DNA from: a virus
Virus record (IMG/VR): IMGVR_UViG_3300020469_003886
Coordinates: 1 to 64,000 of that record
DNA: 64,000 bases
Direction: 5' to 3' (one strand)
In this document: one piece after another, positions 1 to 64,000 of the stretch
Layout of the letters: every line of letters begins with the position of its first letter
Numbering within the stretch: position 1 is the first letter of the stretch
The notes under the pieces: model-generated
Seen by the model: only the letters and a program-made list of their open reading frames with translations
Told to the model about the DNA's origin: nothing
Databases searched by the model: none
Made by a program: the position numbers and the translations under genes

Positions 1-1235
1 AAACGCCATACTTTTTCATCTACTTTATGTCCTGCATCAATAAGTTGATTGCTTAAATCATCATTGTTTGAAAATATACCAGCAAGTTGATCACCTAATG
101 CAATTGAAACTGCACCTGTTAGTGTTGCTAAATTAATCATTGTTTTTGGCTTGTATGTTTTTTGTGTGTACCACAAACAGTCTGCTAGTACAACTCTACC
201 TTCAGCATCTGTGTTATCAATCTCAATAGTTTGCCCACTCATCGATGTGATAACATCACCTGGCTTGTATGCATTACTAGATACCATATTTTCTACTAAT
301 CCAATAACACCAACTGCGTTGATAGGTAGGTTACGTTTTGCAATACTGATCATTGTGCCAACAACCACTGCTGAACCACCCATGTCATATTTCATATCTT
401 TTAAACCTCTAGATGGTTTAATTGAATATCCGCCTGTATCAAAACACACACCTTTACCAACTAAGGCACTAGGTGCATCACCTTTTTTACCATTCATCCA
501 TTCCATCACAACCATTTGAGATTCTCTAGCACTACCTTGTCCTACTGCCAACAGTGCACCAGCACCCATTTTTTCAAGTTCTTTTTCACCGTATACTTTG
601 ATCTTAAGTCCAAGTGCTTCTAGTTCTTTTACACGATCAGCATATGATTTAGGATATAATACATTTGATGGTTCTGAAATTAAATCTTTTGCAAATGCAA
701 TACCTTGTACCATTGCATCTTTGTGTGTATATTCTTCTTTTATTTTTGTTAAATCAGCACCTTCTTGGCAGACGTCAACTTCAAAGTTTGTTTCTTCTTT
801 GTCTTTTTTAGTAAAGTATTTGTCAAATGTATATTCCTTCAACTGCATACCAAACGCAAGGTTAGTAGATGACGGCAATACTTCTTTGTCAACAAACGCA
901 AGTACACGACCTTGTGTGCCACGTTCTTTTAATTTACTGTAAATTGCTCCACCTACTTTTTCTAATTTAGCATCATCTAATTTAACAGGATCTCCTACAC
1001 TAATGAACAATGCATCGTGGCAAGGCAAGTTGTTAGATGTAATAAAAAAACTATCTAAGAATTTACCTTTAAAGTTGTTGTGTGTAATTGTTTCACTTAA
1101 TAGTCCGTCTGTACCTTCATCTAGTATTGATGATGAATGTGATAACTGCACATCATCGTTTTTAGTATAAAGTAAATGCACTTCGCAAGTACTTTCACCA
1201 CTTGATTCTAGATCGTTAATAAAATCTATTTTCAT
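1..1235 (-). CDS. pepA: M17 leucyl aminopeptidase (runs off window start; absent from ORF track)
   Basis: Manual translation: MKIDFINDLE... start overlapping the TGA at 1232; motifs LVGKGVCFDTGGYSIKP, MKYDMGG, NTDAEGR, ATLTGA. Confidence 0.93.
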   Translation of the reverse strand, partial: MKIDFINDLESSGESTCEVHLLYTKNDDVQLSHSSSILDEGTDGLLSETITHNNFKGKFLDSFFITSNNLPCHDALFISVGDPVKLDDAKLEKVGGAIYSKLKERGTQGRVLAFVDKEVLPSSTNLAFGMQLKEYTFDKYFTKKDKEETNFEVDVCQEGADLTKIKEEYTHKDAMVQGIAFAKDLISEPSNVLYPKSYADRVKELEALGLKIKVYGEKELEKMGAGALLAVGQGSARESQMVVMEWMNGKKGDAPSALVGKGVCFDTGGYSIKPSRGLKDMKYDMGGSAVVVGTMISIAKRNLPINAVGVIGLVENMVSSNAYKPGDVITSMSGQTIEIDNTDAEGRVVLADCLWYTQKTYKPKTMINLATLTGAVSIALGDQLAGIFSNNDDLSNQLIDAGHKVDEKVWR

Positions 1236-1459
1236 TTGACCTCCATGTCTTTGGTAAGAACTAAAGGCTGTTCTGAAAACATTCTTGAATATACTTTTAG
1301 ATCTTCTTGTTCTTTTTGTTGTCGTTGATCAAATATTTCTATTTGAATTGCTTCTTTGATATCATATGCAAGTTCTGGCCAACTAGCCACAAAGTCATGT
1401 ACAAATACTTCACGTTCTGTTTGGTCCATTCTTGCAATTTGTTCTGCTAAATCTGTCAT
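1232..1459 (-). CDS. hypothetical protein
   Basis: ORF with ATGA coupling on both sides. Confidence 0.7.
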   Translation of the reverse strand: MTDLAEQIARMDQTEREVFVHDFVASWPELAYDIKEAIQIEIFDQRQQKEQEDLKVYSRMFSEQPLVLTKDMEVK

Positions 1460-1797
1460 GCAATATTCTCTTCTTTAGGCATTTCGTACATTGGAAATTC
1501 TGCTTTGCCACGTTTAGGCTCATGCATACCAACTGCCCACCCATTTTCAAGTTCAACCCAATACTTCACAGTTTTTTCAGTACCAGGCCATCCAACATTA
1601 CTAGCATTACGATCTACAATTTTTACATCACTAAACTGCTTGGCTGGAATATCTTTTTTCTTATACTTACGCATATTCCACCACCACTGAAAGTCTAACC
1701 CAAGTGTGGTTTCATTTTCAAGTTCTCTTGATATACCATAATGTTCTGATGAGTACAGACCTAATGGATCATCTTTGTTTATTTTTATTTTAGGCAT
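1456..1797 (-). CDS. hypothetical protein
   Basis: ORF with AGGAG SD, abutting neighbours. Confidence 0.7.
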   Translation of the reverse strand: MPKIKINKDDPLGLYSSEHYGISRELENETTLGLDFQWWWNMRKYKKKDIPAKQFSDVKIVDRNASNVGWPGTEKTVKYWVELENGWAVGMHEPKRGKAEFPMYEMPKEENIA

Positions 1798-2136
1798 TTA
1801 TTCTCCTTTTTGTTTTAAGTTGCTTAAAAATTCTGGTTTAGTTTCTACACAATATACTTTAAGTGTTTCTTCTTTAAGTATCCTTGTGGCTTTACAATCT
1901 TTGCCTGTAATTGACGAAACAATGTGATCAGTTGTTGTTTTCTTTCCTTCAACTGCTAATGCTGTATCAACACCTGCTTTTACTATTGTAACTGTTTTGT
2001 ATGTTTGGTAAGAACTTGATGCTGTTGCTGTTGCTCCGCCACCAACTAAAAATCCAGGGGCCGCACATCCTTGTAACAATACAAGTACTGAAATCCACAA
2101 CAACATTAAAAATAATAATGGTTTTGGATTTATCAT
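1798..2136 (-). CDS. putative lipoprotein
   Basis: Hydrophobic signal and lipobox LQGC. Confidence 0.7.
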   Translation of the reverse strand: MINPKPLLFLMLLWISVLVLLQGCAAPGFLVGGGATATASSSYQTYKTVTIVKAGVDTALAVEGKKTTTDHIVSSITGKDCKATRILKEETLKVYCVETKPEFLSNLKQKGE

Positions 2137-2558
2137 ACTTTTCTTCCTGCTGTTTTTAAATCTTCTTTTGCTACCACCATATATGGACCTTTGTTGTATG
2201 CTGGCACAATTGAGTACTGTTTACTAACTTCTAATCTTTCTCTTGTTTCTTTCCAACTGCGTGTACCACCTCTGGTAATTCTATTGCTCAACTTAGGTTG
2301 TGGCAATGTTTGCCTAGTTATTGGTTCTGTAGTAGTTGGGTTACCTAAACTCATTTTCTGTTGTGGCTGTTGTATAGGTTTCCATTTACCTTGAACATAG
2401 TCAACATATTCTTCAAATGTCATTTTAGCAAGTTTCATTTTCTTAAGAAACTTGTTGTGTTCACGGAATCCTGCTTGATATTTGTGCAACGGCTTTGGCT
2501 TCTTTTTTCTTATTTTAGTATTCAGAAGGCTCAACCCACGTTCTAAGTGCATAGTCAT
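2133..2558 (-). CDS. basic hypothetical phage protein (C-terminal PAYNKGPY motif)
   Basis: ORF directly downstream of a sigma70-type promoter. Confidence 0.7.
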   Translation of the reverse strand: MTMHLERGLSLLNTKIRKKKPKPLHKYQAGFREHNKFLKKMKLAKMTFEEYVDYVQGKWKPIQQPQQKMSLGNPTTTEPITRQTLPQPKLSNRITRGGTRSWKETRERLEVSKQYSIVPAYNKGPYMVVAKEDLKTAGRKV

Positions 2559-2564
2559 AATATT

Positions 2565-2592
2565 AATATAGCATCAATTGTTGATTTGTCAA
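2565..2592 (-). promoter_or_regulatory. sigma70-type promoter, probably leaderless
   Basis: TTGACA-N16-(TGC)TATATT-N6-ATG. Confidence 0.75.
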
Positions 2593-2632
2593 GTAAAAGA
2601 TTAGTCTTTTTTGAAGCAATAAGTCTTTGATT

Positions 2633-3676
2633 TTATTGACTTATTTTTTCACCTTGTTTTTTATTTTTAGTTTTTTCTTGCATTTGTTGTTCAGCAACCA
2701 CAAATGGAGGCTTACGCAATTTATTACTATGATTTAGCAACGACAATGTTCTAGTAAAAATTTTATCAAGTTCTTTTTCTAAAGATTTTTTATTACCTTC
2801 TAATTGTTTTGCAATCATAATGATTCCGCCAGCACTAGCAACATAATCAGGAATGTAAAGTATTCGTTTACCATGCATATTATATCCTGCTTTGTTACTT
2901 GCTAACTGACAATCAGTTGCTCCTATTACTGCAAGTGACTTTATGGTATGCGTTGAATTTTTATCAAGAGTATCTCTACCTTGACAAATTACAAGCAAAT
3001 CACTTACCACAGTTGTTGCTTCTTGTACTGAGCAAGTTCCAAACCATGCATCTGCATACAAGTTGTTCACACTGTCTTTATTAGTATCACACACTGTTAG
3101 GTTGGCGTTGTTTTTGTCAAACATTTTTGCAACTTCTTTGCCGTGATTAGAAACTCCTTGCACAATTACATGTTTGTGCTGAAAAGATTTATTACTATTA
3201 ATATACTGTTGAACTGCTCTTGCAGAATAAAATACTCCTTTGGCTTGTGCTTTTATGTATGCTTGTTGATCAACTGTAATTAATTGTGGACAAATACTTG
3301 CTAGGTATTCATAAAAATTATCATCAACATTTGATGTAAACACAGCAATTTGATCTTTGTATTGAGTATTTAAAAAATTACCTAATACTTCTGCAAGTTT
3401 AATATAACGAGTATCTTCATTTACATTTATAGTTATAACACCTGGTACATTTTTAATATCATTGTACTGGTATTTCATTTCAACATTTCGAGCATACTTT
3501 TTAGTTACATCAATTTGTTGATTAGATGAATTATACGATTCAAATTTAATTTCAATCAAAGGTATAGCATCTGTTTCTTTTTTTAAAATTGCAACTACAC
3601 TACTAAATCCGTTTTCTTCATCACTAGCATGTGACATTGTAAAGTTATCAAACTCTACTGGATCAATTTTGATCAT
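2633..3676 (-). CDS. degenerate Glu/Leu/Phe/Val dehydrogenase-like protein
   Basis: VIVQGVSNHG Rossmann-like motif and ILYIPDYVASAGGII; the GGGK catalytic motif is not recognisable. Confidence 0.7.
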   Translation of the reverse strand: MIKIDPVEFDNFTMSHASDEENGFSSVVAILKKETDAIPLIEIKFESYNSSNQQIDVTKKYARNVEMKYQYNDIKNVPGVITINVNEDTRYIKLAEVLGNFLNTQYKDQIAVFTSNVDDNFYEYLASICPQLITVDQQAYIKAQAKGVFYSARAVQQYINSNKSFQHKHVIVQGVSNHGKEVAKMFDKNNANLTVCDTNKDSVNNLYADAWFGTCSVQEATTVVSDLLVICQGRDTLDKNSTHTIKSLAVIGATDCQLASNKAGYNMHGKRILYIPDYVASAGGIIMIAKQLEGNKKSLEKELDKIFTRTLSLLNHSNKLRKPPFVVAEQQMQEKTKNKKQGEKISQ

Positions 3677-3689
3677 TTGTTTTCTCCAA

Positions 3690-4415
3690 TTATTTTTTTT
3701 CTGTTGGCTGTTCTTTTGCTGTTTGTTGTGCTTTTAATTCTGCTTGTTGAAGTTTTTGAAACTCTTCATCAGACAATTTCTTAAGTACAAACACTAAATT
3801 CTTTTCATCAAACTTTTTGTCTGGATCTTTGTTATCAAACAATTCAATTTTAAAGTCTGTTGCTACAAGAATCTGTAGTTTATGTCTTAGTATAAGTGCC
3901 GCCCATTGCTTTGGTCCCATAATAGAATAATGGTTAGCAATATACTCTAATGGTCTATGATTGTCAGGAGCAGGCATTTCAATATAAATTTTACCATTTG
4001 TTTTTAGTACTCTTTTGTATTCACCAAGTGTCATGTAAGGAAAAGGTGAGTGTTCTAAACAATGTCTAACAAAAAGAAAATCAAATGACTCGTCAGGGTA
4101 TGTCATAAATGACTGGTCCATGTTTTCACATTCAAAACCTCTTTCTTGTGTTGCTTTAACATCTTCATCACTCATTGTGATACCTTTGATGTTTGTGAAT
4201 CCTAATTCTTTAAACTTTTCCATAGCATAACCTTGACCACAACCAATATCAAGTATTGCTTGGTCTTTGTTATCTCCTAATTGATTCTTTTCTAAATCAG
4301 GAACAATTTGATCAATCATTCGTGTGTGCATAACAGTATCTGGTTCAGAATATACTTCTTTAGATACTTTGTCTAAAAATTTTAATATTTTGTCTGCTTT
4401 GTTTTTTATATCCAT
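3690..4415 (-). CDS. class I SAM-dependent methyltransferase
   Basis: ILDIGCGQG, FDFLF, LEH, RVLKTNG motifs. Confidence 0.88.
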   Translation of the reverse strand: MDIKNKADKILKFLDKVSKEVYSEPDTVMHTRMIDQIVPDLEKNQLGDNKDQAILDIGCGQGYAMEKFKELGFTNIKGITMSDEDVKATQERGFECENMDQSFMTYPDESFDFLFVRHCLEHSPFPYMTLGEYKRVLKTNGKIYIEMPAPDNHRPLEYIANHYSIMGPKQWAALILRHKLQILVATDFKIELFDNKDPDKKFDEKNLVFVLKKLSDEEFQKLQQAELKAQQTAKEQPTEKK

Positions 4416-4441
4416 TTTGTTTTGTTTTCCGTGTTGTTACT

Positions 4442-4516
4442 TGGAGCGGGCGATCGGATTCGAACCGACGACCCTTTCGTTGGCAACGAAATGCTCTACC
4501 ACTGAGCTACGCCCGC
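4442..4516 (-). tRNA. tRNA-Gly(GCC), CCA encoded
   Basis: Cloverleaf GCGGGCG..., anticodon arm TTTCG-TTGCCAA-CGAAA, TTCGAAT T-loop. Confidence 0.97.
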
Positions 4517-4526
4517 CTATTGTTAT

Positions 4527-4555
4527 ATTATATTTAACTATATTCATTTTGTCAA
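4527..4555 (-). promoter_or_regulatory. perfect-consensus sigma70 promoter for tRNA-Gly
   Basis: TTGACA-N17-TATAAT. Confidence 0.85.
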
Positions 4556-4565
4556 TACAATTATG

Positions 4566-4805
4566 TTAATCTTTTTGCTTCTTTTTAACATCTTTAAGTG
4601 TTTTAACTTTGGTTCTTAATCTAATTAAATCATTATCAAGCATACGTACTCTATCAATTAACTGAATTAGTGTTCCAGAAACTGCACCTAATTTTGGCTT
4701 AATAAATTTTACAATATAATTATAAAGGTAATATATAAAGTAAGCCAAAAAGAATACTGCTACAATTGGAAATCCATAATAGTTAATTAATTCTACAATG
4801 TCCAT
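4566..4805 (-). CDS. small membrane protein with coiled-coil tail (paralogue of 5010-5288)
   Basis: GFPI TM helix followed by LIDRVRMLDNDLIRL. Confidence 0.75.
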   Translation of the reverse strand: MDIVELINYYGFPIVAVFFLAYFIYYLYNYIVKFIKPKLGAVSGTLIQLIDRVRMLDNDLIRLRTKVKTLKDVKKKQKD

Positions 4806-4809
4806 AAAG

Positions 4810-4998
4810 TTAATTATTCTCTTTCTCTTGCTTAACTAACCAGCCGTTTTTGTTTACTACAAAAACATCTCCTGGCTTGTAAAGATAATGGTCTTTTTGT
4901 TTACCGTCTTTGGCGACACCCATAACTTCTCCAAACCAATCACCTGCTATTTTAAAATTTTTACCTGCTTGTTCTATTGTATAGTCTATCCAAATCAT
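4810..4998 (-). CDS. hypothetical protein
   Basis: AGGAG SD; fills the gap between neighbours. Confidence 0.65.
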   Translation of the reverse strand: MIWIDYTIEQAGKNFKIAGDWFGEVMGVAKDGKQKDHYLYKPGDVFVVNKNGWLVKQEKENN

Positions 4999-5009
4999 TG
5001 CAATTCTCC

Positions 5010-5288
5010 TTAATCTTTTCTTGCATCTTCTTTGCCATCTGCTCTGGCTATTCTATCTGTGTCTACTGGTAAACCAAGTTGTTCTGAAACTTCATTATCA
5101 ATTTTAAGTATATCATTATTCATTGTTTTTATTCTATTGTCTAATGACTCAATTACACTTTTAATAAAATCAATTGAGCTTACAATACTACTTAATATGT
5201 AATTTATAACAATCATGATGAAAATGCCAGATGCAATTGCGGCCGCAATTGGCAAACCTAAATCAGCGATGATTGTCCAAAAATTCAT
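5010..5288 (-). CDS. small membrane protein with coiled-coil tail
   Basis: GLPI TM helix followed by LDNRIKTMNNDILKI. Confidence 0.75.
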   Translation of the reverse strand: MNFWTIIADLGLPIAAAIASGIFIMIVINYILSSIVSSIDFIKSVIESLDNRIKTMNNDILKIDNEVSEQLGLPVDTDRIARADGKEDARKD

Positions 5289-5330
5289 TTTTATGTTCTC
5301 TATACTTTTCTTGTATATATTTATGTTAGT

Positions 5331-7376
5331 TTATTTTGTTGTTGCTATGAACACCCCATTCCAATCTTTTGGAAGATCTTGAGTTTTCATATACTCACAA
5401 CGTTCTATCCACATTGTGTAATAGTCTTTCATTTTACCTTCAAAATGTTGTTTTAATCTTTCACAGTGATATATTGCTTCATCAAAGTTTTGTGATTGAT
5501 ATGCTTCGTGCATTTGATCATGTAGTTTTTTGCTGTTGTGATAATCTTTTTTTACATCATCTAACACTGTATAAATTCTAATACCAATAGTTTTTCCTTT
5601 TACAGCAAGTTCATCTATCTTTAAGTAAAAAAATTGTGTATGTGTTGCATCGTAGGTATTTTCACCTACTAGTAATACACACCCATATTCTTTGCACTTT
5701 GACTCAATACGAGCCGCTGTGCTCACAGCATCACCAAGTACATCATATGAATGTCTTTCAGTTGATCCCATTTCTCCTAAATATCCAAGTCCTGTGTTTA
5801 TACCAGCACCCATACCAATTGGAGGTCTTCCTTCTGATGTAATTTTATCATTAAACTTGTCTACTGCTTTTAGCATGTTTAATCCTGTTTTAACTGCTGT
5901 ACAAGGGTGATCTAAATCGTCAATGGGTGCATTGTGTATATGCATTGATGCATCACCAATATATTTTATAACCATGCCATCAGCATCTAGTATTGGCTGT
6001 GTAATAGCATCCATATATCCGTTCATTATTTTTGTTAATCCTTGAACATCATCACCAAATGATTCTCCTAATGGTGTGAAGCCACGTAAATCAGAGAAGC
6101 AAATAGAAACTTCTTTTTTTATACCTTCTTTAATTAGTTTTGGATTTTCTTGTAACATTTTAACAACTGTTGGAGAACAATAGCCAGCAAATTGTTTTTT
6201 AATTGCTTGTTTCTCAAAAAATTCTTTTGCAAATCTATTAAACACTGCATGAAAGCCTGTCAGTGATGCCACTAATAATATCCAACTGACATCCCATAAC
6301 TGTAGATGTCTTGTGAATGCAAAGTATGATGCATAACCTGTGCCTGTCCAAAACACAACAAATGCTATACCAATCAGCCAATATGGCGCAAACGTTGCCA
6401 GTAATACTAATAATAATGCAACTACCCCTGCTGTAACGTATTCTACAAATGTTGCATAGTCTGTTCTAACAATATTGTCTCCACTTATAATTGTTTGCAA
6501 TCCTACTGCTATAGGGTCATGTGAATATCTTTCGCCATTTGGTGTAGCAATCACAGAACCTATTCCTTCTGCTGTTATACCTACAATAACTGTTTTGCCT
6601 TGTACCATATCAAATTCATCTACTACACTAATTCTCTCAAACTGTTTGTTCCAACGTAACCATATCTGTCCATTTGGATCTGTTTTAATTACAGGATAGC
6701 CTGGTACACGAACTGCTTGTACTCCGCTTGGTCCTGCTTTAACTTGATAACTTGGTGCACCTGTTGCCACACGTATTGTTTCAATTGTCATAGAAGGATA
6801 TGTTTCTCCTCCTACTGTAACTATCAACGGCATTCTTCTTACCACACCATCTATTTCAGGTGCTGTGTTGATCACTCCTACACCGTCTGCATTTTGTCCT
6901 AGTATTTCAATTGGACCTAACATGCCAGGCCAATTAAACAAGTATGGAATTGGATCACCTATTTTAGCAACACCTCTTGGCACTGAATTTTTATCTACAC
7001 CTTGTGCTGTACCAACTTGTGCTATAACTACACCATTTTGATTTAGTGCAAACACTAATTCATTGTCGCCACCTAATCTATCTGGTTCTGAGAATAAAAC
7101 TGGCAACACAATTATTCCTGCACCTGCTTCACGCAACTGCCAAATGATATCAGCAATTGTTTTTCTGTTCCAAGGCCATTGCCCATACTTTTCAATAGCA
7201 CGTTCATCTATTTCGACTATCACAACATCATTACTAATAGTAGGAACATCATATTGTTGTACCACATCAAAACTTTTTAATCTTGCTAGTTTCTTGACAT
7301 AAGGATCTGAAAATCCCCATACCATTAATAATGTGAGTGTAACAAATGCTAAAATCCAATGTGTAAAATATTTCAT
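5331..7376 (-). CDS. CHASE2-domain class III adenylate/guanylate cyclase
   Basis: CHASE2 GQWPWNR, three TM helices, cyclase motifs FSDLRGFT, KYIGDA, GINTG, YDVLGDAVSTAARIES. Confidence 0.93.
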   Translation of the reverse strand: MKYFTHWILAFVTLTLLMVWGFSDPYVKKLARLKSFDVVQQYDVPTISNDVVIVEIDERAIEKYGQWPWNRKTIADIIWQLREAGAGIIVLPVLFSEPDRLGGDNELVFALNQNGVVIAQVGTAQGVDKNSVPRGVAKIGDPIPYLFNWPGMLGPIEILGQNADGVGVINTAPEIDGVVRRMPLIVTVGGETYPSMTIETIRVATGAPSYQVKAGPSGVQAVRVPGYPVIKTDPNGQIWLRWNKQFERISVVDEFDMVQGKTVIVGITAEGIGSVIATPNGERYSHDPIAVGLQTIISGDNIVRTDYATFVEYVTAGVVALLLVLLATFAPYWLIGIAFVVFWTGTGYASYFAFTRHLQLWDVSWILLVASLTGFHAVFNRFAKEFFEKQAIKKQFAGYCSPTVVKMLQENPKLIKEGIKKEVSICFSDLRGFTPLGESFGDDVQGLTKIMNGYMDAITQPILDADGMVIKYIGDASMHIHNAPIDDLDHPCTAVKTGLNMLKAVDKFNDKITSEGRPPIGMGAGINTGLGYLGEMGSTERHSYDVLGDAVSTAARIESKCKEYGCVLLVGENTYDATHTQFFYLKIDELAVKGKTIGIRIYTVLDDVKKDYHNSKKLHDQMHEAYQSQNFDEAIYHCERLKQHFEGKMKDYYTMWIERCEYMKTQDLPKDWNGVFIATTK

Positions 7377-7379
7377 ATA

Positions 7380-7724
7380 CTATCCTATTAGCACTAAGGT
7401 TGGTTCACCTGAGATTAAACTTACGATTACACTTGCTATTGCCCAAATTATTAATAGGTAACCTAGCCACCAATACCATTTGTTGCCACGCTTGTCCATA
7501 AACTTTTTAGTTGCACGTTTTGTTCCCAATGGATCTTTTGATGCTGACCAACCAAACAGTTTATCACTCCAACTAAAAGGAGGTGCTTTCCATAATACTA
7601 CAGGAATCATCAAGTAAAATAAGAACACTGGATAATCATCTGATGGTTCAGTATGTCCTAGCCATATAGTGATTCCTAGTATTCCTAGCAAATACCAACC
7701 TATTTTTTTTCTTAAGTGGTTCAT
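7380..7724 (-). CDS. membrane protein
   Basis: About 3 hydrophobic segments; TAAATA 5 nt upstream of ATG. Confidence 0.7.
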   Translation of the reverse strand: MNHLRKKIGWYLLGILGITIWLGHTEPSDDYPVFLFYLMIPVVLWKAPPFSWSDKLFGWSASKDPLGTKRATKKFMDKRGNKWYWWLGYLLIIWAIASVIVSLISGEPTLVLIG

Positions 7725-7728
7725 ACTC

Positions 7729-7878
7729 TTATTTATTGTAGTTTATTGGATTCAACATTTTATCCCAATGTGGTCCAACTGCTTCCCAATATTCACGTCC
7801 TGGATTGTGATATATCAAACTAGCAAATACTAAGAATAATACTGACAAGACAACTGTTAATGATACAAGATCTTTCAT
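7729..7878 (-). CDS. 49-aa single-TM protein (not in ORF track)
   Basis: MKDLVSLTVVLSVLFLVFASLIYHNPGREYWEAVGPHWDKMLNPINYNK; GAGAGG SD. Confidence 0.6.
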   Translation of the reverse strand: MKDLVSLTVVLSVLFLVFASLIYHNPGREYWEAVGPHWDKMLNPINYNK

Positions 7879-7923
7879 TTCTTTGCCTCTCTTAATTTTT
7901 AAAATTGCTCTTAATTGTATTTA

Positions 7924-9405
7924 TTAGTTTTGTGTAATTGTTGTGGTTCCACATCCGTTCACATTGGTACAGTTTTGATCCAATGAGTATGTTTGATTAC
8001 TAGAACCTGTTTGATCTAGATCAAGTGTTGATGAATATCCTTCCATGTCAATTGTTGCTGACATGTTGCCAGAACCGTCTTGGTTTACATCTATGGTTTG
8101 GTTACTGCCTGCTGTAACATCTAAAAAATGTTCACCAGTGCCTTGCTGTGCAAGATCAATGTCATTTGAAGAACCATTTACATCCACAAACATGATTTTG
8201 TCGCCATCATCTTTTTGATCCATATACATAATGTTACTGTTGCCATCAACATCCACACTCATAAAATGGCCTTCATCTCCAACCCCCATGCCATCATTTT
8301 CTTGTACTGTTCCTATTGTGTTGTAGTCGCCTGTAACATCAATTATCAATCTGGCTTCGCCTGTGTCATCTACATTGTCACCTTGTCTTACATTAAGATT
8401 ATTGTTGTCGCCATCAACACCTATAAGCACTACGTTGTTATCACTGGTTGATCCTGCAGAGTTACCTTGTGTGATTGATACAGTATTATCATCGCCTGAT
8501 ATCACAGCATCAGCAATGGTAGAACTTGTAGTTGATGTTCCTGCTACAAGGTTGCTGTTGTCATTTTGAACAATGTCTAGATCCAAGTTATCACCTACTT
8601 GATCAATGTAGATAGCATTGCTATTTCCACTCGATGTTATATTTCTTGTGTTGGTAACTGTTGTTTGCTGTGTTGAACTTATGCTTGATGTGTATGTTGT
8701 CGTAGATGAAGAATATAACTCACTTATAAGGTCATCCATGTCTGCTCCGTCATATGTAGTAGTAAATTGATTAATATCAAATGTTACATAAACTTCACCT
8801 GTGTATCCGTTAGGTAATTCACTGCCAGACCATTTCATCCATAGGATTTTTCCACTTGTACTTTTTACTACCCAAGTGCCATCGCCAGTGAAATGAGCAC
8901 CATAGGCATATACACCAACATTGGAATAACTAGACACACCTGCCGATGTGTTTGTTTGTGTCATACTACAATCGTTGCCACAACTTCCGCCGCCTGTGGT
9001 ACCTTGGAAAGTCAATGTGCCACCAAGTTTGTTTTGTATAAAAGCCCTAACGGTATTGTTTGTGTTTGAGTAATTGGCATGGTTTTCGCCAGTGATGACT
9101 AACACTCCGCCATTTTCTACAAAATCATCATACCTGTCTTTACCGTTGCTACCAATATTGTTGTTGTATTTCAAATCAAAAACAACATCATAATTGTTAA
9201 TTAGGTTATCTGGTACAGCACCATCAGTTGATAATGTAACTGTGTAACCGTCTGCTTCTAATTGTGCTTTTACATTTGTGTGAGCATCTTGATAGTTGCT
9301 GTGCATAATCAAGGCAGTATCTGCTTTAACAGTGTTACTTAATGTCATAAAAATAACTATGCCAAACAATATAAAAGTCAATCTTGTTATCAATCTTTCA
9401 AACAT
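7924..9405 (-). CDS. secreted protein: N-terminal globular domain, Ser/Thr linker, C-terminal curlin-like repeats
   Basis: Signal peptide; repeated xDxxQxG/GxxN units (AIYIDQVGDNLDLDIVQ...). Confidence 0.75.
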   Translation of the reverse strand: MFERLITRLTFILFGIVIFMTLSNTVKADTALIMHSNYQDAHTNVKAQLEADGYTVTLSTDGAVPDNLINNYDVVFDLKYNNNIGSNGKDRYDDFVENGGVLVITGENHANYSNTNNTVRAFIQNKLGGTLTFQGTTGGGSCGNDCSMTQTNTSAGVSSYSNVGVYAYGAHFTGDGTWVVKSTSGKILWMKWSGSELPNGYTGEVYVTFDINQFTTTYDGADMDDLISELYSSSTTTYTSSISSTQQTTVTNTRNITSSGNSNAIYIDQVGDNLDLDIVQNDNSNLVAGTSTTSSTIADAVISGDDNTVSITQGNSAGSTSDNNVVLIGVDGDNNNLNVRQGDNVDDTGEARLIIDVTGDYNTIGTVQENDGMGVGDEGHFMSVDVDGNSNIMYMDQKDDGDKIMFVDVNGSSNDIDLAQQGTGEHFLDVTAGSNQTIDVNQDGSGNMSATIDMEGYSSTLDLDQTGSSNQTYSLDQNCTNVNGCGTTTITQN

Positions 9406-10499
9406 TAATTTTGTGATATGCTGATGTTGTTACCAGCACCTCCATCTCCTACATTAAAATTTCTCATTCTAAAATCTTCTTGATCTAAATCAATTGTGTA
9501 ACCATATTGTTTACTTAATCTAAGTTGTACCACACTGTTGGCACCTTCTTTTCTAAACAACCACGACTCTCCTTGATCAAGTACTGTAACACCTTCTGCT
9601 TCTGTTATTGCTTTCTTTTTAACAAACACATCTGTGAGTTGTGACAAAAACTCTTGTGAAAGTATCTTGTTGATTTGGTCAAGCACATCAATTAAAAAAT
9701 CTCCTGCCAAGAAATCAATGTCTAACTGTGTTTGCCATTGGCTGTCATCGTTAGCAAGTAAATCTTGATTGAGTATTTCTAGTTCTAAAAAATCTAATCC
9801 CAATATATCTGCAACCACCTGCGTTCTCTCTGTTTCTACCACTTCGTCAATTTCTTTTGGTGGTGATAATATCAAAAGGTTGCCAATGAACGATTCGTCC
9901 ATTTCCAACAACACTGCTGGAGTTGGTCTGCTTTCTGCTACATCTACCCTTGTGGCTTGGAATGCTTCATTGAGAATTACCTGTCCCATGTCAGAATCAA
10001 CTGCAATTTCCCCTACCACGCAATCGCCATTGGTATTACAACTTGGCAATAGAATGATTGTTGAACCTCCGAGTTCATCAACAATCATTGCAAAGTCTGT
10101 ACCACGTACACCAATCGTTGCTGTTGGTGTTTTAATTGTTACGTTTTCTCTAAAATCTTTTGCTATCTGTCCTGATGCATATCTTACTGTGCCTAGTGCG
10201 GCAGTTATTGTAAGACTTCCTTGATTATTTGCTGGGTCATACACAAACTCATCAATAATTAATTTTGAATGTTCTGTTATTTCAACACGAGTATCATCGA
10301 TGAAGTTGATTGCTGTCCTTCCTTGACCTACCATTACTTCGTCATAGGAAAAAACTCCAAGGCTTGTTTCTATATCAAACTTCTCACCGTCTGTGCGTTT
10401 GATCTGACCGTTTCCTTGAATCTCACTTACTTCACCAATGGTTGCTTGTGCTGATGACCAGGCTACTAGAGTGACTAATAGCACTATTATAAATCGCAT
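9405..10499 (-). CDS. FecR-domain secreted protein
   Basis: Signal peptide; IKTPTATIGVRGTDF FecR motif. Confidence 0.85.
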   Translation of the reverse strand: MRFIIVLLVTLVAWSSAQATIGEVSEIQGNGQIKRTDGEKFDIETSLGVFSYDEVMVGQGRTAINFIDDTRVEITEHSKLIIDEFVYDPANNQGSLTITAALGTVRYASGQIAKDFRENVTIKTPTATIGVRGTDFAMIVDELGGSTIILLPSCNTNGDCVVGEIAVDSDMGQVILNEAFQATRVDVAESRPTPAVLLEMDESFIGNLLILSPPKEIDEVVETERTQVVADILGLDFLELEILNQDLLANDDSQWQTQLDIDFLAGDFLIDVLDQINKILSQEFLSQLTDVFVKKKAITEAEGVTVLDQGESWLFRKEGANSVVQLRLSKQYGYTIDLDQEDFRMRNFNVGDGGAGNNISISQN

Positions 10500-10504
10500 A
10501 ATAA

Positions 10505-11215
10505 TTAGTCACTCTGAGTAATATCTACATCGTGTTCGTCACCGCTAAAGTCTGCGTCTACCACTGCATCATTAGTACCACTTTGTGTAACGTTGTAAGT
10601 TGAACCACCACCTGTGATATCTAAATTCACTGTGTGTCCGTTACTGTCACCGTTACCGTCCATTGTTATGACAACTGCGTTACCTTCATCGTTATCAGTT
10701 GAATTAGTTGATAAAGATGATGCGTTGTTCATTACTAATGTTACTGCCGCTGATGTACCATCAACGTCTGTTGTGATCACGTTATGGTCACCTGTTACCG
10801 TAAAGTTTGCTACCATGTTATCGGCTGTTGCTGTTTCACCAACATAAACTGTATATGCGTTGTCGTCACCTGTTGTCGTAATATTAAGTGTAACGTCATC
10901 ACATTTACCTGCTGATGCTGTTGAACATTTTAGGTCTACAGTGTTTGAGTTACCTGTAAACGTCCATGTACCTGTGTAGTTTGCTCCTTTGATAACTGCA
11001 TCAATTACGTTTGTGTTACCTGTTTGTGTGATTGCGAAAGTCATATCATCACCTGCCAAGGTCACATCAGTTGTGCCGTCACCAAATTGGTTATTGGTTC
11101 CATCTTGTGTGATATCTAAATCTAGTGTATCACCAATTTGATCTATATAGATATCATTAGCCAATGCTGGTAAACTAAACATCACTAAAAATAATGTTAT
11201 AATCCACGTTTTCAT
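10505..11215 (-). CDS. curlin-like (CsgA/CsgB-type) repeat protein
   Basis: Signal peptide; repeats such as NDIYIDQIGDTLDLDITQDGTNN, ITQTGNTN, VTQSGTND. Confidence 0.75.
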   Translation of the reverse strand: MKTWIITLFLVMFSLPALANDIYIDQIGDTLDLDITQDGTNNQFGDGTTDVTLAGDDMTFAITQTGNTNVIDAVIKGANYTGTWTFTGNSNTVDLKCSTASAGKCDDVTLNITTTGDDNAYTVYVGETATADNMVANFTVTGDHNVITTDVDGTSAAVTLVMNNASSLSTNSTDNDEGNAVVITMDGNGDSNGHTVNLDITGGGSTYNVTQSGTNDAVVDADFSGDEHDVDITQSD

Positions 11216-12039
11216 TTGCTTCCCTCTCCGTTATGGTGCATTGTGTGAGGAGTATATGTAACTTTGTATGTCCATAATCCCTTGTCTGCACCTTGCTCTA
11301 CTACTTCAACTATGCACTGCTCAATTGCGGCTCTCACTGCATAATTGACTGGCTCATTAAATGCTGAACCAGATTCTATTTCAATTAACTTTGTACCAAG
11401 GTCTAAAAATTTAAACACATCAGCACCAGTTGAATAACTTGCTATGTCTTTTTGTGTTGCAACGGAAAGGAGAACTTCTCCGGAGCTCACTGAAACAATA
11501 CGCATTGCCACTGTTACTGTGTCAACACGATATTGAGTTTTGCCACCAATACCTAAATATCTAGCGCCGGCGCCTCCTGTGACTACATTTGAATCATAGC
11601 CAACAACTGCGCCTTCAACAATCAATCCGGCAAACAACAAAGGTTTTAACTTTTTGTCTTTTTCGCCATCGTATTGTTCTCTAGTTGATCTTATCAATTG
11701 TCTTTCTTTGACCAAGTTGTCAAGACCACCACGTTCTACAACTTGGAACCAAGTACCATTGCCTACTTCTTGTAATGCTTGTATAACCCATACTTCAGCA
11801 CCTTGTGTAACTGCCGAACTCAATTGGCTGAAGTTTGTATTTGGTTTACGTTGACCAGTCTTATCACCAAAATTATAAACTGCAATTGTGATCCTAGGAC
11901 CATCTAATTCTGGTATCTTTTGAAAAAGTTTTATTAATGGTGCTTCTGCATTTACAGGAAGTTTGTATCCTGTCATACCAGCATGTCCGGCACATCCTGC
12001 CAAGGCTATCAATAATAATAAAGCAAATATCTGTCTCAT
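11212..12039 (-). CDS. csgG: curli secretion channel CsgG family lipoprotein
   Basis: Start MRQIF, lipobox LAGC, AVYNFGDKTGQRKP, SSAVTQGA, WFQVVERGGLDNLVKERQLIR. Confidence 0.92.
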   Translation of the reverse strand: MRQIFALLLLIALAGCAGHAGMTGYKLPVNAEAPLIKLFQKIPELDGPRITIAVYNFGDKTGQRKPNTNFSQLSSAVTQGAEVWVIQALQEVGNGTWFQVVERGGLDNLVKERQLIRSTREQYDGEKDKKLKPLLFAGLIVEGAVVGYDSNVVTGGAGARYLGIGGKTQYRVDTVTVAMRIVSVSSGEVLLSVATQKDIASYSTGADVFKFLDLGTKLIEIESGSAFNEPVNYAVRAAIEQCIVEVVEQGADKGLWTYKVTYTPHTMHHNGEGSK

Positions 12040-12040
12040 G

Positions 12041-12499
12041 TTAAAATCCAAAATCCCCAACTGGTACCGTAAGTGTTGTAACAGTACCATCTGCTTCAGT
12101 AATTCTAATTGATATTGTTCCTAAGTCTGTGTCTCTTTCCCAAAAGATTGTAGCACCTTCAATTTCTGCTGTGCCTGTTGATGCACCATCAGAAGCGAAC
12201 ATATTATCTACCAATTGTTTAGATAGATTAGCATATATTCTTGATTCAACGTTTGCTATGAATTTGTTTATTACTTCGTTCTTTTCATCACGTTCAGCAT
12301 CTCTAAGTTTTCTTTCTTCATTTTTGCGTATTTCTTCTTTACGCTGAAATTGAAGTTGTTCAGTTGCTAGGTAATGATTGGATTGCCCGATACCTGAAAA
12401 GGATGGGTTTGAAAATTCTTGGACTAATTCGCTGGCCTGAATAGGACTTGTGAAAAGTGCGAACGCCAGAACGGTAGTGTATAATGCTTTTATTTTCAT
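12041..12499 (-). CDS. csgF: curli assembly protein CsgF family
   Basis: Signal peptide then ASELVQEFSNPSFSG; lies upstream of csgG. Confidence 0.85.
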   Translation of the reverse strand: MKIKALYTTVLAFALFTSPIQASELVQEFSNPSFSGIGQSNHYLATEQLQFQRKEEIRKNEERKLRDAERDEKNEVINKFIANVESRIYANLSKQLVDNMFASDGASTGTAEIEGATIFWERDTDLGTISIRITEADGTVTTLTVPVGDFGF

Positions 12500-12553
12500 A
12501 ACTCTGCTCTAATAACTATAGTTATAACTATTTAAGTCCTATAGAGCAGAATT
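12500..12553 (-). promoter_or_regulatory. 12-bp inverted repeat masking the csgF RBS, with late-promoter-like TAAATA in the loop
   Basis: AATTCTGCTCTA...TAAATA...TAGAGCAGAGTT-ATG. Confidence 0.6.
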
Positions 12554-12601
12554 AAGTTTATACTTTATGGTTGTTGGTGTTTATTTTAGTTTTTTTGTTG
12601 T

Positions 12602-12808
12602 TTATTTTGTTGTAATAAATTGTTCTTCACATTGATCTTGTGATGCTGTAAGCCCACCTTTTTTGCCATATATCCATACGTAACTAGATATTATTGTACC
12701 ATCATCTACGTTGCATTTTTTACCAAATGACATCCTTGGGTCTTTGGGCACTACAGAACATCCAGCCATTAAAATTGCTGTTGTTATTAATAGTACTATT
12801 TTTTTCAT
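12602..12808 (-). CDS. small lipoprotein
   Basis: Lipobox MAGC; AAGGAG SD. Confidence 0.75.
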   Translation of the reverse strand: MKKIVLLITTAILMAGCSVVPKDPRMSFGKKCNVDDGTIISSYVWIYGKKGGLTASQDQCEEQFITTK

Positions 12809-12818
12809 TGTTTTCTCC

Positions 12819-14024
12819 TTAGTTAAATCTTTTGTATATTTCTTTTAAACAGTCTATAAGATAATCAACTTCTTGTTTGGTGCTGTATACACCTGTTGAT
12901 ATCCTACAGGAACCTGTCCATCCTATTTGCCTATGTAACATCTGTGTACAATGATGTCCTGGTCTTGTTGCTATACCATATACATCTAAAAATGATGCCA
13001 TATCTTGATGATGTATGTTGCCAAGATTAAATGATATCACTGCACTACGTTTATCAGTACCAATAAATTTCATTTCTGGCAATTCAGACATTTTTTGATA
13101 AGCATAGTTGATTACTTCTTCTTCATGTTTGACCATTTCATCAAAATTAGTATCAACATAAAAATTTAATGCTTCATGCAATCCAACAATTTCTGTAACT
13201 GCTAGTGTGCCTGCTTCCCATTTTTTAGATCCTTCAGCAAAATCAACATCATCATGGGACACTGTTGTTATCATTCCGCCACCGCCTAATGCTGGATCTA
13301 AATTGTCGATCCATTTACGTTTTGCATACATAACTCCAATTCCACTTGGACCGTACATTTTATGTCCACTCATTGCATAAAAGTCACAATCTAAATCTTG
13401 CATATCAATTTTGATATGTGGTGCACCTTGTGTACCATCAACTGCAACTGCAATATTATGTTTGTGTGCAATATCACAAACACGTTTTATATCTACTGTT
13501 TGCCCTGTTGTGTTTGACACATGAGTAATTGCAATAATTTTTGTGCGATCTGTGATTAATGATTCTAACTGATCAATATCTACTTGATGCTGTTCGTTAA
13601 CTTTTAAAAATTTAATCACTGCTCCATTAAATTTTCTTTGTAAATGCCATGGTATGTAATTAGAATGATGTTCAACTTCTGTTGTGATAATTTCATCACC
13701 TGGTTTCATTGTTCTACCAAATGATGTCGAAACCATATTGATTGCTTCTGTGGCTGATTTTGTAAAAACAATTTCATCTTTGTCTTTGGCATTTATAAAA
13801 TCAGCAACTGCCTGCCTACTGCTTTCTACTAATGCTGTTGCATGATTTGATAATTCGTGTATGCTTCTTCCAATACTTGAATATTCTTCAGTCATAAATT
13901 TATTCATTCTATCAATCACACGTTGTGGCTTTTGTGATGAGTTTGCACTGTCTAAATACACTAATGGTTTACCACTAGGTAATTGTTTATTCAATATTGG
14001 AAATTGTGATCTAATATGTTCCAT
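12819..14024 (-). CDS. sufS: cysteine desulfurase, SufS type
   Basis: YLDSANSSQKP, EHHSN, SGHKMYGPSGIG, RPGHHC. Confidence 0.93.
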   Translation of the reverse strand: MEHIRSQFPILNKQLPSGKPLVYLDSANSSQKPQRVIDRMNKFMTEEYSSIGRSIHELSNHATALVESSRQAVADFINAKDKDEIVFTKSATEAINMVSTSFGRTMKPGDEIITTEVEHHSNYIPWHLQRKFNGAVIKFLKVNEQHQVDIDQLESLITDRTKIIAITHVSNTTGQTVDIKRVCDIAHKHNIAVAVDGTQGAPHIKIDMQDLDCDFYAMSGHKMYGPSGIGVMYAKRKWIDNLDPALGGGGMITTVSHDDVDFAEGSKKWEAGTLAVTEIVGLHEALNFYVDTNFDEMVKHEEEVINYAYQKMSELPEMKFIGTDKRSAVISFNLGNIHHQDMASFLDVYGIATRPGHHCTQMLHRQIGWTGSCRISTGVYSTKQEVDYLIDCLKEIYKRFN

Positions 14025-14035
14025 AAAAATCTTTC

Positions 14036-14111
14036 TGGTGGAGGATAGCGGGATCGAACCGCTGACCTCCTGAATGCAAATCAGGCGCTCTCCCGGCTGA
14101 GCTAATCCCCC
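14036..14111 (-). tRNA. tRNA-Ala(TGC), CCA encoded
   Basis: Cloverleaf; anticodon arm CCTGA-TTTGCAT-TCAGG; G3:U70. Confidence 0.97.
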
Positions 14112-14749
14112 AGTTCATTATTAACCAATTTATTTATCTGCTCCACAAACCACGTGTATCCTTCTTTTCCAGGATGGCAATCATCTTTTGCCAATGGAAA
14201 GTCTCTTTGACATGTTTCAAAATCGATAGGCAAAAAATCAACGTTGTTAAACGGCAGTGTTGTTTCTCTTTGAGATGCTCTTGCATGATATTGTTTTTTA
14301 ACTTTGTCTTTTAGATAATAATCAGCATGATTAACATAACAAAGATATTGATTCAGCATATCGTAATCATCATGCATATATTTGTAATATGCTTCTGCTG
14401 TTTTTATAATTTTCATATCTGTAGGATGTTTGTAGTCTGGATAGAATTTTATTTTACCTGGTATATCCCATTCTACGTGATCTCCTGTACCATTTATTCC
14501 ACGTCTATGTGTATCTTGTAGAATACACCACCTATCCATATGAGTCCACAGCACAACAACTACATCAGACTTGTGAAAATCAAAGTTCATTATTTCCCAC
14601 CAAATTCTTTTAGTAGATGCTCCAGGTACTCCCATATTGACTAAACCCATATTCCATTTAGTGGCTAATTGACTAGGCCACGAGTCTTTAGGATTATCTA
14701 ATGCTGATCCCCATGTTACACTACACCCAAAAGTAACTAATCTATTCAT
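14102..14749 (-). CDS. SGNH/GDSL-like hydrolase; stop codon lies inside tRNA-Ala
   Basis: FGCSVTWG, NMGVPGAS, DDCHPG motifs. Confidence 0.7.
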   Translation of the reverse strand: MNRLVTFGCSVTWGSALDNPKDSWPSQLATKWNMGLVNMGVPGASTKRIWWEIMNFDFHKSDVVVVLWTHMDRWCILQDTHRRGINGTGDHVEWDIPGKIKFYPDYKHPTDMKIIKTAEAYYKYMHDDYDMLNQYLCYVNHADYYLKDKVKKQYHARASQRETTLPFNNVDFLPIDFETCQRDFPLAKDDCHPGKEGYTWFVEQINKLVNNELGD

Positions 14750-14964
14750 TTATTTTTTAAATCTTCTTCTAATTTTTTAAGTTTTTTATCTATCTTTTTA
14801 TTTAACTTATCAACCTGTTTGTTCAATTGTTTTAAATTTTCCATATATTCGTTAAATTTATTTAATGGTAACATGTTGTCAACTGTCTTAAATTGACTTT
14901 GCATGACTTTTTTAATATACAAAGGATGACGTTTTAAATCAATTAGGTTACTTGTTTTTTTCAT
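14746..14964 (-). CDS. small coiled-coil protein
   Basis: Coupled ORF with heptad-like C-terminus. Confidence 0.6.
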   Translation of the reverse strand: MKKTSNLIDLKRHPLYIKKVMQSQFKTVDNMLPLNKFNEYMENLKQLNKQVDKLNKKIDKKLKKLEEDLKNK

Positions 14965-15883
14965 ATACTCTTTTTACTACCTTACCAATATTTACTCTAT
15001 TATACATTTGATCTCTGTGGAATTGCTCCCATTGCCTATCACCAAGTGCAATATGTATACAGTTGCTTGGTGTTAAATTGTATGTTTCACAAACTTTTTG
15101 CTGTGCTACATTATATTTATTCCACTGATGGTCTGGTGTAAAATTACGCATTAATTCTAAACTAATTTGCGTGTTTAAATGACAACCATGTGACCAATCT
15201 GCTTGTAAGGCTAATCTATCTTTCCTTGCATCTGAATCGTATTCAACTGTTCCGTGTTTTGAAAAACGTATGCCGGCTCTGTAATCGCCTGTGCATAATC
15301 CTTTAGTAGTAGATAGAGCAACTTCTTGGATTGCTGGATGTGATAAATCTATATCAATTCCTTTGCAAGTTCCAAACCAAGCCATATCAACAAATACAGG
15401 AATACCCAATTCATAGGCTTGATCAAACATTTCTAACATTTGTTGGTGTTGTGATCCTGTACCACTGAACGGACAACTTATAATAACAGCATCACCTTTT
15501 GCTAACGGCTTATCATCAATAAAGTCATCATAAGACCAAGGATGAACATCTCTATTGTAAGGATATTCTCCTCTAAACATTCTTAATCTTAAACCTTGCT
15601 CAAGTATGTAATAGTGAAACTCGTCAAGTGATTGTGTAACTCCTATTGACGGAAATCTGTAGTTAAAACTATCTAAACCTTTGATAGAATTTAGTTTACT
15701 CGAACTCACCCAATCTGGATAAAAGTCTACAAATTCTTCTTGGCAATTTAGATTATCACTTCTTAAAATATTATTTAAGAAATTTTTATCTAATAGGTGT
15801 GTAGCAAATTCACCATTATAGATTGAGTTGCCATTTCTTTTGAACTCTGTGTTTGATTCTGTATACTGTGATTTTTCTGCCAT
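14948..15883 (-). CDS. PLP-dependent transferase-fold protein
   Basis: VFVDMAWFG and LSTTKG...RAG resemble the fold-type I PLP site. Confidence 0.6.
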   Translation of the reverse strand: MAEKSQYTESNTEFKRNGNSIYNGEFATHLLDKNFLNNILRSDNLNCQEEFVDFYPDWVSSSKLNSIKGLDSFNYRFPSIGVTQSLDEFHYYILEQGLRLRMFRGEYPYNRDVHPWSYDDFIDDKPLAKGDAVIISCPFSGTGSQHQQMLEMFDQAYELGIPVFVDMAWFGTCKGIDIDLSHPAIQEVALSTTKGLCTGDYRAGIRFSKHGTVEYDSDARKDRLALQADWSHGCHLNTQISLELMRNFTPDHQWNKYNVAQQKVCETYNLTPSNCIHIALGDRQWEQFHRDQMYNRVNIGKVVKRVYEKNK

Positions 15884-16914
15884 TACAGATTTACTACTTG
15901 CTTTTTATTTGTCATTCTATTGTAAAAATCTATACTGGCAAGATTTTTTGCTTTAGATTCACACATAATATCAAAGTCATCTGTAAATGTCCAAGCCCAT
16001 TCATTAACAGCATCATTCCAATAGTAATCAGAGTGTGCTCTCAGTTTTGCTTTCTTGTAGCCTTGCTCTAGTAGTTTACCAAAATCTGGCTTAATACTTG
16101 CAGGATGATTTGAAAGTAAATCTTCTCTGCTGACAGAATAGTGCATAGCAGGTCTTACGCCACGCCAACTATCTTGCACACGTTTGATACGATCATCATT
16201 TGGTTTTATGTATTCACCTGCACTGTGACACCAGTGATGATGTATGTCAACTACCAATGCAACATGTTTTTCAAGTTCTAGTGAAGCATCTAGTCCCCAC
16301 GCATTTTCATCATTCTCAATTGTAATTGTGTTACGTGCTTCTGGTGTGAGTCTTGGTAATGCATCAATAATGCCTTGCGGACCTTTACGACCAGATATGT
16401 GTACGTTAATTTTAAAGTCTTGGAACTTGCGACCATATCCCATCCAACGTGCCATGTTTACATGATACTCAAATTCTTCAATTGATCTATCTACAATATC
16501 ATCTGACACAGATGCCAACACAGTAAATTGTCCAGGGTGCATAGAAAGTCTTACATCATTTGCTCGAGCAAACTCACCAATTGGTGCAAAGTGTTTTTCA
16601 CAATAATCAATCACATCTGGTTTATCCCAAAAGTATTTCCATGATGCTTCAGTTGCCACTGGCAATACAGGAGATGATATACGAACCATTTTCAATTCAT
16701 CTGGTAGTGTTGCCACATACTTGACCAGTTCATGTACAGATGCAATATTATGTCGCATCAAATCCCATAGTCTTTCTTCTGCTTCCGATTTGTGTTCATT
16801 CAACCAACGCACAGTTGTTGCACGACAGTTCAATGGTTGTTCATGTTCTTTAAGTATTTTTGTCTTCAGTGTTTGATCTGAATGCATGTACTTGCAGGCA
16901 AAACCTAATTTCAT
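15883..16914 (-). CDS. uvsE: UV damage endonuclease
   Basis: LGFAC, RLSMHPGQFTVL, TIENDE, DIHHH, AHSDY, MCESKAK. Confidence 0.93.
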   Translation of the reverse strand: MKLGFACKYMHSDQTLKTKILKEHEQPLNCRATTVRWLNEHKSEAEERLWDLMRHNIASVHELVKYVATLPDELKMVRISSPVLPVATEASWKYFWDKPDVIDYCEKHFAPIGEFARANDVRLSMHPGQFTVLASVSDDIVDRSIEEFEYHVNMARWMGYGRKFQDFKINVHISGRKGPQGIIDALPRLTPEARNTITIENDENAWGLDASLELEKHVALVVDIHHHWCHSAGEYIKPNDDRIKRVQDSWRGVRPAMHYSVSREDLLSNHPASIKPDFGKLLEQGYKKAKLRAHSDYYWNDAVNEWAWTFTDDFDIMCESKAKNLASIDFYNRMTNKKQVVNL

Positions 16915-17375
16915 AACTTTCCTAACTTTTTAACTCTTCGTTGATGTCTACCGCCTTCAAAGTCTGTTGTAAAAAATGTTTTTACAATTTTCTTTGCTTG
17001 ACTCATTGTTGTAAAGTCTGCTCCTAAGCATAACACATTTGCATTGTTATGTCTACGAGCCATTTCGGCTTCTTTTGGTGTTCTACATACTACAGCTCTG
17101 ATATCTTTAAATCTGTTGGCCGCAATGCTAACACCATACCCAGAACCACACACTAGTATACCATGAGAGTATATATCAAAACTTTTGCCAAACTCTTTTA
17201 CTACATCTGGATAGTCAACTGATTTATCTGCTTCGTGTGGTTTTAGATTCTGTATTACTGATACGTCAAATTTTGTTTCGCCATTTACATCATCTGGTGA
17301 TATAAAGTCTAATAAATTGTGTTTCATTTCTAGGCCTCTATGATCAGAGCCCATAATAAGATCAATTGTTTTCAT
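16911..17375 (-). CDS. rpiB: ribose-5-phosphate isomerase B
   Basis: GSDHRG, DYPD, CGSGYGVSIAANR, HNNANVLCLG, FEGGRHQRRV. Confidence 0.95.
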   Translation of the reverse strand: MKTIDLIMGSDHRGLEMKHNLLDFISPDDVNGETKFDVSVIQNLKPHEADKSVDYPDVVKEFGKSFDIYSHGILVCGSGYGVSIAANRFKDIRAVVCRTPKEAEMARRHNNANVLCLGADFTTMSQAKKIVKTFFTTDFEGGRHQRRVKKLGKL

Positions 17376-17381
17376 ATTATT

Positions 17382-17409
17382 AGTATATAGCATTTTGTAA
17401 ATTTGTCAA
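17382..17409 (-). promoter_or_regulatory. sigma70-type promoter, probably leaderless
   Basis: TTGACA-N16-TATACT-N6-ATG. Confidence 0.75.
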
Positions 17410-17411
17410 GC

Positions 17412-17437
17412 GGAAACGCCAGTAAACTGACGTCCCC
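17412..17437 (-). terminator. hairpin downstream of the porin gene
   Basis: GGGACGTCAGT-TT-ACTGGCGTTTCC; weak U-tract. Confidence 0.5.
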
Positions 17438-17471
17438 TATTGATCAAGTTATGTTCTGATTATGGCCTAAA

Positions 17472-18395
17472 TTAGAACGTAAATTTAAGACCAGTTGAAT
17501 AACCGTCAGTATCTATAGTAGATCCTGTGTTATCTGTGTGCTGATATTCAGCATAAGTCGATAACGATTCAGTTATTCCGTACGATAATCCGGCAGTGTA
17601 GTATGCAGTTGAATCTTCAACTTTACCATAACCACCTGTAAGTTTTGCCTTACCTTTGGTATATGTAGCAACTACTTCATTGCCAGTCACATCTGTTGCG
17701 GCATCTTTTTCAGTATATGTGTAACCAATTGTTACAGGCATACCTAAAGATGAAACATCTGCGGTTATACCAACACCATAGTAATATATGTCATTGACTT
17801 CGTCACTTGACATACCACCTGATGCTGTTATTACGCCGGCGTCATATGTTACTGTACCTTCTGATACATCAACACCATCTTTACCAGTTGAGCCATCTAT
17901 TTTGACTAAACCGTCAAATGTAAGTTTACCTATATTGTTACTATAGGCAATTGTGTTTGTATCACGTGTGAACAAATTTTGATCAGCACTTGAACCATAC
18001 ACTTCAAATACATCTGTGTGACCACTTACATTTGTTGTAAATGGTGATGCTTGACGACCCGCTGACAACGATCCTACAGGACCAAAGTTTAGACCAACAA
18101 GGGCTAATCTTGAATCCAATGGATTATTGTTCGAATCATCAGTATCAACGCCAAGTTCAAGTTTAGCAAAGCCAGTTATGCCTTCACCAATACCTTCTTC
18201 AGCATCAATACCAATAAACGATGAGTTGTTTTCTGCTTTCATATATGAATTGCCACTTGAATTCTCATCATTGCTTAACTTATAGTTAATAGAACCGTAG
18301 ATGTTTACTTCGGCTTCTGCTTCACTACAAGCAGTCAATGAGAATACAGATGCAAGTGCAACTATGAATGCTATGCTTATATATTTTCTCATCAT
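17472..18395 (-). CDS. Gram-negative porin
   Basis: Signal peptide, VNIYGSI, amphipathic beta strands, terminal GLKFTF; AGGAGG SD. Confidence 0.85.
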   Translation of the reverse strand: MMRKYISIAFIVALASVFSLTACSEAEAEVNIYGSINYKLSNDENSSGNSYMKAENNSSFIGIDAEEGIGEGITGFAKLELGVDTDDSNNNPLDSRLALVGLNFGPVGSLSAGRQASPFTTNVSGHTDVFEVYGSSADQNLFTRDTNTIAYSNNIGKLTFDGLVKIDGSTGKDGVDVSEGTVTYDAGVITASGGMSSDEVNDIYYYGVGITADVSSLGMPVTIGYTYTEKDAATDVTGNEVVATYTKGKAKLTGGYGKVEDSTAYYTAGLSYGITESLSTYAEYQHTDNTGSTIDTDGYSTGLKFTF

Positions 18396-18457
18396 TTCCT
18401 CCTTTTCTAATTCCTCTATGGAATTAATTTGCCAAGGCTATTAGCCTGGACTTAACA

Positions 18458-18486
18458 ACTATATACTAATAGTTGTATTCTGTCAA
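18458..18486 (-). promoter_or_regulatory. sigma70-type promoter for the porin
   Basis: TTGACA-N17-TATAGT; TTATCCACA at 18494-18502 just upstream. Confidence 0.7.
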
Positions 18487-18502
18487 TACATATTGTGGAT
18501 AA

Positions 18503-18757
18503 CTATTTTTTGTCTACTATATTTTGTGAGCCTCTAATCTCTAATTCTTTTTCTTCTTCTGATTGTGGCTTGGATGGTGAAACAATTTCTTCTACTATAT
18601 CCTTTGGATCTATTTCATTTGTTTCTAAAGCTCTTAAACATTCTGCTAAAGTTGGTCTTAGCCCCATTCTGTGCATCTTTGATGCAATTATCACTAATTC
18701 AAATTTTGATACATCTGGATTTGATTCCAAAACCGAATGTGCAAATACTCTTCCCAT
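18503..18757 (-). CDS. RNA polymerase omega (RpoZ)-like protein
   Basis: MGRV...SKFELVIIASK...PTL..CLRAL..NEI resembles alphaproteobacterial MARV...FELV...ALREI. Confidence 0.5.
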   Translation of the reverse strand: MGRVFAHSVLESNPDVSKFELVIIASKMHRMGLRPTLAECLRALETNEIDPKDIVEEIVSPSKPQSEEEKELEIRGSQNIVDKK

Positions 18758-18768
18758 ATATCTCCTTG

Positions 18769-19224
18769 TTATGCTTTTCTTATTGTAATACTTATCCTAG
18801 GTTCTTCCATATTTACAACTTGATGTGGTACTGCAATATTTATTTGGTACCATTGGTTAATATCTTCGTTAGTCCATGTCTTTTCATATATCATGTTATT
18901 TGGTTCATTAACATTATCCCACCAACGTGTTTTTACGTTTGAACCTCCTAGTGTAATTAAATAATTATATTTTGTTCCTATTATTCCAACATCTTCATGA
19001 ATTGGAAGATTTTGTCTCACAAGTTGATATCTTGTTTTAACAGGATAATCAAATTGCTGTTGACCCCACTCTTCTAAATTTTTTTGAGCAACATGACTTG
19101 AATAATGATCAGCATATTCTGGTTCAGGAAACACGTTTTCATATGATTCTATTTTTGCCAAATCATCTATCAAGTTTTGTGGAACTTGAGGAATATAATC
19201 TATTTTTTTACAAACTTTATTCAT
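18769..19224 (-). CDS. 2OG-Fe(II) oxygenase/cupin-like protein
   Basis: Start MNKVC after the tRNA; PIHED...PHQV...PRISI (HxD...H...RxS). Confidence 0.6.
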   Translation of the reverse strand: MNKVCKKIDYIPQVPQNLIDDLAKIESYENVFPEPEYADHYSSHVAQKNLEEWGQQQFDYPVKTRYQLVRQNLPIHEDVGIIGTKYNYLITLGGSNVKTRWWDNVNEPNNMIYEKTWTNEDINQWYQINIAVPHQVVNMEEPRISITIRKA

Positions 19225-19235
19225 TTTTTCTTTAC

Positions 19236-19311
19236 TGGTGCCGGCAGAGAGATTCGAACTCCCGACCTGACGATTACAAATCGCCTGCTCTACCAACTGA
19301 GCTACGCCGGC
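19236..19311 (-). tRNA. tRNA-Thr(TGT), CCA encoded
   Basis: Cloverleaf; anticodon loop TTTGTAA. Confidence 0.97.
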
Positions 19312-19330
19312 TCTGTTGTTATTTATTATA

Positions 19331-19352
19331 GAAGGGCACCGAAATGCCCTCC
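19331..19352 (-). terminator. GC-rich hairpin with TTCG loop
   Basis: GGAGGGCAT-TTCG-GTGCCCTTC. Confidence 0.65.
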
Positions 19353-19390
19353 TACTCGATATAGTTATTGTTGTTATTTGTAACGAGAGA

Positions 19391-19615
19391 TTACTTCTTG
19401 CCTCTGTTAGCGAGCCAATATATAACACCAATAGCAATTAATCCTACTACACCAGAATCACCAAGTGATCCAACTAGTGCAACAAGATTGCCGACAACGT
19501 CTGCTGGGAAAAACGGAACTGATCCGAATACCACCTGCAATACGATGCCAAGTAGTAAAAATGTTAATGCCAAGTCTGTAAGACCCGATAACACACTTTT
19601 AATTTTATCAAGCAT
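19391..19615 (-). CDS. 74-aa membrane protein (paralogue of 33988-34212)
   Basis: IVLQVVFG...DVVGN...GVVGLIA; AGGAGG SD. Confidence 0.8.
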   Translation of the reverse strand: MLDKIKSVLSGLTDLALTFLLLGIVLQVVFGSVPFFPADVVGNLVALVGSLGDSGVVGLIAIGVIYWLANRGKK

Positions 19616-19663
19616 AATGTTTCCTCCTTATGAATGATTGAACATTCTCTTGATCATTTAAAC

Positions 19664-19692
19664 AGTGTACTATTGATTATTTAAAATGTCAA
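19664..19692 (-). promoter_or_regulatory. sigma70-type promoter
   Basis: TTGACA-N17-TACACT. Confidence 0.7.
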
Positions 19693-19712
19693 CTATAAAA
19701 AGTTATGTTTTG

Positions 19713-20816
19713 TTAAAAATTTTGATGAGCAAATTTTAGATCTGGCCTTGACTCTAATGATTGTCCACATTTCTGGGCACATCTATGCAGTTTTGGATTA
19801 TTTTCGTCTTGCAATGTTTGGCCAAAACTATCCACAAGATTTTTTCCATACCATTCATTTTTTAATATTTGTTGTAATGAATGTGTGTTTACGTTGATAA
19901 ATTCTCTGCCATATTTTTTATATGTTTTAAAAATAAAGTCATTTGCTTCAGATCTTTTTGTCATATAAACACGTTGATACGTATAACAACAAGGAAATAT
20001 GTCTCCATTGGTAGCAAAGAACACTGCATTTTTTAAATTAGACCATTCGCAGTTTACTTTTTTGGCATTAAATTTTTCTAACATATTTTTCTTTTGTGTT
20101 TGCCAATCATGTGTTATCGAATGAGAACTGTTGTATTCTGTATCTTTAAATTTAGAAGGAACTTGAAACGTTTTTAAACTGTCATTAGGTTCTAATTCTC
20201 TACCACCGTTATTAGGTGAAACTGTAAAAGTAGCAAATTTCATTTTCTTAGCCAAATCTCTTGCTTGATCAATTTGATGTTTATTGTGTTCAAATTTAAT
20301 CATTTTCCAATGTGCTTTTCCGCCAGCATCAATAAATGCTTGAGCATTTTCAATAATTTTATCCCACTTGGTCATTCTTCTGTATAGATGATTCGTATCT
20401 TCTAGTCCATCAATTGAAAAAGCAATATAATTTTCTTCGTTAAAACTCATTAACTTACCAAGATCTTTCCAATAGTTAGGTGTTCTTAGACTTGCATTTG
20501 TGTTAGCACTAACAATAATTTTAGGATTCTTTTTTGCAATCCATTCAACTGTATCTAAAAAAATGCTACTTGCTAATGGATCACCAAACACAGGTGTGTG
20601 ATCAATTCTATAAACTTTTGACAAAGACCATTTATCAAACATTTTTTCCCATGTTTCAAACTTCATGTCTGCTTCAAAAGGCATATAAGGATTTAAGTAT
20701 TGTCCTTTTGCTCGATTTTCATCAACTCTAGCACACATAGGACACATGGCATTACATTTAGTTGTAAGTTCTACCTGTATTTCTATTGGCTTGTCTAAAT
20801 TAAGATATGATGTCAT
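19713..20816 (-). CDS. radical SAM protein with C-terminal SPASM/twitch domain
   Basis: CNAMCPMC; SIDG; GDIFPCC...CAQKCG. Confidence 0.9.
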   Translation of the reverse strand: MTSYLNLDKPIEIQVELTTKCNAMCPMCARVDENRAKGQYLNPYMPFEADMKFETWEKMFDKWSLSKVYRIDHTPVFGDPLASSIFLDTVEWIAKKNPKIIVSANTNASLRTPNYWKDLGKLMSFNEENYIAFSIDGLEDTNHLYRRMTKWDKIIENAQAFIDAGGKAHWKMIKFEHNKHQIDQARDLAKKMKFATFTVSPNNGGRELEPNDSLKTFQVPSKFKDTEYNSSHSITHDWQTQKKNMLEKFNAKKVNCEWSNLKNAVFFATNGDIFPCCYTYQRVYMTKRSEANDFIFKTYKKYGREFINVNTHSLQQILKNEWYGKNLVDSFGQTLQDENNPKLHRCAQKCGQSLESRPDLKFAHQNF

Positions 20817-22329
20817 CTGCTTGGTTGACCCAAGTTTTAAATTTTTTTTGTGCTGTTATTGTGTGTTCTTCTCTCAAACCTTTTCTTACCATGCCCATTA
20901 CACTTGGTTTGGTAATAATTTTTGCTAGTTTCATTACAACTTCAATTACATCATCTTTGTAACTGATTGGTAAATCTTTGCCTTTTGCAAGTGTACGCAT
21001 AGCAGTTTTAAATCTTGCTACTCTGTTCTTTGGTACCATACCTTCTCTTGCCAACATATCAAGTTTTGATAAATCTGTTTGCGAAAGTGATTCTGCCAAT
21101 GCTCTTTGCAACATGGTTGTTTTGCTAGGTTGTGTTAGTGCTCTTGCTACCTTTTTCATTATTGGTGTAATAACTTGTTGTAAATTTGGATTGACTGGTT
21201 TTCCTGATGCCATTGTTTTAATAGCTCTCAATGCCGGCGATGGTTCAACCTCTGGAGCAATCTTTTTCAATAAACTCATTTGTACTTTTAGGTCATTACT
21301 TTTTGCGTCAGTTTGATCATTTGAACCAGGTTGAGTGTTAGGTGTAGTATTCTGTTGTGTATCACCAGCCGCTCCTGATTTGTCTTTGGCATATTGTGTT
21401 TTTACTGCTTGTAAAACTTTATTTTGATCTAACTCGCCTGGTTGCTGAACTGCTCCTGCAACATCAACTTTATAATTTTTTTCAAACCAATTTATAACTT
21501 GTTCATCATTTGGATCAGATGCTTTAAACTGTTGAAACTTTTGCCAAACTTTATTTGCAACATCGCCAATTGCTTTTTCACCTTTGGCTTGCTGTCCCAT
21601 ATCTCCTAAACCTGGCACAACACCAGCAACACGTTTTGCTGTGTTCATTGCTTTCTTAACTGCACCAAAAGGTGCTTCTTCTACATCAGTTGATTCACCA
21701 TAACCTTTTTTAAATGCTTGACCAACTGTCATAGTGCTGTTGCTACCAGTATTGTCTGATTTATCAGTATTGTTTGATTGTTTTTTTTGTAATTTAGGTT
21801 TTTCAATTTTGTTACTAATATTTTTTAATTTTGATGGTGTGTTTGGCTTAACTGTTTTTTTCTGTAAAGGATTAACCTGTTTAAGTAAATTTAAATCGTC
21901 AATTCTATCTACAATCCATTCATCTGGCATACCTGTTCTTGCCTTCATAACACCATATGGCATTTCGCCTGAATCCATGTAGTAACCAAATAATTCATCA
22001 TACACTTTGGATCCATATTCAATATCATCTGTGCTTTTAATATTGTATTTGGTTAATATTGCTTTGATTGTGTTATATTCAGTTGATTCATTTAAATCTT
22101 TTTTCATTTGTTCTTTTGATTTGCTGTATTTCTTTTGAAACTCTTGATCTGATAATGTTTTAATATCAGCATCTATGTCTGACATTCTGCCTTCATTTTT
22201 GTTAGGCTTACCATGTTTGTTGTGTTGAGCCCATGCAATGGCATATGGTGCACCTGGATCATCAAACTTCTTTTTTAGTTTTTTAACTTGTTTTTCTCTT
22301 CCTGGTGGTGCTATTTCGCTAAATTTCAT
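20800..22329 (-). CDS. modular putative internal head (poly)protein
   Basis: MKFSE start; unrelated modules separated by NE/VEE/LAE sites; TAAATA upstream. Confidence 0.65.
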   Translation of the reverse strand: MKFSEIAPPGREKQVKKLKKKFDDPGAPYAIAWAQHNKHGKPNKNEGRMSDIDADIKTLSDQEFQKKYSKSKEQMKKDLNESTEYNTIKAILTKYNIKSTDDIEYGSKVYDELFGYYMDSGEMPYGVMKARTGMPDEWIVDRIDDLNLLKQVNPLQKKTVKPNTPSKLKNISNKIEKPKLQKKQSNNTDKSDNTGSNSTMTVGQAFKKGYGESTDVEEAPFGAVKKAMNTAKRVAGVVPGLGDMGQQAKGEKAIGDVANKVWQKFQQFKASDPNDEQVINWFEKNYKVDVAGAVQQPGELDQNKVLQAVKTQYAKDKSGAAGDTQQNTTPNTQPGSNDQTDAKSNDLKVQMSLLKKIAPEVEPSPALRAIKTMASGKPVNPNLQQVITPIMKKVARALTQPSKTTMLQRALAESLSQTDLSKLDMLAREGMVPKNRVARFKTAMRTLAKGKDLPISYKDDVIEVVMKLAKIITKPSVMGMVRKGLREEHTITAQKKFKTWVNQADDIIS

Positions 22330-22349
22330 TGTGTACTCCTACTTTATAT

Positions 22350-22601
22350 TTATCGCTTTAACATAGGATATATATCTTTTACTTTGGTTCTATATGCTAG
22401 TGTATCTGCACTATACCCCATTTGTGCTATGTCTTTGCGTTTTTTACGTGCATTTTTAAAAATTTTACCAAATGGATCAACTGCTTTGATTGCCTGTGCG
22501 TGTGTAGTACCAGGTGTCACTGGAAAAGCAAGTGTGGCTATATTACCACTTGCTGTTGACCCTGCTGTTGCATCTTCTGTGATGATATCTATAATACGCA
22601 T
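22350..22601 (-). CDS. putative internal head protein
   Basis: MRIIDIITE N-terminus; TATAAATA 5 nt upstream. Confidence 0.65.
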   Translation of the reverse strand: MRIIDIITEDATAGSTASGNIATLAFPVTPGTTHAQAIKAVDPFGKIFKNARKKRKDIAQMGYSADTLAYRTKVKDIYPMLKR

Positions 22602-22606
22602 AACAT

Positions 22607-22614
22607 TATTTATA
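22607..22614 (-). promoter_or_regulatory. T4-type late promoter
   Basis: Exact TATAAATA. Confidence 0.65.
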
Positions 22615-23869
22615 GTTTTATTGAATCTAAGAACTCTATCAGTTGTGGATCTAAATGATTGCTGTATGACTGTTTTCTGTTTATATCAAAATTAACTATT
22701 TCTGACTTCATTTTTTTCCATATTTTCATTTTATCTGTGTCATCTATTTGAATTGCATTTTTTAGATATTGCTTAACTTCATTTAAACTTGAATCATGCA
22801 AGGTGTTTAGTTTATCTAATTGTGATTTGATGATATAATTTGGTAGCCATTTTACTGCTAAAGGACCTTCGTACGGATGAACAAAATCAAAAGAATAGTA
22901 TATGGTTTTACCTACTATTCCTTTATAAAATTCTTTATAGTAGTTAATATAATCATATACGTTGTGCAGATTATAAACTGATAAAACAAATGCGTGAGAT
23001 ATATCTTCACAATTTACATCTGAATTAATAAAGTTTGTTATGCTTTTTTGTAATTTATTGAATGGCATTGGATATCTAATGTATTCATATGTTTGATTAA
23101 TTCCATCGATACTAAACACTGGAGAAAAAACTCTAAACTTTTTAATTTTTTCTAAAACTTCATTTGTAAATTTTGTTGCATTAGTAATTACTTGCAGATC
23201 AATATGATGTGCATTGTCTGTTTCTATTGCATAATCTAAAAATTCTTTAAATCTTTTGCTGACAAAAACTTCTCCTCCTGTGAATTTGATGTGTTCACAA
23301 GTGTCTAAATTATCTAATAGATATTTCCATTCATATTCATCAGCAGTGTTTAATTTATTAGTATCTGTAAATTGATCCCACCCTGTTGGTAATTCTACAT
23401 CTCTATCTTTAAACATTCTAAAATCTTTTCGTAACTTATCGCTAATCCATGGAGCACACATTCTACATCTTAAATTACATTCATTACTTACTTGTATATC
23501 ATATGATGTTACTTGAAGATTACTAATTGATTTTGCGTGTATCTCTCCATTGGGTGAATAACGCAAACGATCACTTGATCCTGTTTCTGCTTCTCTTTGC
23601 CAACATGATTTACATGCAGGATTTTTTATATTGTTCAATGCATCACTTCTTAACTTTTTAAAAGTTGAATGATCAAAAATATTTTTAATTTTATTGCCTG
23701 GAGAGCTTTCTATTTCATGTTTCCATGATTCCCAACCCATAGGGTCATTTTGTGTGTTTTGAGAAACACAACAAGGAGCCGGTACACTAATTTTACCATT
23801 TTGCCATTCTTTAATTGCAAGTCTATGAAATGGATACCAACAAAATGTATTATCCTTAGCGGGCTTCAT
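22610..23869 (-). CDS. radical SAM protein with N-terminal SPASM/twitch domain
   Basis: FCWYPF...PCC...CKSC, then CNLRCRMC and FTGGE. Confidence 0.9.
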   Translation of the reverse strand: MKPAKDNTFCWYPFHRLAIKEWQNGKISVPAPCCVSQNTQNDPMGWESWKHEIESSPGNKIKNIFDHSTFKKLRSDALNNIKNPACKSCWQREAETGSSDRLRYSPNGEIHAKSISNLQVTSYDIQVSNECNLRCRMCAPWISDKLRKDFRMFKDRDVELPTGWDQFTDTNKLNTADEYEWKYLLDNLDTCEHIKFTGGEVFVSKRFKEFLDYAIETDNAHHIDLQVITNATKFTNEVLEKIKKFRVFSPVFSIDGINQTYEYIRYPMPFNKLQKSITNFINSDVNCEDISHAFVLSVYNLHNVYDYINYYKEFYKGIVGKTIYYSFDFVHPYEGPLAVKWLPNYIIKSQLDKLNTLHDSSLNEVKQYLKNAIQIDDTDKMKIWKKMKSEIVNFDINRKQSYSNHLDPQLIEFLDSIKL

Positions 23870-23882
23870 TAGAAGTTATCCT

Positions 23883-24683
23883 TTATTTCTTTTTTCCTGA
23901 TTTCATATTAGCACACCAGTGATACATTTTTGCACGTTCACCTGATGCTTTTTTAGCCTTTGCTCTTAAACTTGTGACTGATCCTTTGCAACTGGCGCCT
24001 GAACGTTTAACACGTCCTGGTCTGCTTTTGCCTTTTTTCTTGCCATCAGCAAAATTTTCGTTTGTTTCTGTTCCTGTATAGTATGGTGTTCTTTTCATCC
24101 ATACTTCGTATTCTCGTTTATACCATTCACCATCATCGTCTTCTGCATTGTGTACCAATTCAATTAGGTTGGTAAAATTAAGTATAGCATCTCCTGGGTT
24201 AAAATTTTTTTCTACTAATTCAAAGTCATCTTTTTTAAAACCCATATTTCCTTGCATCATACTCTGAACAAAGTTTTTTGCACCTTTTATATTATAAGCA
24301 AATGGAATGAATACGTCATCAGTTGGAGCACTGCTTTTATCTTTTTTCTCGTATCTGTATAGTTTTGTTATTCCAGAATAATCAGTAAAGGACGGATGAT
24401 CGTTTTTTATTTTAATGATATCGCTTATAGTATTGTCCAATATAGCATTAGATTCATAATAATCTCTTACAGCATCTATAATATCATACCAGCCATCTTC
24501 GCCATACTTCTTAATCATAGCCTTCTGCCATTGTGCTAGGGATTGAGTCTTTTCAGTTATACTTTCTTTTTTCTTTTTTTTGCCGGCACAGTGGGCTTTT
24601 TGTGAGAAACCTTTTGGGTTACTACAATTAATTGAGCTTTTATATTTTTTGCTCCACTTTTCTGTTAGTTCTATGTATCTCAT
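23883..24683 (-). CDS. modular protein: 2-Cys basic peptide + ART-like domain + 2-Cys basic peptide
   Basis: MRYIELTE|KWS...SITE|...LYR...EYEV...TNE|NFADG. Confidence 0.65.
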   Translation of the reverse strand: MRYIELTEKWSKKYKSSINCSNPKGFSQKAHCAGKKKKKESITEKTQSLAQWQKAMIKKYGEDGWYDIIDAVRDYYESNAILDNTISDIIKIKNDHPSFTDYSGITKLYRYEKKDKSSAPTDDVFIPFAYNIKGAKNFVQSMMQGNMGFKKDDFELVEKNFNPGDAILNFTNLIELVHNAEDDDGEWYKREYEVWMKRTPYYTGTETNENFADGKKKGKSRPGRVKRSGASCKGSVTSLRAKAKKASGERAKMYHWCANMKSGKKK

Positions 24684-25084
24684 TTTTTATACTTGTTGCT
24701 AACATTCTTTGCCTTGCCGCTTCTATTTGCGTTTGTGTCTTTTCTACGTTTTCTATTAACTGCTTGAGCTATTGCTTTCTTGCCACCTTTGGATCTCAAT
24801 GATGATGCTCTGGCTTTTGATAGACATTTTGGTTTGCCTTCACCTTTTTTACGATCACCACACTTACCAATTCTTTCGCCTTTGGTGTTGTAACGATCCC
24901 AGCCACCGCCGCCGGCGCCACCTTTTTTGCCTTTACCAAACCAAGCACGTAGATCTTCTTCAACATCTTGCTGTGATTCAACTTTACGACAATCAGGTAC
25001 ACGTTTGCCAAACATCATTTTAGTGCCGTGCTTTTTGTAGCCCTTCCAACAACGTGTGCCTTCTAATAACTCAATTAATCTCAT
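24680..25084 (-). CDS. modular protein with two 2-Cys basic peptides
   Basis: MRLIELLE|GTRCWKGY...VEE|DLRAWF. Confidence 0.7.
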   Translation of the reverse strand: MRLIELLEGTRCWKGYKKHGTKMMFGKRVPDCRKVESQQDVEEDLRAWFGKGKKGGAGGGGWDRYNTKGERIGKCGDRKKGEGKPKCLSKARASSLRSKGGKKAIAQAVNRKRRKDTNANRSGKAKNVSNKYKK

Positions 25085-25425
25085 TACTTCTTACTCTTGT
25101 TGCCCCAGTTCTTTGCACCAACTTTTCTGCATCTTACCAATGCACCGCTGGCATAGGCTGAGGGCCATACTTTGTATCTTGATTTTACTTTGTGATAACA
25201 AGCATCTTGTTTTTCAGCCAATATGTCAAACTCTTCTTCAGTCATCATTTGTTGTGATTCAACAAATACTGATACCATATCGTCGCCGTTGTTGAGTCCA
25301 CCTTTTTTAACTTTTACATTTGCTTTGCCGTATTCTTTTTCGGCTTCTGCTGGAGACATACTAGTTTGTTTCCAACGCTTTTCTGCTTCTGTAATTGACT
25401 TACTTTTAAGTTCATCTATTCTCAT
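25084..25425 (-). CDS. modular protein ending in a 2-Cys basic peptide
   Basis: MRIDEL...SITE|AEK...ILAE|KQDACYHKVK. Confidence 0.7.
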   Translation of the reverse strand: MRIDELKSKSITEAEKRWKQTSMSPAEAEKEYGKANVKVKKGGLNNGDDMVSVFVESQQMMTEEEFDILAEKQDACYHKVKSRYKVWPSAYASGALVRCRKVGAKNWGNKSKK

Positions 25426-26066
25426 TTGCCCATCCTTATATTAATTTGATTCCAATCAATGATTGTCATCATTGCTTTAATATATTTACCCTTGGCATCT
25501 TTTGCAGGAATATAATCTGTAAAAGAGTGTTCCCACATGTCAATTGGCATTAATATATCTGTCTTGTATGATTGATTTGGTGTTGTTTTAAGTTCACCTG
25601 ACTTACTCAAGTATACCCAACCTGAACCTTGTATGGTCATTGCTGTCTTAATCATTTCATCAACAAATGAACTCATGTCTCCAAATCTGTGTTCAATTAA
25701 TTCTTTAATGGCACCATCTGGTTTTGAACCATCTGCTTTTTGTAATTGTTCCCAAAATAAATTGTGTAGCATAGCACCACCATAATTAAAATCTGGATCA
25801 CCTTCTTTGTTGTTGTATCTAGTTACATATCCGTTTGATAATATATTGTAGTGATATTCTACATTGTCTTTAGATAGCACTGGTGCTAAATCTTTTGTTT
25901 CATAAGCCAACTTTTTTAATTCTAGTTTTTGTGGTTTTGACTCGTTCATAGATAGTTTCATCCTTTCGTGATGTCTTCGTGCAAACTCTTTGCGAGGATT
26001 TGGCATTTGTATAAAATGCGGATTCTCGCCAATGCCTGCCAATTGTTTTAATCTTGCTATATCCAC
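25422..26066 (-). CDS. sod: Mn/Fe superoxide dismutase with N-terminal extension (probable GTG start)
   Basis: YHY, NYGGAMLHNLFW, QGSGW, PNQ, DMWEH; N-terminal DIARLKQLAGI...SMNE. Confidence 0.88.
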   Translation of the reverse strand: MDIARLKQLAGIGENPHFIQMPNPRKEFARRHHERMKLSMNESKPQKLELKKLAYETKDLAPVLSKDNVEYHYNILSNGYVTRYNNKEGDPDFNYGGAMLHNLFWEQLQKADGSKPDGAIKELIEHRFGDMSSFVDEMIKTAMTIQGSGWVYLSKSGELKTTPNQSYKTDILMPIDMWEHSFTDYIPAKDAKGKYIKAMMTIIDWNQINIRMGK

Positions 26067-26067
26067 T

Positions 26068-29000
26068 TTACACACTTCTCCAATGGAAACTTGCTGTTTG
26101 TGGATCATTAGTAATTGATAATGAAGCCGCTTGTACGTGTCTTGTACCTATTTGATTTACAAACTCTTCAGGTGTTCCTGTAATACTAAATGATCGTTTA
26201 CCTGTGTCAACTGTCATAATAGTTTCTACACCGTCTGATAATTTATAACTTACAAGTTGTACATACGTAATTAAATTTCTAAATCTATTAAAATTAATTG
26301 GTCCACCTTCTGTGCCTGGCTGTATTGCATTATCAATCATTTTTTTAATATTTGTTTGTGCTTGTTTGTAAACTTCATCATAGTTTGTAACTAATGCTTG
26401 TAATACACCAACAACATATTGATTTAGTTTTTCATTATCAAATGTTGCTAATTTTTTATTTAGAGTTGCTAGATATTTTTCACTAATAGTGTATGATTTC
26501 TTTTCTAAGTCATCAACAGTTATTCCAAGATCAGCATATAATCTTTTCATGTTAGCCAATGCACCTTTACCATCTTGTATTGCTGTTCCGTTTAATCTAG
26601 CACCACTGCCTTTGGCTTGTGATCCTGACTTAACTTCTACCCCTAGTGTTTTTCCATCTGGCATAGTAACTGCAAGGTCACCTTTTACTCCACCAGTACC
26701 TGTTGATACCGGGGATCCAATTGCACTTAATAAAATTTCTGCTGGGCCTAATGCTCCGCCTGTACCTGCTTCACCTTTATAATTAATTAAATCATTAACT
26801 ACAATGTCATAAACGTCTTTGTGCTTTTTAACAAACTGATCAATTGTACCTTGTTTTGCTTTAACCATTGCTGGCATATCAACAACATTACCAGCTACAC
26901 AATCTTTAACAAAATTTATAACTTGTTGTTCAGTAAGTGCATTTTTAAAATAAACATAATTGAAAAATAAAGAAAAAAGTCCTTGTGTTAATTTTTCTTT
27001 AGCCATTTCTGCATTTGCTTGAACTTTCTTTTGTTTTGAATCGTATTTTCCGCCTGGATCAGGATCTTGATAATTTGCTACTTTTCTTGCTAGTAATTCA
27101 ATTTCTGAATTTAGCCTTTTAATATTATTTGTTGACTTTGCTTTTTCTTCTTCTTGACCTTTACCATACTGTTCTTTACCGTATGCTTTTTTCTCTTTAT
27201 CAACATTAACTTGAAGTTCTTTCAAAGTAATTATTAATTGATTTTTTAACTGTCCATCTGGTAGTGTTTCAATTTGATCTGCAATTGTTTTAAAATTTTG
27301 TAAAGTTGCACTAACCACTGCTGGTGAAATTGATTGTCCTGCAACTGCTGTGTCCATTTCAGGTTCTTCTGCTACTTGTTCTTGCCCTGTTGCCTTAGAC
27401 AGCAGTGCTTTAAGTTTTTGAATTCCTTGTTGTACTATTCCAACTGTTTCTGGATTTGCTTTTACTTTATTTTCTATATCATTAACAGTTCTTTCAATAT
27501 TTTGATTTTGCGGTGATGGTGCCTCAAGTATACCGTGCTTGATCAACAGTTGTTCTAACTGTTCTTTAACAGGCAACATGTAGTGATTTTTTCTACCTTT
27601 GGTCAAGTATGAAAGTGTACGCCAAGTTTTAAACCAATCTTCTGTGCCTGGTTTTGATGTTGCTTTCATTTTTTGCCACATTTTTGTACCAGGATGTGAT
27701 AGCAAACTCATTTCGCCGCCGTCATTTTGATATGGTACTTCTGATGCTACTTCACGTGTTGCTTTAAGCATTTTGCCAATACCTTTTTTAACTTCTTGTA
27801 AATCTATCTGTTGTTGTAGTGTTAAGTCTTTGTTTGAACCATTGATTCTAATCAATGCTTCTTGCATACGTTTTACACGTCTTAAATTCTTTGGTGCCAT
27901 AATAGGTGGTACTCCGTCTTTGGTTACTTTGAATCCAAATTTGGCTGACTGTTTTTTGATTGCATCAACTCCAACATCGTGTGTGGTGTTTATGCCCTTG
28001 ACAACTCTGCCACCATGTTCTGTTAAATTATTTTTTTCTTTGAAGTCTTTTATACTGTTTTGTACTTTTGACAATGGATCTTCATCTGCTTGATACTTAA
28101 CACCATAGCCTCCACGTTGTAACCAACCTTGAATATTTTTGCCTCTGTCATCAATCAATATATTTTGTGTGCCATCTGCCTGCACAGCATATGAATCTTT
28201 TCTACCTACCACAATAATTTCATCTGGTTGTATTCCAAGTTCTCTTTTGATCCATTTGATCTTTTGTACTTTTGAATTTTCGTGATCGCCTCTCAATGGA
28301 GATGATAATATTTTGTAACTACCAAATTCTTTCACAACCATTTGTATCAATTTGTCGGTAGTTGGAAACTTTGGTAATCTATCAAAAAAATCTGTGCCAA
28401 TCATTTTATCTAGTGTTGGGTCTGTTTTAGCAGGTGGAATATCTTTGTAATTTCCTGTAGTTACTCCTGCAAGTTTGGCATACTCGGCAAAAAAGTTTGC
28501 AAGTACTCCATCCATATCAACATAAGCAATTGGTTTGCCTTGTGGTGCTTCGTCCATATCAAATGATTTACTTTTGTGTTTTGCATAACCTCTTTTGTCT
28601 AGTGCTTTTTTATCTTTGTGTGATCCAGCCGCTCCACTTTTTCTAATGGCTTCCATATCTTTCCAATTTGGATCACGTGATTTGATATCTGGCTTCTTTG
28701 GCATTTTTGGTTTGTTTGCCATTTCTGATGTGTTATTTGATTTTTCTAAACTTTTTCTAATTATTTCAATTCTTTTTCCTGCTTCGCCTGTTCTTGATTG
28801 GATTTCATCATCTGTTTTGCCTTTTTTAATTAGTTTGATGATAAGCTCTTTTGTCATTGTTGCATAATTTTCTTGTACTTGTTCTTGAATTCCCATACCT
28901 TGTCTTACTTTTGTGTATAATTGTTGTTTTAATTTTTCGCCCCCGTCAATGGTTTGTGAAAATGTTTTAAAGTCACCTGCTTTTGCAAGTGCTCTTGCCT

Positions 29001-29448
29001 TAGATGCTGACACCCCAGATACATCAGTAGCATCTGCATCTCGTTCACCTGAGCTTACTATTGAAAATTTTTCAATGCCAAAATCTTTTAGGTATGGTCT
29101 CATTTGTGATTCAAAGTCTTGTTTTCGATCTGAACCAACCACCATAATAACTTCATTGTATTGTTTGCCTAATTCTTCAAGAGCTTCCCACGGTGTGCGA
29201 ATAGATGGGTCATCCATGATATTCATGTGTGGGAACATTGCTCTTAAAAATGTAATTTTATCTTTGTATTGTAATGGATTCTTTTTTGGGTCATTAGTTT
29301 TACCCGTGAATACATAATGGTCAGCACCACTGGCGGCGTTTTTCACTACGTCCATCAATCGTGCGTGTCCTTTGGTTGGCGGATTGAATCTGCCAAATGT
29401 AAACACTGCCTTTTCTGCGTTTGGTTCTAATAACTCATTTAAAATCAT
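26068..29448 (-). CDS. polyprotein-like: cytidylyltransferase-like + HAD 5'-nucleotidase-like + PD-(D/E)xK-like domains
   Basis: MILNELLE start; FGRFNPPTKGH, VVGSDR, VSASKAR; VDMDGVL...LIDD; GPAE...KGDL...VEVKS. Confidence 0.8.
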   Translation of the reverse strand: MILNELLEPNAEKAVFTFGRFNPPTKGHARLMDVVKNAASGADHYVFTGKTNDPKKNPLQYKDKITFLRAMFPHMNIMDDPSIRTPWEALEELGKQYNEVIMVVGSDRKQDFESQMRPYLKDFGIEKFSIVSSGERDADATDVSGVSASKARALAKAGDFKTFSQTIDGGEKLKQQLYTKVRQGMGIQEQVQENYATMTKELIIKLIKKGKTDDEIQSRTGEAGKRIEIIRKSLEKSNNTSEMANKPKMPKKPDIKSRDPNWKDMEAIRKSGAAGSHKDKKALDKRGYAKHKSKSFDMDEAPQGKPIAYVDMDGVLANFFAEYAKLAGVTTGNYKDIPPAKTDPTLDKMIGTDFFDRLPKFPTTDKLIQMVVKEFGSYKILSSPLRGDHENSKVQKIKWIKRELGIQPDEIIVVGRKDSYAVQADGTQNILIDDRGKNIQGWLQRGGYGVKYQADEDPLSKVQNSIKDFKEKNNLTEHGGRVVKGINTTHDVGVDAIKKQSAKFGFKVTKDGVPPIMAPKNLRRVKRMQEALIRINGSNKDLTLQQQIDLQEVKKGIGKMLKATREVASEVPYQNDGGEMSLLSHPGTKMWQKMKATSKPGTEDWFKTWRTLSYLTKGRKNHYMLPVKEQLEQLLIKHGILEAPSPQNQNIERTVNDIENKVKANPETVGIVQQGIQKLKALLSKATGQEQVAEEPEMDTAVAGQSISPAVVSATLQNFKTIADQIETLPDGQLKNQLIITLKELQVNVDKEKKAYGKEQYGKGQEEEKAKSTNNIKRLNSEIELLARKVANYQDPDPGGKYDSKQKKVQANAEMAKEKLTQGLFSLFFNYVYFKNALTEQQVINFVKDCVAGNVVDMPAMVKAKQGTIDQFVKKHKDVYDIVVNDLINYKGEAGTGGALGPAEILLSAIGSPVSTGTGGVKGDLAVTMPDGKTLGVEVKSGSQAKGSGARLNGTAIQDGKGALANMKRLYADLGITVDDLEKKSYTISEKYLATLNKKLATFDNEKLNQYVVGVLQALVTNYDEVYKQAQTNIKKMIDNAIQPGTEGGPINFNRFRNLITYVQLVSYKLSDGVETIMTVDTGKRSFSITGTPEEFVNQIGTRHVQAASLSITNDPQTASFHWRSV

Positions 29449-29449
29449 A

Positions 29450-29596
29450 TTATCTTCTTTTACCTTGTCCAGCATATGGTTTGTAAGAACGTCTTTTACT
29501 TTTGTTCATCGATGACATTTTCAATCTGCCGCGACCAATTGTTGTTCTTTTTGCTACATGCTCGATACTAGAGGATTGCCCCATCATCTTTGCCAT
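29450..29596 (-). CDS. 48-aa basic protein (not in ORF track)
   Basis: MAKMMGQSSSIEHVAKRTTIGRGRLKMSSMNKSKRRSYKPYAGQGKRR; AGGAG SD. Confidence 0.75.
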   Translation of the reverse strand: MAKMMGQSSSIEHVAKRTTIGRGRLKMSSMNKSKRRSYKPYAGQGKRR

Positions 29597-29597
29597 T

Positions 29598-29969
29598 TTA
29601 TGCTCCTATTTTTAAATCTACTTCGCTGTACTCATTATCGTCCATCTTTTGTAGTTCCATGTCAGCAATTGATTTGGCCGCTAAATTCCTCACAAGTCCT
29701 GGAAACTTAATTCTTGCCATCGGGCCTGCTTCTTTTTTGGCTACGTTATCAATTAAGTAACGCCATAATTTAATTGCTAGATTGTGATCGTAAACACCTT
29801 TGGCACGTTTACGCATAAGATTTTTGATGATTGGCATATACTGACGTCTATAAAGGTCACCATCATTGGTTGCTAACAGTTCTAATTCATCAGCAAGATC
29901 TTGAACTTTATCAGGGTCAGTAGAACCGTCCTGTACTTCTAGTAAATAATCTTTAAATTGTTTAGTCAT
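29598..29969 (-). CDS. putative internal head protein
   Basis: MTKQFKDYLLE resembles the T4 capsid-targeting sequence MKTYQEFIAE. Confidence 0.7.
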   Translation of the reverse strand: MTKQFKDYLLEVQDGSTDPDKVQDLADELELLATNDGDLYRRQYMPIIKNLMRKRAKGVYDHNLAIKLWRYLIDNVAKKEAGPMARIKFPGLVRNLAAKSIADMELQKMDDNEYSEVDLKIGA

Positions 29970-30035
29970 AACTAATTCCTAAATGTAATGTATATACATC
30001 TATATTTATGCTGTCAACAATTAAATGATATCTTA

Positions 30036-30629
30036 TTAACTCCAGGGTTTTTTATCAAGATCAACTGTGATGCCCTGTGCTTTTAACCCTTTTATTACAT
30101 TTTGTACACCAATTACCTGTCTAAATGTGTCATGTAGTGCATGGTGCTTGTCTGCTTGTGGCATTTGTGCTTGGATTCCAAAGCCAAACAGTGTTCTAGT
30201 ATCTCTTATGTCGTAATAACTCCATGGAACTCCAACTTCCATCTTACGCATAATATTGTCAACAATCATTAGATCAAAGCATGATCCGTGGCTCCAAGGA
30301 CGTTTTACACCAAATGAAAACTTACGCAACTCTTTCATTGCGTCTTGTATTGTGATCCTATCACCGTTGTCACCAAATGCTTCATCCTGTGCTTCTTTTG
30401 ATTGTGTTGACCACCAATTGATTGTTTCTTCGTTGACTTTACATCCAAGTGCTGTACATGAATCCAAATCAATTCTTCTGTACATCACTTGATGTGGTGG
30501 AAGATCTGAAACTTTAATTTTGCTGTAATCTGCATGTGGATCAAATCTAATTGCGGCCATAGTAACAATTGCCGCATCGTTAGATGTAGCCAATGTTTCT
30601 AAATCAATCATTAAATCTGTGTTTGCCAT
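30036..30629 (-). CDS. DEDD 3'-5' exonuclease
   Basis: MIDLETL, WSHGSCFD, RDTRT, HHALHD. Confidence 0.85.
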   Translation of the reverse strand: MANTDLMIDLETLATSNDAAIVTMAAIRFDPHADYSKIKVSDLPPHQVMYRRIDLDSCTALGCKVNEETINWWSTQSKEAQDEAFGDNGDRITIQDAMKELRKFSFGVKRPWSHGSCFDLMIVDNIMRKMEVGVPWSYYDIRDTRTLFGFGIQAQMPQADKHHALHDTFRQVIGVQNVIKGLKAQGITVDLDKKPWS

Positions 30630-30635
30630 AGTATT

Positions 30636-30663
30636 AATATAGCACAATTTTCCAGAATGTCAA
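30636..30663 (-). promoter_or_regulatory. sigma70-type promoter, probably leaderless
   Basis: TTGACA-N16-(TGC)TATATT-N6-ATG. Confidence 0.75.
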
Positions 30664-30666
30664 GAG

Positions 30667-31278
30667 CTATTTTACGAAAGCACCAATTCTTCCATGCACG
30701 TCAGGATAATCAATATATCTATATCCTTTTGGAGGATCAATTGACTGTCCTTCCCAAACAGGAATAAATTCTACTATGTTTTGTTCAAAATCTGGATTTG
30801 GTCTAAAATGAACTTCTATAAGTTTACTACCTATAAATTCACAATTGATGTTCGGCTTATTTGCAAATTGTTCCAATACTTTTGGAAAAGGTATTTGATC
30901 ATCAGTTGCTACCCATTTATCCCATTTGGTAAATGTATCTTCGCTTTTGAATCCTTCAACACACAGCACTTGTTTGCCGTATTGATAATCAACTGACAAA
31001 TGTTTTCCTTCGAACCATTCACACCAAAAATATCCAGGATCTAAATCTATTGTGTACTGTGACAGGTACATTTTTTTTGCACCTAATCCTAAGCCCATAA
31101 CATTAACACAAGGTCGTACAATATACCATGCTGGTTCAGGAACATCTATTCCTGCTGGACCACTTTTGTATCCTAACTTTCGAGAAAGTATTAATTTATC
31201 GTAGACCCAAATTTCGTCAGCATCTGCGGTCTTCCAGTAAATGTCTTCTGGTGTGTCTTCATAAATCTTCTTGTTCAT
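30667..31278 (-). CDS. minimal ATP-grasp-like protein
   Basis: IVRP...GLGLG...CEWFEG..LSVD...NCEF...IEVHFR. Confidence 0.5.
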   Translation of the reverse strand: MNKKIYEDTPEDIYWKTADADEIWVYDKLILSRKLGYKSGPAGIDVPEPAWYIVRPCVNVMGLGLGAKKMYLSQYTIDLDPGYFWCEWFEGKHLSVDYQYGKQVLCVEGFKSEDTFTKWDKWVATDDQIPFPKVLEQFANKPNINCEFIGSKLIEVHFRPNPDFEQNIVEFIPVWEGQSIDPPKGYRYIDYPDVHGRIGAFVK

Positions 31279-31909
31279 CTTTTGTTTTGTATGACCATTC
31301 ATCTGTGTGACCTACTGACCATTTAGGTGTGTTTTCGACTGTGTAGTTCTGTGAACATACTTTAAAGTCTGGCATCTTTCTATCTGGGTGTACTAAACTT
31401 TGATCTGTAAATATTACCCTGTTGTTTGGCTGTGCCGCAAACTGACCATTTTCCATTTTAATCATGTTGAATGATTTGTGTTCCGGATCATGCTCTGAAA
31501 AATTTGTGTTCAACACATTTTGATCTCTGTGACAGTTGTCAATTGTAAAAATGTATTCGCCTTTATGCATTTTTTTATCTTTGCCAAAAAATTCACAATC
31601 GCATAACAATGGTTTTTTGATCACTGTGATATCATAATCAAAACAATCCCATATCTGTAAATGATCCAATGGCAATTGATTGTCTTTGTCGTAGTCTGTT
31701 TTCCAGACGAATGCTGATAATGGCAACTTATCAAAAGAAGCACCATAGTCTGTTAGTAGTGTTTCAAAGTATAATGCTTTGCCCATTACACTTTTTACTG
31801 ATACCCATATTCCTGGTGTAAGTTCTCCATGACCTTTTTGTAGATCATATAGATACTCTTTTTTAACGTATACTTCTTGAGGTGGAAGATTGTGGACTAG
31901 GAAGCTCAT
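31259..31909 (-). CDS. hypothetical phage protein
   Basis: Long ORF with GGAGG SD. Confidence 0.75.
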   Translation of the reverse strand: MSFLVHNLPPQEVYVKKEYLYDLQKGHGELTPGIWVSVKSVMGKALYFETLLTDYGASFDKLPLSAFVWKTDYDKDNQLPLDHLQIWDCFDYDITVIKKPLLCDCEFFGKDKKMHKGEYIFTIDNCHRDQNVLNTNFSEHDPEHKSFNMIKMENGQFAAQPNNRVIFTDQSLVHPDRKMPDFKVCSQNYTVENTPKWSVGHTDEWSYKTKDEQEDL

Positions 31910-31921
31910 CTGGTGCCTCCG

Positions 31922-33160
31922 TTACCATGCTCTACAACTCCAGTATCTTGCCTTTGTTCTTGGCCCTGGATTTGAGCAGTTATGTCTTGCACGGAAACTT
32001 TTTCTACGTGCTGGGTTTGATTTTTTGATACGCATTGTTTTTGAATCTTTGTTCTTGCCGCCGCCTTGGTGACCAAAACGTACCATTTTTACGTTTCCTG
32101 TTTTAGGATCTTTTACATAAACTTTAAATTTACCTGGCTCATCTGTGCCAGTTCTAATTGGCTTACTTAACTTAACTGTTTTGCCTTTGTACTTGGCTTC
32201 AAATGTTTGACCAAAATTTCGTTTGTTTTTATCTTTTTTAAAGTAAGGCTCTTTTGCACCTTTTGGTTTGTCGTATGTTTTAGCACCAATTTTAGAGTCT
32301 GTGTCTTTGTATATTGGTTTTGGATTTTTGCCGGGGACCATAAATCCTAATACGCCGCCTTCATCGACACCAAAACCTACAATGTCGTCGCCTAAGATCT
32401 TTGCCGCCTCTGTACAGTTGTCTTCATCAATTTCTGATACACCCATAACTTTCATAAATTCTTCGTGCATAGATTTAGTAATTGGCATCATAGCATAAAA
32501 AGGTTCTAATCCTTTTTCAGTAACAGCATCTTGACCGTACTTTGATGTAACTTTGTTGTATTCGTTAATTTCAGCGCCATCTGAAAGTATACCAGTATCA
32601 ATATAACCTTTTAGCATTCCTGCTGGTAATTCGTCTCCGTTGCTTCCTTCATAATTTTTGTATTTGTTGTACCAAGCCTCTAATGCTGATTTGTCAACTG
32701 CTTCATTAACATCTTGTTCGTTTTTATCAAAGCCTGCTTGTACCATTTCGTATTCTAAATAATCTTTTACCACTTTTAAGTAATCTGATGCTTTGGTTAG
32801 TTTTGATGCTACCCAACCTTCAATACCTTCACGTTCAGAAACTTTTTGCAACATATCATGAACTGCTTTTGCGTTTTTCATTGCATGGTACATTTGTGAT
32901 TTGCCCATGTTCACTTCATGATCTTGTTCTTGTGATTCTTGCTCTTGTGGTTCTTGTTCCATTTCGCAACCACATGCTTCTTCTAAATCTGAAATAAATT
33001 TTAGTGCTTTGTCATCTGCTAGTACAGTAACAGAGTTTTCATCAATTTTTTCGATTGTAGTTGAAATTAATGCTGTGCTTTCGCCAAACTCAAGATCAAT
33101 TGCATCACCAACTTGTGGTGTTGCTGATAGAATATCAATATATTTTCTTATATCTTGCAT
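31922..33160 (-). CDS. modular putative internal head protein ending in a basic 2-Cys domain
   Basis: MQDIRKYIDILS; LEE/VNE/VDE/TFE junctions; C-terminal ...RHNCSNPGPRTKARYWSCRAW. Confidence 0.7.
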   Translation of the reverse strand: MQDIRKYIDILSATPQVGDAIDLEFGESTALISTTIEKIDENSVTVLADDKALKFISDLEEACGCEMEQEPQEQESQEQDHEVNMGKSQMYHAMKNAKAVHDMLQKVSEREGIEGWVASKLTKASDYLKVVKDYLEYEMVQAGFDKNEQDVNEAVDKSALEAWYNKYKNYEGSNGDELPAGMLKGYIDTGILSDGAEINEYNKVTSKYGQDAVTEKGLEPFYAMMPITKSMHEEFMKVMGVSEIDEDNCTEAAKILGDDIVGFGVDEGGVLGFMVPGKNPKPIYKDTDSKIGAKTYDKPKGAKEPYFKKDKNKRNFGQTFEAKYKGKTVKLSKPIRTGTDEPGKFKVYVKDPKTGNVKMVRFGHQGGGKNKDSKTMRIKKSNPARRKSFRARHNCSNPGPRTKARYWSCRAW

Positions 33161-33164
33161 AATT

Positions 33165-33536
33165 TTATTTATCTCCTACTGCTTGTTTGTAAGCATCTAA
33201 GCCCATTTCCATAGCATCACGTTCTGAATCAGTAAAATTACCAATCACAGGAGTAGTTGATTCTACATCAAAGTCAATTGTCATTACATAATCAAGTGCA
33301 TCAAACAACAATTCTGTTTCTTCCGGTGTTAAGTCTCTAGTTGTAGGCATGTCATATGCATGACGCCCATCTTTAATGTGATAAAATACATCTGTGTTTG
33401 ATTTACCAGGCTGACTTATGGTTCTTAGAATACCTTCTGGTACAATTAGTTCAATTGTTTTATATATTATCTGCAAAACTTCATTTGAAAGTTCTTCGTC
33501 AACATATACTCTTATATGATGTTGATATGATCTCAT
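33165..33536 (-). CDS. hypothetical protein
   Basis: ORF in the co-oriented run. Confidence 0.7.
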   Translation of the reverse strand: MRSYQHHIRVYVDEELSNEVLQIIYKTIELIVPEGILRTISQPGKSNTDVFYHIKDGRHAYDMPTTRDLTPEETELLFDALDYVMTIDFDVESTTPVIGNFTDSERDAMEMGLDAYKQAVGDK

Positions 33537-33545
33537 TCTTAATCC

Positions 33546-33905
33546 TTAATCTTTTTTCTTGCTTGTGCCTGCATACAAACCAAACCAAGCCGCACCTGCA
33601 CCAACAACCACTGAAACTAATCCTGATTGTTCTAATGTTGGACTTGCTAACTCCATATACCATACCACTACAGTATATAGTAGGTATATGTATGTTGTGA
33701 TAAAAACTCTTGGAAAAATTCTCCAGGCATCAACAGCTCTAGCCAAATAGATTAACCATTTAAAAGGATTTTCTGAACTGTCTATAGTGTTAGTGTCAAC
33801 TTCTAGATCAATCTGTACTTTTTTCTTTATATCTACTGACTTTGGTGCTTCTGCTGGTTTTGATACACTTTCTGTATTTTCTGTATTTTCTACATTTTTT
33901 GCCAT
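33546..33905 (-). CDS. two-TM membrane protein (holin-like)
   Basis: DAWRIFPR followed by two TM helices and a basic C-terminus. Confidence 0.6.
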   Translation of the reverse strand: MAKNVENTENTESVSKPAEAPKSVDIKKKVQIDLEVDTNTIDSSENPFKWLIYLARAVDAWRIFPRVFITTYIYLLYTVVVWYMELASPTLEQSGLVSVVVGAGAAWFGLYAGTSKKKD

Positions 33906-33950
33906 GTGAATTACCTTTAAAATATTATATGCAGATATTTATCTTTTTGA

Positions 33951-33980
33951 AAGAAGGTGCCCTAGGAACTAGAGCACCTA
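33951..33980 (-). terminator. intrinsic terminator-like hairpin
   Basis: AGGTGCTCTAG-TTC-CTAGGGCACCT followed by TCTTTC. Confidence 0.7.
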
Positions 33981-33987
33981 TAAAAGT

Positions 33988-34212
33988 TTATTTTTTAGTG
34001 AAAATCCAGTACAAAATCCATAGTGCTACTAGCCCTACCAAACCTTGACTGCCGATTTGATTTACAATTGCGATAATGTTTGCCACAACATCAAGGTCAT
34101 AAAAACCAATCAGTTTGTCACCAAACAATACTTGCAATACAACACCAAATGAAATTAACGTAATTCCTACTTCAGTTAATTTTTTGACGCCATTGATTAT
34201 TTTATCCCACAT
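33988..34212 (-). CDS. 74-aa membrane protein (paralogue of 19391-19615)
   Basis: VVLQVLFG...DVVAN...GLVGLVA; AAGGAG SD. Confidence 0.8.
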   Translation of the reverse strand: MWDKIINGVKKLTEVGITLISFGVVLQVLFGDKLIGFYDLDVVANIIAIVNQIGSQGLVGLVALWILYWIFTKK

Positions 34213-34451
34213 AAGTAATCTCCTTACTGCGTTGATGTACTCATCAACTGTGCTTTATTTAATGTAGAGTTAATTGACCATTAAAAACTATGTTTATGTA
34301 GGTAGTGTTTGTGATAAATGCATAGTTATCACGTACTGTAGGGCCCTTAAAATAGGATTAAGACACCAATATAGTGATATTTTAGCAAATTATATTATTG
34401 TTTTTAAACAATATTATTGTGGATAAGTTGGCCAAAGTTGACCTAGTTGAA

Positions 34452-36533
34452 TTATGTTAGATCTTCGTAATCTATTGTGATTGTGTCTGCATCAGTGATT
34501 GCACCATAATCATGATTACTAATTGCTGACTGTGTAACTGCACCATAGTTAGTTTCTTCACCTGTTGGCAATGTAGATCCAAGTATCACCCAACTTGCAC
34601 CATTGTAACCTTCAAATCTATCTGTGCTTGAATTAAATCTAAACATGCCAACCACTGGAGTAGTAGGTCTTTGTGCTGTTGTTCCCACCGGCAGTATCAA
34701 TGCCCCAGTGCTTGTGATTTTTGCATTGCCAGTTCCGTTGGGTTCTATTTCAACATCACCATTTGATGTTGATACAATTTTGTTTCCATTAACATCTAAA
34801 TCCCCACCAAGTTGTGGTGTTGTGTCTTCTACCACTGAAGTTGGCACTGTGGCAAAACTTAAACTGCCTGAGCCATCTGTTTGTAAAAATTGACTTGCTG
34901 TGCCGTCTGACGTTGGTAACGTATATGCTCCATTTACACTAACTGTTCCTGTAGTTTGTACGCCTGTTGGTGTTGTTTTAATTTTTTCACTTCCATAATG
35001 ATACAATTTTGCTTCACCAGTTGAACCGTCTGCTTTAAAGTAATCTGCTGTACTGCCACTGCCATCATCTGAAACTATTGTAACATCGCTATCGTCAGCA
35101 TAAGTTCTAATAATAATATTACCAGTTGTTTCGTTGATTACAAGATCACTGCCTGTGTGTTTTATATTTGCATCACTGTCAGTGCCAAGTATAATTTCAT
35201 CACTGTCAGCCATTTTAATGTTACTGCCGTTTGATTCTAAATGACCACCTAATTGTGGTGTTGTATCAAGTACTAAATCTGTACCAGGAATATCAACTGT
35301 TAATGCAACTGTACCAGATGCATCTGGTAATGTAATTGTTCTGTCTGCTGTTGGATCAGTTGCTGTTATAGTTGTTTCGTATGCATCTGCTGTTGCACCT
35401 TCTAAAATAATATCTCCACCAGTACCAATATAAAAATCTGTACCATTTAATAGTTGAAATTGATCACTTCTAAATCTACCCGATATGTTTTGTGATCCAC
35501 CCTTGATAAAAGAATACTCCAACATACCATCTTCGGAACCATCTGAAGCATCTAATATTTTACCAGTTATTTTAGCATAGGTAATTTCTTGATCGTTATC
35601 ATTTTCGGCTTTGAATTTAATCTGCCCAATATAGTCAGCATCTGTTGGACTTGCACTATTTCTTTTTAATGCAAAAACAGGTCCTGCTGTGCTTGAATCT
35701 TCTGTGGTTGTAATTAACAAACTATCATCTGTTGATGTGTTTGCAATTGCTAATGTTCCTGATGCTGTTCCTGAAAACGTTGGACTTGCTAGTGTTTTAT
35801 TTGTTAATGTATCTGTAGTATCTTGCAATACAATTGTGCCTGTAGCATTTGGAATCGTAACTGTCCTGTCCGCTGTTGGATCTGCAACTGTTAGTGTTGT
35901 TTCGTGTGCATCTGCTGTGGCACCTTCGAACGTGAATGAATTCGTTACTGCTATTGTAGATGAATCAATTGTTGTTGTTGAACCTTGTACAGTTAAATCA
36001 CCTGTTACTGTTAGGTTTGTCATCGATGACGTACCAGTTACTGATATTGGATCAGCGAACGTAATTGGATTTGCATTTGAAGAACTAATAGATTTAGTTG
36101 CATTTACTATAACATCACCATCAAAATTAACTTGTCCTGATGCTGTAGTAAATGTAATATCACCTGTGCTTGATGTAGTGAAATTCAAACCTGCCGCACT
36201 TTGCATTGTGGTTTGACCTGTACCGTGCGTTTTTATGTGTAAACTTTGATCAACTGACGTTGATAGTGTAATTGATCCTGAATCATCTTCAAGAACTTTT
36301 TTACCATTTATGTATAATGATCCTGGACCTACATATACATCACGCCACATTAGACTTGATGTACCTAGATCGTATGTAACGTTTGCTGATGGAACTAAAT
36401 GTCCAGTAATTGAAGCAACTGACCCACTGGCACCACTGGCATTTATAGCCCCTGCTTTTAATGTGCCGTCGGCTGATTTGCCAACTTGAAAATCGGAATT
36501 ACTAGTTCCTTTTAAGTTATATGTTACTGCCAT
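34452..36533 (-). CDS. tail fibre / virion structural protein
   Basis: Thr/Gly/Ser-rich; two EGATADAxETT..DPTADRT.T.P repeats, two DTTPQLGG repeats, LPVGTTAQRP...GMFRFNS...FEGYNG. Confidence 0.8.
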   Translation of the reverse strand: MAVTYNLKGTSNSDFQVGKSADGTLKAGAINASGASGSVASITGHLVPSANVTYDLGTSSLMWRDVYVGPGSLYINGKKVLEDDSGSITLSTSVDQSLHIKTHGTGQTTMQSAAGLNFTTSSTGDITFTTASGQVNFDGDVIVNATKSISSSNANPITFADPISVTGTSSMTNLTVTGDLTVQGSTTTIDSSTIAVTNSFTFEGATADAHETTLTVADPTADRTVTIPNATGTIVLQDTTDTLTNKTLASPTFSGTASGTLAIANTSTDDSLLITTTEDSSTAGPVFALKRNSASPTDADYIGQIKFKAENDNDQEITYAKITGKILDASDGSEDGMLEYSFIKGGSQNISGRFRSDQFQLLNGTDFYIGTGGDIILEGATADAYETTITATDPTADRTITLPDASGTVALTVDIPGTDLVLDTTPQLGGHLESNGSNIKMADSDEIILGTDSDANIKHTGSDLVINETTGNIIIRTYADDSDVTIVSDDGSGSTADYFKADGSTGEAKLYHYGSEKIKTTPTGVQTTGTVSVNGAYTLPTSDGTASQFLQTDGSGSLSFATVPTSVVEDTTPQLGGDLDVNGNKIVSTSNGDVEIEPNGTGNAKITSTGALILPVGTTAQRPTTPVVGMFRFNSSTDRFEGYNGASWVILGSTLPTGEETNYGAVTQSAISNHDYGAITDADTITIDYEDLT

Positions 36534-36648
36534 TTCATCTCCATGTCAGCCCTTCTTTTCCACTTATGGACTGTCCGGGCATAAGCCCAAGTCATAGATA
36601 ATATATGTACTTTAATTTATTTATCTATATAGTTTATTTTATTGGTTT

Positions 36649-36885
36649 TTATAAATTGAGTTGGTATCTTAGTTGCCAACGTTCTAACATCAACTTGTCC
36701 ATTTGGTCTTGGCTCTCATAACTAGATTTATGAGCAAGTTCTTGTATTTCAGCTTCTACCTGTATCAAACGTTGTTTTTTAGGATTCTTAGTTTGTTTAG
36801 ATGGTTGTTGGTCATAGTGTTTTACACTATTATTTGGTTTTGTATTCGTATTACGTTTCTGTATGTTTTTGCGTCTATATATCAT
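36649..36885 (-). CDS. hypothetical basic protein
   Basis: ORF starting 6 nt after the tRNA CCA. Confidence 0.6.
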   Translation of the reverse strand: MIYRRKNIQKRNTNTKPNNSVKHYDQQPSKQTKNPKKQRLIQVEAEIQELAHKSSYESQDQMDKLMLERWQLRYQLNL

Positions 36886-36891
36886 AATTTG

Positions 36892-36967
36892 TGGCTCCGC
36901 AGGCAGGACTCGAACCTGCGACCAATTGATTAACAGTCAACTGCTCTACCAACTGAGCTACTGCGGA
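36892..36967 (-). tRNA. tRNA-Asn(GTT), CCA encoded
   Basis: Cloverleaf; anticodon loop CTGTTAA. Confidence 0.97.
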
Positions 36968-37233
36968 ATAATATGAGCCTGAACTGTATTTGTTTCTTCA
37001 TCGTATAACACATCAATTAATCTTCCTGTTCTACGACTTACAATAAATGGCATCATTTTGTGTTGACTATTTTCATAAACAACATCAACATCACAGTAGT
37101 ACATCTTATCTATTCCTTGCTTTGCAAGTTCATCCTCAACACATTCGCGACAACGTCTTTGACGAATCAAAAGTGTAATATCAATGATATCTAAATTATT
37201 TTCTTCTGCCATAATGAGTGTAACTTTGTACAC
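36958..37233 (-). CDS. hypothetical protein; stop codon lies inside tRNA-Asn
   Basis: ORF after TAAATA; start uncertain (GTG 37233 or ATG 37212). Confidence 0.6.
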   Translation of the reverse strand: MYKVTLIMAEENNLDIIDITLLIRQRRCRECVEDELAKQGIDKMYYCDVDVVYENSQHKMMPFIVSRRTGRLIDVLYDEETNTVQAHIIPQ

Positions 37234-37252
37234 TATTATTTAGCAAAAAAAA

Positions 37253-38188
37253 TTAAGAAAATAAACTGCTGACTGATTCCTCGTTGCTTACACGTCTTAT
37301 GGCTTCGCCAATAAGTTGGTCGACTGACACTTGTCTAATCTTTGTGATATCATCTTCACAATGGTAAGCAATAGAATCTGTAATAATCACTTCGTCTAGT
37401 TTGCTATCTTGAATTCGCCTACATGACTTTCCTGTTAAGACTCCATGTGTAATATAAGCACGAACACTCAACGCACCTTTATCTAAAAGTATATTGGCGG
37501 CATTACAAAGTGTTCCGCCCGAGTCAATCATATCGTCAACTAATATTGCATGTTTGTCTCTTACATTACCAATGACGTGCATGGCTTCACTTTCTCCTGG
37601 CTTTGATCTTCTTTTGTCAACAATAGCAATCATGCCATTAAATGAATCTGCAAACTTTCTAGCACGAACAACTCCGCCTGCATCTGGTGATACAAATACA
37701 GTTTTTGTTGCTTCTGATTTTAATTTCTTTTTTATGTCTTTGGTAAAAATAATTCTTGAAGTTAAATCGTCAACTGGTATATCAAAGAATCCTTGAATTT
37801 GTCCTGCATGTAAATCCATTGTTAAAATTCTATCAGCACCTGCTTTGGTAATTAAGTTGGCAACTAATTTAGCACTGATAGGAGTACGTGATGCACTCTT
37901 ACGATCCTGTCTTGCATATCCAAAATATGGCATAACTGCTGTAATTCTTTTTGCTGATGATCTTTTTAATGTATCAATAATAACCAATAACTCCATTAAG
38001 TTATCGTTAACTGGTGTGCTTGTTGATTGAATTATAAAACAATCTTCTCCTCGAACATTCTCTAATAATTCAACAGAGCATTCGCCGTCTGCGAACCTTC
38101 CTATTTTTGCTGGAACCACTTTAGTAAAACAGTGTTCGGCAATCGCTTGAGCCAGTTGTAGATTTGACTGTCCTGCAATAATTTTCAT
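37253..38188 (-). CDS. prs: ribose-phosphate pyrophosphokinase
   Basis: [44 protein letters not shown]. Confidence 0.96.
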
Positions 38189-38199
38189 GTATCCCCCTA

Positions 38200-39252
38200 T
38201 TATTTCACTGTATAACTTTCATAAACTTTGTTTATGTTGTTATGCACTGTTACAAAACTTGCACACTTAGGCATGTCTTTTAATCTTCTTGCACCAATAT
38301 AGGTACAAGCACTTCTTACCCCGCCGAGAATATCTTCTATAGTTGGTTCAACAGGACCACGATATGGCAGTTGAATAAATCTGCCTTCATTACCTCTGTA
38401 ACCATCTTTTCTTTTGCCATGCACTTCTCTTGCACGGTCTGAACTCATTCCATAAAATTCAACATTGCCATCAACCACAGGTTTTTCTGATTCATCATGA
38501 CCTGCTAACATTCCGCCAACCATAACCATATGTGCTCCTGCACCAAAGGCTTTTGCAATATCTCCAGGATACACACAACCGCCGTCTGCAAGTATATGCC
38601 CGTCAACTCCGTTGGCCGCATCTGCACAATCAAGTATTGCTGAAAACTGCGGAACACCAACTCCTGTCATTGTTCTTGTAGTACATACTGATCCAGGGCC
38701 AATACCAATCTTAACAACATCAGCACCATTTATAATAAGTTCTTCTGTCATTTCTGGTGTAACAACATTGCCAGCAATAATTACCTTTGTTGGATATTCA
38801 TCTCTTACACGTTTTATAAAATCCACAAAGTTTTCATGATATGCGTTTGCAACATCAACTGTGATAAATTTAACATCAGGAAATGCTTTTAAAACTTCCT
38901 GCATGTTTTTGTAATCAGGTGCATCATCATCCCACATTTTGTTTGTACCTGTACATACTGAAACACTTTGTAATCTTACACCATTTCCAACTGCCGTTCT
39001 CCATTGTTCTAGTGTTGTTGACTTTGTGATCACTGTCATCATTTTATGTTCTTGTAATGCTTTGGCCATCGAAAATGTTCCAATGCCATCCATGTTTGAA
39101 GCAAAGATAGGTAAAAAGTTTACAACTTTACCAGAGTTTCTAAACGTAAATTTTCTTGTCATGTCAACATCTTTACGACTTGACAATGTAGAACGTTTTG
39201 GTTCTAACAATACATCATCAAAGTTAAGTTTAGGTTGTGTGTTAATACGCAT
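38200..39252 (-). CDS. guaC: GMP reductase
   Basis: [40 protein letters not shown]. Confidence 0.93.
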
Positions 39253-39256
39253 TTTG

Positions 39257-40228
39257 TTATCCTTCTAATTTACTTTTGACCTGAGGTCCTAGTAATTCAT
39301 TTATAAACATTGTGTATACTTCTGGTTTAAAATGAATCTTGTCTGAATGCATTTCATTAAATGCTTGTTTACTACCTGCTTTTTGTTTGGCCCAATCAAG
39401 AAATGCCCAATCAATATCACCATTCAACCAATTTTCTTGTTTACCAACTATATTTTTATATGTGTCCTGATAAACATGATGATCTAAATATTGTTTACCA
39501 CAATGTGAAAACAACATAAATTTAACATTCAAAGACTTTAATGTATTGATAATATTCATAATATTTGCTAGATATAATGAAACGTCCATATCACTCAAAT
39601 CCATAAACACTGAATAGAAGTAGCAGTATATCAACATGTTTTTAAATTGTTCATCATTACTACCTAATGCTTTGTACAGTTCATTAAATTTCTTTTTTAC
39701 ATTATCTCTTTCGTGATTACTGAGATTTGCATTTTTGTAAAAACTTTCAACTGTCCATGTTGTTTCACCTTTAAAAAAGTCTCGAACAGATGCTGTAGTA
39801 TCAGCACCATGATAAAAATCAACACACTCTTGTTTTGAAATGCTTTTTCTATTGGGCCAAGCATACTGCTCTCCACGTTCCCAATCTTTAGTTAGTACAC
39901 GTTGTCTTGAATATATTGGATGATAATTTTTTTGTTTGTTGATATATGTGCCTGTAATATGACTTGAAATTTCTACATCAACTTTGTCTGTGTCTGGCAC
40001 TTCAATAACAAACATATCTGGTTTGTATTCATTATAAAAGTTTATAATCTTTGTTGGATAAAAGAACGAAGAAAAAGAACTTTCTCCTCCATTGTATACA
40101 TAATTTTCAATACCGTTTGTTTCTAAATGTTTTGACAGTTGTCCTGGCCAACCTTCATAAAATGTATAGTCGTTTGCTTCGGCTCCGCCGTAGGTATGAC
40201 TAGTTCCTAAACATACAATTTTTTTCAT
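39257..40228 (-). CDS. SGNH-like protein
   Basis: CLGTSHTYG...DKIHF. Confidence 0.55.
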   Translation of the reverse strand: MKKIVCLGTSHTYGGAEANDYTFYEGWPGQLSKHLETNGIENYVYNGGESSFSSFFYPTKIINFYNEYKPDMFVIEVPDTDKVDVEISSHITGTYINKQKNYHPIYSRQRVLTKDWERGEQYAWPNRKSISKQECVDFYHGADTTASVRDFFKGETTWTVESFYKNANLSNHERDNVKKKFNELYKALGSNDEQFKNMLIYCYFYSVFMDLSDMDVSLYLANIMNIINTLKSLNVKFMLFSHCGKQYLDHHVYQDTYKNIVGKQENWLNGDIDWAFLDWAKQKAGSKQAFNEMHSDKIHFKPEVYTMFINELLGPQVKSKLEG

Positions 40229-40234
40229 ACTTTT

Positions 40235-40263
40235 ATACTACTACCTTTTGTTTTAAAAATCAA
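40235..40263 (-). promoter_or_regulatory. sigma70-type promoter, probably leaderless
   Basis: TTGATT-N17-TAGTAT-N6-ATG. Confidence 0.55.
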
Positions 40264-40541
40264 GAATAATCATTCCACAATCTCCACTTTTCATCTTGTG
40301 GTATCCATCCTTCAGGAATTGGAAAATCCCAATCTTTTTCTTCCATCTTGACCCAAATTTTTTCAAACATTTTTTCTAAACCACCTTCTAAAGGATTGTC
40401 TTCTCCTTCTTCTTTGGTCATTTTTTCAACACTGTCTAAAAATTCTTTTACACCTTCGTACACTTTTTCTCTGTTGTACTCTCGCAATCTTTGGTGGTCG
40501 TAGTATTCTTTATAATTATAGTATTCTTCTTTACTAATCAT
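40260..40541 (-). CDS. hypothetical protein
   Basis: ORF in the run. Confidence 0.65.
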   Translation of the reverse strand: MISKEEYYNYKEYYDHQRLREYNREKVYEGVKEFLDSVEKMTKEEGEDNPLEGGLEKMFEKIWVKMEEKDWDFPIPEGWIPQDEKWRLWNDYS

Positions 40542-40614
40542 ATTTTCTAACGTGTATCAATACACCTAATACAATAACTGATACCACAATACCTAAAAAA
40601 AATAATCCAATCAT
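40534..40614 (-). CDS. 26-aa single-TM peptide (not in ORF track)
   Basis: MIGLFFLGIVVSVIVLGVLIHVRKYD; ATGA-coupled and fills the gap. Confidence 0.5.
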   Translation of the reverse strand: MIGLFFLGIVVSVIVLGVLIHVRKYD

Positions 40615-40841
40615 TCTACTATCTCAACTTTTGCTTCAGTTTCTATAACTACTCTAGCACCACAACTAAGAATAGGCTTATCATTACCACCATAACGTAC
40701 AACACTATCACCTAATATTCTAACAGCATGACAATAGTCATTTTTACTTCCACGTTTAACAGTGATAACTGGTTCATTGGTACCATGTTTTTTGTTACTT
40801 CTAATTTTATGTTGATTAACGTGTATGTAAGTTTTTACCAT
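40611..40841 (-). CDS. small hypothetical phage protein
   Basis: IHVNQHKIRSN...LSCGARV. Confidence 0.7.
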   Translation of the reverse strand: MVKTYIHVNQHKIRSNKKHGTNEPVITVKRGSKNDYCHAVRILGDSVVRYGGNDKPILSCGARVVIETEAKVEIVE

Positions 40842-41110
40842 TTAACATCTTTTTTAAATTTATCAATCGCTTCATAGAACGGTGTTTCTAATCCAAACTG
40901 TTTAGATATTGCGGCATGAATAAACTTAAATGCTAATGCTAAATCTTTTTGAAAATCAGGATCGTCAATTGGAAAATTATTATGATGTAAAGAATGTACC
41001 AACGATTCAACTCCATCTTTAGTAATAATTTCTGCGGACAATAAGTTGTTTAATGTTTTCTTTTTTTGATTTTTCTTAATGTGTTTTTTAATGTCAATAA
41101 TATCAGTCAT
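40835..41110 (-). CDS. hypothetical protein
   Basis: Coupled ORF. Confidence 0.65.
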   Translation of the reverse strand: MTDIIDIKKHIKKNQKKKTLNNLLSAEIITKDGVESLVHSLHHNNFPIDDPDFQKDLALAFKFIHAAISKQFGLETPFYEAIDKFKKDVKW

Positions 41111-41276
41111 TTGTTTTCCATTTTTCTACTTCTCTAATAGAATGATTTAGATCAGTTAATTGTTCTTCTATTTGTTGTATTTTAGTATCACTGAAAGCAT
41201 ATTCCAACTGTGATTCTAAATCTTTTCTTTCTTCGTTTAGTTTATCTAACTTATCGTTAATGTATTGTGTGTTCAT
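41103..41276 (-). CDS. 57-aa coiled-coil protein (not in ORF track)
   Basis: MNTQYINDKLDKLNEERKDLESQLE...; AAGGAG SD. Confidence 0.65.
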   Translation of the reverse strand: MNTQYINDKLDKLNEERKDLESQLEYAFSDTKIQQIEEQLTDLNHSIREVEKWKTND

Positions 41277-41281
41277 TATAT

Positions 41282-41452
41282 TTACTCCTTGTTACATATA
41301 AAACTAGTTGATTGTTCAGTACACTCACACCCACCGCCTATACTGCCACTACATGCCATGTTGTGTTCAAACCATTTTTCCGGATAATCTGTAAAAACTA
41401 TTCCAGTAATCAATGCTATTGAAATAGCAATTGCTGTTAAAAATGGTTTCAT
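41282..41452 (-). CDS. small membrane/secreted Cys-rich protein
   Basis: MKPFLTAI hydrophobic segment, 4 Cys; ATGA-coupled. Confidence 0.6.
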   Translation of the reverse strand: MKPFLTAIAISIALITGIVFTDYPEKWFEHNMACSGSIGGGCECTEQSTSFICNKE

Positions 41453-41577
41453 GAGTAACTTACCCATACTATCCAAGAAATGATTGCAATAAATCCTGCT
41501 ATCAAAACGTGGTTGCCTAAGTTCCACGCACTCTTTCCTACTGTGTGTGGATTCTTTGGATCGATTATATTATTCAT
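41449..41577 (-). CDS. 42-aa membrane peptide (not in ORF track)
   Basis: MNNIIDPKNPHTVGKSAWNLGNHVLIAGFIAIISWIVWVSYS; AGGAGG SD. Confidence 0.6.
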   Translation of the reverse strand: MNNIIDPKNPHTVGKSAWNLGNHVLIAGFIAIISWIVWVSYS

Positions 41578-41941
41578 GTTCTCCTCCTGGATCATCTTTT
41601 GGCAAACTAACTCTAAAGGGATTGCCAAATTTATCCCTATATATCACATATTCACGTCCTCGACCATAACTGTGATATCCCCAATGGTATTTGTTTTTTT
41701 TAACATTGTGAAATTGTTTGAATGTAAAATACATTGCAAATAAAATTGCTATGTGTCCTACCACTAGTCCTGTCCATACAGTTGCATATATTTGTCCCCA
41801 GATGAATAAAGTAAATGCTGTAGACCAGACAAAACTTAATATAGTTAATAGTTGAAGCCTTACTGTTTTTGGTAAAGCACGGAGATCATTTTTTGAATCA
41901 TCAAAAAGGATAGTCGCCGCAGATATCATCCATTGTTTCAT
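41570..41941 (-). CDS. membrane protein
   Basis: Two TM helices. Confidence 0.7.
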   Translation of the reverse strand: MKQWMISAATILFDDSKNDLRALPKTVRLQLLTILSFVWSTAFTLFIWGQIYATVWTGLVVGHIAILFAMYFTFKQFHNVKKNKYHWGYHSYGRGREYVIYRDKFGNPFRVSLPKDDPGGEHE

Positions 41942-43257
41942 TATATTTTTTCTCCTTGTTCGAAACCTCTAAATCTTAAAAATCTAGGGAATCTTAAACT
42001 CCATTCATTTTCTGCGTCTTGGTTTTTAGTAATAGCATCAGCTCTAACTTCTACTATCTGCCCAACTAGTTTTTCTTTACCAGCCCAAAACTCATCTCTG
42101 TTATCATCAGTTAGTCCACTACCAACGTTGACTCTGATAAACTTATCATCATCAGTACCTTCACAAATAAGAGCACCTAGTTTACCTTCGTTTCTACCTG
42201 TGCCTTCTTCTGTTGCTATTACTTCTAATGAAACTTCAATAAAAGGTTTTGCTTTTAACATATAATGACTTCGCTTACACTCATATGGTGCATTTCTATC
42301 TTTGATCATTATACCTTCAAAACCTTTTTCAATAGCCATTGTGTTGTAATCTTTAAAAATCTTTTGTCCTTGTTCAGTATCAAAATTACATTCTATTTTT
42401 TCTACTGGAAAAATATTACTGTACAGTGGATTTAGATCTAAAAATAATGCTTCAAGTTGTTTGTGTCTATCCCAACATCCTAGTTCTGACGTTCCTGCTT
42501 TGAATTCTTTTAATGTCAGCACATCAAATACGGCAAACTTGGCGTCTGTTGCTTCTACATTGTCTTTTCTATGCACTTGTTTCATTAATGCTTGAAAAGA
42601 ACTTGATACCATTTCGCCATCCAATACCATTGACTCTGTAAACTTATCTGCAAATGCATCTACTATTTCTGTTTCAATATGACTAAAATTAATAAACTGC
42701 TTACCATTACGTGAATACATAGTAACTGACTTTGATTCAACATCATATATTGCAAGTACTCTTACACCATCTAGTTTGTAATCTAATAGTTTTTCACCCA
42801 CTAGTTTCTTTTCATGGTTAGCACTATCATGTGCCAGCATACATTTAAAAACAGGTATAGTGTAATCTTTGTTTACTTTTTTAACCACATTGTTAATTGT
42901 CTTTTCACTTACACCACAACGTAGGTCTTTAATAAGAATACGTCTATACCAACTGTTCCAATCAGATTCATTTGATTGATCCATTGCTTCAGCGACAGCA
43001 TCTCTGGCCGCATGACCTGTAAGTTCACGTTTCATTAATTGATCAGCAAGATCACAAAATTGATTCCAACTAAATCCATTACCATTAGAATTTGTTTTTT
43101 CAGGAACTTGTTTAACACCAAATGAAACTAATGGATCAAGTGCAAGTTGACAACCTTGAAAAAACTCAATGTTGTTTGCTTTTGCTTCTCGTTTGATTAC
43201 ATCTTCTTTAAACAATCTTGAATTGTTAGATTCTAATTCTTGTATTATGCTGTACAT
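41941..43257 (-). CDS. lig: ATP-dependent DNA ligase
   Basis: KLDGVR, LDGE, FDV, EGIMIK, VGSG, LRFPRF. Confidence 0.95.
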   Translation of the reverse strand: MYSIIQELESNNSRLFKEDVIKREAKANNIEFFQGCQLALDPLVSFGVKQVPEKTNSNGNGFSWNQFCDLADQLMKRELTGHAARDAVAEAMDQSNESDWNSWYRRILIKDLRCGVSEKTINNVVKKVNKDYTIPVFKCMLAHDSANHEKKLVGEKLLDYKLDGVRVLAIYDVESKSVTMYSRNGKQFINFSHIETEIVDAFADKFTESMVLDGEMVSSSFQALMKQVHRKDNVEATDAKFAVFDVLTLKEFKAGTSELGCWDRHKQLEALFLDLNPLYSNIFPVEKIECNFDTEQGQKIFKDYNTMAIEKGFEGIMIKDRNAPYECKRSHYMLKAKPFIEVSLEVIATEEGTGRNEGKLGALICEGTDDDKFIRVNVGSGLTDDNRDEFWAGKEKLVGQIVEVRADAITKNQDAENEWSLRFPRFLRFRGFEQGEKI

Positions 43258-43463
43258 ATTTTTTCTGCTACCTCTCTGCTGTGTTTACATTTACCGTGAT
43301 TTGCGAAGCCAATACAACTACACACAAAACCCTGTTCAGTCATTTCAACTCCATATGAATTGCCTGTTGATCCTGTGATTGGCCACTCAACACCAACAAA
43401 CGGATGACCTTTAAAATCAATCTCTTGCGGTGTGTAATATCTTGGTTTGTATTTTTTATTCAT
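43245..43463 (-). CDS. SWIM zinc-finger protein
   Basis: CSCIGF...KCKH. Confidence 0.7.
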   Translation of the reverse strand: MNKKYKPRYYTPQEIDFKGHPFVGVEWPITGSTGNSYGVEMTEQGFVCSCIGFANHGKCKHSREVAEKICTA

Positions 43464-43470
43464 TTTTATA

Positions 43471-43719
43471 TTAGATTTTATCCCCAGTGATATCAAATGC
43501 CCATTGATCCCACGGTTCAGTTTTAGTTGCTTTTAAGCAAGACTTAATAACTTTGTAACCTGTAAATGTTTCTAATGATTCTACAATTGTTTGTGCTGTT
43601 GTTTGATTGACATAATCACACCACATAGTTCCATTTGAAAACCATGGATCAATCTTTTCTTGGTGTTCAACTGCAACATCATATTTCACTTGGTCCATTG
43701 CCATTTTTTCAAAAGCCAT
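43471..43719 (-). CDS. hypothetical protein
   Basis: AGGAG SD; coupled. Confidence 0.65.
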   Translation of the reverse strand: MAFEKMAMDQVKYDVAVEHQEKIDPWFSNGTMWCDYVNQTTAQTIVESLETFTGYKVIKSCLKATKTEPWDQWAFDITGDKI

Positions 43720-44411
43720 TATTTGTCTCCTATTCTTAGAACTTTAATTCTATTAACAATAGTTTCCTTACCACCATTGTATTTGTTAACTTGATGATCT
43801 TTAACGTATGCACTGATTTGCAAACTAGCACCTTCAACTATTCCATCATCTTCTGGATTGCTTGGTGTAAAATGTTTAAGTATGTTTTTGCCTTGCATAA
43901 AACTTACAATGTATAAACCTTTGTGTGGTAAAGGCTTAACCATTTCAACTACAACATCAAATACATTTCTTTTCTTTACATCACCTGTAAACATACTGTT
44001 GGAAGCCATTTGTTCTTCTTTGACTTTTCTTGCTTCTTTGTCAAGTGTTGTTTTGTAAGTGTGTGGAAGTGAAGCAATAATACCAATGTCTTTTGCTTTC
44101 ACAGTATTTTGTGCAATACAACCTAATACTGCTTCTTGGAAATTGTTATTTGTTTCACCAAGTTTAAACAACAGTAGTCCTTGATAATGTTCAATTATTT
44201 CATCTGCAAATGCTAGATCTTTTTTAGCATGTTTTGGATTTTCTTTTGCAAGTTCTTCAATAACCAATGTTTTGTTAGATTTTCTTTCATTATAATCTGC
44301 TTCTGTAGTTCTAACATAACCTGATTTACGGTATATTGCGTTAGCAACTGCAAGAGCAGTTTTTGTGTTATATACTATTTTTTCCATTTTCTGTGCCTTT
44401 CTGCTGTTCAT
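43719..44411 (-). CDS. hypothetical early protein with OB-like C-terminus
   Basis: Follows a sigma70 promoter; alternative start MEKIV at 44387. Confidence 0.65.
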   Translation of the reverse strand: MNSRKAQKMEKIVYNTKTALAVANAIYRKSGYVRTTEADYNERKSNKTLVIEELAKENPKHAKKDLAFADEIIEHYQGLLLFKLGETNNNFQEAVLGCIAQNTVKAKDIGIIASLPHTYKTTLDKEARKVKEEQMASNSMFTGDVKKRNVFDVVVEMVKPLPHKGLYIVSFMQGKNILKHFTPSNPEDDGIVEGASLQISAYVKDHQVNKYNGGKETIVNRIKVLRIGDK

Positions 44412-44417
44412 ATTATT

Positions 44418-44445
44418 AATATAACACAAATTAGGATTCTGTCAA
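44418..44445 (-). promoter_or_regulatory. sigma70-type promoter
   Basis: TTGACA-N16-(TGT)TATATT-N6-ATG. Confidence 0.75.
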
Positions 44446-44560
44446 CCAGAAAAATAGGTAAAAAAATGTAGTAAAATCAATGGTTTAATGATAGTTAAGG
44501 AACTGAATCTGCCTTCTTCTGCTATATCTATTTATCAAATTGGCCAGAAAATATAGAGTG

Positions 44561-45811
44561 CTATGCTGACATAGACTTTGTTAAGGATTGTAAAGTATTA
44601 TGATTTTTCATATATGGCGAAAAATACCCAATTTTTTTAGATAATTGTTCGTCATCGTATGGAATCTTTCGAGAAATCCAACCTACAATATTATCTGCAT
44701 CTTCTGTTTCTGGATGATAATAATGTCGATGATCGCATATCTCATATCTAATATCTGTGTAATTGTCAATGCATTCAGCAAAAAATTTATTATATGCAAA
44801 ATCTTCTTTAATAGAATCTAACATATCTAAATTTATAATGAAACATTGTCTTACTAATTCTTTTTCACTGCCTGTTTTCCAACCAGCAATTGGTGTTGTC
44901 ATATCTAAATTATTAACATAATCAATTATACTGTTGTCAGTCCAAACATACCCACCAAACGCAACCAGCACTTTTTTGAATCCTTTTTTCTTTAAACCTT
45001 TTAAAAATTTTAAATCTCCTTTAAAAGGCTGAGTTGTTACTGCAATATTTTCAAATCCATGATCTATCATATTAAGAATTGTCATTGTTGCCATCCAATC
45101 AGTTTGCTTTGGAAGTACATGCATATCTTTATTCCATACTGCATAACATACGTCATTATCAGAATTATAGTTGTAAACTGTTTTTGTTTCAGCATAATCT
45201 AAATTTACAGTTAATCTAATTACTAAAGAATTACGTTCTACACCCAACGTTGGCTTATGCCAAGAATTATTATTCGATATCATAATGTATCCTTGATTTG
45301 GCAAGAATTTTTTTCTATACATTTCATTATCAGCATTATCAACAAACTGTGTTCCATATTGTTCTAGATTGTTGTCTTTAGGAAGATAAATTTGCAATGT
45401 TATTGTTGATAAACTATTTTTTTGGTCTGTATGTGCTTTATCAATTTGATGCTCATATTCAGTATGAAAACTTATCCTTGATGATGTTAATTCAGCAACT
45501 TGATCAATATTATCAAAATTAAATTTTTTAAGTATTTGTTTTTTAAAGTCATTTGTTTTTGTGTAGTTCCATAATTCTTTGTAAAAAGAATCTTTGTTTG
45601 CTATTTCATCAAATATTATAATTGACGGTTCTGTTCCTTGGGGAGGAGCATCTGAATGTGTATACAATTTTTTAAAGTCTTCAATATCATGTGCAATCTT
45701 TTGATAATGCTCATTTGTAAAAAAATCACATATATCAAATGCTGTTACATGATGCTCGACTTCACTAATTGTGTCTGCTTCTTTTATTTTTTTATCAATA
45801 TAATCAAACAT
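44561..45811 (-). CDS. 2OG-Fe(II) oxygenase-like domain fused to an unknown C-terminal domain
   Basis: AHTD...TLQIYLP...GT...SWH...RNSL; TATAAATA at 45818-45825. Confidence 0.65.
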   Translation of the reverse strand: MFDYIDKKIKEADTISEVEHHVTAFDICDFFTNEHYQKIAHDIEDFKKLYTHSDAPPQGTEPSIIIFDEIANKDSFYKELWNYTKTNDFKKQILKKFNFDNIDQVAELTSSRISFHTEYEHQIDKAHTDQKNSLSTITLQIYLPKDNNLEQYGTQFVDNADNEMYRKKFLPNQGYIMISNNNSWHKPTLGVERNSLVIRLTVNLDYAETKTVYNYNSDNDVCYAVWNKDMHVLPKQTDWMATMTILNMIDHGFENIAVTTQPFKGDLKFLKGLKKKGFKKVLVAFGGYVWTDNSIIDYVNNLDMTTPIAGWKTGSEKELVRQCFIINLDMLDSIKEDFAYNKFFAECIDNYTDIRYEICDHRHYYHPETEDADNIVGWISRKIPYDDEQLSKKIGYFSPYMKNHNTLQSLTKSMSA

Positions 45812-45826
45812 TTTAAATATTTATAC

Positions 45827-45901
45827 TGGCATTCCCTAGGAGAATCGAACTCCTCTTTCCTGGATGAAAACCAGGTGTCCTAACCGATAGACGAAGGGAA
45901 C
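45827..45901 (-). tRNA. tRNA-Glu(TTC), CCA encoded
   Basis: Cloverleaf; CCTGG-TTTTCAT-CCAGG. Confidence 0.96.
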
Positions 45902-45909
45902 AAATCCAT

Positions 45910-46128
45910 TTACTTATTATACTTTATATCTGTTTTTGCTTGGCTATAAGCATAATATACTGCACCTACTAGGAATATGAATCCCATAGCAACTATATGC
46001 CCCCATGCTTCACTTTGCATTTGGCCACCTACAAATTTGCCAATTTCAATTCCAGCATAGCCAAAACCAAATATTGCCACTAAAAATAATAATGCATGTG
46101 TAAGATGTTTTAAAAAATATTTCGTCAT
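45910..46128 (-). CDS. two-TM small protein
   Basis: GAGAGG SD; TTGACA promoter upstream. Confidence 0.7.
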   Translation of the reverse strand: MTKYFLKHLTHALLFLVAIFGFGYAGIEIGKFVGGQMQSEAWGHIVAMGFIFLVGAVYYAYSQAKTDIKYNK

Positions 46129-46178
46129 AGTAACCTCTCGTGTTAATTTGTTAATATGTATAGTATAATAACATGATA

Positions 46179-47402
46179 CTATATATTGTCAAGAGATTCT
46201 TTTAACAAAGGTGAAACTTTTTCTAAAGATTCATTTCTTGATTTATCAACCCCATCAGTATATTCTTTGAACCTTGGAATATATTTACTCCAATCTTCTG
46301 CCATCATGTAATTTATAAGTCCTTCAACTTTGTCTTGTTTAATCCAAGGTTGTAATCGTTTTGCCGCTTCTTCTTTTAAGTTTTGTGGCAGTACTCTAAC
46401 ATTTAAATAATCAGGATGATCGAGTATGTTTAAATATGGAAAATACCCAAACTGCATTGTGTATTCAAATAATTCATTTAAATCTAGTACATTGTATATT
46501 TGTACTGTAGAATGGACTTGTACTCTCATTTTACCTTGTTTTTCCATTTCAGCGAATGCTGATAAATTTTTATGTACAGATTTCCAGTTAGTTGGATATC
46601 TAATATATCTGTTTAATTGATCATATCCGTCTATAGATGCATTTATTTTAATTTTTTTAAAATGTTTCCAATAGTCAATCATCTTTGGTGGAATATTTGT
46701 TAAGTTTGTATTGTATTTTAAAATAATATCTTTTGCTTTGTTTAGTTCAATACAACGATCAAATAGTTTATATTGTTCAAGTGCAAGTGTAGGCTCACCA
46801 CCTGTAAGATATATTTCTTCTACAGTATCGATTATTGGCATAAGATTTTCCCAAGTACTTTCATTTGTTGGCCAATTCATATGTGCTAATCTATCACGTT
46901 CTTGTTGATCAATTGTTGATCCATCATATGATGTTGTTGTGTTCCATTCTTCTACCCATTGATTTGATGCCCATGGGTTACACATTCTACATCTTAAATT
47001 ACACAAGTTACCTAAACGTAAATCAACATATACACCTTTAACAGGTGCTGTTCCATCTTCTTTGGTATTTTCTAATGCTTCTTGAATATGTTCTTTATAA
47101 GATTCGTTAAAACCTTCACGTGCAGATTTTATACCTGTTGCTTCTTCTCTCCAACATCTCACGCACATCTTTGGTTTTTTTCCATCCAGTAAGTCTTTAC
47201 GTAAATCTTTGTATACTTTTGTATTCCATATTTCGTCTGGAGAATTTTTGTAAATTTTATATGGTGCACCAGATTCATCTGTGATAAAATTTTCTCCAGG
47301 AGTTGAATTACAGCACACACGATAATTTCCACTTGAATTAGTAGCAACGTGCATCCATGGTAATATACAAAAAGTATTAGACTGTTTCATATGTTCCTTC
47401 AA
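46179..47402 (-). CDS. radical SAM protein with N-terminal SPASM/twitch domain
   Basis: FCILPW...VCC...CVRC; CNLRCRMC; TGGEP; start may be MKQSN. Confidence 0.92.
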   Translation of the reverse strand: MKEHMKQSNTFCILPWMHVATNSSGNYRVCCNSTPGENFITDESGAPYKIYKNSPDEIWNTKVYKDLRKDLLDGKKPKMCVRCWREEATGIKSAREGFNESYKEHIQEALENTKEDGTAPVKGVYVDLRLGNLCNLRCRMCNPWASNQWVEEWNTTTSYDGSTIDQQERDRLAHMNWPTNESTWENLMPIIDTVEEIYLTGGEPTLALEQYKLFDRCIELNKAKDIILKYNTNLTNIPPKMIDYWKHFKKIKINASIDGYDQLNRYIRYPTNWKSVHKNLSAFAEMEKQGKMRVQVHSTVQIYNVLDLNELFEYTMQFGYFPYLNILDHPDYLNVRVLPQNLKEEAAKRLQPWIKQDKVEGLINYMMAEDWSKYIPRFKEYTDGVDKSRNESLEKVSPLLKESLDNI

Positions 47403-48660
47403 ATAATTCTGTTAGTTGTGGTACAACATTTTTAATATTTGTATTTCTTATACTATCTAGTTTGTTGGTAAACCATAAAAATTCTTTTAAATGTCTTTGC
47501 TGTTGGTCTTGTGTAAAGTGTTTACTGTTCGCTAAATTACTTATCAAATCACCAAATCCTATATCACCTTGCCCTATTGGTTCTCCAGGTGGGAAATAAT
47601 CACCAATTGGTAAATCAGCATTTTTTAATATTTCGTGAGCTTGTAATCTATATTTTTCTGGCAATACATGAATGTTCAAGTATCGAGGATTTGCTACAAT
47701 ATTTCTAAAATAAATTTCGTCATGTGGTTTTCTATTCTTAATATACCATTTCCAAATATTAACAAGATCAAAAATATTATAAACCTGTACTGTTACTGTG
47801 TATATTAAAGTTGTATTTGCTAACCTATTAAAAAAGTTTTTAATATTATTTTCTAATTGGTCAATATCAAAACTATCCCCGCCACGTATATACTCATAAA
47901 GTTTACCTGTACCTTCAATACTCACATGAAACTTTACTGCTTTAAATTCGTTTGTAATATGTTTTAATCTTTCATTTATAACTGTTCCGTTTGTGTTGAT
48001 ATCCAAAGTAACATTCTTAGCAATTCCCCATTCTATAAATTTTTCCATGATCTGATAATTTTGGTCTTCCATCAACGGCTCGCCGCCAGTTAATTTTAAA
48101 ACTTCTAAATTTAAAAAATAATTTTTGTTTTCTAATAAATTTTCAATAATACTGAATTCTAATTTAAAATATTCGCCCTTGTCTCTGTCAGGCATCCAAT
48201 CTGGTTTGTTTGATGCTAGTTTAACTTCATCTTTTATCCATGAACTAGAAACTGGTCCGCAACACATACGACATTTAAGATTACACTTGTTTGATGAATT
48301 AATTTCTAAATATAATATATCTGGTAGTGCATTAGGATCGTATGACGTTTGTTTTGCTATTTCAGGATCTATATTGTTATAAAAATATAGTCTACGAGAA
48401 TAACCTGAAGAAGTTTCTTTTAAAATACATTGTTGACACACAGGATTATCTGTTTTTCCATTACTCCAGTCTGATCTTAACTTGACTGCTATATCATTGC
48501 TCCACATCTGTGATAACGTGTTTTTATATAAATTACCATATGGAAACCTAGCCACAGCATCAGCATACACATTGCCTTCCCAGTTAATGGTTAAACTGTG
48601 CCACGGTGCTAGACATTTTTTGTCTATTTCTTTATGCCAATTCCAATCACGCTGTGCCAT
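47377..48660 (-). CDS. radical SAM protein with degenerate N-terminal SPASM/twitch domain
   Basis: CLAPW...YADAV...CQQC; CNLKCRMC; TGGEP. Confidence 0.9.
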   Translation of the reverse strand: MAQRDWNWHKEIDKKCLAPWHSLTINWEGNVYADAVARFPYGNLYKNTLSQMWSNDIAVKLRSDWSNGKTDNPVCQQCILKETSSGYSRRLYFYNNIDPEIAKQTSYDPNALPDILYLEINSSNKCNLKCRMCCGPVSSSWIKDEVKLASNKPDWMPDRDKGEYFKLEFSIIENLLENKNYFLNLEVLKLTGGEPLMEDQNYQIMEKFIEWGIAKNVTLDINTNGTVINERLKHITNEFKAVKFHVSIEGTGKLYEYIRGGDSFDIDQLENNIKNFFNRLANTTLIYTVTVQVYNIFDLVNIWKWYIKNRKPHDEIYFRNIVANPRYLNIHVLPEKYRLQAHEILKNADLPIGDYFPPGEPIGQGDIGFGDLISNLANSKHFTQDQQQRHLKEFLWFTNKLDSIRNTNIKNVVPQLTELFEGTYETV

Positions 48661-48661
48661 A

Positions 48662-49747
48662 TTAAAAATAATTTTCTTGCTTACCTTTACGTCTTACATC
48701 AGATGTTAAACAATGAATACCACCATCCCAAAAATACTGATGCCTAAACTTCCAATATATTGGTGTAACACCTTTGCTTTCTAATTGTTTAAATACTTCT
48801 TTATCTGCACCTGTACAAATAACTTTATCTTCTGATAAACTTAATGTGTTTACATCAAACACCGTTTCGTCTACATATCCAATCCAATGTGACAACCAAC
48901 GTTCAATGTATTCTTTATAAAATCTTTGCTTACGTGTGTTTTTAAAATCTTCTGGAAACTTTGTGCCTTTGCCACCAACAACAATACAATCCCATGATTT
49001 AAGTTTTTCTGGTAACCAATCTTTTTTCCATGTCATTAATAGTCCTGGTTTGAGCAATGCAATCTTTCCATCGACATGTCCACCTACAGGAACTTCATTA
49101 AATGTAAACTCAGGCAATTGCTGTTTATACCAGTGTAAACCTTGTTCAGTGCCTTTGCCTTTTTCAGGGTCTTTTTGATTTGATTGCGAATGAAATATGT
49201 CTTTACCACATTTGATTAAATTTGCTGAATGAAATAATATTTCGCCATGCCTCCAATAATCGTGATAGGTTTTTTGATTGAGTTGAGGTTGTGGCATAGA
49301 TATCCACTCTGCACCATACGTATGATATTCTTTTAATATATCTCTTGAACACAGTGTTTCTAAATATCTTGAAGTATCTTTTGTGTATGCTTCAATAATC
49401 TTATTGCCAAAGAATCCAATTAAATCCCTTGGTTGTAATGGTTGATTAATCCAATCAATTTCAAACTCGCCTACTGTATATTTTTGCAAAGGGTTATGTA
49501 AAGGTGTTGGTCTTTGTACAATTATGCTTTCTTTTTTTAATATATCAACTAATACTTCTAAATCTTCTGCTGTTTCTGTTAATACTTTTTTTAATAAGTC
49601 TTTTGCTTCTTGACTAAACTGGTCACTTGAATCAAAAGTATTAGGGTCATATGCTGTTCCTACAATCACTTCTTCGAGTGGTTGAAACTCTGTATATGAA
49701 CTTACTAAAGATTTATCACTAAAAAAACTGCTGTAATCATTTACCAT
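48662..49747 (-). CDS. amidinotransferase (Gly/inosamine-phosphate family)
   Basis: EFQPLEEVIVG, PRD, HVDG, GGIHCLT. Confidence 0.85.
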   Translation of the reverse strand: MVNDYSSFFSDKSLVSSYTEFQPLEEVIVGTAYDPNTFDSSDQFSQEAKDLLKKVLTETAEDLEVLVDILKKESIIVQRPTPLHNPLQKYTVGEFEIDWINQPLQPRDLIGFFGNKIIEAYTKDTSRYLETLCSRDILKEYHTYGAEWISMPQPQLNQKTYHDYWRHGEILFHSANLIKCGKDIFHSQSNQKDPEKGKGTEQGLHWYKQQLPEFTFNEVPVGGHVDGKIALLKPGLLMTWKKDWLPEKLKSWDCIVVGGKGTKFPEDFKNTRKQRFYKEYIERWLSHWIGYVDETVFDVNTLSLSEDKVICTGADKEVFKQLESKGVTPIYWKFRHQYFWDGGIHCLTSDVRRKGKQENYF

Positions 49748-49749
49748 TA

Positions 49750-50310
49750 TTAAACTCCATCTATATCATATTTGCTATCATGATATCTTCTTTTTACTAT
49801 TGCATCATAATATCTCTTGTCCCAATTATCATAGTATTTTGTGCTTCTATGAATCCATTCTGATTTTTCATTTAAGTCTGAAAGTACTTGTATTTGTATA
49901 ATTGCTAAACCTTTATTACCAGAACCTAACCCAGGAATAAGTTTATCAGTATTTTTTTCAACTCCTACAGATCCTTGCTTTTCTTCAGACTTGTATGATG
50001 TGTAAATGTATAAATCATCAGCAACTGCTGTTGGTTGATTATCATTTTCCCATTCTTCAAGTTCTGTTAAAGAATAGTCTTTTGGATCACCAATACATAA
50101 TACCAACTGCTTATCTTTAGGATAATTTTTAATAACATCATCTGCAATTTTAAACATATCTTTTTTTACCCATCTAACTTCAACTTCATTACGTCTAAAT
50201 CCCATTTTTGCAAATGGACAAATAGCCATACCATTAAGCTCTGGTCTTGGTTTAGTGACATGTTCTTTCATGTCTTCCCATTTTTTTTCTAAATCAGATT
50301 GTTCCGCCAT
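49750..50310 (-). CDS. hypothetical protein with ICPFA motif (DUF1415-like)
   Basis: ICPFAK motif; embedded in the rSAM cluster. Confidence 0.55.
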   Translation of the reverse strand: MAEQSDLEKKWEDMKEHVTKPRPELNGMAICPFAKMGFRRNEVEVRWVKKDMFKIADDVIKNYPKDKQLVLCIGDPKDYSLTELEEWENDNQPTAVADDLYIYTSYKSEEKQGSVGVEKNTDKLIPGLGSGNKGLAIIQIQVLSDLNEKSEWIHRSTKYYDNWDKRYYDAIVKRRYHDSKYDIDGV

Positions 50311-51763
50311 GCTCTAATTCTTTTTCTAACTTGGCACTAATTTTTTCTCCAAGTTCGGATTGTTTTGCATTGTCTTTTGTTTCGTCAAGTAATCCAGCCA
50401 TTTCAGGAAATACTTTGGTAAAATCAGTTCCTCGTTGTTTATCAAATTTTATAATGTATTCTCTAAACTGTGGCATACGTTGTGACCAGTCTTCACTCAT
50501 CATAAACTTAACCATACCTTGCAATCGTTTAATACCATAACTTGCTTCCATAAATTTTTCTTTTGACGGGGCTCCAGACATTTTCCAATTTTCTTCTAAC
50601 CATGGATAAAAATCTTCATACTTTTGTTTTACTTCATCTTTAAACCATTGTGGAAATACTTTTACATTTAATTGACCAGGCCAGTATACAAAGTGATAAT
50701 TAATCATTCCAGCACCAAAAGGCCATATGTTAATTTTTTTAAAGTTTTGTTTTAATTTCCATTTAATAAAATCTGGAACGTAATAAATGTTTAGTGCCTG
50801 TACAGCACACGCCACAGTAACTTCAACATTGTCACCTGTGTTATCTAGCAAATGAAACTGTTTTACAGTGTGTTCCCATTCACTTGGATATCTAATATAG
50901 TCATTCATTTCACCAATTGAATCTACTGAATAATGAAATATTACTTTTTTAAAATGACTCCATATTTCAAATAATCTTGGTGGCATTTCTAATCCATTTG
51001 AATTATATCTTATTTCAATTTGTTTAGCATATCCACGTTTAATAACTTCTTCTAATAGTGTGTAGTGTTCTTCAATAATGGTTGATTCACCACCTGCAAA
51101 ATATAGTTGATACATGTGTGGTATTTGTTCATACAATTGATCCCAGAACTTTGGATTATCTTTGTGCCAGTTATATGTTGCACCGTCGTTTTTTCCTTTG
51201 TTATCCCAACCCATTGTTTGCTTTAAATCTTTATTTTCAATAGTAGGATAAACATCCAACCAATCTTTAATCCATAAAGATGAATCATGTGGCGAACACA
51301 TAATACATTTCAGATTACATTTAGATCCCATACGTAGATCTAAGTATCTAATTTTAGGAGGTATCCCACCATCTTCTGCTGTTTCACCTATAATTTCATC
51401 AATAGAATAAATGCTGGTCCATTTGTCTGTTTCCCATTGACGTTTACTTAAATGTCCTGCCGCTTCTTCTTTGTAGCACTTTAAACATGATGCAGGCATT
51501 TCGCCATTAAGCATCTGCTTACGAACATTTTTCATATAGTCGTTGTTCCAGGCTTCCATCAAATTTGAATTGTTTAAGTTTGCAGGTTTACCACTTTCAG
51601 TTTTTAATACACCTACTTGCCCGCCGTGTTTTTTGTCATTGGTTGCTCCAACTGAACTTGCATTCGCTGTACAGCATACTCGCATGTTACCGTCTGGTCT
51701 TGTTGATAAATGCATCCAAGGCAAAGCACAAAATGTTTTTGATGGTAAGTTTTTTTCACTCAT
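50294..51763 (-). CDS. radical SAM protein with N-terminal SPASM/twitch domain
   Basis: FCALPW...VCC...CLKC; CNLKCIMC; FAGGE. Confidence 0.92.
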   Translation of the reverse strand: MSEKNLPSKTFCALPWMHLSTRPDGNMRVCCTANASSVGATNDKKHGGQVGVLKTESGKPANLNNSNLMEAWNNDYMKNVRKQMLNGEMPASCLKCYKEEAAGHLSKRQWETDKWTSIYSIDEIIGETAEDGGIPPKIRYLDLRMGSKCNLKCIMCSPHDSSLWIKDWLDVYPTIENKDLKQTMGWDNKGKNDGATYNWHKDNPKFWDQLYEQIPHMYQLYFAGGESTIIEEHYTLLEEVIKRGYAKQIEIRYNSNGLEMPPRLFEIWSHFKKVIFHYSVDSIGEMNDYIRYPSEWEHTVKQFHLLDNTGDNVEVTVACAVQALNIYYVPDFIKWKLKQNFKKINIWPFGAGMINYHFVYWPGQLNVKVFPQWFKDEVKQKYEDFYPWLEENWKMSGAPSKEKFMEASYGIKRLQGMVKFMMSEDWSQRMPQFREYIIKFDKQRGTDFTKVFPEMAGLLDETKDNAKQSELGEKISAKLEKELEHGGTI

Positions 51764-51780
51764 TTTAAATATTTACCTTC

Positions 51781-52899
51781 CTATTGTGTAACAAAATTAT
51801 CTTCAAATTGTGCTCCAAACGGATCAAATTCTGTACCGCATTTTACTGAACAAACTTTTAGTTTTCCGTCTCCGCCTGAACAAGATTTCTTTTTCCAACT
51901 TGATTTAATGTCATTAAAAAATTCACCGTCTAATACTTTTTTAAATCCGTGCTGTAGAACTGACATCTCGTCAAGACCACCTGCGTTGTCAATAAATTTC
52001 CAAATCTGATTTTGTCCTGGCTTTTCCCACCATTTGTACATTTGTCCTGCTACCCAGCAACATGGCATCAAATGTCCTGATGCACTAACATACACATTCA
52101 TGTCTTTCAATACTTTACAATTAATTCTTGCTTGATTGTAGTATTCGTCCATAGAGCCGTATTTTTCTATTAATGGATCTACTTTTTTAAGAGCTTTGTT
52201 TACATACTTTTCGTTTGGCTTTGTTAATTTTTGTGTTTCTTTACCTTTGCGATTAACACCTTGATGTTCTTCTTTACCTTTTGCTTTCACGTTACTAAAA
52301 AATCTACCAGTTTTTTTACTCATAAATTTTTCAAAACCCATACGTTCTGATAATGCTTCTGCTTCTTCTACTTGATGTTGATTGTGTCCAAATATTAAGT
52401 AATCCCATCTTGCTCTACCACCAGCATCAATAAATGCCTGTGCTGAATCCATACATATATCCCAATTAACATTTTGTCTGTATAAATGATTAGTATCTTT
52501 TAATCCATCTAAACTAAAAATTACATGACCTTTTCTTCCTATTACTCGTGCAAGTTCTCTCCACCATTCAGATTTTTTAGCACCAGCATTGGTGTTCATG
52601 CTCAACCAAATATTTGGATTTTGACTACGTAGATATTCCATTACTTCTAATGAGTCTTTAGCCACTACAGGATCTCCAAGATTTCCGCACATAAACAAAC
52701 TGTCTAATTGTTTTACAAATTCAGAAGGGAAAATTTTTTTGCAATCTTCTAAAGATAGTTCATCTAAAGTTATGTTAGGATTAATGTCACCACCGTTTAT
52801 ATTTCTGTCACATTGTAGGCAAGCGGCTTGGCATTTGGCCGTAATTTCTAAGTGAACTGTGCGTATATCTTCATATCTATACATATCATTTGATTCCAA
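51781..52899 (-). CDS. radical SAM protein with C-terminal SPASM/twitch domain
   Basis: CQAACLQC; GNLGDP; GHLMPCC...CSVKCG. Confidence 0.9.
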   Translation of the reverse strand: MESNDMYRYEDIRTVHLEITAKCQAACLQCDRNINGGDINPNITLDELSLEDCKKIFPSEFVKQLDSLFMCGNLGDPVVAKDSLEVMEYLRSQNPNIWLSMNTNAGAKKSEWWRELARVIGRKGHVIFSLDGLKDTNHLYRQNVNWDICMDSAQAFIDAGGRARWDYLIFGHNQHQVEEAEALSERMGFEKFMSKKTGRFFSNVKAKGKEEHQGVNRKGKETQKLTKPNEKYVNKALKKVDPLIEKYGSMDEYYNQARINCKVLKDMNVYVSASGHLMPCCWVAGQMYKWWEKPGQNQIWKFIDNAGGLDEMSVLQHGFKKVLDGEFFNDIKSSWKKKSCSGGDGKLKVCSVKCGTEFDPFGAQFEDNFVTQ

Positions 52900-53950
52900 T
52901 AATCATATATCTTATGTATTTACCGAGAATTAGATGACCTCCATATAGGTGTGTTGTCATAGGTGCAATTGATTTAAAATGGTCAACATTATCTACGCAG
53001 TTAATATGTTCTGGTAATTCTTTATAATCGTTTGATTGTAAAATGCACAATTTTCCTTTAGGAATATTGTTCCACCATTCATTCCAATTTTCAATATGCT
53101 CACAACTTGTATTGATAATAGTGTTTGGAGAATCATGCAATTCTCTTTCTGTTCCATTTGATCTTAGAGTATTAAATGTATATTCATTAAAATTAATTTT
53201 GTGTATGTCTTGCGTTGTTGCTTTAAACTGCCAATCTTTCATAACCCATGGTTTATTAATTGACTCAGCAATTTGCCAACATGTTGGATCAATATCAAAA
53301 CTTCTTATTTTATCTAAATGTATTTTTTTAGATTCAAACAGCATAGTTGCTAATGTACCATACCAACCTGCACATAAAAATACAGTGCCTAGATGCATAC
53401 CAATTTTTTCAACTTCAGATACCAACCACTTTTTACTATGCAATTGTCCTCTTGCATACGCATCTTTAACATTAAGTCTTGGAAAACTTCTGATAGTTTT
53501 TGGTAATGTTGTTAATACCTCACTATCAACAAACAATCTCAATACATCAAAACTTTCACCTTTATTAATAATTGCTTTTCTAAGCATTTCCATTTTTGGA
53601 TTATTTTCAATATATTCTAATACTCTAAATATTGCATGTACATTTTTTTCAAGTACTGCTTTTCTAAATTCATCATAATGCTCATTATCTAATTCATCAA
53701 TAATTCTAAAAACTGAATGTAAATTAGATTCAATAATTGCTTTTCTAAATTCTTCAAATTTTTCTGGATTGTCAGATATAGATTGTGCCAGTCTAAATAT
53801 TGATGACAAGTCTTCATCAATTACTGCACGTCTAAGATCTTTTAACTCATCAATATTGTCATACAATAATTCAAATCTATCTAATAACTCGTGCGTCTCT
53901 AGATGAGATTTGGATTTTGTTGAACTGTTGTCCAAGCCAGCCAAAGTCAT
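52886..53950 (-). CDS. SAM-dependent methyltransferase-like protein with N-terminal helical repeats
   Basis: CAGWYG, SFDID, INTSCEH; four ~28-aa (F/L)R(K/R)A repeats. Confidence 0.7.
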   Translation of the reverse strand: MTLAGLDNSSTKSKSHLETHELLDRFELLYDNIDELKDLRRAVIDEDLSSIFRLAQSISDNPEKFEEFRKAIIESNLHSVFRIIDELDNEHYDEFRKAVLEKNVHAIFRVLEYIENNPKMEMLRKAIINKGESFDVLRLFVDSEVLTTLPKTIRSFPRLNVKDAYARGQLHSKKWLVSEVEKIGMHLGTVFLCAGWYGTLATMLFESKKIHLDKIRSFDIDPTCWQIAESINKPWVMKDWQFKATTQDIHKINFNEYTFNTLRSNGTERELHDSPNTIINTSCEHIENWNEWWNNIPKGKLCILQSNDYKELPEHINCVDNVDHFKSIAPMTTHLYGGHLILGKYIRYMIIGIK

Positions 53951-54608
53951 TTATCTTACTCAATGCCTCCATATTATTTTTGTTTGTTTCACCATATTCT
54001 CTACCAGCAATGGCCCCTGCTATAGCATATTCGCCAAAGCCTCTTTCATTACCAACAGAGCACCATATATCTAATCTCTGCTCTGTTTCTGCATCTTTTT
54101 GTTTATCAATTACTTTTGATGCCAGTTTAGTGCATTCTCTAAATGCAGATTTAAATGTATTAAAAGGATCTGTGTTAAATGCTGTTGTGTTGCTTATAGT
54201 TGGCATGGCTTTAAATGCACCTTTTTTACCTTCTTTGTTTGCAACTGATGTTGTAAAATCAATTCTCCAATCTTTTGCATCACGCAAGGATTGTGTTGGA
54301 AACAATTTAACACCACCATATCCATACACTAAATCGTTAATAGGATTTCTACATCTCCATACATGTACACAGTGTTCATCCCATTTATCTGGTTTAAATG
54401 AAAAATCAAACTGATCTTCTAATTCTGCATCAGCATCAACTACATAAAAACTTTTTGTATATGCCAATTCTGCACAACGTTTGTGTGCTTCAAAAATTCC
54501 TTTTACTCCTTGCACTCTGCGAGCATAAGGAAATCTACTTACAAGTTTTTCCCATGTTTGATCAGCATAAGGTTCTTGGTAACTTAAATGAAATATATCT
54601 AGTGCCAT
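53877..54608 (-). CDS. GT-A fold glycosyltransferase-like protein
   Basis: FYVVDAD (DxD), YGYGGVKLFP, AFREC. Confidence 0.65.
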   Translation of the reverse strand: MALDIFHLSYQEPYADQTWEKLVSRFPYARRVQGVKGIFEAHKRCAELAYTKSFYVVDADAELEDQFDFSFKPDKWDEHCVHVWRCRNPINDLVYGYGGVKLFPTQSLRDAKDWRIDFTTSVANKEGKKGAFKAMPTISNTTAFNTDPFNTFKSAFRECTKLASKVIDKQKDAETEQRLDIWCSVGNERGFGEYAIAGAIAGREYGETNKNNMEALSKINDFGWLGQQFNKIQISSRDARVIR

Positions 54609-54614
54609 ATGTTT

Positions 54615-54643
54615 ATTATACTTGTTTTATTTGAAATAATCAA
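54615..54643 (-). promoter_or_regulatory. sigma70-type promoter, probably leaderless, heading the GT/MTase/rSAM run
   Basis: TTGATT-N17-TATAAT-N6-ATG. Confidence 0.7.
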
Positions 54644-54827
54644 GAGGAAATGAATAAATTCCTAATATTTCTATGTCTGGGTGTGCTAGTTTAATTAGAA
54701 CAAATTGCTCATCTGTTACAGCAATAATATTATCTGCATGATTAGGAATATATGTTCTTGGTAAACTTTTGTCTTTTGCTAACCGATTGTGTTTAGTTTG
54801 GTCTGTATATCCAACTAAGGTGTACAC
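54627..54827 (-). CDS. hypothetical protein
   Basis: GTG start coupled to the clpP stop. Confidence 0.5.
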   Translation of the reverse strand: MYTLVGYTDQTKHNRLAKDKSLPRTYIPNHADNIIAVTDEQFVLIKLAHPDIEILGIYSFPLDYFK

Positions 54828-55408
54828 TACCTTTTTTCAACAATTTTATCAATTAGACCAAATTCTAATGCTTGATCTGGATTCATGTAATTATCACGTT
54901 CCATTGCATCTTCAACTGTTTTAAGATCTTTGCCACAGTGTTTTACATACAAATCATTTAATCTTTTCTTTGTGTCTAAAATGTCTTTTGCATGAATTTC
55001 AATATCTGTTGCTTGTCCTTGGAATCCTGCTGATGGTTGGTGTATCATTATTTTTGAATTTGGTAATGATATCCTTTTGCCGGCTGTACCTGCCATTAAT
55101 AATAATGATCCTGCACTTGCTGATAAGCCAATACTTACTGTTGAAATATCTGGTTGTACATATTGCATAGTATCATACATTGCCAATCCTGCTGTTACAG
55201 AACCGCCTGGCGAATTAATATACATGTAGATATCCTTATCTTTAGATTCAGATTCTAAAAACAATAACTGAGCACAAACCAAACTTGATGTTGCATCATT
55301 TATTGGACCAGTAATAAAAATAATTCTTTCTTTTAATAAACGTGAAAAAATATCATAACTTCTTTCACCTCTTGACGATTGTTCAACAACCATTGGTACT
55401 AGATTCAT
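54827..55408 (-). CDS. clpP: ATP-dependent Clp protease proteolytic subunit
   Basis: [33 protein letters not shown]; AAGGAG SD. Confidence 0.97.
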
Positions 55409-55418
55409 ATTCATCTCC

Positions 55419-56915
55419 TTAGACATTAAATTCAACTCCTTGTGCTAATGGCAAGTCTGTTGAGTAATTTACCGTTACTGTGCTTCTACGCATGTATTGT
55501 TTCCATGCATCTGAACCACTTTCTCTTCCACCTCCAGTGTGTTTTTCACCACCAAAGGCGCCGCCAATTTCAGCCCCACTAGGACCAATATTAACATTTA
55601 CAATACCACAATCAGATCCATTTGCTCCAATAAACAATTCTGCTTCTTGTAAATCTTTTGTAAAGATACAACTGCTTAAACCTTGTGGTACGTTATTGTT
55701 AATTGCTATTGCTTCTGCTAGTTCATCATATGGCATGATGTAAAGCAATGGTGCAAAAGTTTCTGTTTTTGTAATTTCTTCTGCTTTAGTTAATTCAACT
55801 ATTGCTGGTGTTACATATACCCCATCACGTTCTAATTTTGTTCCGCCAGTAACAGTTCCAATACCTTGTTGCTCACATTGTGCCATTGTGTCTTTCATAT
55901 TTTCATATGCTTGTTCACTAACCAAAGGTCCTACTAATGTGTTGCTGTCTAAAGGATCACCAACTGTAATTTTTGCGTAATATTTTTTAAGAATTTTTAC
56001 CAACTGTTCGTGAATTGATCTATGCACAATAACTCTACGTAATGTTGTACATCTTTGACCTGCTGTACCTACTGCACTAAACAATATAGCTCTAATTGCC
56101 AACTTCATATCTGCATTTGGTGTAACTATCATTGCATTGTTGCCACCAAGTTCCATCAGCACTCTACCAAATCTTTCAGTAACTTGTTTACCTAATGTTT
56201 GCCCCATTGCTGTTGATCCTGTTAGTGAAACAAGATTAATATGTTTATCATTTGCTAACCATTCTGCAGGTTCGTTAGCACCTACAACAAGTTCTAATAT
56301 GTTTTGTGCTTGGGGTATGCCAGAACGTTCAACTGCTTTTTTAAATATTGCCTCACAAGCATAAGATACCAAAGGTGTCTTAGGTGACGGCTTCCAAAGT
56401 GTTGTGTTACCACACACTGTTGCAATAGCAAAGTTCCAACTCCACACTGCTACAGGAAAGTTAAATGCTGAAACAACTCCAACTACTCCTAATGGATTCC
56501 ACATCTCTTGCATACGGTGTCCTGGTCTTTCACTTGGCATTGTTAATCCGTATAACTGTCTTGATAATCCAACTGCGAAATCGCAGATATCTATCATTTC
56601 TTGTACTTCACCTAAACCTTCTTGAAATATTTTACCGTTTTCGATAGTAACTAATTTCCCAAGTTCGTTTTTGTGCTTACGAAGTTCTTCACCAAACAAT
56701 CTAATTACTTCACCTCTTTGTGGTGCTGGAATTGTTCTCCATTCTATTTGTGCTTGTTTTAAATTTAGTACCTTTGCTTCATACTCTTGTTTAGTAGTAT
56801 GTTTTACTGTGGCAATTTCAGTAGCATCGATTGGGGATACTACTGAGTTGCCATTTGGTACTGTATATAAGTTTTGATCTACGCCTATAGATTCTAATAT
56901 TTGTTTTACATTCAT
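55419..56915 (-). CDS. aldehyde dehydrogenase family 7 (aminoadipate-semialdehyde/P6C dehydrogenase type)
   Basis: [44 protein letters not shown]. Confidence 0.92.
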
Positions 56916-56918
56916 AAA

Positions 56919-57137
56919 TTAACTTTTAAAATATTTTTCAATAACTTCTATTTGATCATGATATTTTGCAATAACTTCTAATTCCTTTTCAATTGCTTCT
57001 AAAATATCAGGATGCTCACCTACGCCAGCCGCGTTTGATAGATAAACTTCAACGTTCATTGAATGTTTAGCAATGTGTCCTTTTGCGTGTTCTATTACTG
57101 CTTCTAACATATTTTCTCTACTATATAAACCTGCCAT
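56919..57137 (-). CDS. small hypothetical phage protein
   Basis: GVGEHPDI motif; AGGAG SD. Confidence 0.7.
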   Translation of the reverse strand: MAGLYSRENMLEAVIEHAKGHIAKHSMNVEVYLSNAAGVGEHPDILEAIEKELEVIAKYHDQIEVIEKYFKS

Positions 57138-57247
57138 TGTTTTTCTCCTATGCAATAAATGGTTTTACCTATCACACCGGACATGTAGACCTTTAAAAGT
57201 GCCTACGCCAATATAATTATTATATACTATTTATTTGAAAAGTCAAG

Positions 57248-57556
57248 TTAAATTCCTAATGCTAATCTGGCCTCTTCACTCATCATATCTTGAGAAAAAG
57301 GTGGATCAAATGTTGTTTCAATAAAACAGGAATCAACTCCTTCAACATCCATAGCCGCATGTTTGATATCTGCTACAATTTGGTCTGCCGCTGGACAAAA
57401 TGCTGATGTTAATGTATGTGTGATACAAGCCTTTGGTAGTTCTGATAGATCAATATTATATATCAATCCAAGATCATAAATGTTGATAGATATTTCAGGA
57501 TCATACACTTCACGTAAGTTTTCAATAATTTTTTCTTTTGTTTGGTCTGGGGTCAT
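57248..57556 (-). CDS. sufT: SufT/DUF59 Fe-S assembly protein
   Basis: VYDPEI...DLGLIY...TLTSAFCP...FDPP. Confidence 0.88.
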   Translation of the reverse strand: MTPDQTKEKIIENLREVYDPEISINIYDLGLIYNIDLSELPKACITHTLTSAFCPAADQIVADIKHAAMDVEGVDSCFIETTFDPPFSQDMMSEEARLALGI

Positions 57557-58122
57557 ACTGCTTCAACTGTATGTACTTCTGAGATGTAATGTTTTAACAT
57601 ATTTTCAATGCCCATTTTGAGAGTTGCTGTCGAGCTCGGACAGCCTGAACAAGCACCATACATTTCTAAATACACAGTTCCATTTTCAAAACTGTGAAAA
57701 ATAATATCTCCGCCATCCATTGCTACTGCTGGTCTTACACGTTCATCAAGTAGTTGGACTATTTTTTTTGTGATTTTATCTGTACCTGCATCATCATTAA
57801 TTGTTTCACAAGCAGGTTTTGTTTCTTCAACAATAAATGGTCCTTCACTGTGATATCTAATTGTTTCTGTAATATCGCTTTTGATATCTTCCCATTCTAC
57901 TGTGTCGTCTTTACCTACTGTAATAAAGTCTGACCCAAAAAATACATCTTGTATTCCATTTATTTTAAACAGTGCGTATGCCACAGGAGCATCTGCAGAT
58001 GGATTACCTTCAGGATCTTTTTTATAAAAAAGTGGTGTTTTGTTGCCTCTGACATCTACGTTAGGTAAGAATTTTAAAGCATTTGGATTTGGGGTTAATT
58101 CTGTTTGTATCATCATTTCCAT
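57553..58122 (-). CDS. nfuA: Nfu/NifU-type Fe-S carrier
   Basis: TPNPNALKF; VRPAVAMDGGDI; GACSGCPSS. Confidence 0.92.
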   Translation of the reverse strand: MEMMIQTELTPNPNALKFLPNVDVRGNKTPLFYKKDPEGNPSADAPVAYALFKINGIQDVFFGSDFITVGKDDTVEWEDIKSDITETIRYHSEGPFIVEETKPACETINDDAGTDKITKKIVQLLDERVRPAVAMDGGDIIFHSFENGTVYLEMYGACSGCPSSTATLKMGIENMLKHYISEVHTVEAV

Positions 58123-58129
58123 ATTATTT

Positions 58130-58157
58130 ATTATAGTTGTTTTAATGTTTTTGTCAA
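58130..58157 (-). promoter_or_regulatory. sigma70-type promoter, probably leaderless
   Basis: TTGACA-N16-TATAAT-N7-ATG. Confidence 0.75.
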
Positions 58158-58160
58158 GTA

Positions 58161-59126
58161 TTATTTTAATTTTGATTCAAATTCTCTCAAACGTTTGTAT
58201 ACACTTGCAAGTTCAATAATAGTAGGCCATGCTTTTAATAGATATTGCATTGATCCTTCAACTCTTCCAAATGCTCTTATGATTTGTTGCATCACACCAA
58301 GTGTAACAACACCTGCTACAATGGCTGGTGCTAAAAATACATAAGCACTTAAAACGTTTGCTTGTAAATATGCCATACGTCCTACGTTAAAATACAAATA
58401 ACGTACATAACTTTTAAAGTGAATACTACGAACATCTGCAAACAGTTCATCAATTTTTTTTGGTCTTACATTTCCATCGTCTTCTGCAATAACTAATATT
58501 TTTCTGTATGCCGCTTCTTGTTTTTGAAGATCATATTCTACACCAACTAGTCGTAATACCCAACCTAGTCCTATTAAAAATATTGTTCCACCAAGTGTCC
58601 AAACTAATGCACCTGTAATTAATCCATATTGCCAATCACCAAAAAAGAAAATTGGTATTCCAATTGATAATCCAAACAGTATAGGTATAAATTGTATTAA
58701 TATCATTACTGCTTCAATTAGACTTGTGCCTAGTGATTCCATAATACGTGAAAATTTAACTGTGTCTTCTTGTACCCTTTGTGATGCACCTTCTATTTTT
58801 CGTGCTTTGTCATAAACACTGTGATACCACTCAACCATTGCTGTTCTCCAACGGAATAAAAAATGTGCTGTAAAGAAACTTATTAAAACATAAAGTCCAA
58901 CATACATACCTGCTAAAGTAATAAAAGAAAGAAGGCTTGCAAAATACTCTTCGATTGTAATTGCATTTGGTTCTGCAAGTGCTTTTTGTATCATATCATA
59001 AAAAACACCAAACCATTCGTTAATTTTTACGTCAATTTCTACTTGGACCCACAATGAAGATAAAATAATTGCTGATCCGAGCCATGCCCACAATAACCAC
59101 TTTCTGGTTGTAAAGAATCTAAACAT
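58161..59126 (-). CDS. sbmA: SbmA/BacA peptide transporter
   Basis: FYDMIQKAL, FRWRTAM, IEGASQRVQEDT, EAAYRK. Confidence 0.9.
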   Translation of the reverse strand: MFRFFTTRKWLLWAWLGSAIILSSLWVQVEIDVKINEWFGVFYDMIQKALAEPNAITIEEYFASLLSFITLAGMYVGLYVLISFFTAHFLFRWRTAMVEWYHSVYDKARKIEGASQRVQEDTVKFSRIMESLGTSLIEAVMILIQFIPILFGLSIGIPIFFFGDWQYGLITGALVWTLGGTIFLIGLGWVLRLVGVEYDLQKQEAAYRKILVIAEDDGNVRPKKIDELFADVRSIHFKSYVRYLYFNVGRMAYLQANVLSAYVFLAPAIVAGVVTLGVMQQIIRAFGRVEGSMQYLLKAWPTIIELASVYKRLREFESKLK

Positions 59127-59127
59127 A

Positions 59128-59439
59128 CTAGGCTTTTTCTACTGTACAGTTCAATGGATGACCTTGCGATCTAGCCTGTGCTGTAGTTTCAATTGCTTTT
59201 TGTTCTGCAATTTCGTGTGTGAATGTTCCGGCAACACCTTTGCCTTCTTCGTGAATCTGCATCATTACTGCTTCAGCGTCTTTTGGAGATTTTCTAAAAA
59301 TTGTTTTTAAAATTTCTGTAACAAAATCCATTGGTGTGTAATCATCATTCAACAAATACACATTAAACATACTAGGCTCATCTATTGTTGTCTTTGTACT
59401 TGTTGACGCTTGTACGTTTGCATTTCCTTGTTCTGTCAT
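59128..59439 (-). CDS. clpS: Clp protease adaptor ClpS
   Basis: LLNDDYTPMDFV, IHEEGKG, HPL. Confidence 0.95.
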   Translation of the reverse strand: MTEQGNANVQASTSTKTTIDEPSMFNVYLLNDDYTPMDFVTEILKTIFRKSPKDAEAVMMQIHEEGKGVAGTFTHEIAEQKAIETTAQARSQGHPLNCTVEKA

Positions 59440-59448
59440 TTTTTATCC

Positions 59449-60015
59449 TTATTGTATTTTATCTATTATTATTGCATCTGGCATGATATAAGGAACATAT
59501 TCTTGTCTATCTTCTCTATCGTTACCTTGATGAACTTCCATTTGCTCTTTACCTTGATCTTCTTTAATCAAATTAATTGGCATTGGTTGTCCTTTTCTCA
59601 TTTCTTCCATTTTTGCAACTTGTTCATGCATTTCTCTATTGTATTGTATAACATAAACACGAGGTTGTCTACCATTAATTGTGTATGCTACAATATCTAC
59701 CCAAGATTTTCCTTTTACATCCTTATTGTTGTCTATCAACCAAAGATATATTGCACCAGATCCTGGTTCTTTTATTTCTGGTTCTTCAACAAACGACCCA
59801 ATCATTATATATTTTTCGTTGTTTGGCCAATCATGATATGGATATCCATACATTGTTTTTAATCCTATCCAAGCACTAAGAATTGAAAACAATACTAATG
59901 TAGTAAGTGTGGCTTTTAAATACCATTTTGTTGTTGATGATGATATAAATATCCAAAGAACTGTTGCACCAATCAACATTAATAATAAAACTAAAAATAC
60001 GTGTCCTTGTATCAT
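59449..60015 (-). CDS. membrane protein, third gene of the MotA-like module
   Basis: Two N-terminal TMs, IYLW, PRVY; GGGAGG SD before MIQG. Confidence 0.7.
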   Translation of the reverse strand: MIQGHVFLVLLLMLIGATVLWIFISSSTTKWYLKATLTTLVLFSILSAWIGLKTMYGYPYHDWPNNEKYIMIGSFVEEPEIKEPGSGAIYLWLIDNNKDVKGKSWVDIVAYTINGRQPRVYVIQYNREMHEQVAKMEEMRKGQPMPINLIKEDQGKEQMEVHQGNDREDRQEYVPYIMPDAIIIDKIQ

Positions 60016-60016
60016 T

Positions 60017-60685
60017 CTATAATCCTCCCGGGCTCCATGCACCAGAGTTTGCATCTACTAATTTTCCAACTATTCCATAATTTAAAGTGTTGAAATTACT
60101 GACTGAGCCATCTTCATTTACTGTAAACCTTACCACTGTTGTCTCTACACCTTTTCTATCTAAATTTACTTCTCTTGCATACACAACATTATATGGATTT
60201 ATTTTTTCAACTTGTACTTGAATTGGTAAAGGCACATAGTTCTTTTCACCCATTTGCTCTACAGCAATTTTTTTGTTGTACCAATGCACATTAACAATGT
60301 ATTCGCCAGGTACTATACCTCTTATAGTAACCATTTCTTCATTTCTAAAGACAGTAATTATTTCTCCTTTTGGACCGTACACTGTATCATTTGATGTTCC
60401 TAAATCATCTCTACTAAGACTCATTAATCCAACGTCTTTTGATTTAAATCCTACGTAATTTCCCAAAGGATCTCTCATCCATAAGTCAACATCAGACGGT
60501 GAATCTGATGGCCAATTAATTTTTACAATAAATTCTGCAACCACTTCAACATTTGATTTTTTTGCTACTGGGTTGATTAATATAAATGCCATAACAAACA
60601 AAAATACAAAGCCAACAAGTGTATTGAATAATAGATCTATGAATGCTACCTGTGAACCGTAACTACGATGACGATTGGTTGCCAT
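60017..60685 (-). CDS. MotB/ExbD-like single-TM protein with unusual periplasmic domain
   Basis: AFIDLLFN TM with Asp; DVDLWMRDP, DDLG, GEYIVNVHWY. Confidence 0.65.
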   Translation of the reverse strand: MATNRHRSYGSQVAFIDLLFNTLVGFVFLFVMAFILINPVAKKSNVEVVAEFIVKINWPSDSPSDVDLWMRDPLGNYVGFKSKDVGLMSLSRDDLGTSNDTVYGPKGEIITVFRNEEMVTIRGIVPGEYIVNVHWYNKKIAVEQMGEKNYVPLPIQVQVEKINPYNVVYAREVNLDRKGVETTVVRFTVNEDGSVSNFNTLNYGIVGKLVDANSGAWSPGGL

Positions 60686-60686
60686 T

Positions 60687-61250
60687 TTAGTTACCTTTCT
60701 GCTCTACAACTCGCTCAACTAATTTTTCTGCTTGTAATGTTCTATAACGTTCTAGATCTTGATCTAATCTAAAGTATTGAACTTTAAGAATTGTACTTGT
60801 AATCAAACCTGTTAGGGTTGTATATAATGCTGTTGACATGCCAACTGCCATACTTGCTAATGCAGTTTGTACCGATGAAACGTTTGCAATATTAATTCCT
60901 GTAAAAGCACCTGCCAACATGAGAATAAACCCTGCTACTGTTCCTATCAAACCAAGTGTTAGTAGTACATCTGATGCAAACCAACCTGGTTCGTGTCTTG
61001 TATCTAAATTTTCTAATTTGTGTAACTCGCCATTTGCAAGTTGGCTTAATTTCCAACTTTCATACCCACAATGTAATGTCATTGAATAAAATATAAAAAG
61101 AATAAAAAATGATAATTTAGTTTTGTCGTTTGTCCATAAATCTTCGTGTACACCAAAACCTACTAAAACAACTGTCAATGCTATAATAAGTGTAAAGAAC
61201 CACCACCATTTAAGAAATATACTGTGTTTAGTTAATGATTTAATTGCCAT
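60687..61250 (-). CDS. MotA/TolQ/ExbB proton channel family protein
   Basis: LGLIGTVAGFI...GMSTALYTTLTGL. Confidence 0.85.
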   Translation of the reverse strand: MAIKSLTKHSIFLKWWWFFTLIIALTVVLVGFGVHEDLWTNDKTKLSFFILFIFYSMTLHCGYESWKLSQLANGELHKLENLDTRHEPGWFASDVLLTLGLIGTVAGFILMLAGAFTGINIANVSSVQTALASMAVGMSTALYTTLTGLITSTILKVQYFRLDQDLERYRTLQAEKLVERVVEQKGN

Positions 61251-61290
61251 GAGCCTCTTTTCCTAATACTACAATTATTTATCGTATTAA

Positions 61291-61323
61291 GAGAAACCCC
61301 GGCTGTGTTTACCGGGGTTCCGC
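61291..61323 (-). terminator. intrinsic terminator after hsp20
   Basis: GGAACCCCGG-TAAACACAG-CCGGGGTTTC-TCTT. Confidence 0.75.
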
Positions 61324-61346
61324 ATAAAGTAGTGTGTTAATTAAGA

Positions 61347-61787
61347 TTACTTAATATCAATAGTTTTTGGCTTTTTGTTCTCTGGAATAATTCTTTCCAT
61401 AGATACTCTAAGCAAACCATCTTTAAGTTCAGCACCTTTTATTTCTACATCATCTGCAATCGTAAATGCTTTTGTAAATTGTCTTTTAGAGATTCCTTTG
61501 TGGATAACTCCGTCTGTAGACTCTTTATCTTCATCAGATTTTACAGATTTAATAGTAAGTGTATTTTCAGCATACTCTACATTGATGTCTTTTTTGCTAA
61601 AACCAGCAAGTGCGACTTCAATATCGTAGGTATTATCACCTGTTCTTACAATATTGTAAGGTGGGTAATTTACTGTGGGTGCTGTGAAAACGTCACCTTC
61701 AAACATTCTTTCAAAATGGTCAAAAACGTCATCAAACCCAATAGTTACAGGACGTAACTGATTAAAAATAGATAGATTTCTTGTCAT
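61347..61787 (-). CDS. ibpA: small heat shock protein (Hsp20/IbpA)
   Basis: NYPPYNI, IEVALAGF, HKGISKRQF, LKDGLL. Confidence 0.95.
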   Translation of the reverse strand: MTRNLSIFNQLRPVTIGFDDVFDHFERMFEGDVFTAPTVNYPPYNIVRTGDNTYDIEVALAGFSKKDINVEYAENTLTIKSVKSDEDKESTDGVIHKGISKRQFTKAFTIADDVEIKGAELKDGLLRVSMERIIPENKKPKTIDIK

Positions 61788-61847
61788 AATAACTCCTCCT
61801 TTAAAGCAAGTTGTTTTAATGTAGATCCTATCAAAGCAATCTACATG
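61788..61847 (-). promoter_or_regulatory. ROSE-like RNA thermometer in the hsp20 leader
   Basis: 5' hairpin ATGTAGAT...ATCTACAT, then UUGCU opposite AGGAGG; TATAAATA and TTGACT/TATAAT upstream. Confidence 0.6.
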
Positions 61848-61911
61848 TGTATTTATACAGTTTTTTACTGTATGTATATTATATAAGCATGAATTTTAAA
61901 AAGTCAAGAGT

Positions 61912-62160
61912 CTAAGAGGATTTTTTTTCTATTTTATCTGAAAAAAGTTCAATATGTTGTCCTGGACCTGTTTTGCTTGGCAAATCACCATATGTTTCTG
62001 CATATTTTTTTATCACTTCTATGTAGAATACAGTAGAATTATGATGACATTTTTTATTAATTTCTGATAGTCCATTGTTTGTACCATCAATGTGTGTTGC
62101 TAGAGCTCTTGCGGCTTCTTTTTGTAGTGTACGTAAATCTAATGTTTCTAATTCTATCAT
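61912..62160 (-). CDS. hypothetical protein
   Basis: ORF after tRNA-Asp. Confidence 0.65.
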   Translation of the reverse strand: MIELETLDLRTLQKEAARALATHIDGTNNGLSEINKKCHHNSTVFYIEVIKKYAETYGDLPSKTGPGQHIELFSDKIEKKSS

Positions 62161-62172
62161 ATTATTTCTTTC

Positions 62173-62249
62173 TGGCGGGAGTGAAGGGACTCGAACCCTC
62201 GGCCTTCCGCGTGACAGGCGGACGCTCTAACCAACTGAGCTACACCCCC
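62173..62249 (-). tRNA. tRNA-Asp(GTC), CCA encoded
   Basis: Cloverleaf; TCCGC-CTGTCAC-GCGGA. Confidence 0.97.
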
Positions 62250-62251
62250 AA

Positions 62252-62327
62252 TGGTGGGTAATACAGGACTCGAACCTATGACCCTCTCGGTGTAAACGAG
62301 ATGCTCTACCAACTGAGCTAATCACCC
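62252..62327 (-). tRNA. tRNA-Val(TAC), CCA encoded
   Basis: Cloverleaf; TCTCG-TTTACAC-CGAGA; 2 nt from tRNA-Asp. Confidence 0.97.
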
Positions 62328-62698
62328 TTGATGTCAATTTCTGTTAATCCTCGTTCTCTATTTAAATACTTATATTCAACCTTGGTAGGATCAAATTGTT
62401 TAATTTCTTCAAATATTATATCTGTAGGTAAATCACCACAAGTATAGACATCAAGTTGTAATAACCCAGGATCTGTTTCATCCCAACAATGCAATGCTAT
62501 GTGAGAAGTTTCAATAATTACTAAACCAGTTAAGCCCCTGTTACCTGGCATATCTAAATATGTTGTAATAGGACCTTGACATATTTGCATACCAATTTTA
62601 GATACTAAATCTGTTAACCAAGTGTGAGCCCACTTCTGATTAGTAGGTGGCTTATTAACTTCGGCTCTTACTATTAGATGTTTGTGTTGTACCGTCAT
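62318..62698 (-). CDS. speD: S-adenosylmethionine decarboxylase proenzyme; stop codon lies inside tRNA-Val
   Basis: HKHLI, GLTG..IIETSHIALH, QLDVYTCG. Confidence 0.85.
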   Translation of the reverse strand: MTVQHKHLIVRAEVNKPPTNQKWAHTWLTDLVSKIGMQICQGPITTYLDMPGNRGLTGLVIIETSHIALHCWDETDPGLLQLDVYTCGDLPTDIIFEEIKQFDPTKVEYKYLNRERGLTEIDIKGD

Positions 62699-63440
62699 TT
62701 TTAAATACTGGGATTGGTTCCATTTTATGTAAATTCATACTTCTTATTTGACGATATTTATTCAACAACTCCACGTCACTGCCTATTGCAATAGCACCTT
62801 TTTCATCTAGTTCCATTGCTCGTTCCATTTGATCATACGTAAGACCTCCAAGTTGGTCTTTGTCTGTTCTTCCATCTTCCCACAAACCATCTGTTGGTGG
62901 TGCATCAATAATTTCTTGCATAATTCCTAAGTCTTTTCCTAATTGCCAAACTTCTGATTTCATTAAGTCTGCTAATGGAGATATATCAACACCGCCATCT
63001 CCATATTTTGTGTAAAAACCTACGCCAAAGTCTTCTACTTTATTACCTGTACCTACAACAATTCCTTGTTTAGCACCTGATATATGATGTAGTGTCATCA
63101 TTCTAAGTCTTGCTTTTGTATTTGCAAATGCATGTTCACTGCCGTAATCATTAAATGTATCTAACCAAAATCGTTCATACGTTCTGTTCAAATCAATTAC
63201 TTCATGTGTCACATTATTGAACTTTTGTTCTAACCAGGATCCATGTTCCATACTTAAATCATGTTGTGATTCGATTTGATTTATTGGCATAGAAACTGCA
63301 ATAGTTTTCATTCTAGTCATAGCACACAATGTACTAACCACTGACGAATCAATACCGCCTGAAATTCCTACAACTAATGTTTTACGATTATTTTCGTTAG
63401 CATATCTTTTTATCCATTTAGAAATTTTGTCTTGCAACAT
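62655..63440 (-). CDS. nadE: NH3-dependent NAD+ synthetase
   Basis: GISGGIDSS, NTKARLRM, GTGNKVE, GFYTKYGDGG, PTDGLW. Confidence 0.95.
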   Translation of the reverse strand: MLQDKISKWIKRYANENNRKTLVVGISGGIDSSVVSTLCAMTRMKTIAVSMPINQIESQHDLSMEHGSWLEQKFNNVTHEVIDLNRTYERFWLDTFNDYGSEHAFANTKARLRMMTLHHISGAKQGIVVGTGNKVEDFGVGFYTKYGDGGVDISPLADLMKSEVWQLGKDLGIMQEIIDAPPTDGLWEDGRTDKDQLGGLTYDQMERAMELDEKGAIAIGSDVELLNKYRQIRSMNLHKMEPIPVFKNDGTTQTSNSKSRS

Positions 63441-63446
63441 AAAGGA

Positions 63447-63803
63447 TTAACTCCTTCTTGATTTTTTCTTTGGAGAGATACCAAACTCAGCCGCTTCTGC
63501 TTCTTTTCTCAATTTATGAGCTCTTCTTACTGCACGTTTTTTATCTTCACGTTTTACAAAAGACGGTTTCATGTAATATCTTCTATCACGAAGCTCTTGC
63601 ATAACACCTTCTTTTAACAACATTTTTTTAAGTTTACGCATGGCTTTTTCAACGTTGTTATCAACAACTGCAACTGCCATTCCTGGTAACTTAGGTGGAC
63701 GTGGTCTTTTTTCTTTATTGTCTCTACCGTCTTTTTTGTTATAGCCTATGTCAAAAGACTTAACATCATATTTTTGTCTAGGTTTTCCTGTTTTCATATT
63801 CAT
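63447..63803 (-). CDS. rpsU: ribosomal protein bS21 with N-terminal extension
   Basis: VAVVDNNVEKAMRKLKK...EGVMQELRDRRYYMKPS. Confidence 0.88.
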   Translation of the reverse strand: MNMKTGKPRQKYDVKSFDIGYNKKDGRDNKEKRPRPPKLPGMAVAVVDNNVEKAMRKLKKMLLKEGVMQELRDRRYYMKPSFVKREDKKRAVRRAHKLRKEAEAAEFGISPKKKSRRS

Positions 63804-63836
63804 AATACTCTTATATTAACATCTTTATAATATTTG

Positions 63837-64000
63837 TCAACTCTTTTTTGCATCTGCGTCTTTACAAATGACTGCTATAATTCTGTTTCCGGCTTGTTTT
63901 GGTGGTGAATCATATTTGGTTTGCTCTAATTTTTTAACCATCATATTAATTTGATCAATAAACATTTTGCCGTTAGGTATTTCCCTACCTCGCAACCTCA
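63837..64000 (-). CDS. infC: translation initiation factor IF3 C-terminal part (truncated by window end; not in ORF track)
   Basis: Manual translation RLRGRE...YDSPPKQAGNRIIAVI matches IF3C FRGRE...PKxEG. Confidence 0.72.
   Translation of the reverse strand, partial: RLRGREIPNGKMFIDQINMMVKKLEQTKYDSPPKQAGNRIIAVICKDADAKKS

Follow-up and report, generated by a model that had tools for sequence, protein, structure and literature searches.

Genes of a marine jumbo phage ending on the TAG of a downstream tRNA: probable tight packing, with one strictly conserved pair

Three genes in a 64,000-nt stretch of DNA (hereafter, the window), taken from a 92-kb genome fragment that derives from an uncultured jumbo (giant) phage of marine origin, terminate inside the tRNA gene that follows them. 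The probable explanation, in our view, is that genes are packed tightly against tRNA genes of the same orientation, leading to true dual-use bases; one of the three pairs is strictly conserved among relatives. Placing tRNA ends with ARAGORN and Rfam RF00005 (65.8–75.2 bits for the three overlapped tRNAs), we confirmed from tRNA and open reading frame (ORF) coordinates the original prediction that each gene overlaps its tRNA by 10 nt, with its stop codon on U8-A9-G10, and that this concerns three of six tRNA loci: the window holds seven tRNAs at six loci, and the whole 92-kb record eight. Specifically, all on the minus strand, an SGNH/GDSL-like hydrolase gene (14102–14749, 215 aa; stop TAG 14102–14104) ends in tRNA-Ala(UGC) (14036–14111; 65.8 bits), an 84-aa ORF termed ORF84 (36958–37212; stop TAG 36958–36960) in tRNA-Asn(GUU) (36892–36967; 75.2 bits), and the S-adenosylmethionine decarboxylase gene speD (62318–62698, 126 aa; stop TAG 62318–62320) in tRNA-Val(UAC) (62252–62327; 68.9 bits). 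From the tRNA 5′ ends at 14111, 36967 and 62327, tRNA positions 1–10 (14102–14111, 36958–36967 and 62318–62327) double as the final G-D-stop, (I)-P-Q-stop and (K)-G-D-stop codons, respectively, and no earlier in-frame stop interrupts any of the three frames (14102–14749, 36958–37233 and 62318–62698). ORF84 most likely starts at the ATG at 37212, where its homologues start, rather than at the GTG at 37233, which would give 91 aa.

Judging from their Pfam or homologue support, all three ORFs are real genes. SpeD matched PF02675 (8.7e-14), and for the SGNH protein there are 24 clusters of homologues and GDSL matches below threshold. Homologues of ORF84 form 33 clusters and show synonymous variation; the ORF encodes an acidic protein (pI 4.7; a helix followed by a beta-sheet) with a conserved C-terminus, AHIIPQ, and had no match in a Pfam search that included ArfA, nor a basic C-terminal tail.

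The surrounding genome is densely packed: coding density of the 92-kb record is ~92%, all genes lie on the same strand, 33 of 123 gene–gene junctions (27%) overlap, and only 7–15 nt separate the CCA end of a tRNA from the next gene start. At tRNA-Asn, a GGAG in the 3′ acceptor strand stands 9 nt ahead of the start codon (ATG, 36885) of the gene that follows. Other tRNAs of the window, likewise on the minus strand, are not overlapped. tRNA-Glu (45827–45901) carries TCG instead of TAG at positions 8–10, and the 72-aa ORF upstream stops 8 nt before its +1. tRNA-Gly (4442–4516; region 4442–4555) follows a 49-nt spacer with a perfect TTGACA (4550–4555), a 17-nt spacer and TATAAT (4527–4532), and TAAATA and TATAAT end 8 and 13 nt, respectively, upstream of the +1 of tRNA-Thr (19236–19311). 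tRNA-Asp(GUC) (62173–62249), the second of a Val–Asp pair, begins 2 nt after tRNA-Val.

We evaluated how often such overlaps would be expected against 543 tRNAs from 117 unrelated IMG/VR loci. The TAG at positions 8–10 was the first stop in its frame for 6 of the 8 tRNAs here and for 298 of the 543 control tRNAs, so that an overlap of exactly 10 nt is uninformative by itself. Open frames of at least 80 codons ending at this TAG were found at 13 of the 543 control tRNAs, of which ~6 were credible ATG ORFs. Three overlaps thus far exceed the background of unrelated loci (roughly 1–2%; P(≥3 of 8) ~7e-5 to 7e-4), but three of seven is not high against the 27% rate at which genes overlap each other in this same genome (P ~0.29); the post hoc choice of the window from a very large scan weakens these p-values. 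Credible cases in unrelated phages, namely a GIY-YIG homing endonuclease, an HNH homing endonuclease and cyanophage cpeT, are mobile or accessory genes.

Comparison with relatives indicates that the three junctions differ in evolutionary history, and conservation in orthologues, on which the original prediction could be judged, is absent for speD and SGNH and present for ORF84. For speD, the codon at 62327–62329 (minus strand) is AAG in the window and a TAG stop in three relatives (G002, G003 and G004); the junction reads ATT-TAG-GGT-GAT-TAG in G002 and G003, and AAG-GGT-GAT-TAG in the window and a fourth relative, G001. In G004, this TAG overlaps a tRNA-Ile by 2 nt, and in more distant relatives speD stops at the same codon with either no tRNA or a spacer before the tRNA. 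The ancestral speD stop therefore lies at this codon and the 10-nt overlap results from stop loss, a single T-to-A change (TAG to AAG) having extended speD by K-G-D to the TAG of tRNA-Val. G001 further carries a sufB and sufD-like cassette between tRNA-Val/Lys and tRNA-Asp, whose sufD-like gene stops on the TAG at positions 8–10 of tRNA-Asp, a fourth and independent junction. The SGNH/tRNA-Ala junction is also recent, as its C-terminal tail (NNELGD) was found in no other homologue: tails differ across 17 homologues, and the closest one (88% identity) ends in ELEKLDKDTK where the window protein ends in ELGD. In G004, tRNA-Ala is followed by an IscS/SufS-like gene (83% identity), and the SGNH gene is absent upstream. 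Overall, the fallback reading of the original prediction, extreme compaction, fits most of this evidence, from the coding density and the share of overlapping junctions to the speD stop loss and the SGNH overlap unique to this genome.

The ORF84/tRNA-Asn overlap, by contrast with these two, was unchanged in 35 of 37 metagenome loci (contig ends truncate the remaining pair) and in the complete 328-kb genome G004, i.e., in 36 of 36 complete relatives. It persists while the ORF84 protein drops to 47% identity and the codons just upstream vary synonymously, and none of the complete relatives examined had acquired an earlier stop. This stability exceeds what a purely neutral accident would predict and counts against packing. 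A second observation of this kind comes from T4-like cyanophages (Kyanoviridae, four genera), in which cpeT ends on the TAG at positions 8–10 of the following tRNA. Both features are annotated in S-RSM4 (NC_013085), S-WAM2 (NC_031935) and S-CAM4 (KU686200), where GenBank tRNA coordinates give a 10-nt overlap; in ACG-2014j (NC_062735) and S-H9-1 (NC_070961) one feature is unannotated, and the overlap follows from ARAGORN and the open frame. The overlap is maintained although the following tRNA differs (Asp or Thr), which again counts against packing. These are marine phages too, and the overlap, which falls on the tRNA that opens an array, is identical to that in the window. Like the family of phages that carries it, however, cpeT, an accessory metabolic gene, is unrelated; we found no discussion of this overlap in the cyanophage paper examined or the literature searched.

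Such persistence could mean that selection has coupled translation to tRNA processing in at least the conserved pairs, such as ORF84/tRNA-Asn and cpeT/tRNA, which we regard as a tentative and rather unlikely reading. The mRNA would then act as 5′ leader to the pre-tRNA. RNase P, perhaps aided by a miniature RNase P RNA that the phage encodes, would render this mRNA stop-less, and protein output would drop as the tRNA matures, acting as a timer or limiter, while ribosomes that read into the acceptor stem would hold back release of the tRNA. Beyond the conservation of ORF84 and cpeT and the higher frequency of overlaps here than in unrelated phages, this reading draws on transcription signals. 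Just upstream of the ORF84 ATG, a conserved segment (37213–37242, minus strand) contains TAAATA (37237–37242) and a small hairpin (37217–37234), likely the promoter and 5′ region of an ORF84–tRNA-Asn transcription unit, and no promoter-like motif was found within 60 nt of tRNA-Asn. Assembled RNA-library contigs have ends at 37218 and 37221, and one of them (36892–37218) takes in exactly ORF84 and the whole tRNA-Asn. In addition, G004 encodes, immediately 5′ of tRNA-Ala, an RNase P RNA-like gene of 158 nt (73.6 bits, E 5e-22; short of the Rfam cut-off of 100 bits), hence this clade may invest in tRNA 5′ processing; however, this same genome displays such an overlap at only 1 of its 15 tRNAs.

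Other observations also weigh against selected coupling. Two of the three junctions are recent, and one of these toggles by a single base. The conservation of ORF84 lies within a fully syntenic block of a shallow clade, with a flanking PRPP synthetase 81–98% identical, and overlaps are by nature difficult to reverse; most simply, the pair is a frozen, hard-to-separate overlap within this block. Moreover, RNase P already destabilizes any mRNA immediately 5′ of a tRNA, whether or not the two overlap. In Escherichia coli, the co-directional tRNA gene leuU directly follows secG, and neither a promoter nor a terminator intervenes; once RNase P has cut the transcript at the tRNA +1, the secG mRNA undergoes exonucleolytic decay in <30 s (Mohanty and Kushner, PMC2241853). 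There, secG has its own stop and a 14-nt spacer, whereas the phage genes end 10 nt into the tRNA and would lose their stop on cleavage; as secG mRNA decays without an overlap, the overlap may add little. The timer or down-regulator proposed in the original prediction is thus sound in its logic that a cut at +1 removes the stop, yet we found no evidence of selection for it and do not think that the overlap as such was selected as a timer, preferring tight packing.

The overlap might instead exist at the DNA level with little effect on RNA, if tRNAs were mainly expressed from their own promoters within the 3′ ends of the upstream ORFs, making tRNA supply independent of cutting the mRNA. The junctions leave no room for a promoter or terminator between gene and tRNA, and neither strong sigma-70-like sites nor terminators were detected at the three junctions, with counts at shuffle level. 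Nonetheless, 26 of the 68 TAAATA copies fall 0–40 nt before an ORF start, a strong enrichment (~5% expected by position), non-overlapped tRNAs of this clade carry TAAATA or TATAAT 6–14 nt upstream of +1, and TAAATA also occurs within SGNH (14131–14136, minus strand), 19 nt before tRNA-Ala, and speD (62359–62364, minus strand), 31 nt before tRNA-Val. These two could be candidate internal promoters or merely reflect conserved residues: they fall on conserved Q-I-N (SGNH) and L-N-R (speD) motifs in AT-rich codons and may thus be incidental. With tRNA-Asn devoid of this motif over the same 60 nt, and read-through mRNAs still expected to be cut even given an internal promoter because no terminator was detected ahead of the tRNA, we consider this reading improbable. 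An artefact, in which sequencing error, a frameshift or another genetic code would have given ORFs that are not genes or whose true ends differ, is very improbable and largely refuted: two ORF84 homologues (P0032 and P0033) have frame-shifted tails, one reading on through the tRNA, so assembly errors do occur in this family, but the junctions recur in independent assemblies (G001 for speD; 35 metagenome loci and G004 for ORF84), each ORF is backed by Pfam or by homologues, 20 of 124 genes here use TAG as an ordinary stop, and none of the tRNAs found in the 92-kb record is a suppressor.

Known systems offer partial parallels. In mitochondrial tRNA punctuation (Ojala-type), protein genes abut or overlap tRNAs on a polycistronic transcript, tRNA excision sets the mRNA 3′ end, and the arrangement is accepted to stem from compaction. 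Mitochondrial stops are usually incomplete (T or TA) and finished by polyadenylation, whereas the phage genes have a full TAG within the tRNA, at positions 8–10, that would be lost on cleavage, and the setting is a phage of a bacterium with tmRNA. The 1-nt and 2-nt speD overlaps of G002, G003 and G004 (TA/G and T/AG) look closer to the mitochondrial case. In arfA-type regulation, RNA processing likewise removes the stop codon and the product depends on tmRNA activity, but ORF84 is acidic, and speD and SGNH encode ordinary enzymes. A coordinate table of the Halorubrum virus BJ1 lists ORF42 at 19803–19982 and tRNA-Phe at 19973–20046, i.e., a 10-nt overlap (PMC2194725). This is an overlap of equal length in an archaeal virus, appearing only in that table.

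Under tight packing, a gene that comes to abut a tRNA without its own stop, whether by point mutation or deletion or because a new gene cassette has inserted, would have its ribosomes run on into the 5′ acceptor strand for two or three more codons, and in one of three frames the near-universal U8-A9-G10 would be the first stop met. The price would be no more than a few arbitrary residues at the C-terminus (GD, PQ or KGD), so that such junctions would arise time and again and, once formed, resist undoing. We further infer that gene and tRNA share one transcript cleaved by RNase P, with consequences for both products: full-length protein would be made only from the still-uncut precursor, and the cut at +1 would free the tRNA and leave the upstream mRNA stop-less with an unprotected 3′ end, upon which translation without a stop, rescue by tmRNA and fast decay from the 3′ end would be expected.

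ARAGORN placed eight minus-strand tRNAs in the record, seven of them within the window at six loci, and Rfam model RF00005 (gathering threshold 29 bits) confirmed 7/7 of the window tRNAs with the same 5′ ends. Three of these, tRNA-Ala (5′ end 14111, 65.8 bits), tRNA-Asn (5′ end 36967, 75.2 bits), and tRNA-Val (5′ end 62327, 68.9 bits), are bona fide full-length cloverleafs matching model positions 1–71, and each is entered from its 5′ side by a minus-strand ORF with no in-frame stop ahead of the tRNA: an SGNH-like gene (14102–14749; tail ..L-G-D), a small ORF (listed as 36958–37233; tail ..I-P-Q), and speD (62318–62698; tail ..K-G-D). Judged by its homologues, the small ORF most probably begins at ATG 37212, giving a product of 84 aa (ORF84). 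All three ORFs (3/3) terminate on the TAG at tRNA positions 8–10, i.e., they overlap the tRNA by 10 nt, and the acceptor strand encodes their final residues; the same bases are thus used twice. With the 5′ ends agreed between ARAGORN and Rfam and the ORFs open up to the TAG, the original prediction of three genes stopping on U8-A9-G10 is borne out. The stops are complete TAG codons wholly within the tRNA at positions 8–10, i.e., neither incomplete T or TA stops of the mitochondrial type nor, as in Escherichia coli secG, the gene's own stop followed by a short spacer.

The three junctions lie in a densely packed genome. The 92,102-bp record, whose first 64 kb make up the window, is estimated to be ~24% complete and carries phage-type matches to a cytidyltransferase, tail fibre or baseplate-like proteins, a DNA ligase, and radical-SAM proteins (PHROG and tblastn); the nearest cultured relatives of speD are Pelagibacter podophages. 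Since its close IMG/VR relatives include a complete 328-kb genome with terminal repeats (G004), alongside the fragments G001–G003 and G005, the source is by this comparison an uncultured marine jumbo phage. GC content is 33% and every gene in the window is on the minus strand. A simple ORF model assigned ~92% of the record to coding sequence, with overlaps at 33 of 123 gene–gene junctions and spacers of 0–20 nt at 41 of 123, i.e., the high coding density and frequent neighbour overlaps that are the hallmark of compaction.

Next, we evaluated the frequency of such overlaps against chance. The exact 10-nt length carries no weight because the tRNA sequence dictates where the stop falls: TAG 8–10 is present in 6/8 tRNAs of the record, as the first stop in that frame, and 20 of 124 genes end on TAG. 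Across 117 unrelated IMG/VR loci fetched by a generic D-arm pattern, 13 of 543 tRNAs showed an open frame of ≥80 codons ending at TAG 8–10, a raw count inflated by ATG-less open frames in GC-rich contigs and by frames crossing tRNA arrays, and ~6 credible cases were left after filtering. The share of overlapped tRNAs in the record (3/8) is far above this background (binomial P roughly 7e-5 to 7e-4, values that overstate the case, since the window was singled out after the fact from a very large scan). Against this genome's own 27% gene–gene overlap rate there is no excess (P ~0.29 for 3/7).

For two of the three junctions, comparison with relatives points to a recent origin. The 3′ end of speD is ..AAG-GGT-GAT-TAG in the window and in G001; the corresponding sequence is ..TAG-GGT-GAT-TAG in G002 and G003 (protein identity 96% and 90%), where the speD stop overlaps tRNA-Val by 1 base. 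G004 has TAG at the equivalent codon and a 2-base overlap with tRNA-Ile, G005 has TAA and then, after a 16-nt spacer, tRNA-Ala, and more distant speD relatives stop at the equivalent place without a tRNA. Because G002–G005 and the distant relatives all stop there, a stop at this codon is judged ancestral; one T-to-A change removed it, and the extended frame runs on to the tRNA TAG, which gives the 10-nt overlap. The relatives' stops are themselves split at the tRNA boundary, with TA before it and G (1 nt) within it in G002 and G003 (loci L002 and L003), and T before it and AG (2 nt) within it in G004 (L009/L020), so that RNase P cleavage of these precursors would leave mRNAs ending in UA or U. 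Mitochondria complete such ends to UAA by polyadenylation; that bacterial poly(A) addition completes the speD stops of G002, G003, and G004 is pure speculation. This partial-stop form of mitochondrial punctuation was found only at the relatives' speD junctions, and not in the window.

The SGNH/tRNA-Ala junction is likewise recent, as far as its homologues indicate. The C-terminal tails of 17 SGNH homologues vary in sequence and length, the closest (88% identity) ending ELEKLDKDTK where the window has ELGD, and in G004 the IscS/SufS-like gene (83% identity; a cysteine desulfurase at 12819–14024 in the window) still comes after tRNA-Ala, with the upstream SGNH gene absent. In viral contigs, an SGNH alignment query returned distant relatives only, and a single SGNH or a single ORF84 protein as query returned no related locus. 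Given the dense genome, the speD stop loss, and the unique SGNH tail, extreme compaction, originally offered as a fallback, is better supported than the timer or down-regulator first proposed. We consider it fairly probable that the overlaps are a by-product of compaction, with one frozen conserved case.

That case is ORF84/tRNA-Asn. Searched with an ORF84 alignment, viral contigs yielded G004 as the sole match, with an identical overlap at ~52% protein identity. A metagenome scan yielded 37 loci (94–47% identity), of which 35 preserve the overlap with tRNA-Asn(GUU) at exactly 10 nt; the remaining two end at a contig edge with identical junction sequence. Conservation in orthologues, which the original prediction called for, therefore holds for ORF84/tRNA-Asn, retained in 36/36 complete relatives, and fails for speD, whose codon switches from TAG to AAG among relatives, and for SGNH with its unique tail. 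A selected coupling of such conserved gene–tRNA pairs is a minority reading that we regard as unlikely, if still worth weighing. Synteny holds throughout for the block of PRPP synthetase, ORF84, tRNA-Asn, and the 78-aa gene, and with PRPP synthetase 81–98% identical across it, the clade is fairly shallow. Just 5′ of the junction, the A-H-I-I codons vary synonymously (GCT/GCC/GCA, CAT/CAC, ATT/ATC), which argues that the ORF84 tail is under protein-level selection.

ORF84 had no Pfam or PHROG match, and a search for relatives in GenBank phages found none. Its AlphaFold model (pLDDT 78.5) had no Foldseek match at E ≤0.001 and only generic alpha+beta, helix-on-sheet matches by VIA-align (Z ≤6.6). 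A Sm/Hfq-like fold gained no support from these comparisons, and an ArfA-like rescue factor, a small basic protein, was rejected for ORF84 on its pI of 4.7, the lack of a Pfam match, and the generic fold matches; speD and SGNH are enzymes. Two database homologues of ORF84 (P0032 and P0033) have frame-shifted C-termini, probably from assembly error, and show how much longer the tail grows in other frames, one of them running through the tRNA to end ..GRAVDC at the anticodon-loop TAA. Downstream, the 78-aa gene starts 7 nt (6 intervening bases) past the CCA end (36885–36900, minus strand), and the GGAG of the tRNA-Asn 3′ acceptor strand lies 9 nt from its ATG. As this is a Shine–Dalgarno distance, tRNA-Asn may supply translation signals on both sides.

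The same arrangement recurs elsewhere. A fourth junction was found in G001, where a sufD-like gene ends on TAG 8–10 of tRNA-Asp; it belongs to an Fe-S assembly cassette (locus L025:1203–3226; sufB, 482 aa, and a truncated sufD-like gene, 191 aa) lying between tRNA-Val/Lys and tRNA-Asp. In the window, tRNA-Val and tRNA-Asp are just 2 nt apart, and G001 has the cassette and tRNA-Lys between them. Credible cases in the control sample include a GIY-YIG homing endonuclease, an HNH endonuclease, and cyanophage cpeT. The latter (174 aa) stops on TAG 8–10 of the first tRNA of a tRNA array, Asp or Thr depending on the phage, in five GenBank cyanophages from four Kyanoviridae genera (S-RSM4, S-CAM4, S-WAM2, ACG-2014j, and S-H9-1; L195–L199) and one IMG/VR cyanophage contig. 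The cpeT overlap is 10 nt by GenBank tRNA coordinates, and ARAGORN puts the tRNA-Asp start one base earlier. The coordinate table of the archaeal virus BJ1 gives a 10-nt overlap between ORF42 and tRNA-Phe (PMC2194725). Such overlaps have arisen repeatedly, through loss of a stop or when a gene came to lie next to a tRNA.

As to consequences, the ribosome would terminate at UAG 8–10 on the uncut precursor, and an RNase P cut at +1 would then leave an mRNA with neither a stop codon nor protection at its 3′ end. In E. coli secG-leuU, where a 14-nt spacer precedes the tRNA rather than the stop lying inside it, RNase P cleavage alone leads to mRNA decay in <30 s (PMC2241853). Because that mRNA decays without any overlap, what the overlap would contribute is translation without a stop, and rescue by tmRNA, on a message already doomed. 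The timer idea is unproven. A broader version, in which gene-then-tRNA units such as ORF84/tRNA-Asn and cpeT/tRNA form a conserved marine-phage class with the stop in U8-A9-G10, RNase P as off-switch, and output inverse to tRNA maturation, strikes us as improbable. If true, each tRNA released would turn one mRNA stop-less and tmRNA-targeted, a phage mini RNase P RNA might supplement the enzyme in this jumbo-phage clade, and the units would parallel, in bacterial viruses, the tRNA punctuation of mitochondria, with regulation as their role.

One reason to go on considering the regulatory idea is a candidate for such an RNA in G004. This 158-nt sequence (327918–328075; L200:1501–1658) resembles a miniature RNase P RNA and matches RF00010 over model positions 1–367 (E 5e-22; 73.6 bits, short of the Rfam cut-off of 100 bits) with the conserved core intact (GAGGAAAGUC, ACAGAAUCC, and GGGUAGG). 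It directly abuts tRNA-Ala, with its end at the tRNA's first base; in the window its place is taken by the SGNH gene. The SGNH 3′ end was rejected as its remnant, the shared AGATAAAT and AATGAAC being accounted for by conserved E-Q-I-N and N-E-L codons. No RNase P RNA was found in the 92-kb record, which at ~24% completeness is uninformative on the whole phage.

Transcription of the tRNAs mainly from separate internal promoters is more doubtful still. Gene and tRNA share a strand with zero spacer at the three junctions, where no terminator-like site was found and sigma-70-like sites occur at chance level only, i.e., the layout of a punctuated transcript with no promoter or terminator between. 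TAAATA, which resembles the T4 late promoter TATAAATA, is present in 68 copies on the coding (minus) strand of the record, 26 of them 0–40 nt upstream of an ORF start vs. ~5% expected by position, and is probably the clade's late-type promoter element. It lies within 60 nt upstream of 4/8 tRNAs. Several non-overlapped tRNAs in the clade have TAAATA or TATAAT 6–14 nt before them and probably their own promoters, and tRNA-Gly has a perfect sigma-70 consensus directly upstream (4527–4555, minus strand; TTGACA, 17-nt spacer, TATAAT, the −10 ending 10 nt before +1). TAAATA also occurs inside the SGNH and speD 3′ ends, 19 and 31 nt before the respective tRNAs and in both cases coinciding with conserved peptide motifs, so that internal promoters there are possible but unproven.

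For ORF84, TAAATA lies with a 6–9-bp hairpin just 5′ of the ATG (37213–37242, minus strand; equivalents in L040–L076). TAAATA is kept in all relatives, and single-sequence folds place the hairpin in most of them, constant in place and changing in sequence; RNAalifold gave no consensus structure for this region because the MAFFT alignment was out of structural register. This could be a late-promoter/translation-control arrangement or a protein-binding palindrome. RNA-library contigs from two studies extend only to 37218 and 37221, and one (36892–37218) carries tRNA-Asn and ORF84, weak evidence as an assembled contig alone cannot show RNA ends, and uncovered parts and contig-end positions prove nothing about processing. 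The TAAATA motif, the hairpin, and these contigs fit an ORF84–tRNA-Asn unit whose mRNA would be the tRNA 5′ leader. For the overlaps as a whole, an artefact is very unlikely.

Overlaps of this kind are already known from mitochondria and stand uncommented in published phage annotations; our literature searches found no paper on stops inside tRNAs in phages, which is not proof of absence. Gene-calling software and curators frequently reject CDS/tRNA overlaps, and at cpeT/tRNA the S-H9-1 record lacks the cpeT CDS and that of ACG-2014j lacks the tRNA. Given such annotation and the missing S-H9-1 cpeT, real genes beside phage tRNAs may be truncated or dropped. A tRNA can offer a ready-made stop codon in its most conserved bases, which lets accessory genes insert, or spacers shrink, right up to the tRNA. 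How translation, RNase P cleavage, and tmRNA rescue compete on one RNA is, to our knowledge, a settled matter in mitochondria but has received little attention in bacteria and phages. As simple natural test cases for this competition, the strictly conserved units, ORF84/tRNA-Asn and cpeT/tRNA, are what merits experiment.

Follow-up and report, generated by a model that had tools for sequence, protein, structure and literature searches.

Why do late genes with unrelated products begin with related short leaders in an uncultured marine T4-like phage? The window analysed here is the stretch of 64,000 nucleotides at positions 1 to 64,000 of IMG/VR record IMGVR_UViG_3300020469_003886, and leader-bearing late genes are clustered in its region 20800-33160, where the leaders head a superoxide dismutase, an NMNAT-like nucleotidyltransferase, a nucleotidase and tiny basic peptides. 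An earlier note on this DNA had read them as a modular capsid-cargo system whose parts are separated by prohead protease-like sites. This reading was supported overall, and both the module boundaries and the motif frequency in homologues came out in its favor. We consider it likely that these genes encode the head cargo of a T4-like phage, in which the T4 internal-protein system is expanded and made modular.

All eight N-termini quoted as leaders in the earlier note are starts of genes in the ORF list, on the minus strand, which also carries the other genes, modules and promoter-like motifs of the cluster. Seven of the eight end in hydrophobic-x-Glu, while MQDIRKYIDILS shares the leader class with Ser in place of Glu. 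When a generic leader expression was scanned over the 128 N-termini of the contig, seven matched against 3.4 expected (p 0.06-0.11), a weak and not significant enrichment; five of the seven lie inside a 14-gene region, which is a tight clustering (hypergeometric p = 1.4e-4). The expression fitting this phage misfits the leaders of cyanophage S-CREM2, and vice versa. Thousands of metagenomic homologues keep the leaders, which head unrelated domains both there and here; for example, a leader stands ahead of the nucleotidyltransferase in 53 of 60 homologues. Leaders are missing from five genes of the interval, namely a radical SAM gene (22610-23869), a 48-aa ORF, an exonuclease gene and the phrog_3577 and phrog_3704 genes.

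The last gene of the cluster (20800-22329) encodes a 509-aa basic protein with the five-residue leader MKFSE (22315-22329) and a predicted mature part of pI 9.6. It had no match in Pfam or PHROG families, and 69 of 70 homologues begin with M-[KR]-hydrophobic-x-E followed directly by the conserved [IV]APPGREKQ. Next to it, an 83-aa protein (22350-22601) consists of the leader MRIIDIITE (22575-22601), a copy of a capsid-protein arm (about 22512-22574) and a basic tail (net +8). An alignment pairs its residues 6-30 with positions 39-63 of the gp23-type capsid protein in the relative G018 (13/25 identical, E 9e-6), and its leader Glu falls on the Glu ahead of the conserved N-terminal region of the capsid protein. 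Similar capsid mimicry was found in the virion proteins gp160 of S-CREM2 (E 2e-8) and ORF97 of S-SCSM1 (E 4e-9). Judging from the alignment, the 83-aa protein is a novel case, a copy of the putative cleavage site and N-terminal arm of the capsid protein. The radical SAM gene that follows inside the operon (Pfam PF04055, E 6e-12) probably does not belong to the cargo set.

The next three proteins are built from small modules. The 266-aa protein (23883-24683), with about 5,965 homologues, has four parts: the leader MRYIELTE (24660-24683), a 36-aa basic two-Cys module (24552-24659), a 165-aa acidic domain of no assigned fold (24057-24551) and a 57-aa basic two-Cys module beginning with NFADG (23886-24056). 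In its family the first of these modules is preceded by a leader in 70/70 cases where it is N-terminal, and by a leader or hydrophobic-x-Glu in 37/38 where it is internal. The 134-aa protein (24680-25084; phrog_727) has the leader MRLIELLE, a CWKGY two-Cys module (24956-25060) and a 91-aa Lys/Arg/Gly-rich two-Cys module of net +24 (24683-24955). These two modules occur in reversed order in PSSM2_123 of cyanophage P-SSM2, and both occur in the virion-detected gp160 of S-CREM2. The 113-aa protein (25084-25425) has the leader MRIDELKSKSITE, a 50-aa spacer module, MTE/ (a slash marks a putative cut) and a WPSAYASG two-Cys module (25087-25236); its family has 4,254 members, and 358 of 366 phage records carrying the WPSAYASG module among isolates are cyano-myophages. 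A VESQQ linker is indeed common to the 134-aa and 113-aa proteins, as the earlier note had it.

Larger enzymes follow upstream. The gene at 25422-26108 encodes an Fe/Mn superoxide dismutase (PF02777, E 1.4e-18; PF00081, E 2e-9), whose true start is probably Met50 at 25961, so that MNE/SK would be the end of its own short leader MKLSMNE; in 12 IMG/VR homologues, leaders ending in FE/ or VE/ stand about 10-13 residues ahead of the fold. The leader MILNELLE (29425-29448) begins at Met10 of the ORF 26068-29475, and this gene most likely starts there, at 29448, where homologues begin as well and where the 48-aa ORF upstream has just ended. The resulting 1126-aa protein (26068-29448; PF01467 and PF06941; phrog_3041 and phrog_2643) comprises an NMNAT/cytidylyltransferase-like domain with a Lys-rich linker (28549-29424), an NT5C/HAD nucleotidase (28018-28548), a basic GRVVKGINTT module (27523-28017) and a 484-aa C-terminal domain of no assigned fold (26071-27522). 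Its junction residues are Glu8, Glu300, Glu477 and Glu642, and in other proteins each of these modules stands singly, headed by a leader of its own. The nucleotidyltransferase module is 37-44% identical to homologues in cyanophage virion proteomes, and the nucleotidyltransferase of a Rak2-like jumbo phage starts directly at the fold without a leader. The two-Cys peptides of the cluster are very basic, with pI 9.4-11.2. The labels ART-like and nuclease-like were not upheld, with no Pfam match, AlphaFold pLDDT of 54 and 64 and no fold match.

The very basic 48-aa ORF without leader (29450-29596), which has a 70%-identical homologue in the related locus L078, is an uncertain member of the cargo set. 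[quoted passage not shown] Farther upstream, the 412-aa protein (31922-33160; phrog_7595) has the leader-like N-terminus MQDIRKYIDILS, of which the class matches the superoxide dismutase leaders of relatives with Ser where those have Glu, followed by two acidic parts, TFE/ and a 91-aa basic HVA1-like two-Cys module of net +23 (31925-32197). In a pelagiphage podovirus, a roseophage and a Nitrosopumilaceae spindle virus this module forms a protein by itself with no leader, and these proteins of non-T4 viruses start at the residue after TFE/ here, which is their residue 2.

The operon from 29969 to 22610 is tightly packed, with neighboring genes abutting or overlapping by 1-4 nt. A late-promoter-like TAAATA lies 33 nt upstream of its first gene (30003-30008) and another 17 nt upstream of the 509-aa gene (22347-22352), and the T4 late-promoter consensus TATAAATA lies 5 nt upstream of the 83-aa gene (22607-22614). 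Together with 33160, TAAATA is upstream of four gene starts (22329, 22601, 29969 and 33160), which agrees with the claim of several genes, but the motif is not specific because 32 of 128 contig genes have one within 60 nt upstream.

Of ten internal sites proposed in the earlier note, six coincide with module starts in homologues, some to the residue (SITE/K, TNE/NF, LTE/HG, ILE/AP, MDE/AP and TFE/AK), whereas LAE/KQ was misplaced by 8 residues: it is conserved in 85/119, and MTE/EEF, lying 8 residues upstream, is the invariant one (91/91 where internal, 27/28 where N-terminal). VEE/DL and VNE/AV had too few informative homologues in this comparison. Modules that are internal here start right after the leader Glu in other proteins; the module after SITE/, for instance, begins directly behind N-terminal leaders ending in ITE/ or IAE/. 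Hydrophobic-x-Glu is present at about 83-100% of module starts (83-98% for internal ones) against a background of 10.9%, which was itself counted by a looser criterion (the motif no more than 2 residues from a random position), and this enrichment holds over 48, 81 and 29 distinct upstream contexts. The motif stands at 91/91 internal junctions of module C, at 41/42 KWS junctions and ahead of NFADG in 126-128 of 142 (74/81 distinct upstream contexts). Homology (recombination) breakpoints peak at the junction Glu itself. In the 266-aa family they cluster at Glu44 and Glu209, the N-terminal breakpoint being less sharp in that 22/70 lie 10-28 residues beyond Glu44.

Several known systems can be compared with this arrangement. 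In T4, the capsid targeting sequence of internal proteins and its processing by gp21 are described (PMC9026906; PMC3012670), and the propeptides in the T4 genome record (MKTYQEFIAE/A of IPII and IPIII, MAKINELLRE/S of gp24, MLKEQLIAE/A of gp22 and FLTE/A of the capsid protein gp23) resemble the leaders here. Like IPI, IPII, IPIII and Alt, our proteins begin with a short leader that has hydrophobic positions and ends in hydrophobic-x-Glu, and they carry diverse, fast-evolving and often basic cargo, in a T4-like background with late-promoter-like motifs. Unlike those, the leaders are mostly of 8-9 residues and of the type M-R-x-I-E-L-x-E, recognizable metabolic enzymes are among the cargo, several unrelated modules stand behind one leader with the cleavage motif at their joints, the family amounts to thousands of metagenomic proteins and the cargo has no sequence homology to the T4 internal proteins. 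The T4 prohead core proteins gp22, gp67 and gp68, with N-termini such as MLKEQLIAE/ and MEGLIE/, also resemble the present case, predicted here, of one precursor cut at many hydrophobic-x-Glu sites in the prohead; however, they are scaffold that is largely degraded and lost, whereas the pieces here are folded enzymes and conserved basic modules, apparently functional products. In phiKZ, 201phi2-1 and SPN3US, many head-packaged non-structural proteins are reported to be trimmed after Glu by a prohead protease related to that of T4 and to be ejected into the host (PMC5694885; PMC7411985; PMC10052503), much as we predict here. These giant phages belong to another lineage and are not known to have either a defined short portable N-terminal targeting leader or modular polyproteins of unrelated enzymes. 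In giant phages the protease motif is small residue-x-Glu, which is different from the motif here.

The contig is a 92-kb fragment with no protease, portal or capsid gene, the head gene module being absent, so that the prohead protease of this phage is only presumed from T4-like relatives with a gp21-type protease (Melnitz, which has a gene in common at 68.6% aa identity, S-CREM2, G014 and G018). In the capsid proteins of T4, S-CREM2, Melnitz and G018, hydrophobic-x-E stands immediately ahead of a conserved stretch ending in an RR-x-MP box. An NMNAT/cytidylyltransferase, a kinase and a SAM hydrolase have been reported among the virion proteins of cyanophages S-CREM2, S-SCSM1, S-CBWM1 and S-SZBM1. 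Mass spectrometry of CsCl-purified T4-like cyanophage virions detected homologues of our nucleotidyltransferase in S-CREM2 and S-SCSM1, and in S-CREM2 the A-B-C basic-module protein gp160, to which our small basic modules are homologous (PMC10665884 Table 3; PMC9602691). The published reports allow either packaged proteins or contaminants, and the authors of the S-CREM2 study pointed out that abundant proteins could co-purify with virions. The link of these enzymes to leaders was derived from sequence in our analysis; among the papers searched, 'capsid targeting sequence' was paired with cyanophage or Synechococcus only in one T4 review and one SPN3US paper. In S-CREM2, for which virion proteins are listed at the protein level, a T4-register leader pattern occurs in 5/28 non-structural virion proteins (SAM hydrolase, kinase, gp13, gp136 and cytidylyltransferase), 5/167 non-virion proteins and 0/24 structural proteins (p 0.0065). 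The S-SCSM1 NMNAT has the leader MKSFLQFLKE/, and it and its four neighbors are virion proteins.

Leaders and joints could instead be conserved boundary elements, either recombination linkers or helix N-caps, of proteins that work uncut and may be packaged in that state. Recombination at short conserved sequences would place breakpoints at the joints, helices commonly begin with Thr-Glu and acidic residues after it, and some putative P1' residues are unusual, such as the Pro after Glu8 of the 1126-aa protein. Nevertheless, only the last 3-4 residues are kept at internal joints across dozens of unrelated upstream contexts, which points to selection on the triplet itself. The same triplet stands ahead of the conserved N-terminal region of capsid proteins, that of the 83-aa protein aligns with the capsid site, and a need for one N-cap and one M-[KR]-x-x prefix would not be common to all these unrelated folds; we thus regard this explanation as unlikely.

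A RiPP-like scheme, in which radical SAM enzymes (19713-20816 and 22610-23869) recognize the leaders and cross-link the two-Cys modules while a leader peptidase, not the head protease, uses the Glu site, would fit one such gene inside the operon and exactly two Cys in each small basic module. It appears highly improbable, since a radical SAM gene of any kind occurs in only 10 of 80 related loci that carry the modules (flanks of up to 10 kb were covered), none is annotated near the clusters of Melnitz, HTVC008M, S-SM1, S-CREM2 and S-SCSM1, and large enzymes without a Cys pair are also headed by leaders. Moreover, at least seven radical SAM genes are on the contig, so adjacency is expected by chance. 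Met-basic-hydrophobic-hydrophobic N-termini also resemble one ClpX N-degron class, and ClpP-like and ClpX-like proteins are apparently encoded on the contig, judged by eye from N-terminal sequences; the leaders might then be degradation or regulation tags, for phage or host ClpXP for example, that time protein abundance. This idea is hardly credible to us, as it leaves the conserved internal joints, the capsid mimicry and the virion presence of leader-bearing homologues unexplained.

Under the head-cargo reading, we infer the following course of targeting, cleavage at each site, ejection and cargo function. A primary product would carry an amphipathic, acidic leader of 5-13 residues, roughly M-[KR]-x-hydrophobic-[DE]-hydrophobic-x-E, that binds the scaffolding core during prohead assembly like the T4 capsid targeting sequence, and the protein would be built into the prohead. 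A gp21-type (Peptidase S77) protease would then cut after the Glu of hydrophobic-x-Glu to remove the leader and, in multi-module proteins, at the same motif to separate the modules. The products would be free Fe/Mn superoxide dismutase, NMNAT-like nucleotidyltransferase, NT5C nucleotidase, domains without assigned function and very basic two-Cys peptides, the last staying on the packaged DNA as counter-ions. The 83-aa protein may dock to the shell through its capsid-type cleavage site and N-terminal arm, and the head contents would leave with the DNA at infection. Given the detection of homologues in virions of related cyanophages by mass spectrometry, this is probably a way in which such phages pack enzymes into their capsids, and, if true, it would account for the presence of enzymes there.

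Within 20800-33160 the minus strand carries 14 genes, and the earlier note had proposed that at least eight of them begin with related leaders. All eight leaders quoted there were found at gene starts, and seven end in hydrophobic-x-Glu, the exception being MQDIRKYIDILS, which has Ser at the Glu position. In sequence they resemble the propeptides given in the T4 record, namely MKTYQEFIAE/A for IPII and IPIII, MAKINELLRE/S for gp24, MLKEQLIAE/A for gp22 and MNEPQLLIE/T for the prohead protease gp21 (slashes mark putative cut sites). Leaders of T4 type, that is, propeptides of about 10-19 residues with hydrophobic targeting positions and (L/I)-x-Glu at the end, do occur in the cluster: MTKQFKDYLLE fits the T4 register position by position, and the other leaders are shorter, at 5-13 residues. 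MILNELLE starts at Met10 of the longest reading frame, with its codon one base after the stop of an upstream 48-aa ORF; since the homologues start at this Met, directly behind that stop, we take the gene to be 26068-29448 (1126 aa). Four further leader-type N-termini lie on the same contig outside the window. The VESQQ linker ascribed to two genes is present in both (24680-25084 and 25084-25425). TAAATA, also reported upstream of several genes, stands ahead of four gene or operon starts, once as TATAAATA, but it precedes a quarter of all genes and so adds little. At two genes (22607-22614 and 33166-33171) no more than 5 nt separate the late-promoter-like TATAAATA or TAAATA from the ATG; if the motif acts as a promoter there, the mRNAs would be leaderless or nearly so.

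By itself the leader motif is statistically weak, and the main weight falls on comparison with homologues. A generic leader expression tuned to this phage gave 7 matches among 128 N-termini where 3.4 were expected (p 0.06-0.11), and five of these matches lie inside the 14-gene stretch (p 1.4e-4); we discarded the expression as evidence of enrichment, because the overall excess is not significant and the leaders of the cyanophage S-CREM2 were missed. The homologue families comprise 4,254 members for the 113-aa gene (25084-25425), 5,965 for the 266-aa gene (23883-24683), 5,060 for the 1126-aa gene and 450 for the 509-aa gene (20800-22329). Among the best matches nearly all N-termini conform to M-[KR]-x-x-[DE]-hydrophobic-x-E or to a slight variation of it, with the conserved module starting directly behind. 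The motif precedes the first basic module in all 70 homologues that carry this module N-terminally, the nucleotidyltransferase in 53 of 60 (16 more are leaderless) and the conserved start in 69 of 70 members of the 509-aa family. The domains found behind the leader are mutually unrelated (nucleotidyltransferase, NT5C nucleotidase, SOD, DUF6267, small basic modules and unknown domains), and homologues also place ParB, PAP2 and pterin dehydratase there. On this comparison, the leader is a portable element. Moreover, in twelve IMG/VR homologues of the SOD a leader of the kind MKIRQLFE/ or MTNDIRKYLDLFE precedes the fold by about 10-13 residues. Thus, the eighth leader, MQDIRKYIDILS, belongs to a known class with Ser for Glu, and the SOD of the window probably starts at Met50 with the leader MKLSMNE/.

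The enzymes named in the earlier note were largely borne out by profile searches. The SOD scored 67.2 bits for PF02777 (cut-off 20.9) and 38.2 bits for PF00081 (cut-off 27), and its translation contains DMWEH with two His upstream, so that both Pfam domains and the metal ligands of an Fe/Mn SOD are present. The nucleotidyltransferase matched PF01467 (30.8 bits, cut-off 21) and phrog_3041 (E 1.9e-47), and the (H/T)xGH-type motif of its predicted cytidylyltransferase/NMNAT-like domain is PPTKGH. The HAD phosphatase matched NT5C PF06941 marginally (25.1 bits against a cut-off of 24.8) and phrog_2643 (E 2.3e-20), with DMDGV as the DxDx(T/V) motif of an NT5C/HAD nucleotidase. Two labels found no support. 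The central domain of the 266-aa protein (24057-24551), called ART-like, had no Pfam or PHROG match, and its AlphaFold model (mean pLDDT 54) was too poor for a fold search. The C-terminal domain of 484 aa, called nuclease-like, was modelled at pLDDT 64 and gave no Foldseek match in the PDB at E <= 0.001; the restriction enzyme that ranked 14th (E 2.3) does not count as evidence, and all that the VIA-align wide search yielded were look-alikes of helical-bundle type on the N-terminal 120 residues, where model confidence is low. Pfam searches with the small modules and with the unknown domains yielded nothing meaningful even when E values up to 1 were allowed. Six small modules have a net charge of +4 to +24, a pI of 9.4-11.2 and two Cys each, while the leaders and the central domain are acidic. 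Internal proteins of T4 touch DNA phosphates via lysines (PMC3012670), which makes a role as DNA counter-ions plausible for the basic modules by analogy. An HVA1-like basic module (phrog_7595; 31925-32197, and L014:2504-2776, L015:2498-2755 and L016:2498-2749 in fetched loci) is common to T4-like phages, a pelagiphage podovirus, roseophages and spindle-shaped archaeal viruses of Nitrosopumilaceae, has no leader outside the T4-like group, and is spread unusually widely for a viral protein of roughly 90 aa.

Unrelated modules were proposed to be joined inside these genes at xxE sites, and domain boundaries in homologues coincide with SITE/K, TNE/NF, LTE/HG, ILE/AP, TFE/AK and MDE/AP. At SITE/K the central domain of the 266-aa protein begins at the same residue after N-terminal ITE/ or IAE/ leaders elsewhere. 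The NFADG module behind TNE/NF, at the 3' end of the 266-aa gene, directly follows a leader in two proteins, and in internal position it has hydrophobic-x-Glu ahead of it in 128 of 142 cases. Similarly, the GRVVKGINTT module behind LTE/HG has a leader ahead of it in all 16 of its N-terminal occurrences, ILE/AP lines up with LIE/, which closes the leader of a homologue in which the C-terminal domain stands alone, and the module behind TFE/AK corresponds to residue 2 onward of leaderless stand-alone proteins from a pelagiphage podovirus, a roseophage and a Nitrosopumilaceae spindle-shaped virus. At MDE/AP the distance from the Glu to the first strand of the NT5C fold is 7 residues, in agreement with the 8-9 of leader-bearing homologues. 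The site LAE/K is misplaced: it is variable, and an invariant [IMLV]-T-E lies 8 residues upstream (Glu63 instead of Glu71), kept in all 91 internal cases and in 27 of the 28 N-terminal ones. The motif is commoner at boundaries than at random, as had been predicted: a random internal position of the same proteins has hydrophobic-x-Glu within 2 residues in 10.9% of cases, a looser measure than the junction criterion, and the junction motif of three modules is kept in 48/48, 74/81 and 28/29 distinct upstream contexts. So many distinct contexts mean that the joints do not descend from one inherited fusion. In the 266-aa family homology breakpoints accumulate at the sites: 63 of 90 second-segment starts fall at residues 201-212, with the Glu itself as the mode, and 42 of 70 first-segment ends fall at residues 36-48; another 22 are 10-28 residues further on, so that this first boundary is less sharp. 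In addition, module order is permuted between phages. In P-SSM2, PSSM2_123 between gp15 and gp16 strings four modules, A-B-C-D, in one ORF, while in the window B-A and X-C occupy two genes with one leader each (C is the two-Cys module after MTE/ in the 113-aa protein). In Melnitz a 650-aa protein fuses a leader, the nucleotidyltransferase and a module.

The contig is linear, 92,102 bp long and classified as viral in IMG/VR, with a CheckV completeness of 24% and a GC content of about 33%; the window covers its first 64 kb, and nearly all of its genes are on the minus strand. Among cultured phages it is closest to two T4-like myophages placed in Kyanoviridae, Methylophilales phage Melnitz and Pelagibacter phage HTVC008M. 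The strongest marker of relatedness that we found on the contig is a block at 4566-12499 common to all three, the adenylate cyclase gene (5331-7376; 681 aa) with its neighbours, at 68.6% amino acid identity to Melnitz and 47% to HTVC008M. Megablast of the cluster region gave no match among phage isolates. At the contig end a gp41-type helicase is followed by a DUF6267 protein (PF19782, E 1.5e-97), in the same local order as in Melnitz, HTVC008M and cyanophages. A search of the 92-kb fragment for head genes and for Peptidase S77 (PF03420, the gp21 family) found no match; the head gene module is absent from the fragment. Judged by CheckV completeness, the full genomes behind this contig and the majority of related ones (those of loci L030-L092) would measure about 350-380 kb, as the pairs of 53 kb and 15%, 144 kb and 41%, 289 kb and 80%, and the present 92 kb and 24% indicate. 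These contigs may form a marine jumbo T4-like clade, though the closest isolates have genomes of 141-147 kb. Judged by eye from N-terminal sequences only, proteins like ClpP, ClpX and ribosomal protein L11 seem to be encoded as well (54827-55426 in the window; 64391-65650 and 68833-69255 on the contig, L097).

Peptidase S77 is encoded by Melnitz, S-CREM2 and two IMG/VR contigs with these modules (G014 and G018). In G018 (288,815 bp) the genes for portal, protease, scaffold and a gp23-type capsid protein are arranged as in T4, and about nine of its genes carry leaders of the window style, including a nucleotidyltransferase and a KWS-module gene. In the capsid proteins of T4 (FLTE/A), S-CREM2 (LLTE/A), Melnitz (FLSE/A) and G018 (MLAE/N), hydrophobic-x-Glu lies directly before a stretch ending in an RR-x-MP box. 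This common site leads us to infer that the protease specificity is conserved across the four phages. Moreover, the 83-aa protein of the window (22350-22601) matches the G018 capsid protein across the putative cleavage site, in the stretch after its leader (22512-22574; 13/25 identical, E 9e-6), with IITE/DATAGST aligned to MLAE/NATAGST. The leader Glu of this protein is thus positionally equivalent to the presumed capsid maturation site, and among the sequence arguments for cutting at this Glu the alignment is the most direct. The 83-aa protein showed no similarity to the capsid proteins of S-CREM2 and Melnitz or to S-CREM2 gp160, and matched the G018 capsid protein only. S-CREM2 gp160 in turn resembles the capsid protein of its own phage (18/24 identical, E 2e-8), and ORF97 of the phage S-SCSM1 resembles that of S-CREM2 (16/24 identical, E 4e-9); both gp160 and ORF97 were detected in virions. 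Besides the stretch in the window, the loci concerned in these alignments are L128:9348-10526, L009:28342-29235 and, in S-SCSM1, L115:38122-38307. The copied arm suggests a role in docking, and a copy of the cleavage site and N-terminal arm in small virion-associated proteins may serve as a docking or decoy device. We know of no description of small virion proteins that copy both the capsid cleavage site and the N-terminal arm.

Purified cyanophage virions are reported in several papers to contain enzymes regarded as non-structural (NMNAT/cytidylyltransferase, kinases and SAM hydrolase), and the authors of the S-CREM2 and S-SCSM1 proteomes could not choose between true cargo and co-purified contamination (PMC10665884; PMC9602691). 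In S-CREM2, mass spectrometry of CsCl-purified virions identified 52 proteins (PMC10665884, Table 3), and we cross-tabulated leader patterns over the whole genome against this list. Of the 28 virion proteins classed as non-structural or hypothetical, 5 have the leader in strict T4 register, against 0 of 24 structural ones and 5 of the 167 proteins outside the virion list (one-sided Fisher p 0.0065); the association holds for the strict register only, and a relaxed T4 expression showed none with the virion proteome (p 0.42). The five virion proteins are the SAM hydrolase, a kinase, gp13, gp136 (between the terminase genes) and the cytidylyltransferase, and they share M-[KQ]-x-[FL]-x-x-F-[LF]-x-E. 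The virion protein gp160 contains modules A, B and C with hydrophobic-x-Glu joints between them and is homologous to the window genes 24680-25084 and 25084-25425. In S-SCSM1, the record (PMC9602691) annotates the NMNAT, whose leader is MKSFLQFLKE/, and each of its four neighbours as virion proteins. This NMNAT and the S-CREM2 cytidylyltransferase are homologues of the nucleotidyltransferase in the window. This five-gene block, ORF89-93 (L115:31358-36836), lies downstream of gp41 and mazG, is syntenic with the leader-gene cluster of Melnitz and HTVC008M, and seems as a unit to be a cargo locus. Among the papers that we could search, 'capsid targeting sequence' is paired with cyanophage or Synechococcus only in a T4 review and in a paper on SPN3US.

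We consider it probable that the proteins of the cluster are packaged into the head; their internal cleavage at the joints may also occur and is somewhat less certain. Conservation excludes a chance origin of leaders and joints. It is unlikely that the motifs are conserved boundary elements without cleavage: these would fit the homology breakpoints, but there is no reason why they should keep just the hydrophobic-x-Glu triplet across dozens of contexts, or why the triplet should align with the capsid site. A ClpXP-type degron, which would explain neither the joints nor the virion data, is scarcely credible.

A recognition sequence for radical SAM enzymes, as in RiPP precursors, is very improbable as a reading of the leader. 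One radical SAM gene does lie inside the operon and the modules carry Cys pairs, but the contig has at least seven such genes, and any radical SAM-like gene occurs in only 10 of 80 related loci (fetched flanks up to 10 kb), so that a consistent linkage of precursor and one maturase family was not seen. The genes of this type are at 19713-20816, 22610-23869 (inside the cargo operon) and 46179-52884 in the window and at 86132-87199 on the contig. The two-Cys basic modules could still be substrates of such enzymes, though the linkage across relatives is weak.

Packaging with maturation cleavage may be extended to marine T4-like phages as a group, that is, Kyanoviridae, the relatives of Melnitz and the pelagimyophages, and the possible 350-kb jumbo clade. 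In such a plug-and-play grammar of capsid loading, a short leader would bring the protein into the prohead, hydrophobic-x-Glu joints would allow exchangeable modules made as one string to be separated by the head protease, and some cargo would dock by means of a copied capsid cleavage site and N-arm. We give this general form an even chance of being correct. If it is, then SOD, NMNAT-like transferases, nucleotidases and a large share of the 'hypothetical' small basic proteins in ocean viromes would be injected virion cargo.

The principle is that of T4, in which diverse internal proteins have only the capsid targeting sequence in common and are trimmed by gp21 (PMC9026906; PMC3012670), and multi-site processing of head proteins is already known in T4 core proteins and giant phages. 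The present system differs from T4 in its marine T4-like lineage, in a scale of thousands of proteins, in having recognizable enzymes as cargo, and in the unrelated exchangeable modules that follow a single leader and are joined by the cleavage motif, together with the mimicry of the capsid arm. The link to virion proteomes and this mimicry are new here. If the joints are cut, we know of no earlier phage polyproteins from which unrelated enzymes and peptides are set free within the capsid, and module swaps would be a compact means of altering the injected payload.

Finally, a T4-type leader on exactly those enzymes that were found in cyanophage virions gives a mechanistic answer to the question of cargo or contamination, and the leader and joints can be directly tested on cultured relatives and in existing mass spectrometry data. 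The leader rule predicts virion cargo from genomes alone, and because the families are very large in ocean metagenomes, it would annotate many unknown viral proteins and indicate what is delivered by abundant marine phages at the very onset of infection.

What the first reader, a model, noticed from the sequence alone, without database searches (positions are those of the whole stretch)
23883..25425. Battery of cationic peptides, each with exactly two cysteines
Seen: splitting at the xxE sites gives Lys/Arg/Gly-rich modules that each have exactly two Cys. They are KWSKKYKSSINC-x11-C, NFADG..C-x24-C, GTRCWKGY (C-x19-C), DLRAWF..C-x11-C and KQDAC-x22-C, plus a sixth at the end of 31922-33160 (C-x13-C), which shares NCSNP with the first. 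Inference: disulfide- or thioether-closed mini-proteins that condense DNA, bind rRNA or act like antimicrobial peptides. Radical SAM/SPASM genes (19713, 22610) are interleaved in this block, so a leader-core RiPP-like logic is possible, with the head protease as leader peptidase.
Basis: partly seen in the sequence, partly recalled or inferred. Interest (0 to 1): 0.8.

Follow-up and report, generated by a model that had tools for sequence, protein, structure and literature searches.

The report
Basic two-cysteine peptides of phage heads
Three small genes of a large marine T4-like phage encode strongly basic mini-domains, each with one invariant cysteine pair, which are most likely cut free by the head protease and packed with the DNA inside the capsid; they are not substrates of the neighbouring radical SAM enzymes.

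Summary
Three overlapping minus-strand ORFs (113, 134 and 266 aa) and the end of a 412-aa ORF carry six unrelated basic modules. Each is 3-10 kDa, carries a net charge of +7 to +25, and has exactly two Cys at the stated spacings. All six are conserved families. Both Cys are invariant, and in the four complete copies that lack them, both are replaced together.

The RiPP reading fails. Five complete cyanomyophage genomes carrying three to four of the modules (C, D, E; A in S-SM2) have no radical SAM gene. Only 10 of 80 related loci have one within the fetched flanks (at most 10 kb a side). The "core" is 85-98% conserved.

The reading as virion peptides freed by the head protease is supported:
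- Modules sit behind 8-9-residue leaders resembling the T4 capsid-targeting sequence.
- 130 of 139 distinct junctions have Glu at -1, and 110 of 139 have a hydrophobic residue at -3. This is the T4 gp21 motif L/I-x-E.
- Module F starts directly at Met-Ala in 4 of 4 genomes lacking a T4-type head protease. It follows an extension ending in φ-x-E in 4 of 4 genomes that have one.
- The cyanophage S-SM1 protein that fuses modules C, D and E was detected in purified virions (Sullivan 2010).

DNA binding, cleavage and the chemistry of the Cys pair remain inferred. I rate this a new variant of a known kind (T4 internal proteins).

The parts
25084..25425 (-). ORF of 113 aa: leader MRIDELKSKSITE, an acidic middle part, then module E
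   Evidence: PHROG 727/38880/3477, function unknown; more than 4254 metagenome clusters, many of them stand-alone 63-aa ORFs made of a leader plus module E
25087..25212 (-). Module E (residues 72-113, KQDAC-x22-C; 4.8 kDa, net +11). The conserved domain starts at about residue 61 with an acidic helix ITEEEFDxLAE
   Evidence: alignment A2: C16, C39 and WPSAYASGA invariant; charge and mass; 366 phage records, mostly cyanomyophages
24680..25084 (-). ORF of 134 aa: leader MRLIELLE, module C, an acidic disordered linker, module D
   Evidence: AF2 model, mean pLDDT 66.8
24977..25060 (-). Module C (residues 9-36, GTRCWKGY...VPDC, C-x19-C; 3.3 kDa, net +7), predicted beta-hairpin with Cys12 before the first strand and Cys32 in the second
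   Evidence: strands 16-24 and 27-34, pLDDT 75-81; 42 copies, Cys pair kept in all complete ones
24683..24952 (-). Module D (residues 45-134, DLRAWF...C-x11-C...; 9.8 kDa, net +25): short strands, two helices and a basic tail
   Evidence: alignment A3: C32 and C44 invariant; AF2 pLDDT 70-89 over residues 60-115
23883..24683 (-). ORF of 266 aa: leader MRYIELTE, module A, an acidic middle domain, module B
   Evidence: IMG/VR relatives
24561..24659 (-). Module A (residues 9-41, KWSKKYKSSINC-x11-C; 3.7 kDa, net +10)
   Evidence: alignment A7: W4, Y8, C14, H25 and C26 invariant; also at the C-terminus of S-SM2 SSM2_108
24057..24560 (-). Acidic middle domain (residues 42-209; folded as residues 40-205). 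It is confidently folded and ADP-ribosyltransferase-like, but the match is weak
   Evidence: AF2 pLDDT 85, pTM 0.82; best PDB rows are almost all ART-fold proteins but with E>=0.37 and Z<=4.6; invariant E152-x-E154 and near-invariant L-Y-R
23886..24056 (-). Module B (residues 210-266, NFADGKKKGKSRPG...C-x24-C...KSGKKK; 6.2 kDa, net +17)
   Evidence: alignment A1: 89% mean column identity, C25, H48 and C50 invariant; C-terminal tail of many unrelated proteins in more than 591 viral contigs
31925..32197 (-). Module F at the end of the 412-aa ORF (residues 322-412, AKYKGKTV...RHNC-x13-C; about 10 kDa, net +23)
   Evidence: alignment A4: H73, C75 and C89 invariant; PHROG 7595; stand-alone in podo- and siphoviruses and in an archaeal spindle virus
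22610..23869 (-). Radical SAM gene directly downstream. A neighbour, not a demonstrated partner
   Evidence: PF04055, E=6.3e-12; adjacency not conserved
19713..20816 (-). Radical SAM/SPASM gene. A neighbour, not a demonstrated partner
   Evidence: PF04055 and PF13186
22350..22601 (-). 83-aa ORF with leader MRIIDIITE. Its junction aligns with the putative propeptide junction of a relative's major head protein
   Evidence: IITE|DATAGSTASGNIATL against MLAE|NATAGSTQAGNVATL, 13 of 25 identical, E=9e-6 for this single comparison

Best explanation
The three ORFs are precursors of internal head proteins. They are a marine, modular counterpart of the T4 internal proteins IPI-III.

Proposed mechanism, with each step marked as shown or inferred:
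1. Targeting (inferred from resemblance). A short N-terminal leader, M-[R/K]-x-[I/L]-[E/D]-[L/I]-x-x-E, acts like the T4 capsid-targeting sequence and takes the precursor into the prohead core.
2. Cleavage (inferred from junction statistics and from the with/without-protease contrast). The T4-type prohead protease (Peptidase_S77) cuts after Glu at φ-x-E sites. It removes leaders and acidic spacers and frees modules A-F as 3-10 kDa peptides with net charge +7 to +25.
3. Virion location (shown only for a cyanophage homologue). The peptides stay in the head.
4. Function (inferred from charge alone). They lie against the packaged DNA as protamine-like counter-ions or condensers, and probably enter the cell with it.
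5. The Cys pair (the paired role is inferred from joint loss; the chemistry is open). In each module the invariant pair works as one unit. Either it forms an intramolecular disulfide that staples a hairpin once the virion is in oxidising seawater, or it forms a Cys2(His) metal site. An invariant His lies within two residues of one Cys in modules A, B and F.

The acidic middle domain of the 266-aa ORF may be an enzyme cargo, ADP-ribosyltransferase-like, released in the same way.
For: Phage type
- The phage is T4-like: a protein of the window is 68.6% identical to one of Methylophilales phage Melnitz and 47.1% to one of Pelagibacter phage HTVC008M, both Kyanoviridae.
- A 288-kb relative (G026) has portal, Peptidase_S77 protease, a possible scaffold gene (PHROG of unknown function, by position only) and major head protein genes.

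Leaders
- Stand-alone ORFs in relatives consist of a leader plus one module: MRIFEITE|NFADG, MKIQEIIAE|NFADG, MRASEIITE|KCWKGY, MRADEFITE|NLKQWF, MRWLEVTE|KWS.
- In T4, the first 10 residues of IPIII suffice for packaging, and gp21 cuts after L/I-x-E (PMC9026906).
- The leader pattern occurs in 13 of 134 ORFs of the contig against 4.9 expected, and five of these are adjacent.

Junctions
- Across four module families, Glu is at -1 in 130 of 139 distinct upstream contexts (background 7%).
- I/L/V/M/F is at -3 in 110 of 139 (background 22%), and -2 is variable.

Contrast with and without the protease
- In 4 of 4 complete genomes without Peptidase_S77 (Kolga, CRP-902, HTVC112P, Nitrosopumilaceae spindle-shaped virus), module F starts M-A-x-Y.
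- In 4 of 4 with it (immuto, C48C1, HTVC008M, Melnitz), the module follows an extension ending φ-x-E.
- Both routes would give the same mature N-terminus.

Virion evidence
- S-SM1 SSM1_115 (T4-GC119) carries modules D, E, C and DUF6321.
- Sullivan et al. 2010, Table S8, lists it as detected in purified virions with 13 counts.
- The cytidylyltransferase T4-GC190, also a virion protein there, is fused to modules C and F in Melnitz gene 18. It forms the N-terminus of the leader-bearing 1135-aa ORF two genes upstream, before the SOD gene.

Other support
- The leader junction of window ORF 22350-22601 aligns with the presumed propeptide junction of G026's major head protein.
- Cys pairs are invariant, and both Cys are replaced in all 4 complete copies that lack them.
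- Modules C and D are predicted to fold.
Against: - There are no virion data and no head genes for this phage itself. The contig is a 92-kb fragment without a protease gene.
- Cleavage has not been observed anywhere for these proteins.
- The conserved Glu could belong to the modules. Module E's conserved domain begins about 11 residues before the proposed LAE|K site, and some copies read AAGKKDACY, without Glu at -1.
- In Syn9, T4-GC119 is annotated but no peptides were detected in virions.
- Modules occur in viruses without T4-type heads, next to DNA-metabolism genes. Their basic job therefore need not be inside a capsid.
- The T4 late-promoter consensus is not enriched in the window.
- DNA binding rests on charge alone.
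Confidence: 0.6

Rival explanations
1. The modules are uncleaved basic tails or inserts that tether cargo enzymes to DNA. Candidate cargoes are ParB-like, cytidylyltransferase, SOD and ART-like domains. The tether would act inside the capsid or in the infected cell. The φ-x-E junction would then be a structural linker feature, not a cleavage site.
For: Module B is the C-terminal tail of dozens of unrelated N-terminal domains. Melnitz gene 18 fuses an enzyme with modules C and F. The middle domain is itself shuffled among enzymes. Cleavage has never been observed.
Against: This does not explain why Glu at -1 and a hydrophobic residue at -3 recur before four tested, mutually unrelated module families (and by eye before module C) in unrelated contexts. 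It does not explain why stand-alone ORFs keep an 8-9-residue leader. It does not explain why module F is bare exactly in the genomes without the protease.
Confidence: 0.17
2. The modules are small cytoplasmic nucleic-acid-binding proteins, of nucleoid-associated or regulatory type, that many marine viruses express during infection. They would not be capsid contents. Their presence in S-SM1 virions would be incidental carry-over with the DNA.
For: Module F occurs as a stand-alone gene in podoviruses, siphoviruses and an archaeal spindle-shaped virus, among DNA-metabolism genes. Syn9 virions gave no peptides of T4-GC119. In cyanophages T4-GC119 travels in a mobile cassette.
Against: The S-SM1 homologue gave 13 counts in purified virions, similar to gp13 and gp15. 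In cyanophages the gene sits between gp15 and gp16/gp17 in the structural block. The leaders and φ-x-E junctions are specific to genomes with a T4-type protease.
Confidence: 0.15
3. The modules are RiPP-like precursors. The interleaved radical SAM/SPASM enzymes would cross-link the Cys pairs (thioether) after recognising the leader, and the head protease would act as leader peptidase.
For: Two radical SAM genes, one with a SPASM domain, lie in the same overlapping or tightly spaced gene string. The clade is very rich in radical SAM genes, with 12-18 matches on the two largest contigs and 19 of 28 contigs of 30 kb or more having at least one.
Against: Five complete cyanomyophage genomes carrying three to four of the same modules (C, D, E; A in S-SM2), with the same invariant Cys pairs, have no radical SAM gene. 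Only 10 of 80 module-B loci have a radical SAM homologue within the fetched flanks, at most 10 kb a side. The supposed cores are 85-98% conserved and the leaders are short and degenerate, the reverse of the usual RiPP pattern. The modules are predicted to be folded mini-domains of up to 90 residues.
Confidence: 0.03
4. The modules are defensin-like antimicrobial or membrane-active peptides, used against the host envelope or against competitors.
For: They are cationic and Cys-closed. The best Foldseek rows for the 134-aa model are alpha-defensins, aligned over 22-24 residues at about 1 Å rmsd.
Against: Those matches have E of about 2 and amount to a generic beta-hairpin. There is one Cys pair, not three. 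I saw no N-terminal hydrophobic stretch suggestive of a signal peptide in these ORFs (no predictor was run). The sequences are extremely conserved, with no sign of an arms race.
Confidence: 0.03

Closest known systems
[quoted passage not shown]
   Same: Both are small basic proteins of a T4-type phage. Both carry an N-terminal leader of about 10 residues with hydrophobic positions that ends in L/I-x-E. Both are inferred to be packed with the DNA and ejected with it. Gene sets are variable and shuffled between relatives (PMC9026906).
   Different: There is no sequence similarity to the T4 proteins. Here several unrelated mini-domains are strung together or appended to enzymes as polyproteins. 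Each has an invariant Cys pair. The same modules also exist leaderless in non-T4 viruses. Nothing has been shown experimentally for this phage.
Cyanomyophage T4-GC119 (S-SM1 SSM1_115, P-SSM2 PSSM2_123, S-SM2 SSM2_109), which contains Pfam DUF6321
   Same: Homologous modules C, D and E, with A in the neighbouring S-SM2 gene. The S-SM1 protein is a detected virion protein.
   Different: In cyanophages the modules are fused in one protein of 271-708 aa in the gp15-gp17 block, without the N-terminal leader, and they end in DUF6321. In the window they are split over three leader-bearing ORFs far from any head gene, with modules A and B and a middle domain added. None of the window ORFs matches DUF6321.
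Adenovirus core proteins pVII and pre-Mu, and vertebrate protamines (what it may work like; from my own knowledge, not tested here)
   Same: Both are very basic small DNA-condensing peptides. The adenovirus ones are released inside the capsid by the viral protease. Protamines lock chromatin through Cys (disulfides) and bind zinc.
   Different: The lineages are unrelated and there is no homology. DNA condensation by the phage peptides is untested.
Processed head and ejection proteins of giant phages phiKZ, 201phi2-1 and SPN3US
   Same: Many head proteins are cut after Glu at a short motif by a diverged gp21-like protease, and abundant DNA-associated internal proteins result (PMC9026906).
   Different: The motif there is S/A-x-E, the products are large inner-body proteins, and there are no two-Cys mini-domains.

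Membership tests
T4-type capsid-targeted internal proteins (CTS plus gp21 processing) | N-terminal leader of about 10 residues with hydrophobic targeting positions, ending in L/I-x-E | tested here: met
   MRYIELTE, MRLIELLE and MRIDELKSKSITE. Stand-alone relatives have the same leaders. This is resemblance in pattern only; the T4 rule comes from PMC9026906.
T4-type capsid-targeted internal proteins (CTS plus gp21 processing) | The genome encodes a T4-type prohead protease (Peptidase_S77) | tested here: inconclusive
   The own 92-kb contig has none, but CheckV rates it only 24% complete. The protease is present in the 288-kb relative G026, Melnitz, HTVC008M, S-SM1 and P-SSM2.
T4-type capsid-targeted internal proteins (CTS plus gp21 processing) | Cleavage after Glu at the leader and at internal sites | not testable with these tools
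   Indirect evidence only: Glu at -1 in 130 of 139 junctions, and a 4/4 against 4/4 contrast with and without the protease.
T4-type capsid-targeted internal proteins (CTS plus gp21 processing) | Present inside the mature head | not testable with these tools
   Known only for a homologue: S-SM1 T4-GC119 was detected in virions (PMC3037559 Table S8).
RiPP precursor with radical SAM maturase | Precursor and maturase co-occur across genomes | tested here: not met
   No radical SAM gene in 5 complete cyanomyophage genomes that carry the modules. Only 10 of 80 loci have one within the fetched flanks, at most 10 kb a side.
RiPP precursor with radical SAM maturase | Conserved leader with a variable core | tested here: not met
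   Cores are 85-98% identical across hundreds of contigs, while the leaders are short and degenerate.
RiPP precursor with radical SAM maturase | The maturase has a SPASM/twitch domain and a peptide-recognition element | tested here: inconclusive
   SPASM is present in ORF 19713-20816 and was not detected in ORF 22610-23869. No recognition element was looked for.
Pfam DUF6321 (PF19846) | Match to the family model above its cut-off | tested here: not met
   No hit for any window ORF at E<=1. The domain is present only in the cyanophage fusions.
Alpha-defensin-like peptides | Three disulfides (six Cys) and a significant fold match | tested here: not met
   Each module has two Cys. The Foldseek rows have E of about 2.
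ADP-ribosyltransferase fold, R-S-E type (middle domain of the 266-aa ORF only) | ART fold with a catalytic Arg and an E-x-E motif | tested here: inconclusive
   The AF2 model is confident (pLDDT 85). Almost all the best PDB rows are ART-fold proteins, but with E>=0.37 and Z<=4.6. E152-x-E154 is invariant and L-Y-R nearly so in 31 sequences. There is no Pfam match.

The most novel reading that the evidence does not exclude
The ocean's abundant T4-like myoviruses (cyanomyophages, pelagimyophages, methylophages and a roughly 360-kb jumbo clade) would pack their DNA with a battery of protamine-like peptides. The prohead protease would cut these from polyproteins. Each peptide would be latched by one Cys pair, as a disulfide or a Cys2His zinc site. 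The latch would close in oxidising seawater and open in the reducing cytoplasm, so that DNA is held in the virion and released on entry.
Probability: 0.25. Interest if true: 0.75.

Novelty: new variant of a known kind. Interest (0 to 1): 0.55.

Why it matters
These modules are among the commonest uncharacterised protein pieces in marine viromes. Module E alone has more than 4254 protein clusters (at 90% identity) and occurs in 366 phage records. They are filed only as domains of unknown function.

If they are protease-released head peptides, this would assign a role to a large block of viral dark matter. It would also extend the T4 internal-protein and capsid-targeting principle to cyanophages and pelagiphages. 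That principle has not been discussed for cyanomyophages in the papers I could search; one review notes only that cyanophage genomes lack the T4 prohead core proteins gp67 and gp68. It would give a simple sequence rule, leader plus φ-x-E, for predicting which proteins a marine myovirus injects. Finally, it would raise a testable idea about redox or metal control of packaged DNA.

Tried and rejected
- Pfam, NCBIfam and PHROGs give no function for any module.
- Profile searches of modules B, E, D and F against all PDB sequences found nothing better than E=0.37.
- Foldseek of the 134-aa model against the PDB found nothing significant. The alpha-defensin rows have E of about 2.
- The ESM Atlas returned only viral hypothetical clusters.
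- Profile-profile comparisons gave no evidence that the modules are paralogues: A against F 15.6% probability, B against D 0.1%.
- The T4 late-promoter consensus TATAAATA is not enriched in the window, with 4 matches against 9 expected. The single copy near this block sits only 5 nt from a start codon.
- The own contig holds no head protease, so the head module had to be read in a relative.
- The middle domain has no annotated phage relative (best E=0.6).
- A scan of 185,579 species genomes found module E only on 32 MAG contigs of unrelated phyla. I read these as mis-binned viral DNA, not as cellular homologues.
- Complex prediction, sequencing-run look-ups and read mapping were not used.
Full report
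THE OBSERVATION

The stretch 23883-25425 holds three minus-strand ORFs of 113, 134 and 266 aa. They overlap by 1 and 4 bases and continue a tightly spaced gene string. That string begins upstream with a 1135-aa ORF and a superoxide dismutase gene. It runs on downstream through two radical SAM genes.

There are two Cys in the 113-aa protein and four in each of the others. The spacings are C-x22-C (E), C-x19-C (C), C-x11-C (D), C-x11-C (A) and C-x24-C (B). The 412-aa ORF 31922-33160 ends in C-x13-C (F).

Split after the x-x-E sites, the pieces are 28-90 residues long. They have 29-33% Lys+Arg, net charge +7 to +25, and pI 10.1-11.2.

WHAT KIND OF PHAGE THIS IS

The window is part of a 92-kb IMG/VR contig. 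Its proteins resemble those of Methylophilales phage Melnitz (68.6% identity) and Pelagibacter phage HTVC008M (47.1%), both Kyanoviridae.

An IMG/VR scan with the 266-aa ORF found more than 591 related viral contigs. CheckV completeness values imply genomes of roughly 360 kb. For example, 288,815 bases are rated 80% complete, and the own contig is rated 24%. The window therefore seems to come from a jumbo T4-like marine clade.

The 288-kb relative G026 has a T4-type head module: portal, Peptidase_S77 protease, a possible scaffold gene (PHROG of unknown function, assigned by position only) and major head protein.

THE MODULES ARE REAL, CONSERVED AND SHUFFLED

I ran iterated profile searches over the six-frame ORFs of 80 related loci plus the own contig. 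They found 25, 81, 42, 23, 21 and 36 copies of modules A to F.

The two Cys are invariant columns in the alignments built for A, B, D, E and F, and the pair is kept in every complete copy of C. In a wider search the pair was missing from only four complete copies, one of B and three of F. In all four, both Cys were replaced and never just one. The pair therefore acts as a unit.

An invariant His lies within two residues of one Cys in modules A, B and F. This leaves a Cys2His metal site as an alternative to a disulfide.

Profile comparison gave no evidence of homology between the modules tested: A against F 15.6% probability, B against D 0.1%. The shared design is therefore probably convergent.

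Module B is 85-98% identical across contigs. It forms the C-terminal tail of dozens of unrelated proteins. Module E has more than 4254 protein clusters in metagenomes, many of them stand-alone 63-aa ORFs, and occurs in 366 phage records.

None of the modules has a Pfam, NCBIfam or PDB relative. PHROGs lists them as function unknown.

LINK TO A KNOWN VIRION PROTEIN

In cyanomyophages, modules D, C and E are fused with DUF6321 in one protein, gene cluster T4-GC119. It lies in the structural block next to gp15, gp16 and gp17.

The S-SM1 member, SSM1_115, contains D, E, C and DUF6321. Table S8 of Sullivan et al. 2010 (PMC3037559) lists T4-GC119 as detected in purified S-SM1 virions with 13 counts. 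That is similar to gp13 and gp15. No peptides were found in Syn9.

The same paper reports the cytidylyltransferase T4-GC190 as a virion protein. Its homologue forms the N-terminus of the leader-bearing 1135-aa ORF two genes upstream, before the SOD gene. In Melnitz gene 18 it is fused to modules C and F.

EVIDENCE FOR TARGETING AND CLEAVAGE

In T4 the first 10 residues of IPIII suffice for packaging. Residues 4 and 7 are needed for targeting and residues 8 and 10 for processing. The prohead protease gp21 cuts after L/I-x-E (PMC9026906).

Leaders. The three ORFs begin MRIDELKSKSITE, MRLIELLE and MRYIELTE. Stand-alone relatives consist of such a leader directly followed by one module. The pattern M-x3-[DE]-[ILVFM] occurs in 13 of 134 ORFs of the contig against 4.9 expected (p about 0.009). 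Five of these are adjacent genes at 20.8-25.4 kb.

Junctions. For modules A, B, D and F, in 139 distinct upstream contexts, position -1 is Glu in 130 (background 7%). Position -3 is I/L/V/M/F in 110 (background 22%). Position -2 is variable.

A natural experiment. Module F is a bare ORF beginning M-A-x-Y in the four complete genomes without Peptidase_S77. These are Pelagibacter siphovirus Kolga, Roseobacter phage CRP-902, Pelagibacter podovirus HTVC112P and a Nitrosopumilaceae spindle-shaped virus. In the four genomes with the protease (Flavobacterium phage immuto, phage C48C1, HTVC008M and Melnitz) it follows an extension ending φ-x-E. Removal of Met before Ala and cleavage after Glu would leave the same mature N-terminus. 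The first of these is inferred from general knowledge of methionine aminopeptidase.

A homologous junction. The leader junction of window ORF 22350-22601 (IITE|DATAGSTASGNIATL) aligns with MLAE|NATAGSTQAGNVATL near the N-terminus of G026's major head protein. By analogy with T4 gp23 maturation, which I take from my own knowledge, that is where the capsid protein's propeptide should be removed.

STRUCTURE

AF2 of the 134-aa ORF gave a mean pLDDT of 66.8.
- Module C is predicted as a beta-hairpin, with Cys12 before the first strand and Cys32 in the second.
- The acidic linker is disordered.
- Module D has short strands, with Cys75 and Cys87 flanking a hairpin loop, followed by two helices.

This fits Cys-stapled mini-folds. 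Foldseek found nothing significant; the top rows, alpha-defensins with E of about 2, reflect a generic hairpin.

THE MIDDLE DOMAIN OF THE 266-AA ORF

It folds confidently (pLDDT 85, pTM 0.82). Its best PDB rows are almost all ADP-ribosyltransferase-fold proteins, but the matches are weak, with E>=0.37 and Z<=4.6. E-x-E is invariant and L-Y-R nearly so in 31 sequences. This is a lead, not a result.

The domain is itself shuffled. In other metagenomic proteins it is fused to domains with weak to clear Pfam matches to SOD, GNAT and, below threshold, 5'-nucleotidase and nucleotidyltransferase. T4 Alt, a packaged ADP-ribosyltransferase trimmed by gp21 at both ends, would be the obvious analogue.

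THE RiPP IDEA

Radical SAM genes are indeed interleaved in the window, and one has a SPASM domain. The clade is rich in them, with 12-18 matches on the two largest contigs.

Three results count against a RiPP link:
- Five complete cyanomyophage genomes carrying three to four of the same modules (C, D, E; A in S-SM2), with the same invariant Cys pairs, have no radical SAM gene.
- Only 10 of 80 module-B loci have any radical SAM homologue within the fetched flanks, at most 10 kb a side.
- The pattern of a strongly conserved "core" and a degenerate "leader" is the reverse of a RiPP.

VERDICT

The most likely reading (0.6) is that these are precursors of internal head peptides of T4 type. They would be targeted by a capsid-targeting-like leader, released at φ-x-E by the prohead protease, and held with the DNA.

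What is shown:
- the conservation and shuffling of the modules;
- the junction statistics;
- the correlation with presence of the protease;
- the virion location of a cyanophage homologue.

What is inferred:
- cleavage itself;
- packaging in this phage;
- DNA binding;
- the chemistry of the Cys pair.

Main weaknesses. No head genes or proteomics exist for this phage. The conserved Glu could be part of the modules, most plausibly for module E. The modules also occur in viruses without T4-type heads.

This is a new variant of a known kind, not a new kind. I tested it here and it held at the sequence level.

Noticed in passing
window 22350-22601 (-); L102:9348-10526: An 83-aa ORF with a leader mimics the N-terminal junction of the clade's major head protein: IITE|DATAGSTASGNIATL against MLAE|NATAGSTQAGNVATL, 13 of 25 identical. 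G026 has a similar small ORF (MKSSEFIKTLKE|NASGGATGSS...). It may be a decoy or a competitor for the protease or for a capsid site.
   Followed up: partly
own contig and G001-G028: CheckV completeness values imply a clade of roughly 360-kb T4-like marine phages that are rich in radical SAM genes: 12 and 18 matches on the two largest contigs, and six such genes in this window. What these enzymes act on is unknown.
   Followed up: partly
window 26068-29475 (-): The 1135-aa ORF has an internal start giving the leader MILNELLE. Its cytidylyltransferase domain is homologous to S-SM1 T4-GC190, which is a detected virion protein. In Melnitz the same enzyme is fused with modules C and F in gene 18.
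   Followed up: partly
L063:8554-8943, L017:15800-16198, L009:12516-12902 (alignment A5): Relatives of the 134-aa ORF carry an extra CxxC piece (VDFCVNCG...) between modules C and D. It is absent from the window copy. L076 has a CPGC piece before module E.
   Followed up: no
P0135, P0139, P0144, P0145: In other metagenomic proteins the acidic middle domain of the 266-aa ORF is fused to a SOD domain (clear Pfam match), a GNAT domain (borderline) and, with weak sub-threshold matches, a 5'-nucleotidase and a nucleotidyltransferase domain. It belongs to the same shuffling pool as the window's SOD and 1135-aa genes.
   Followed up: no
L105-L136: Module E occurs at 58-93% identity on 32 contigs of MAGs assigned to unrelated phyla (Rickettsiales, Legionellales, Marinimicrobia, several archaea). 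These are most simply viral contigs binned into cellular MAGs.
   Followed up: no
window 25422-26108 (-): An Fe/Mn superoxide dismutase gene has an N-terminal extension of about 60 residues and overlaps both neighbours in the leader-bearing gene string.
   Followed up: no
L086:1504-1776 (HTVC112P gp23): The podovirus copy of module F has lost both Cys and the adjacent His together (SFFARFRPILAK...YWAIQSW). The fold can evidently do without the triad.
   Followed up: partly
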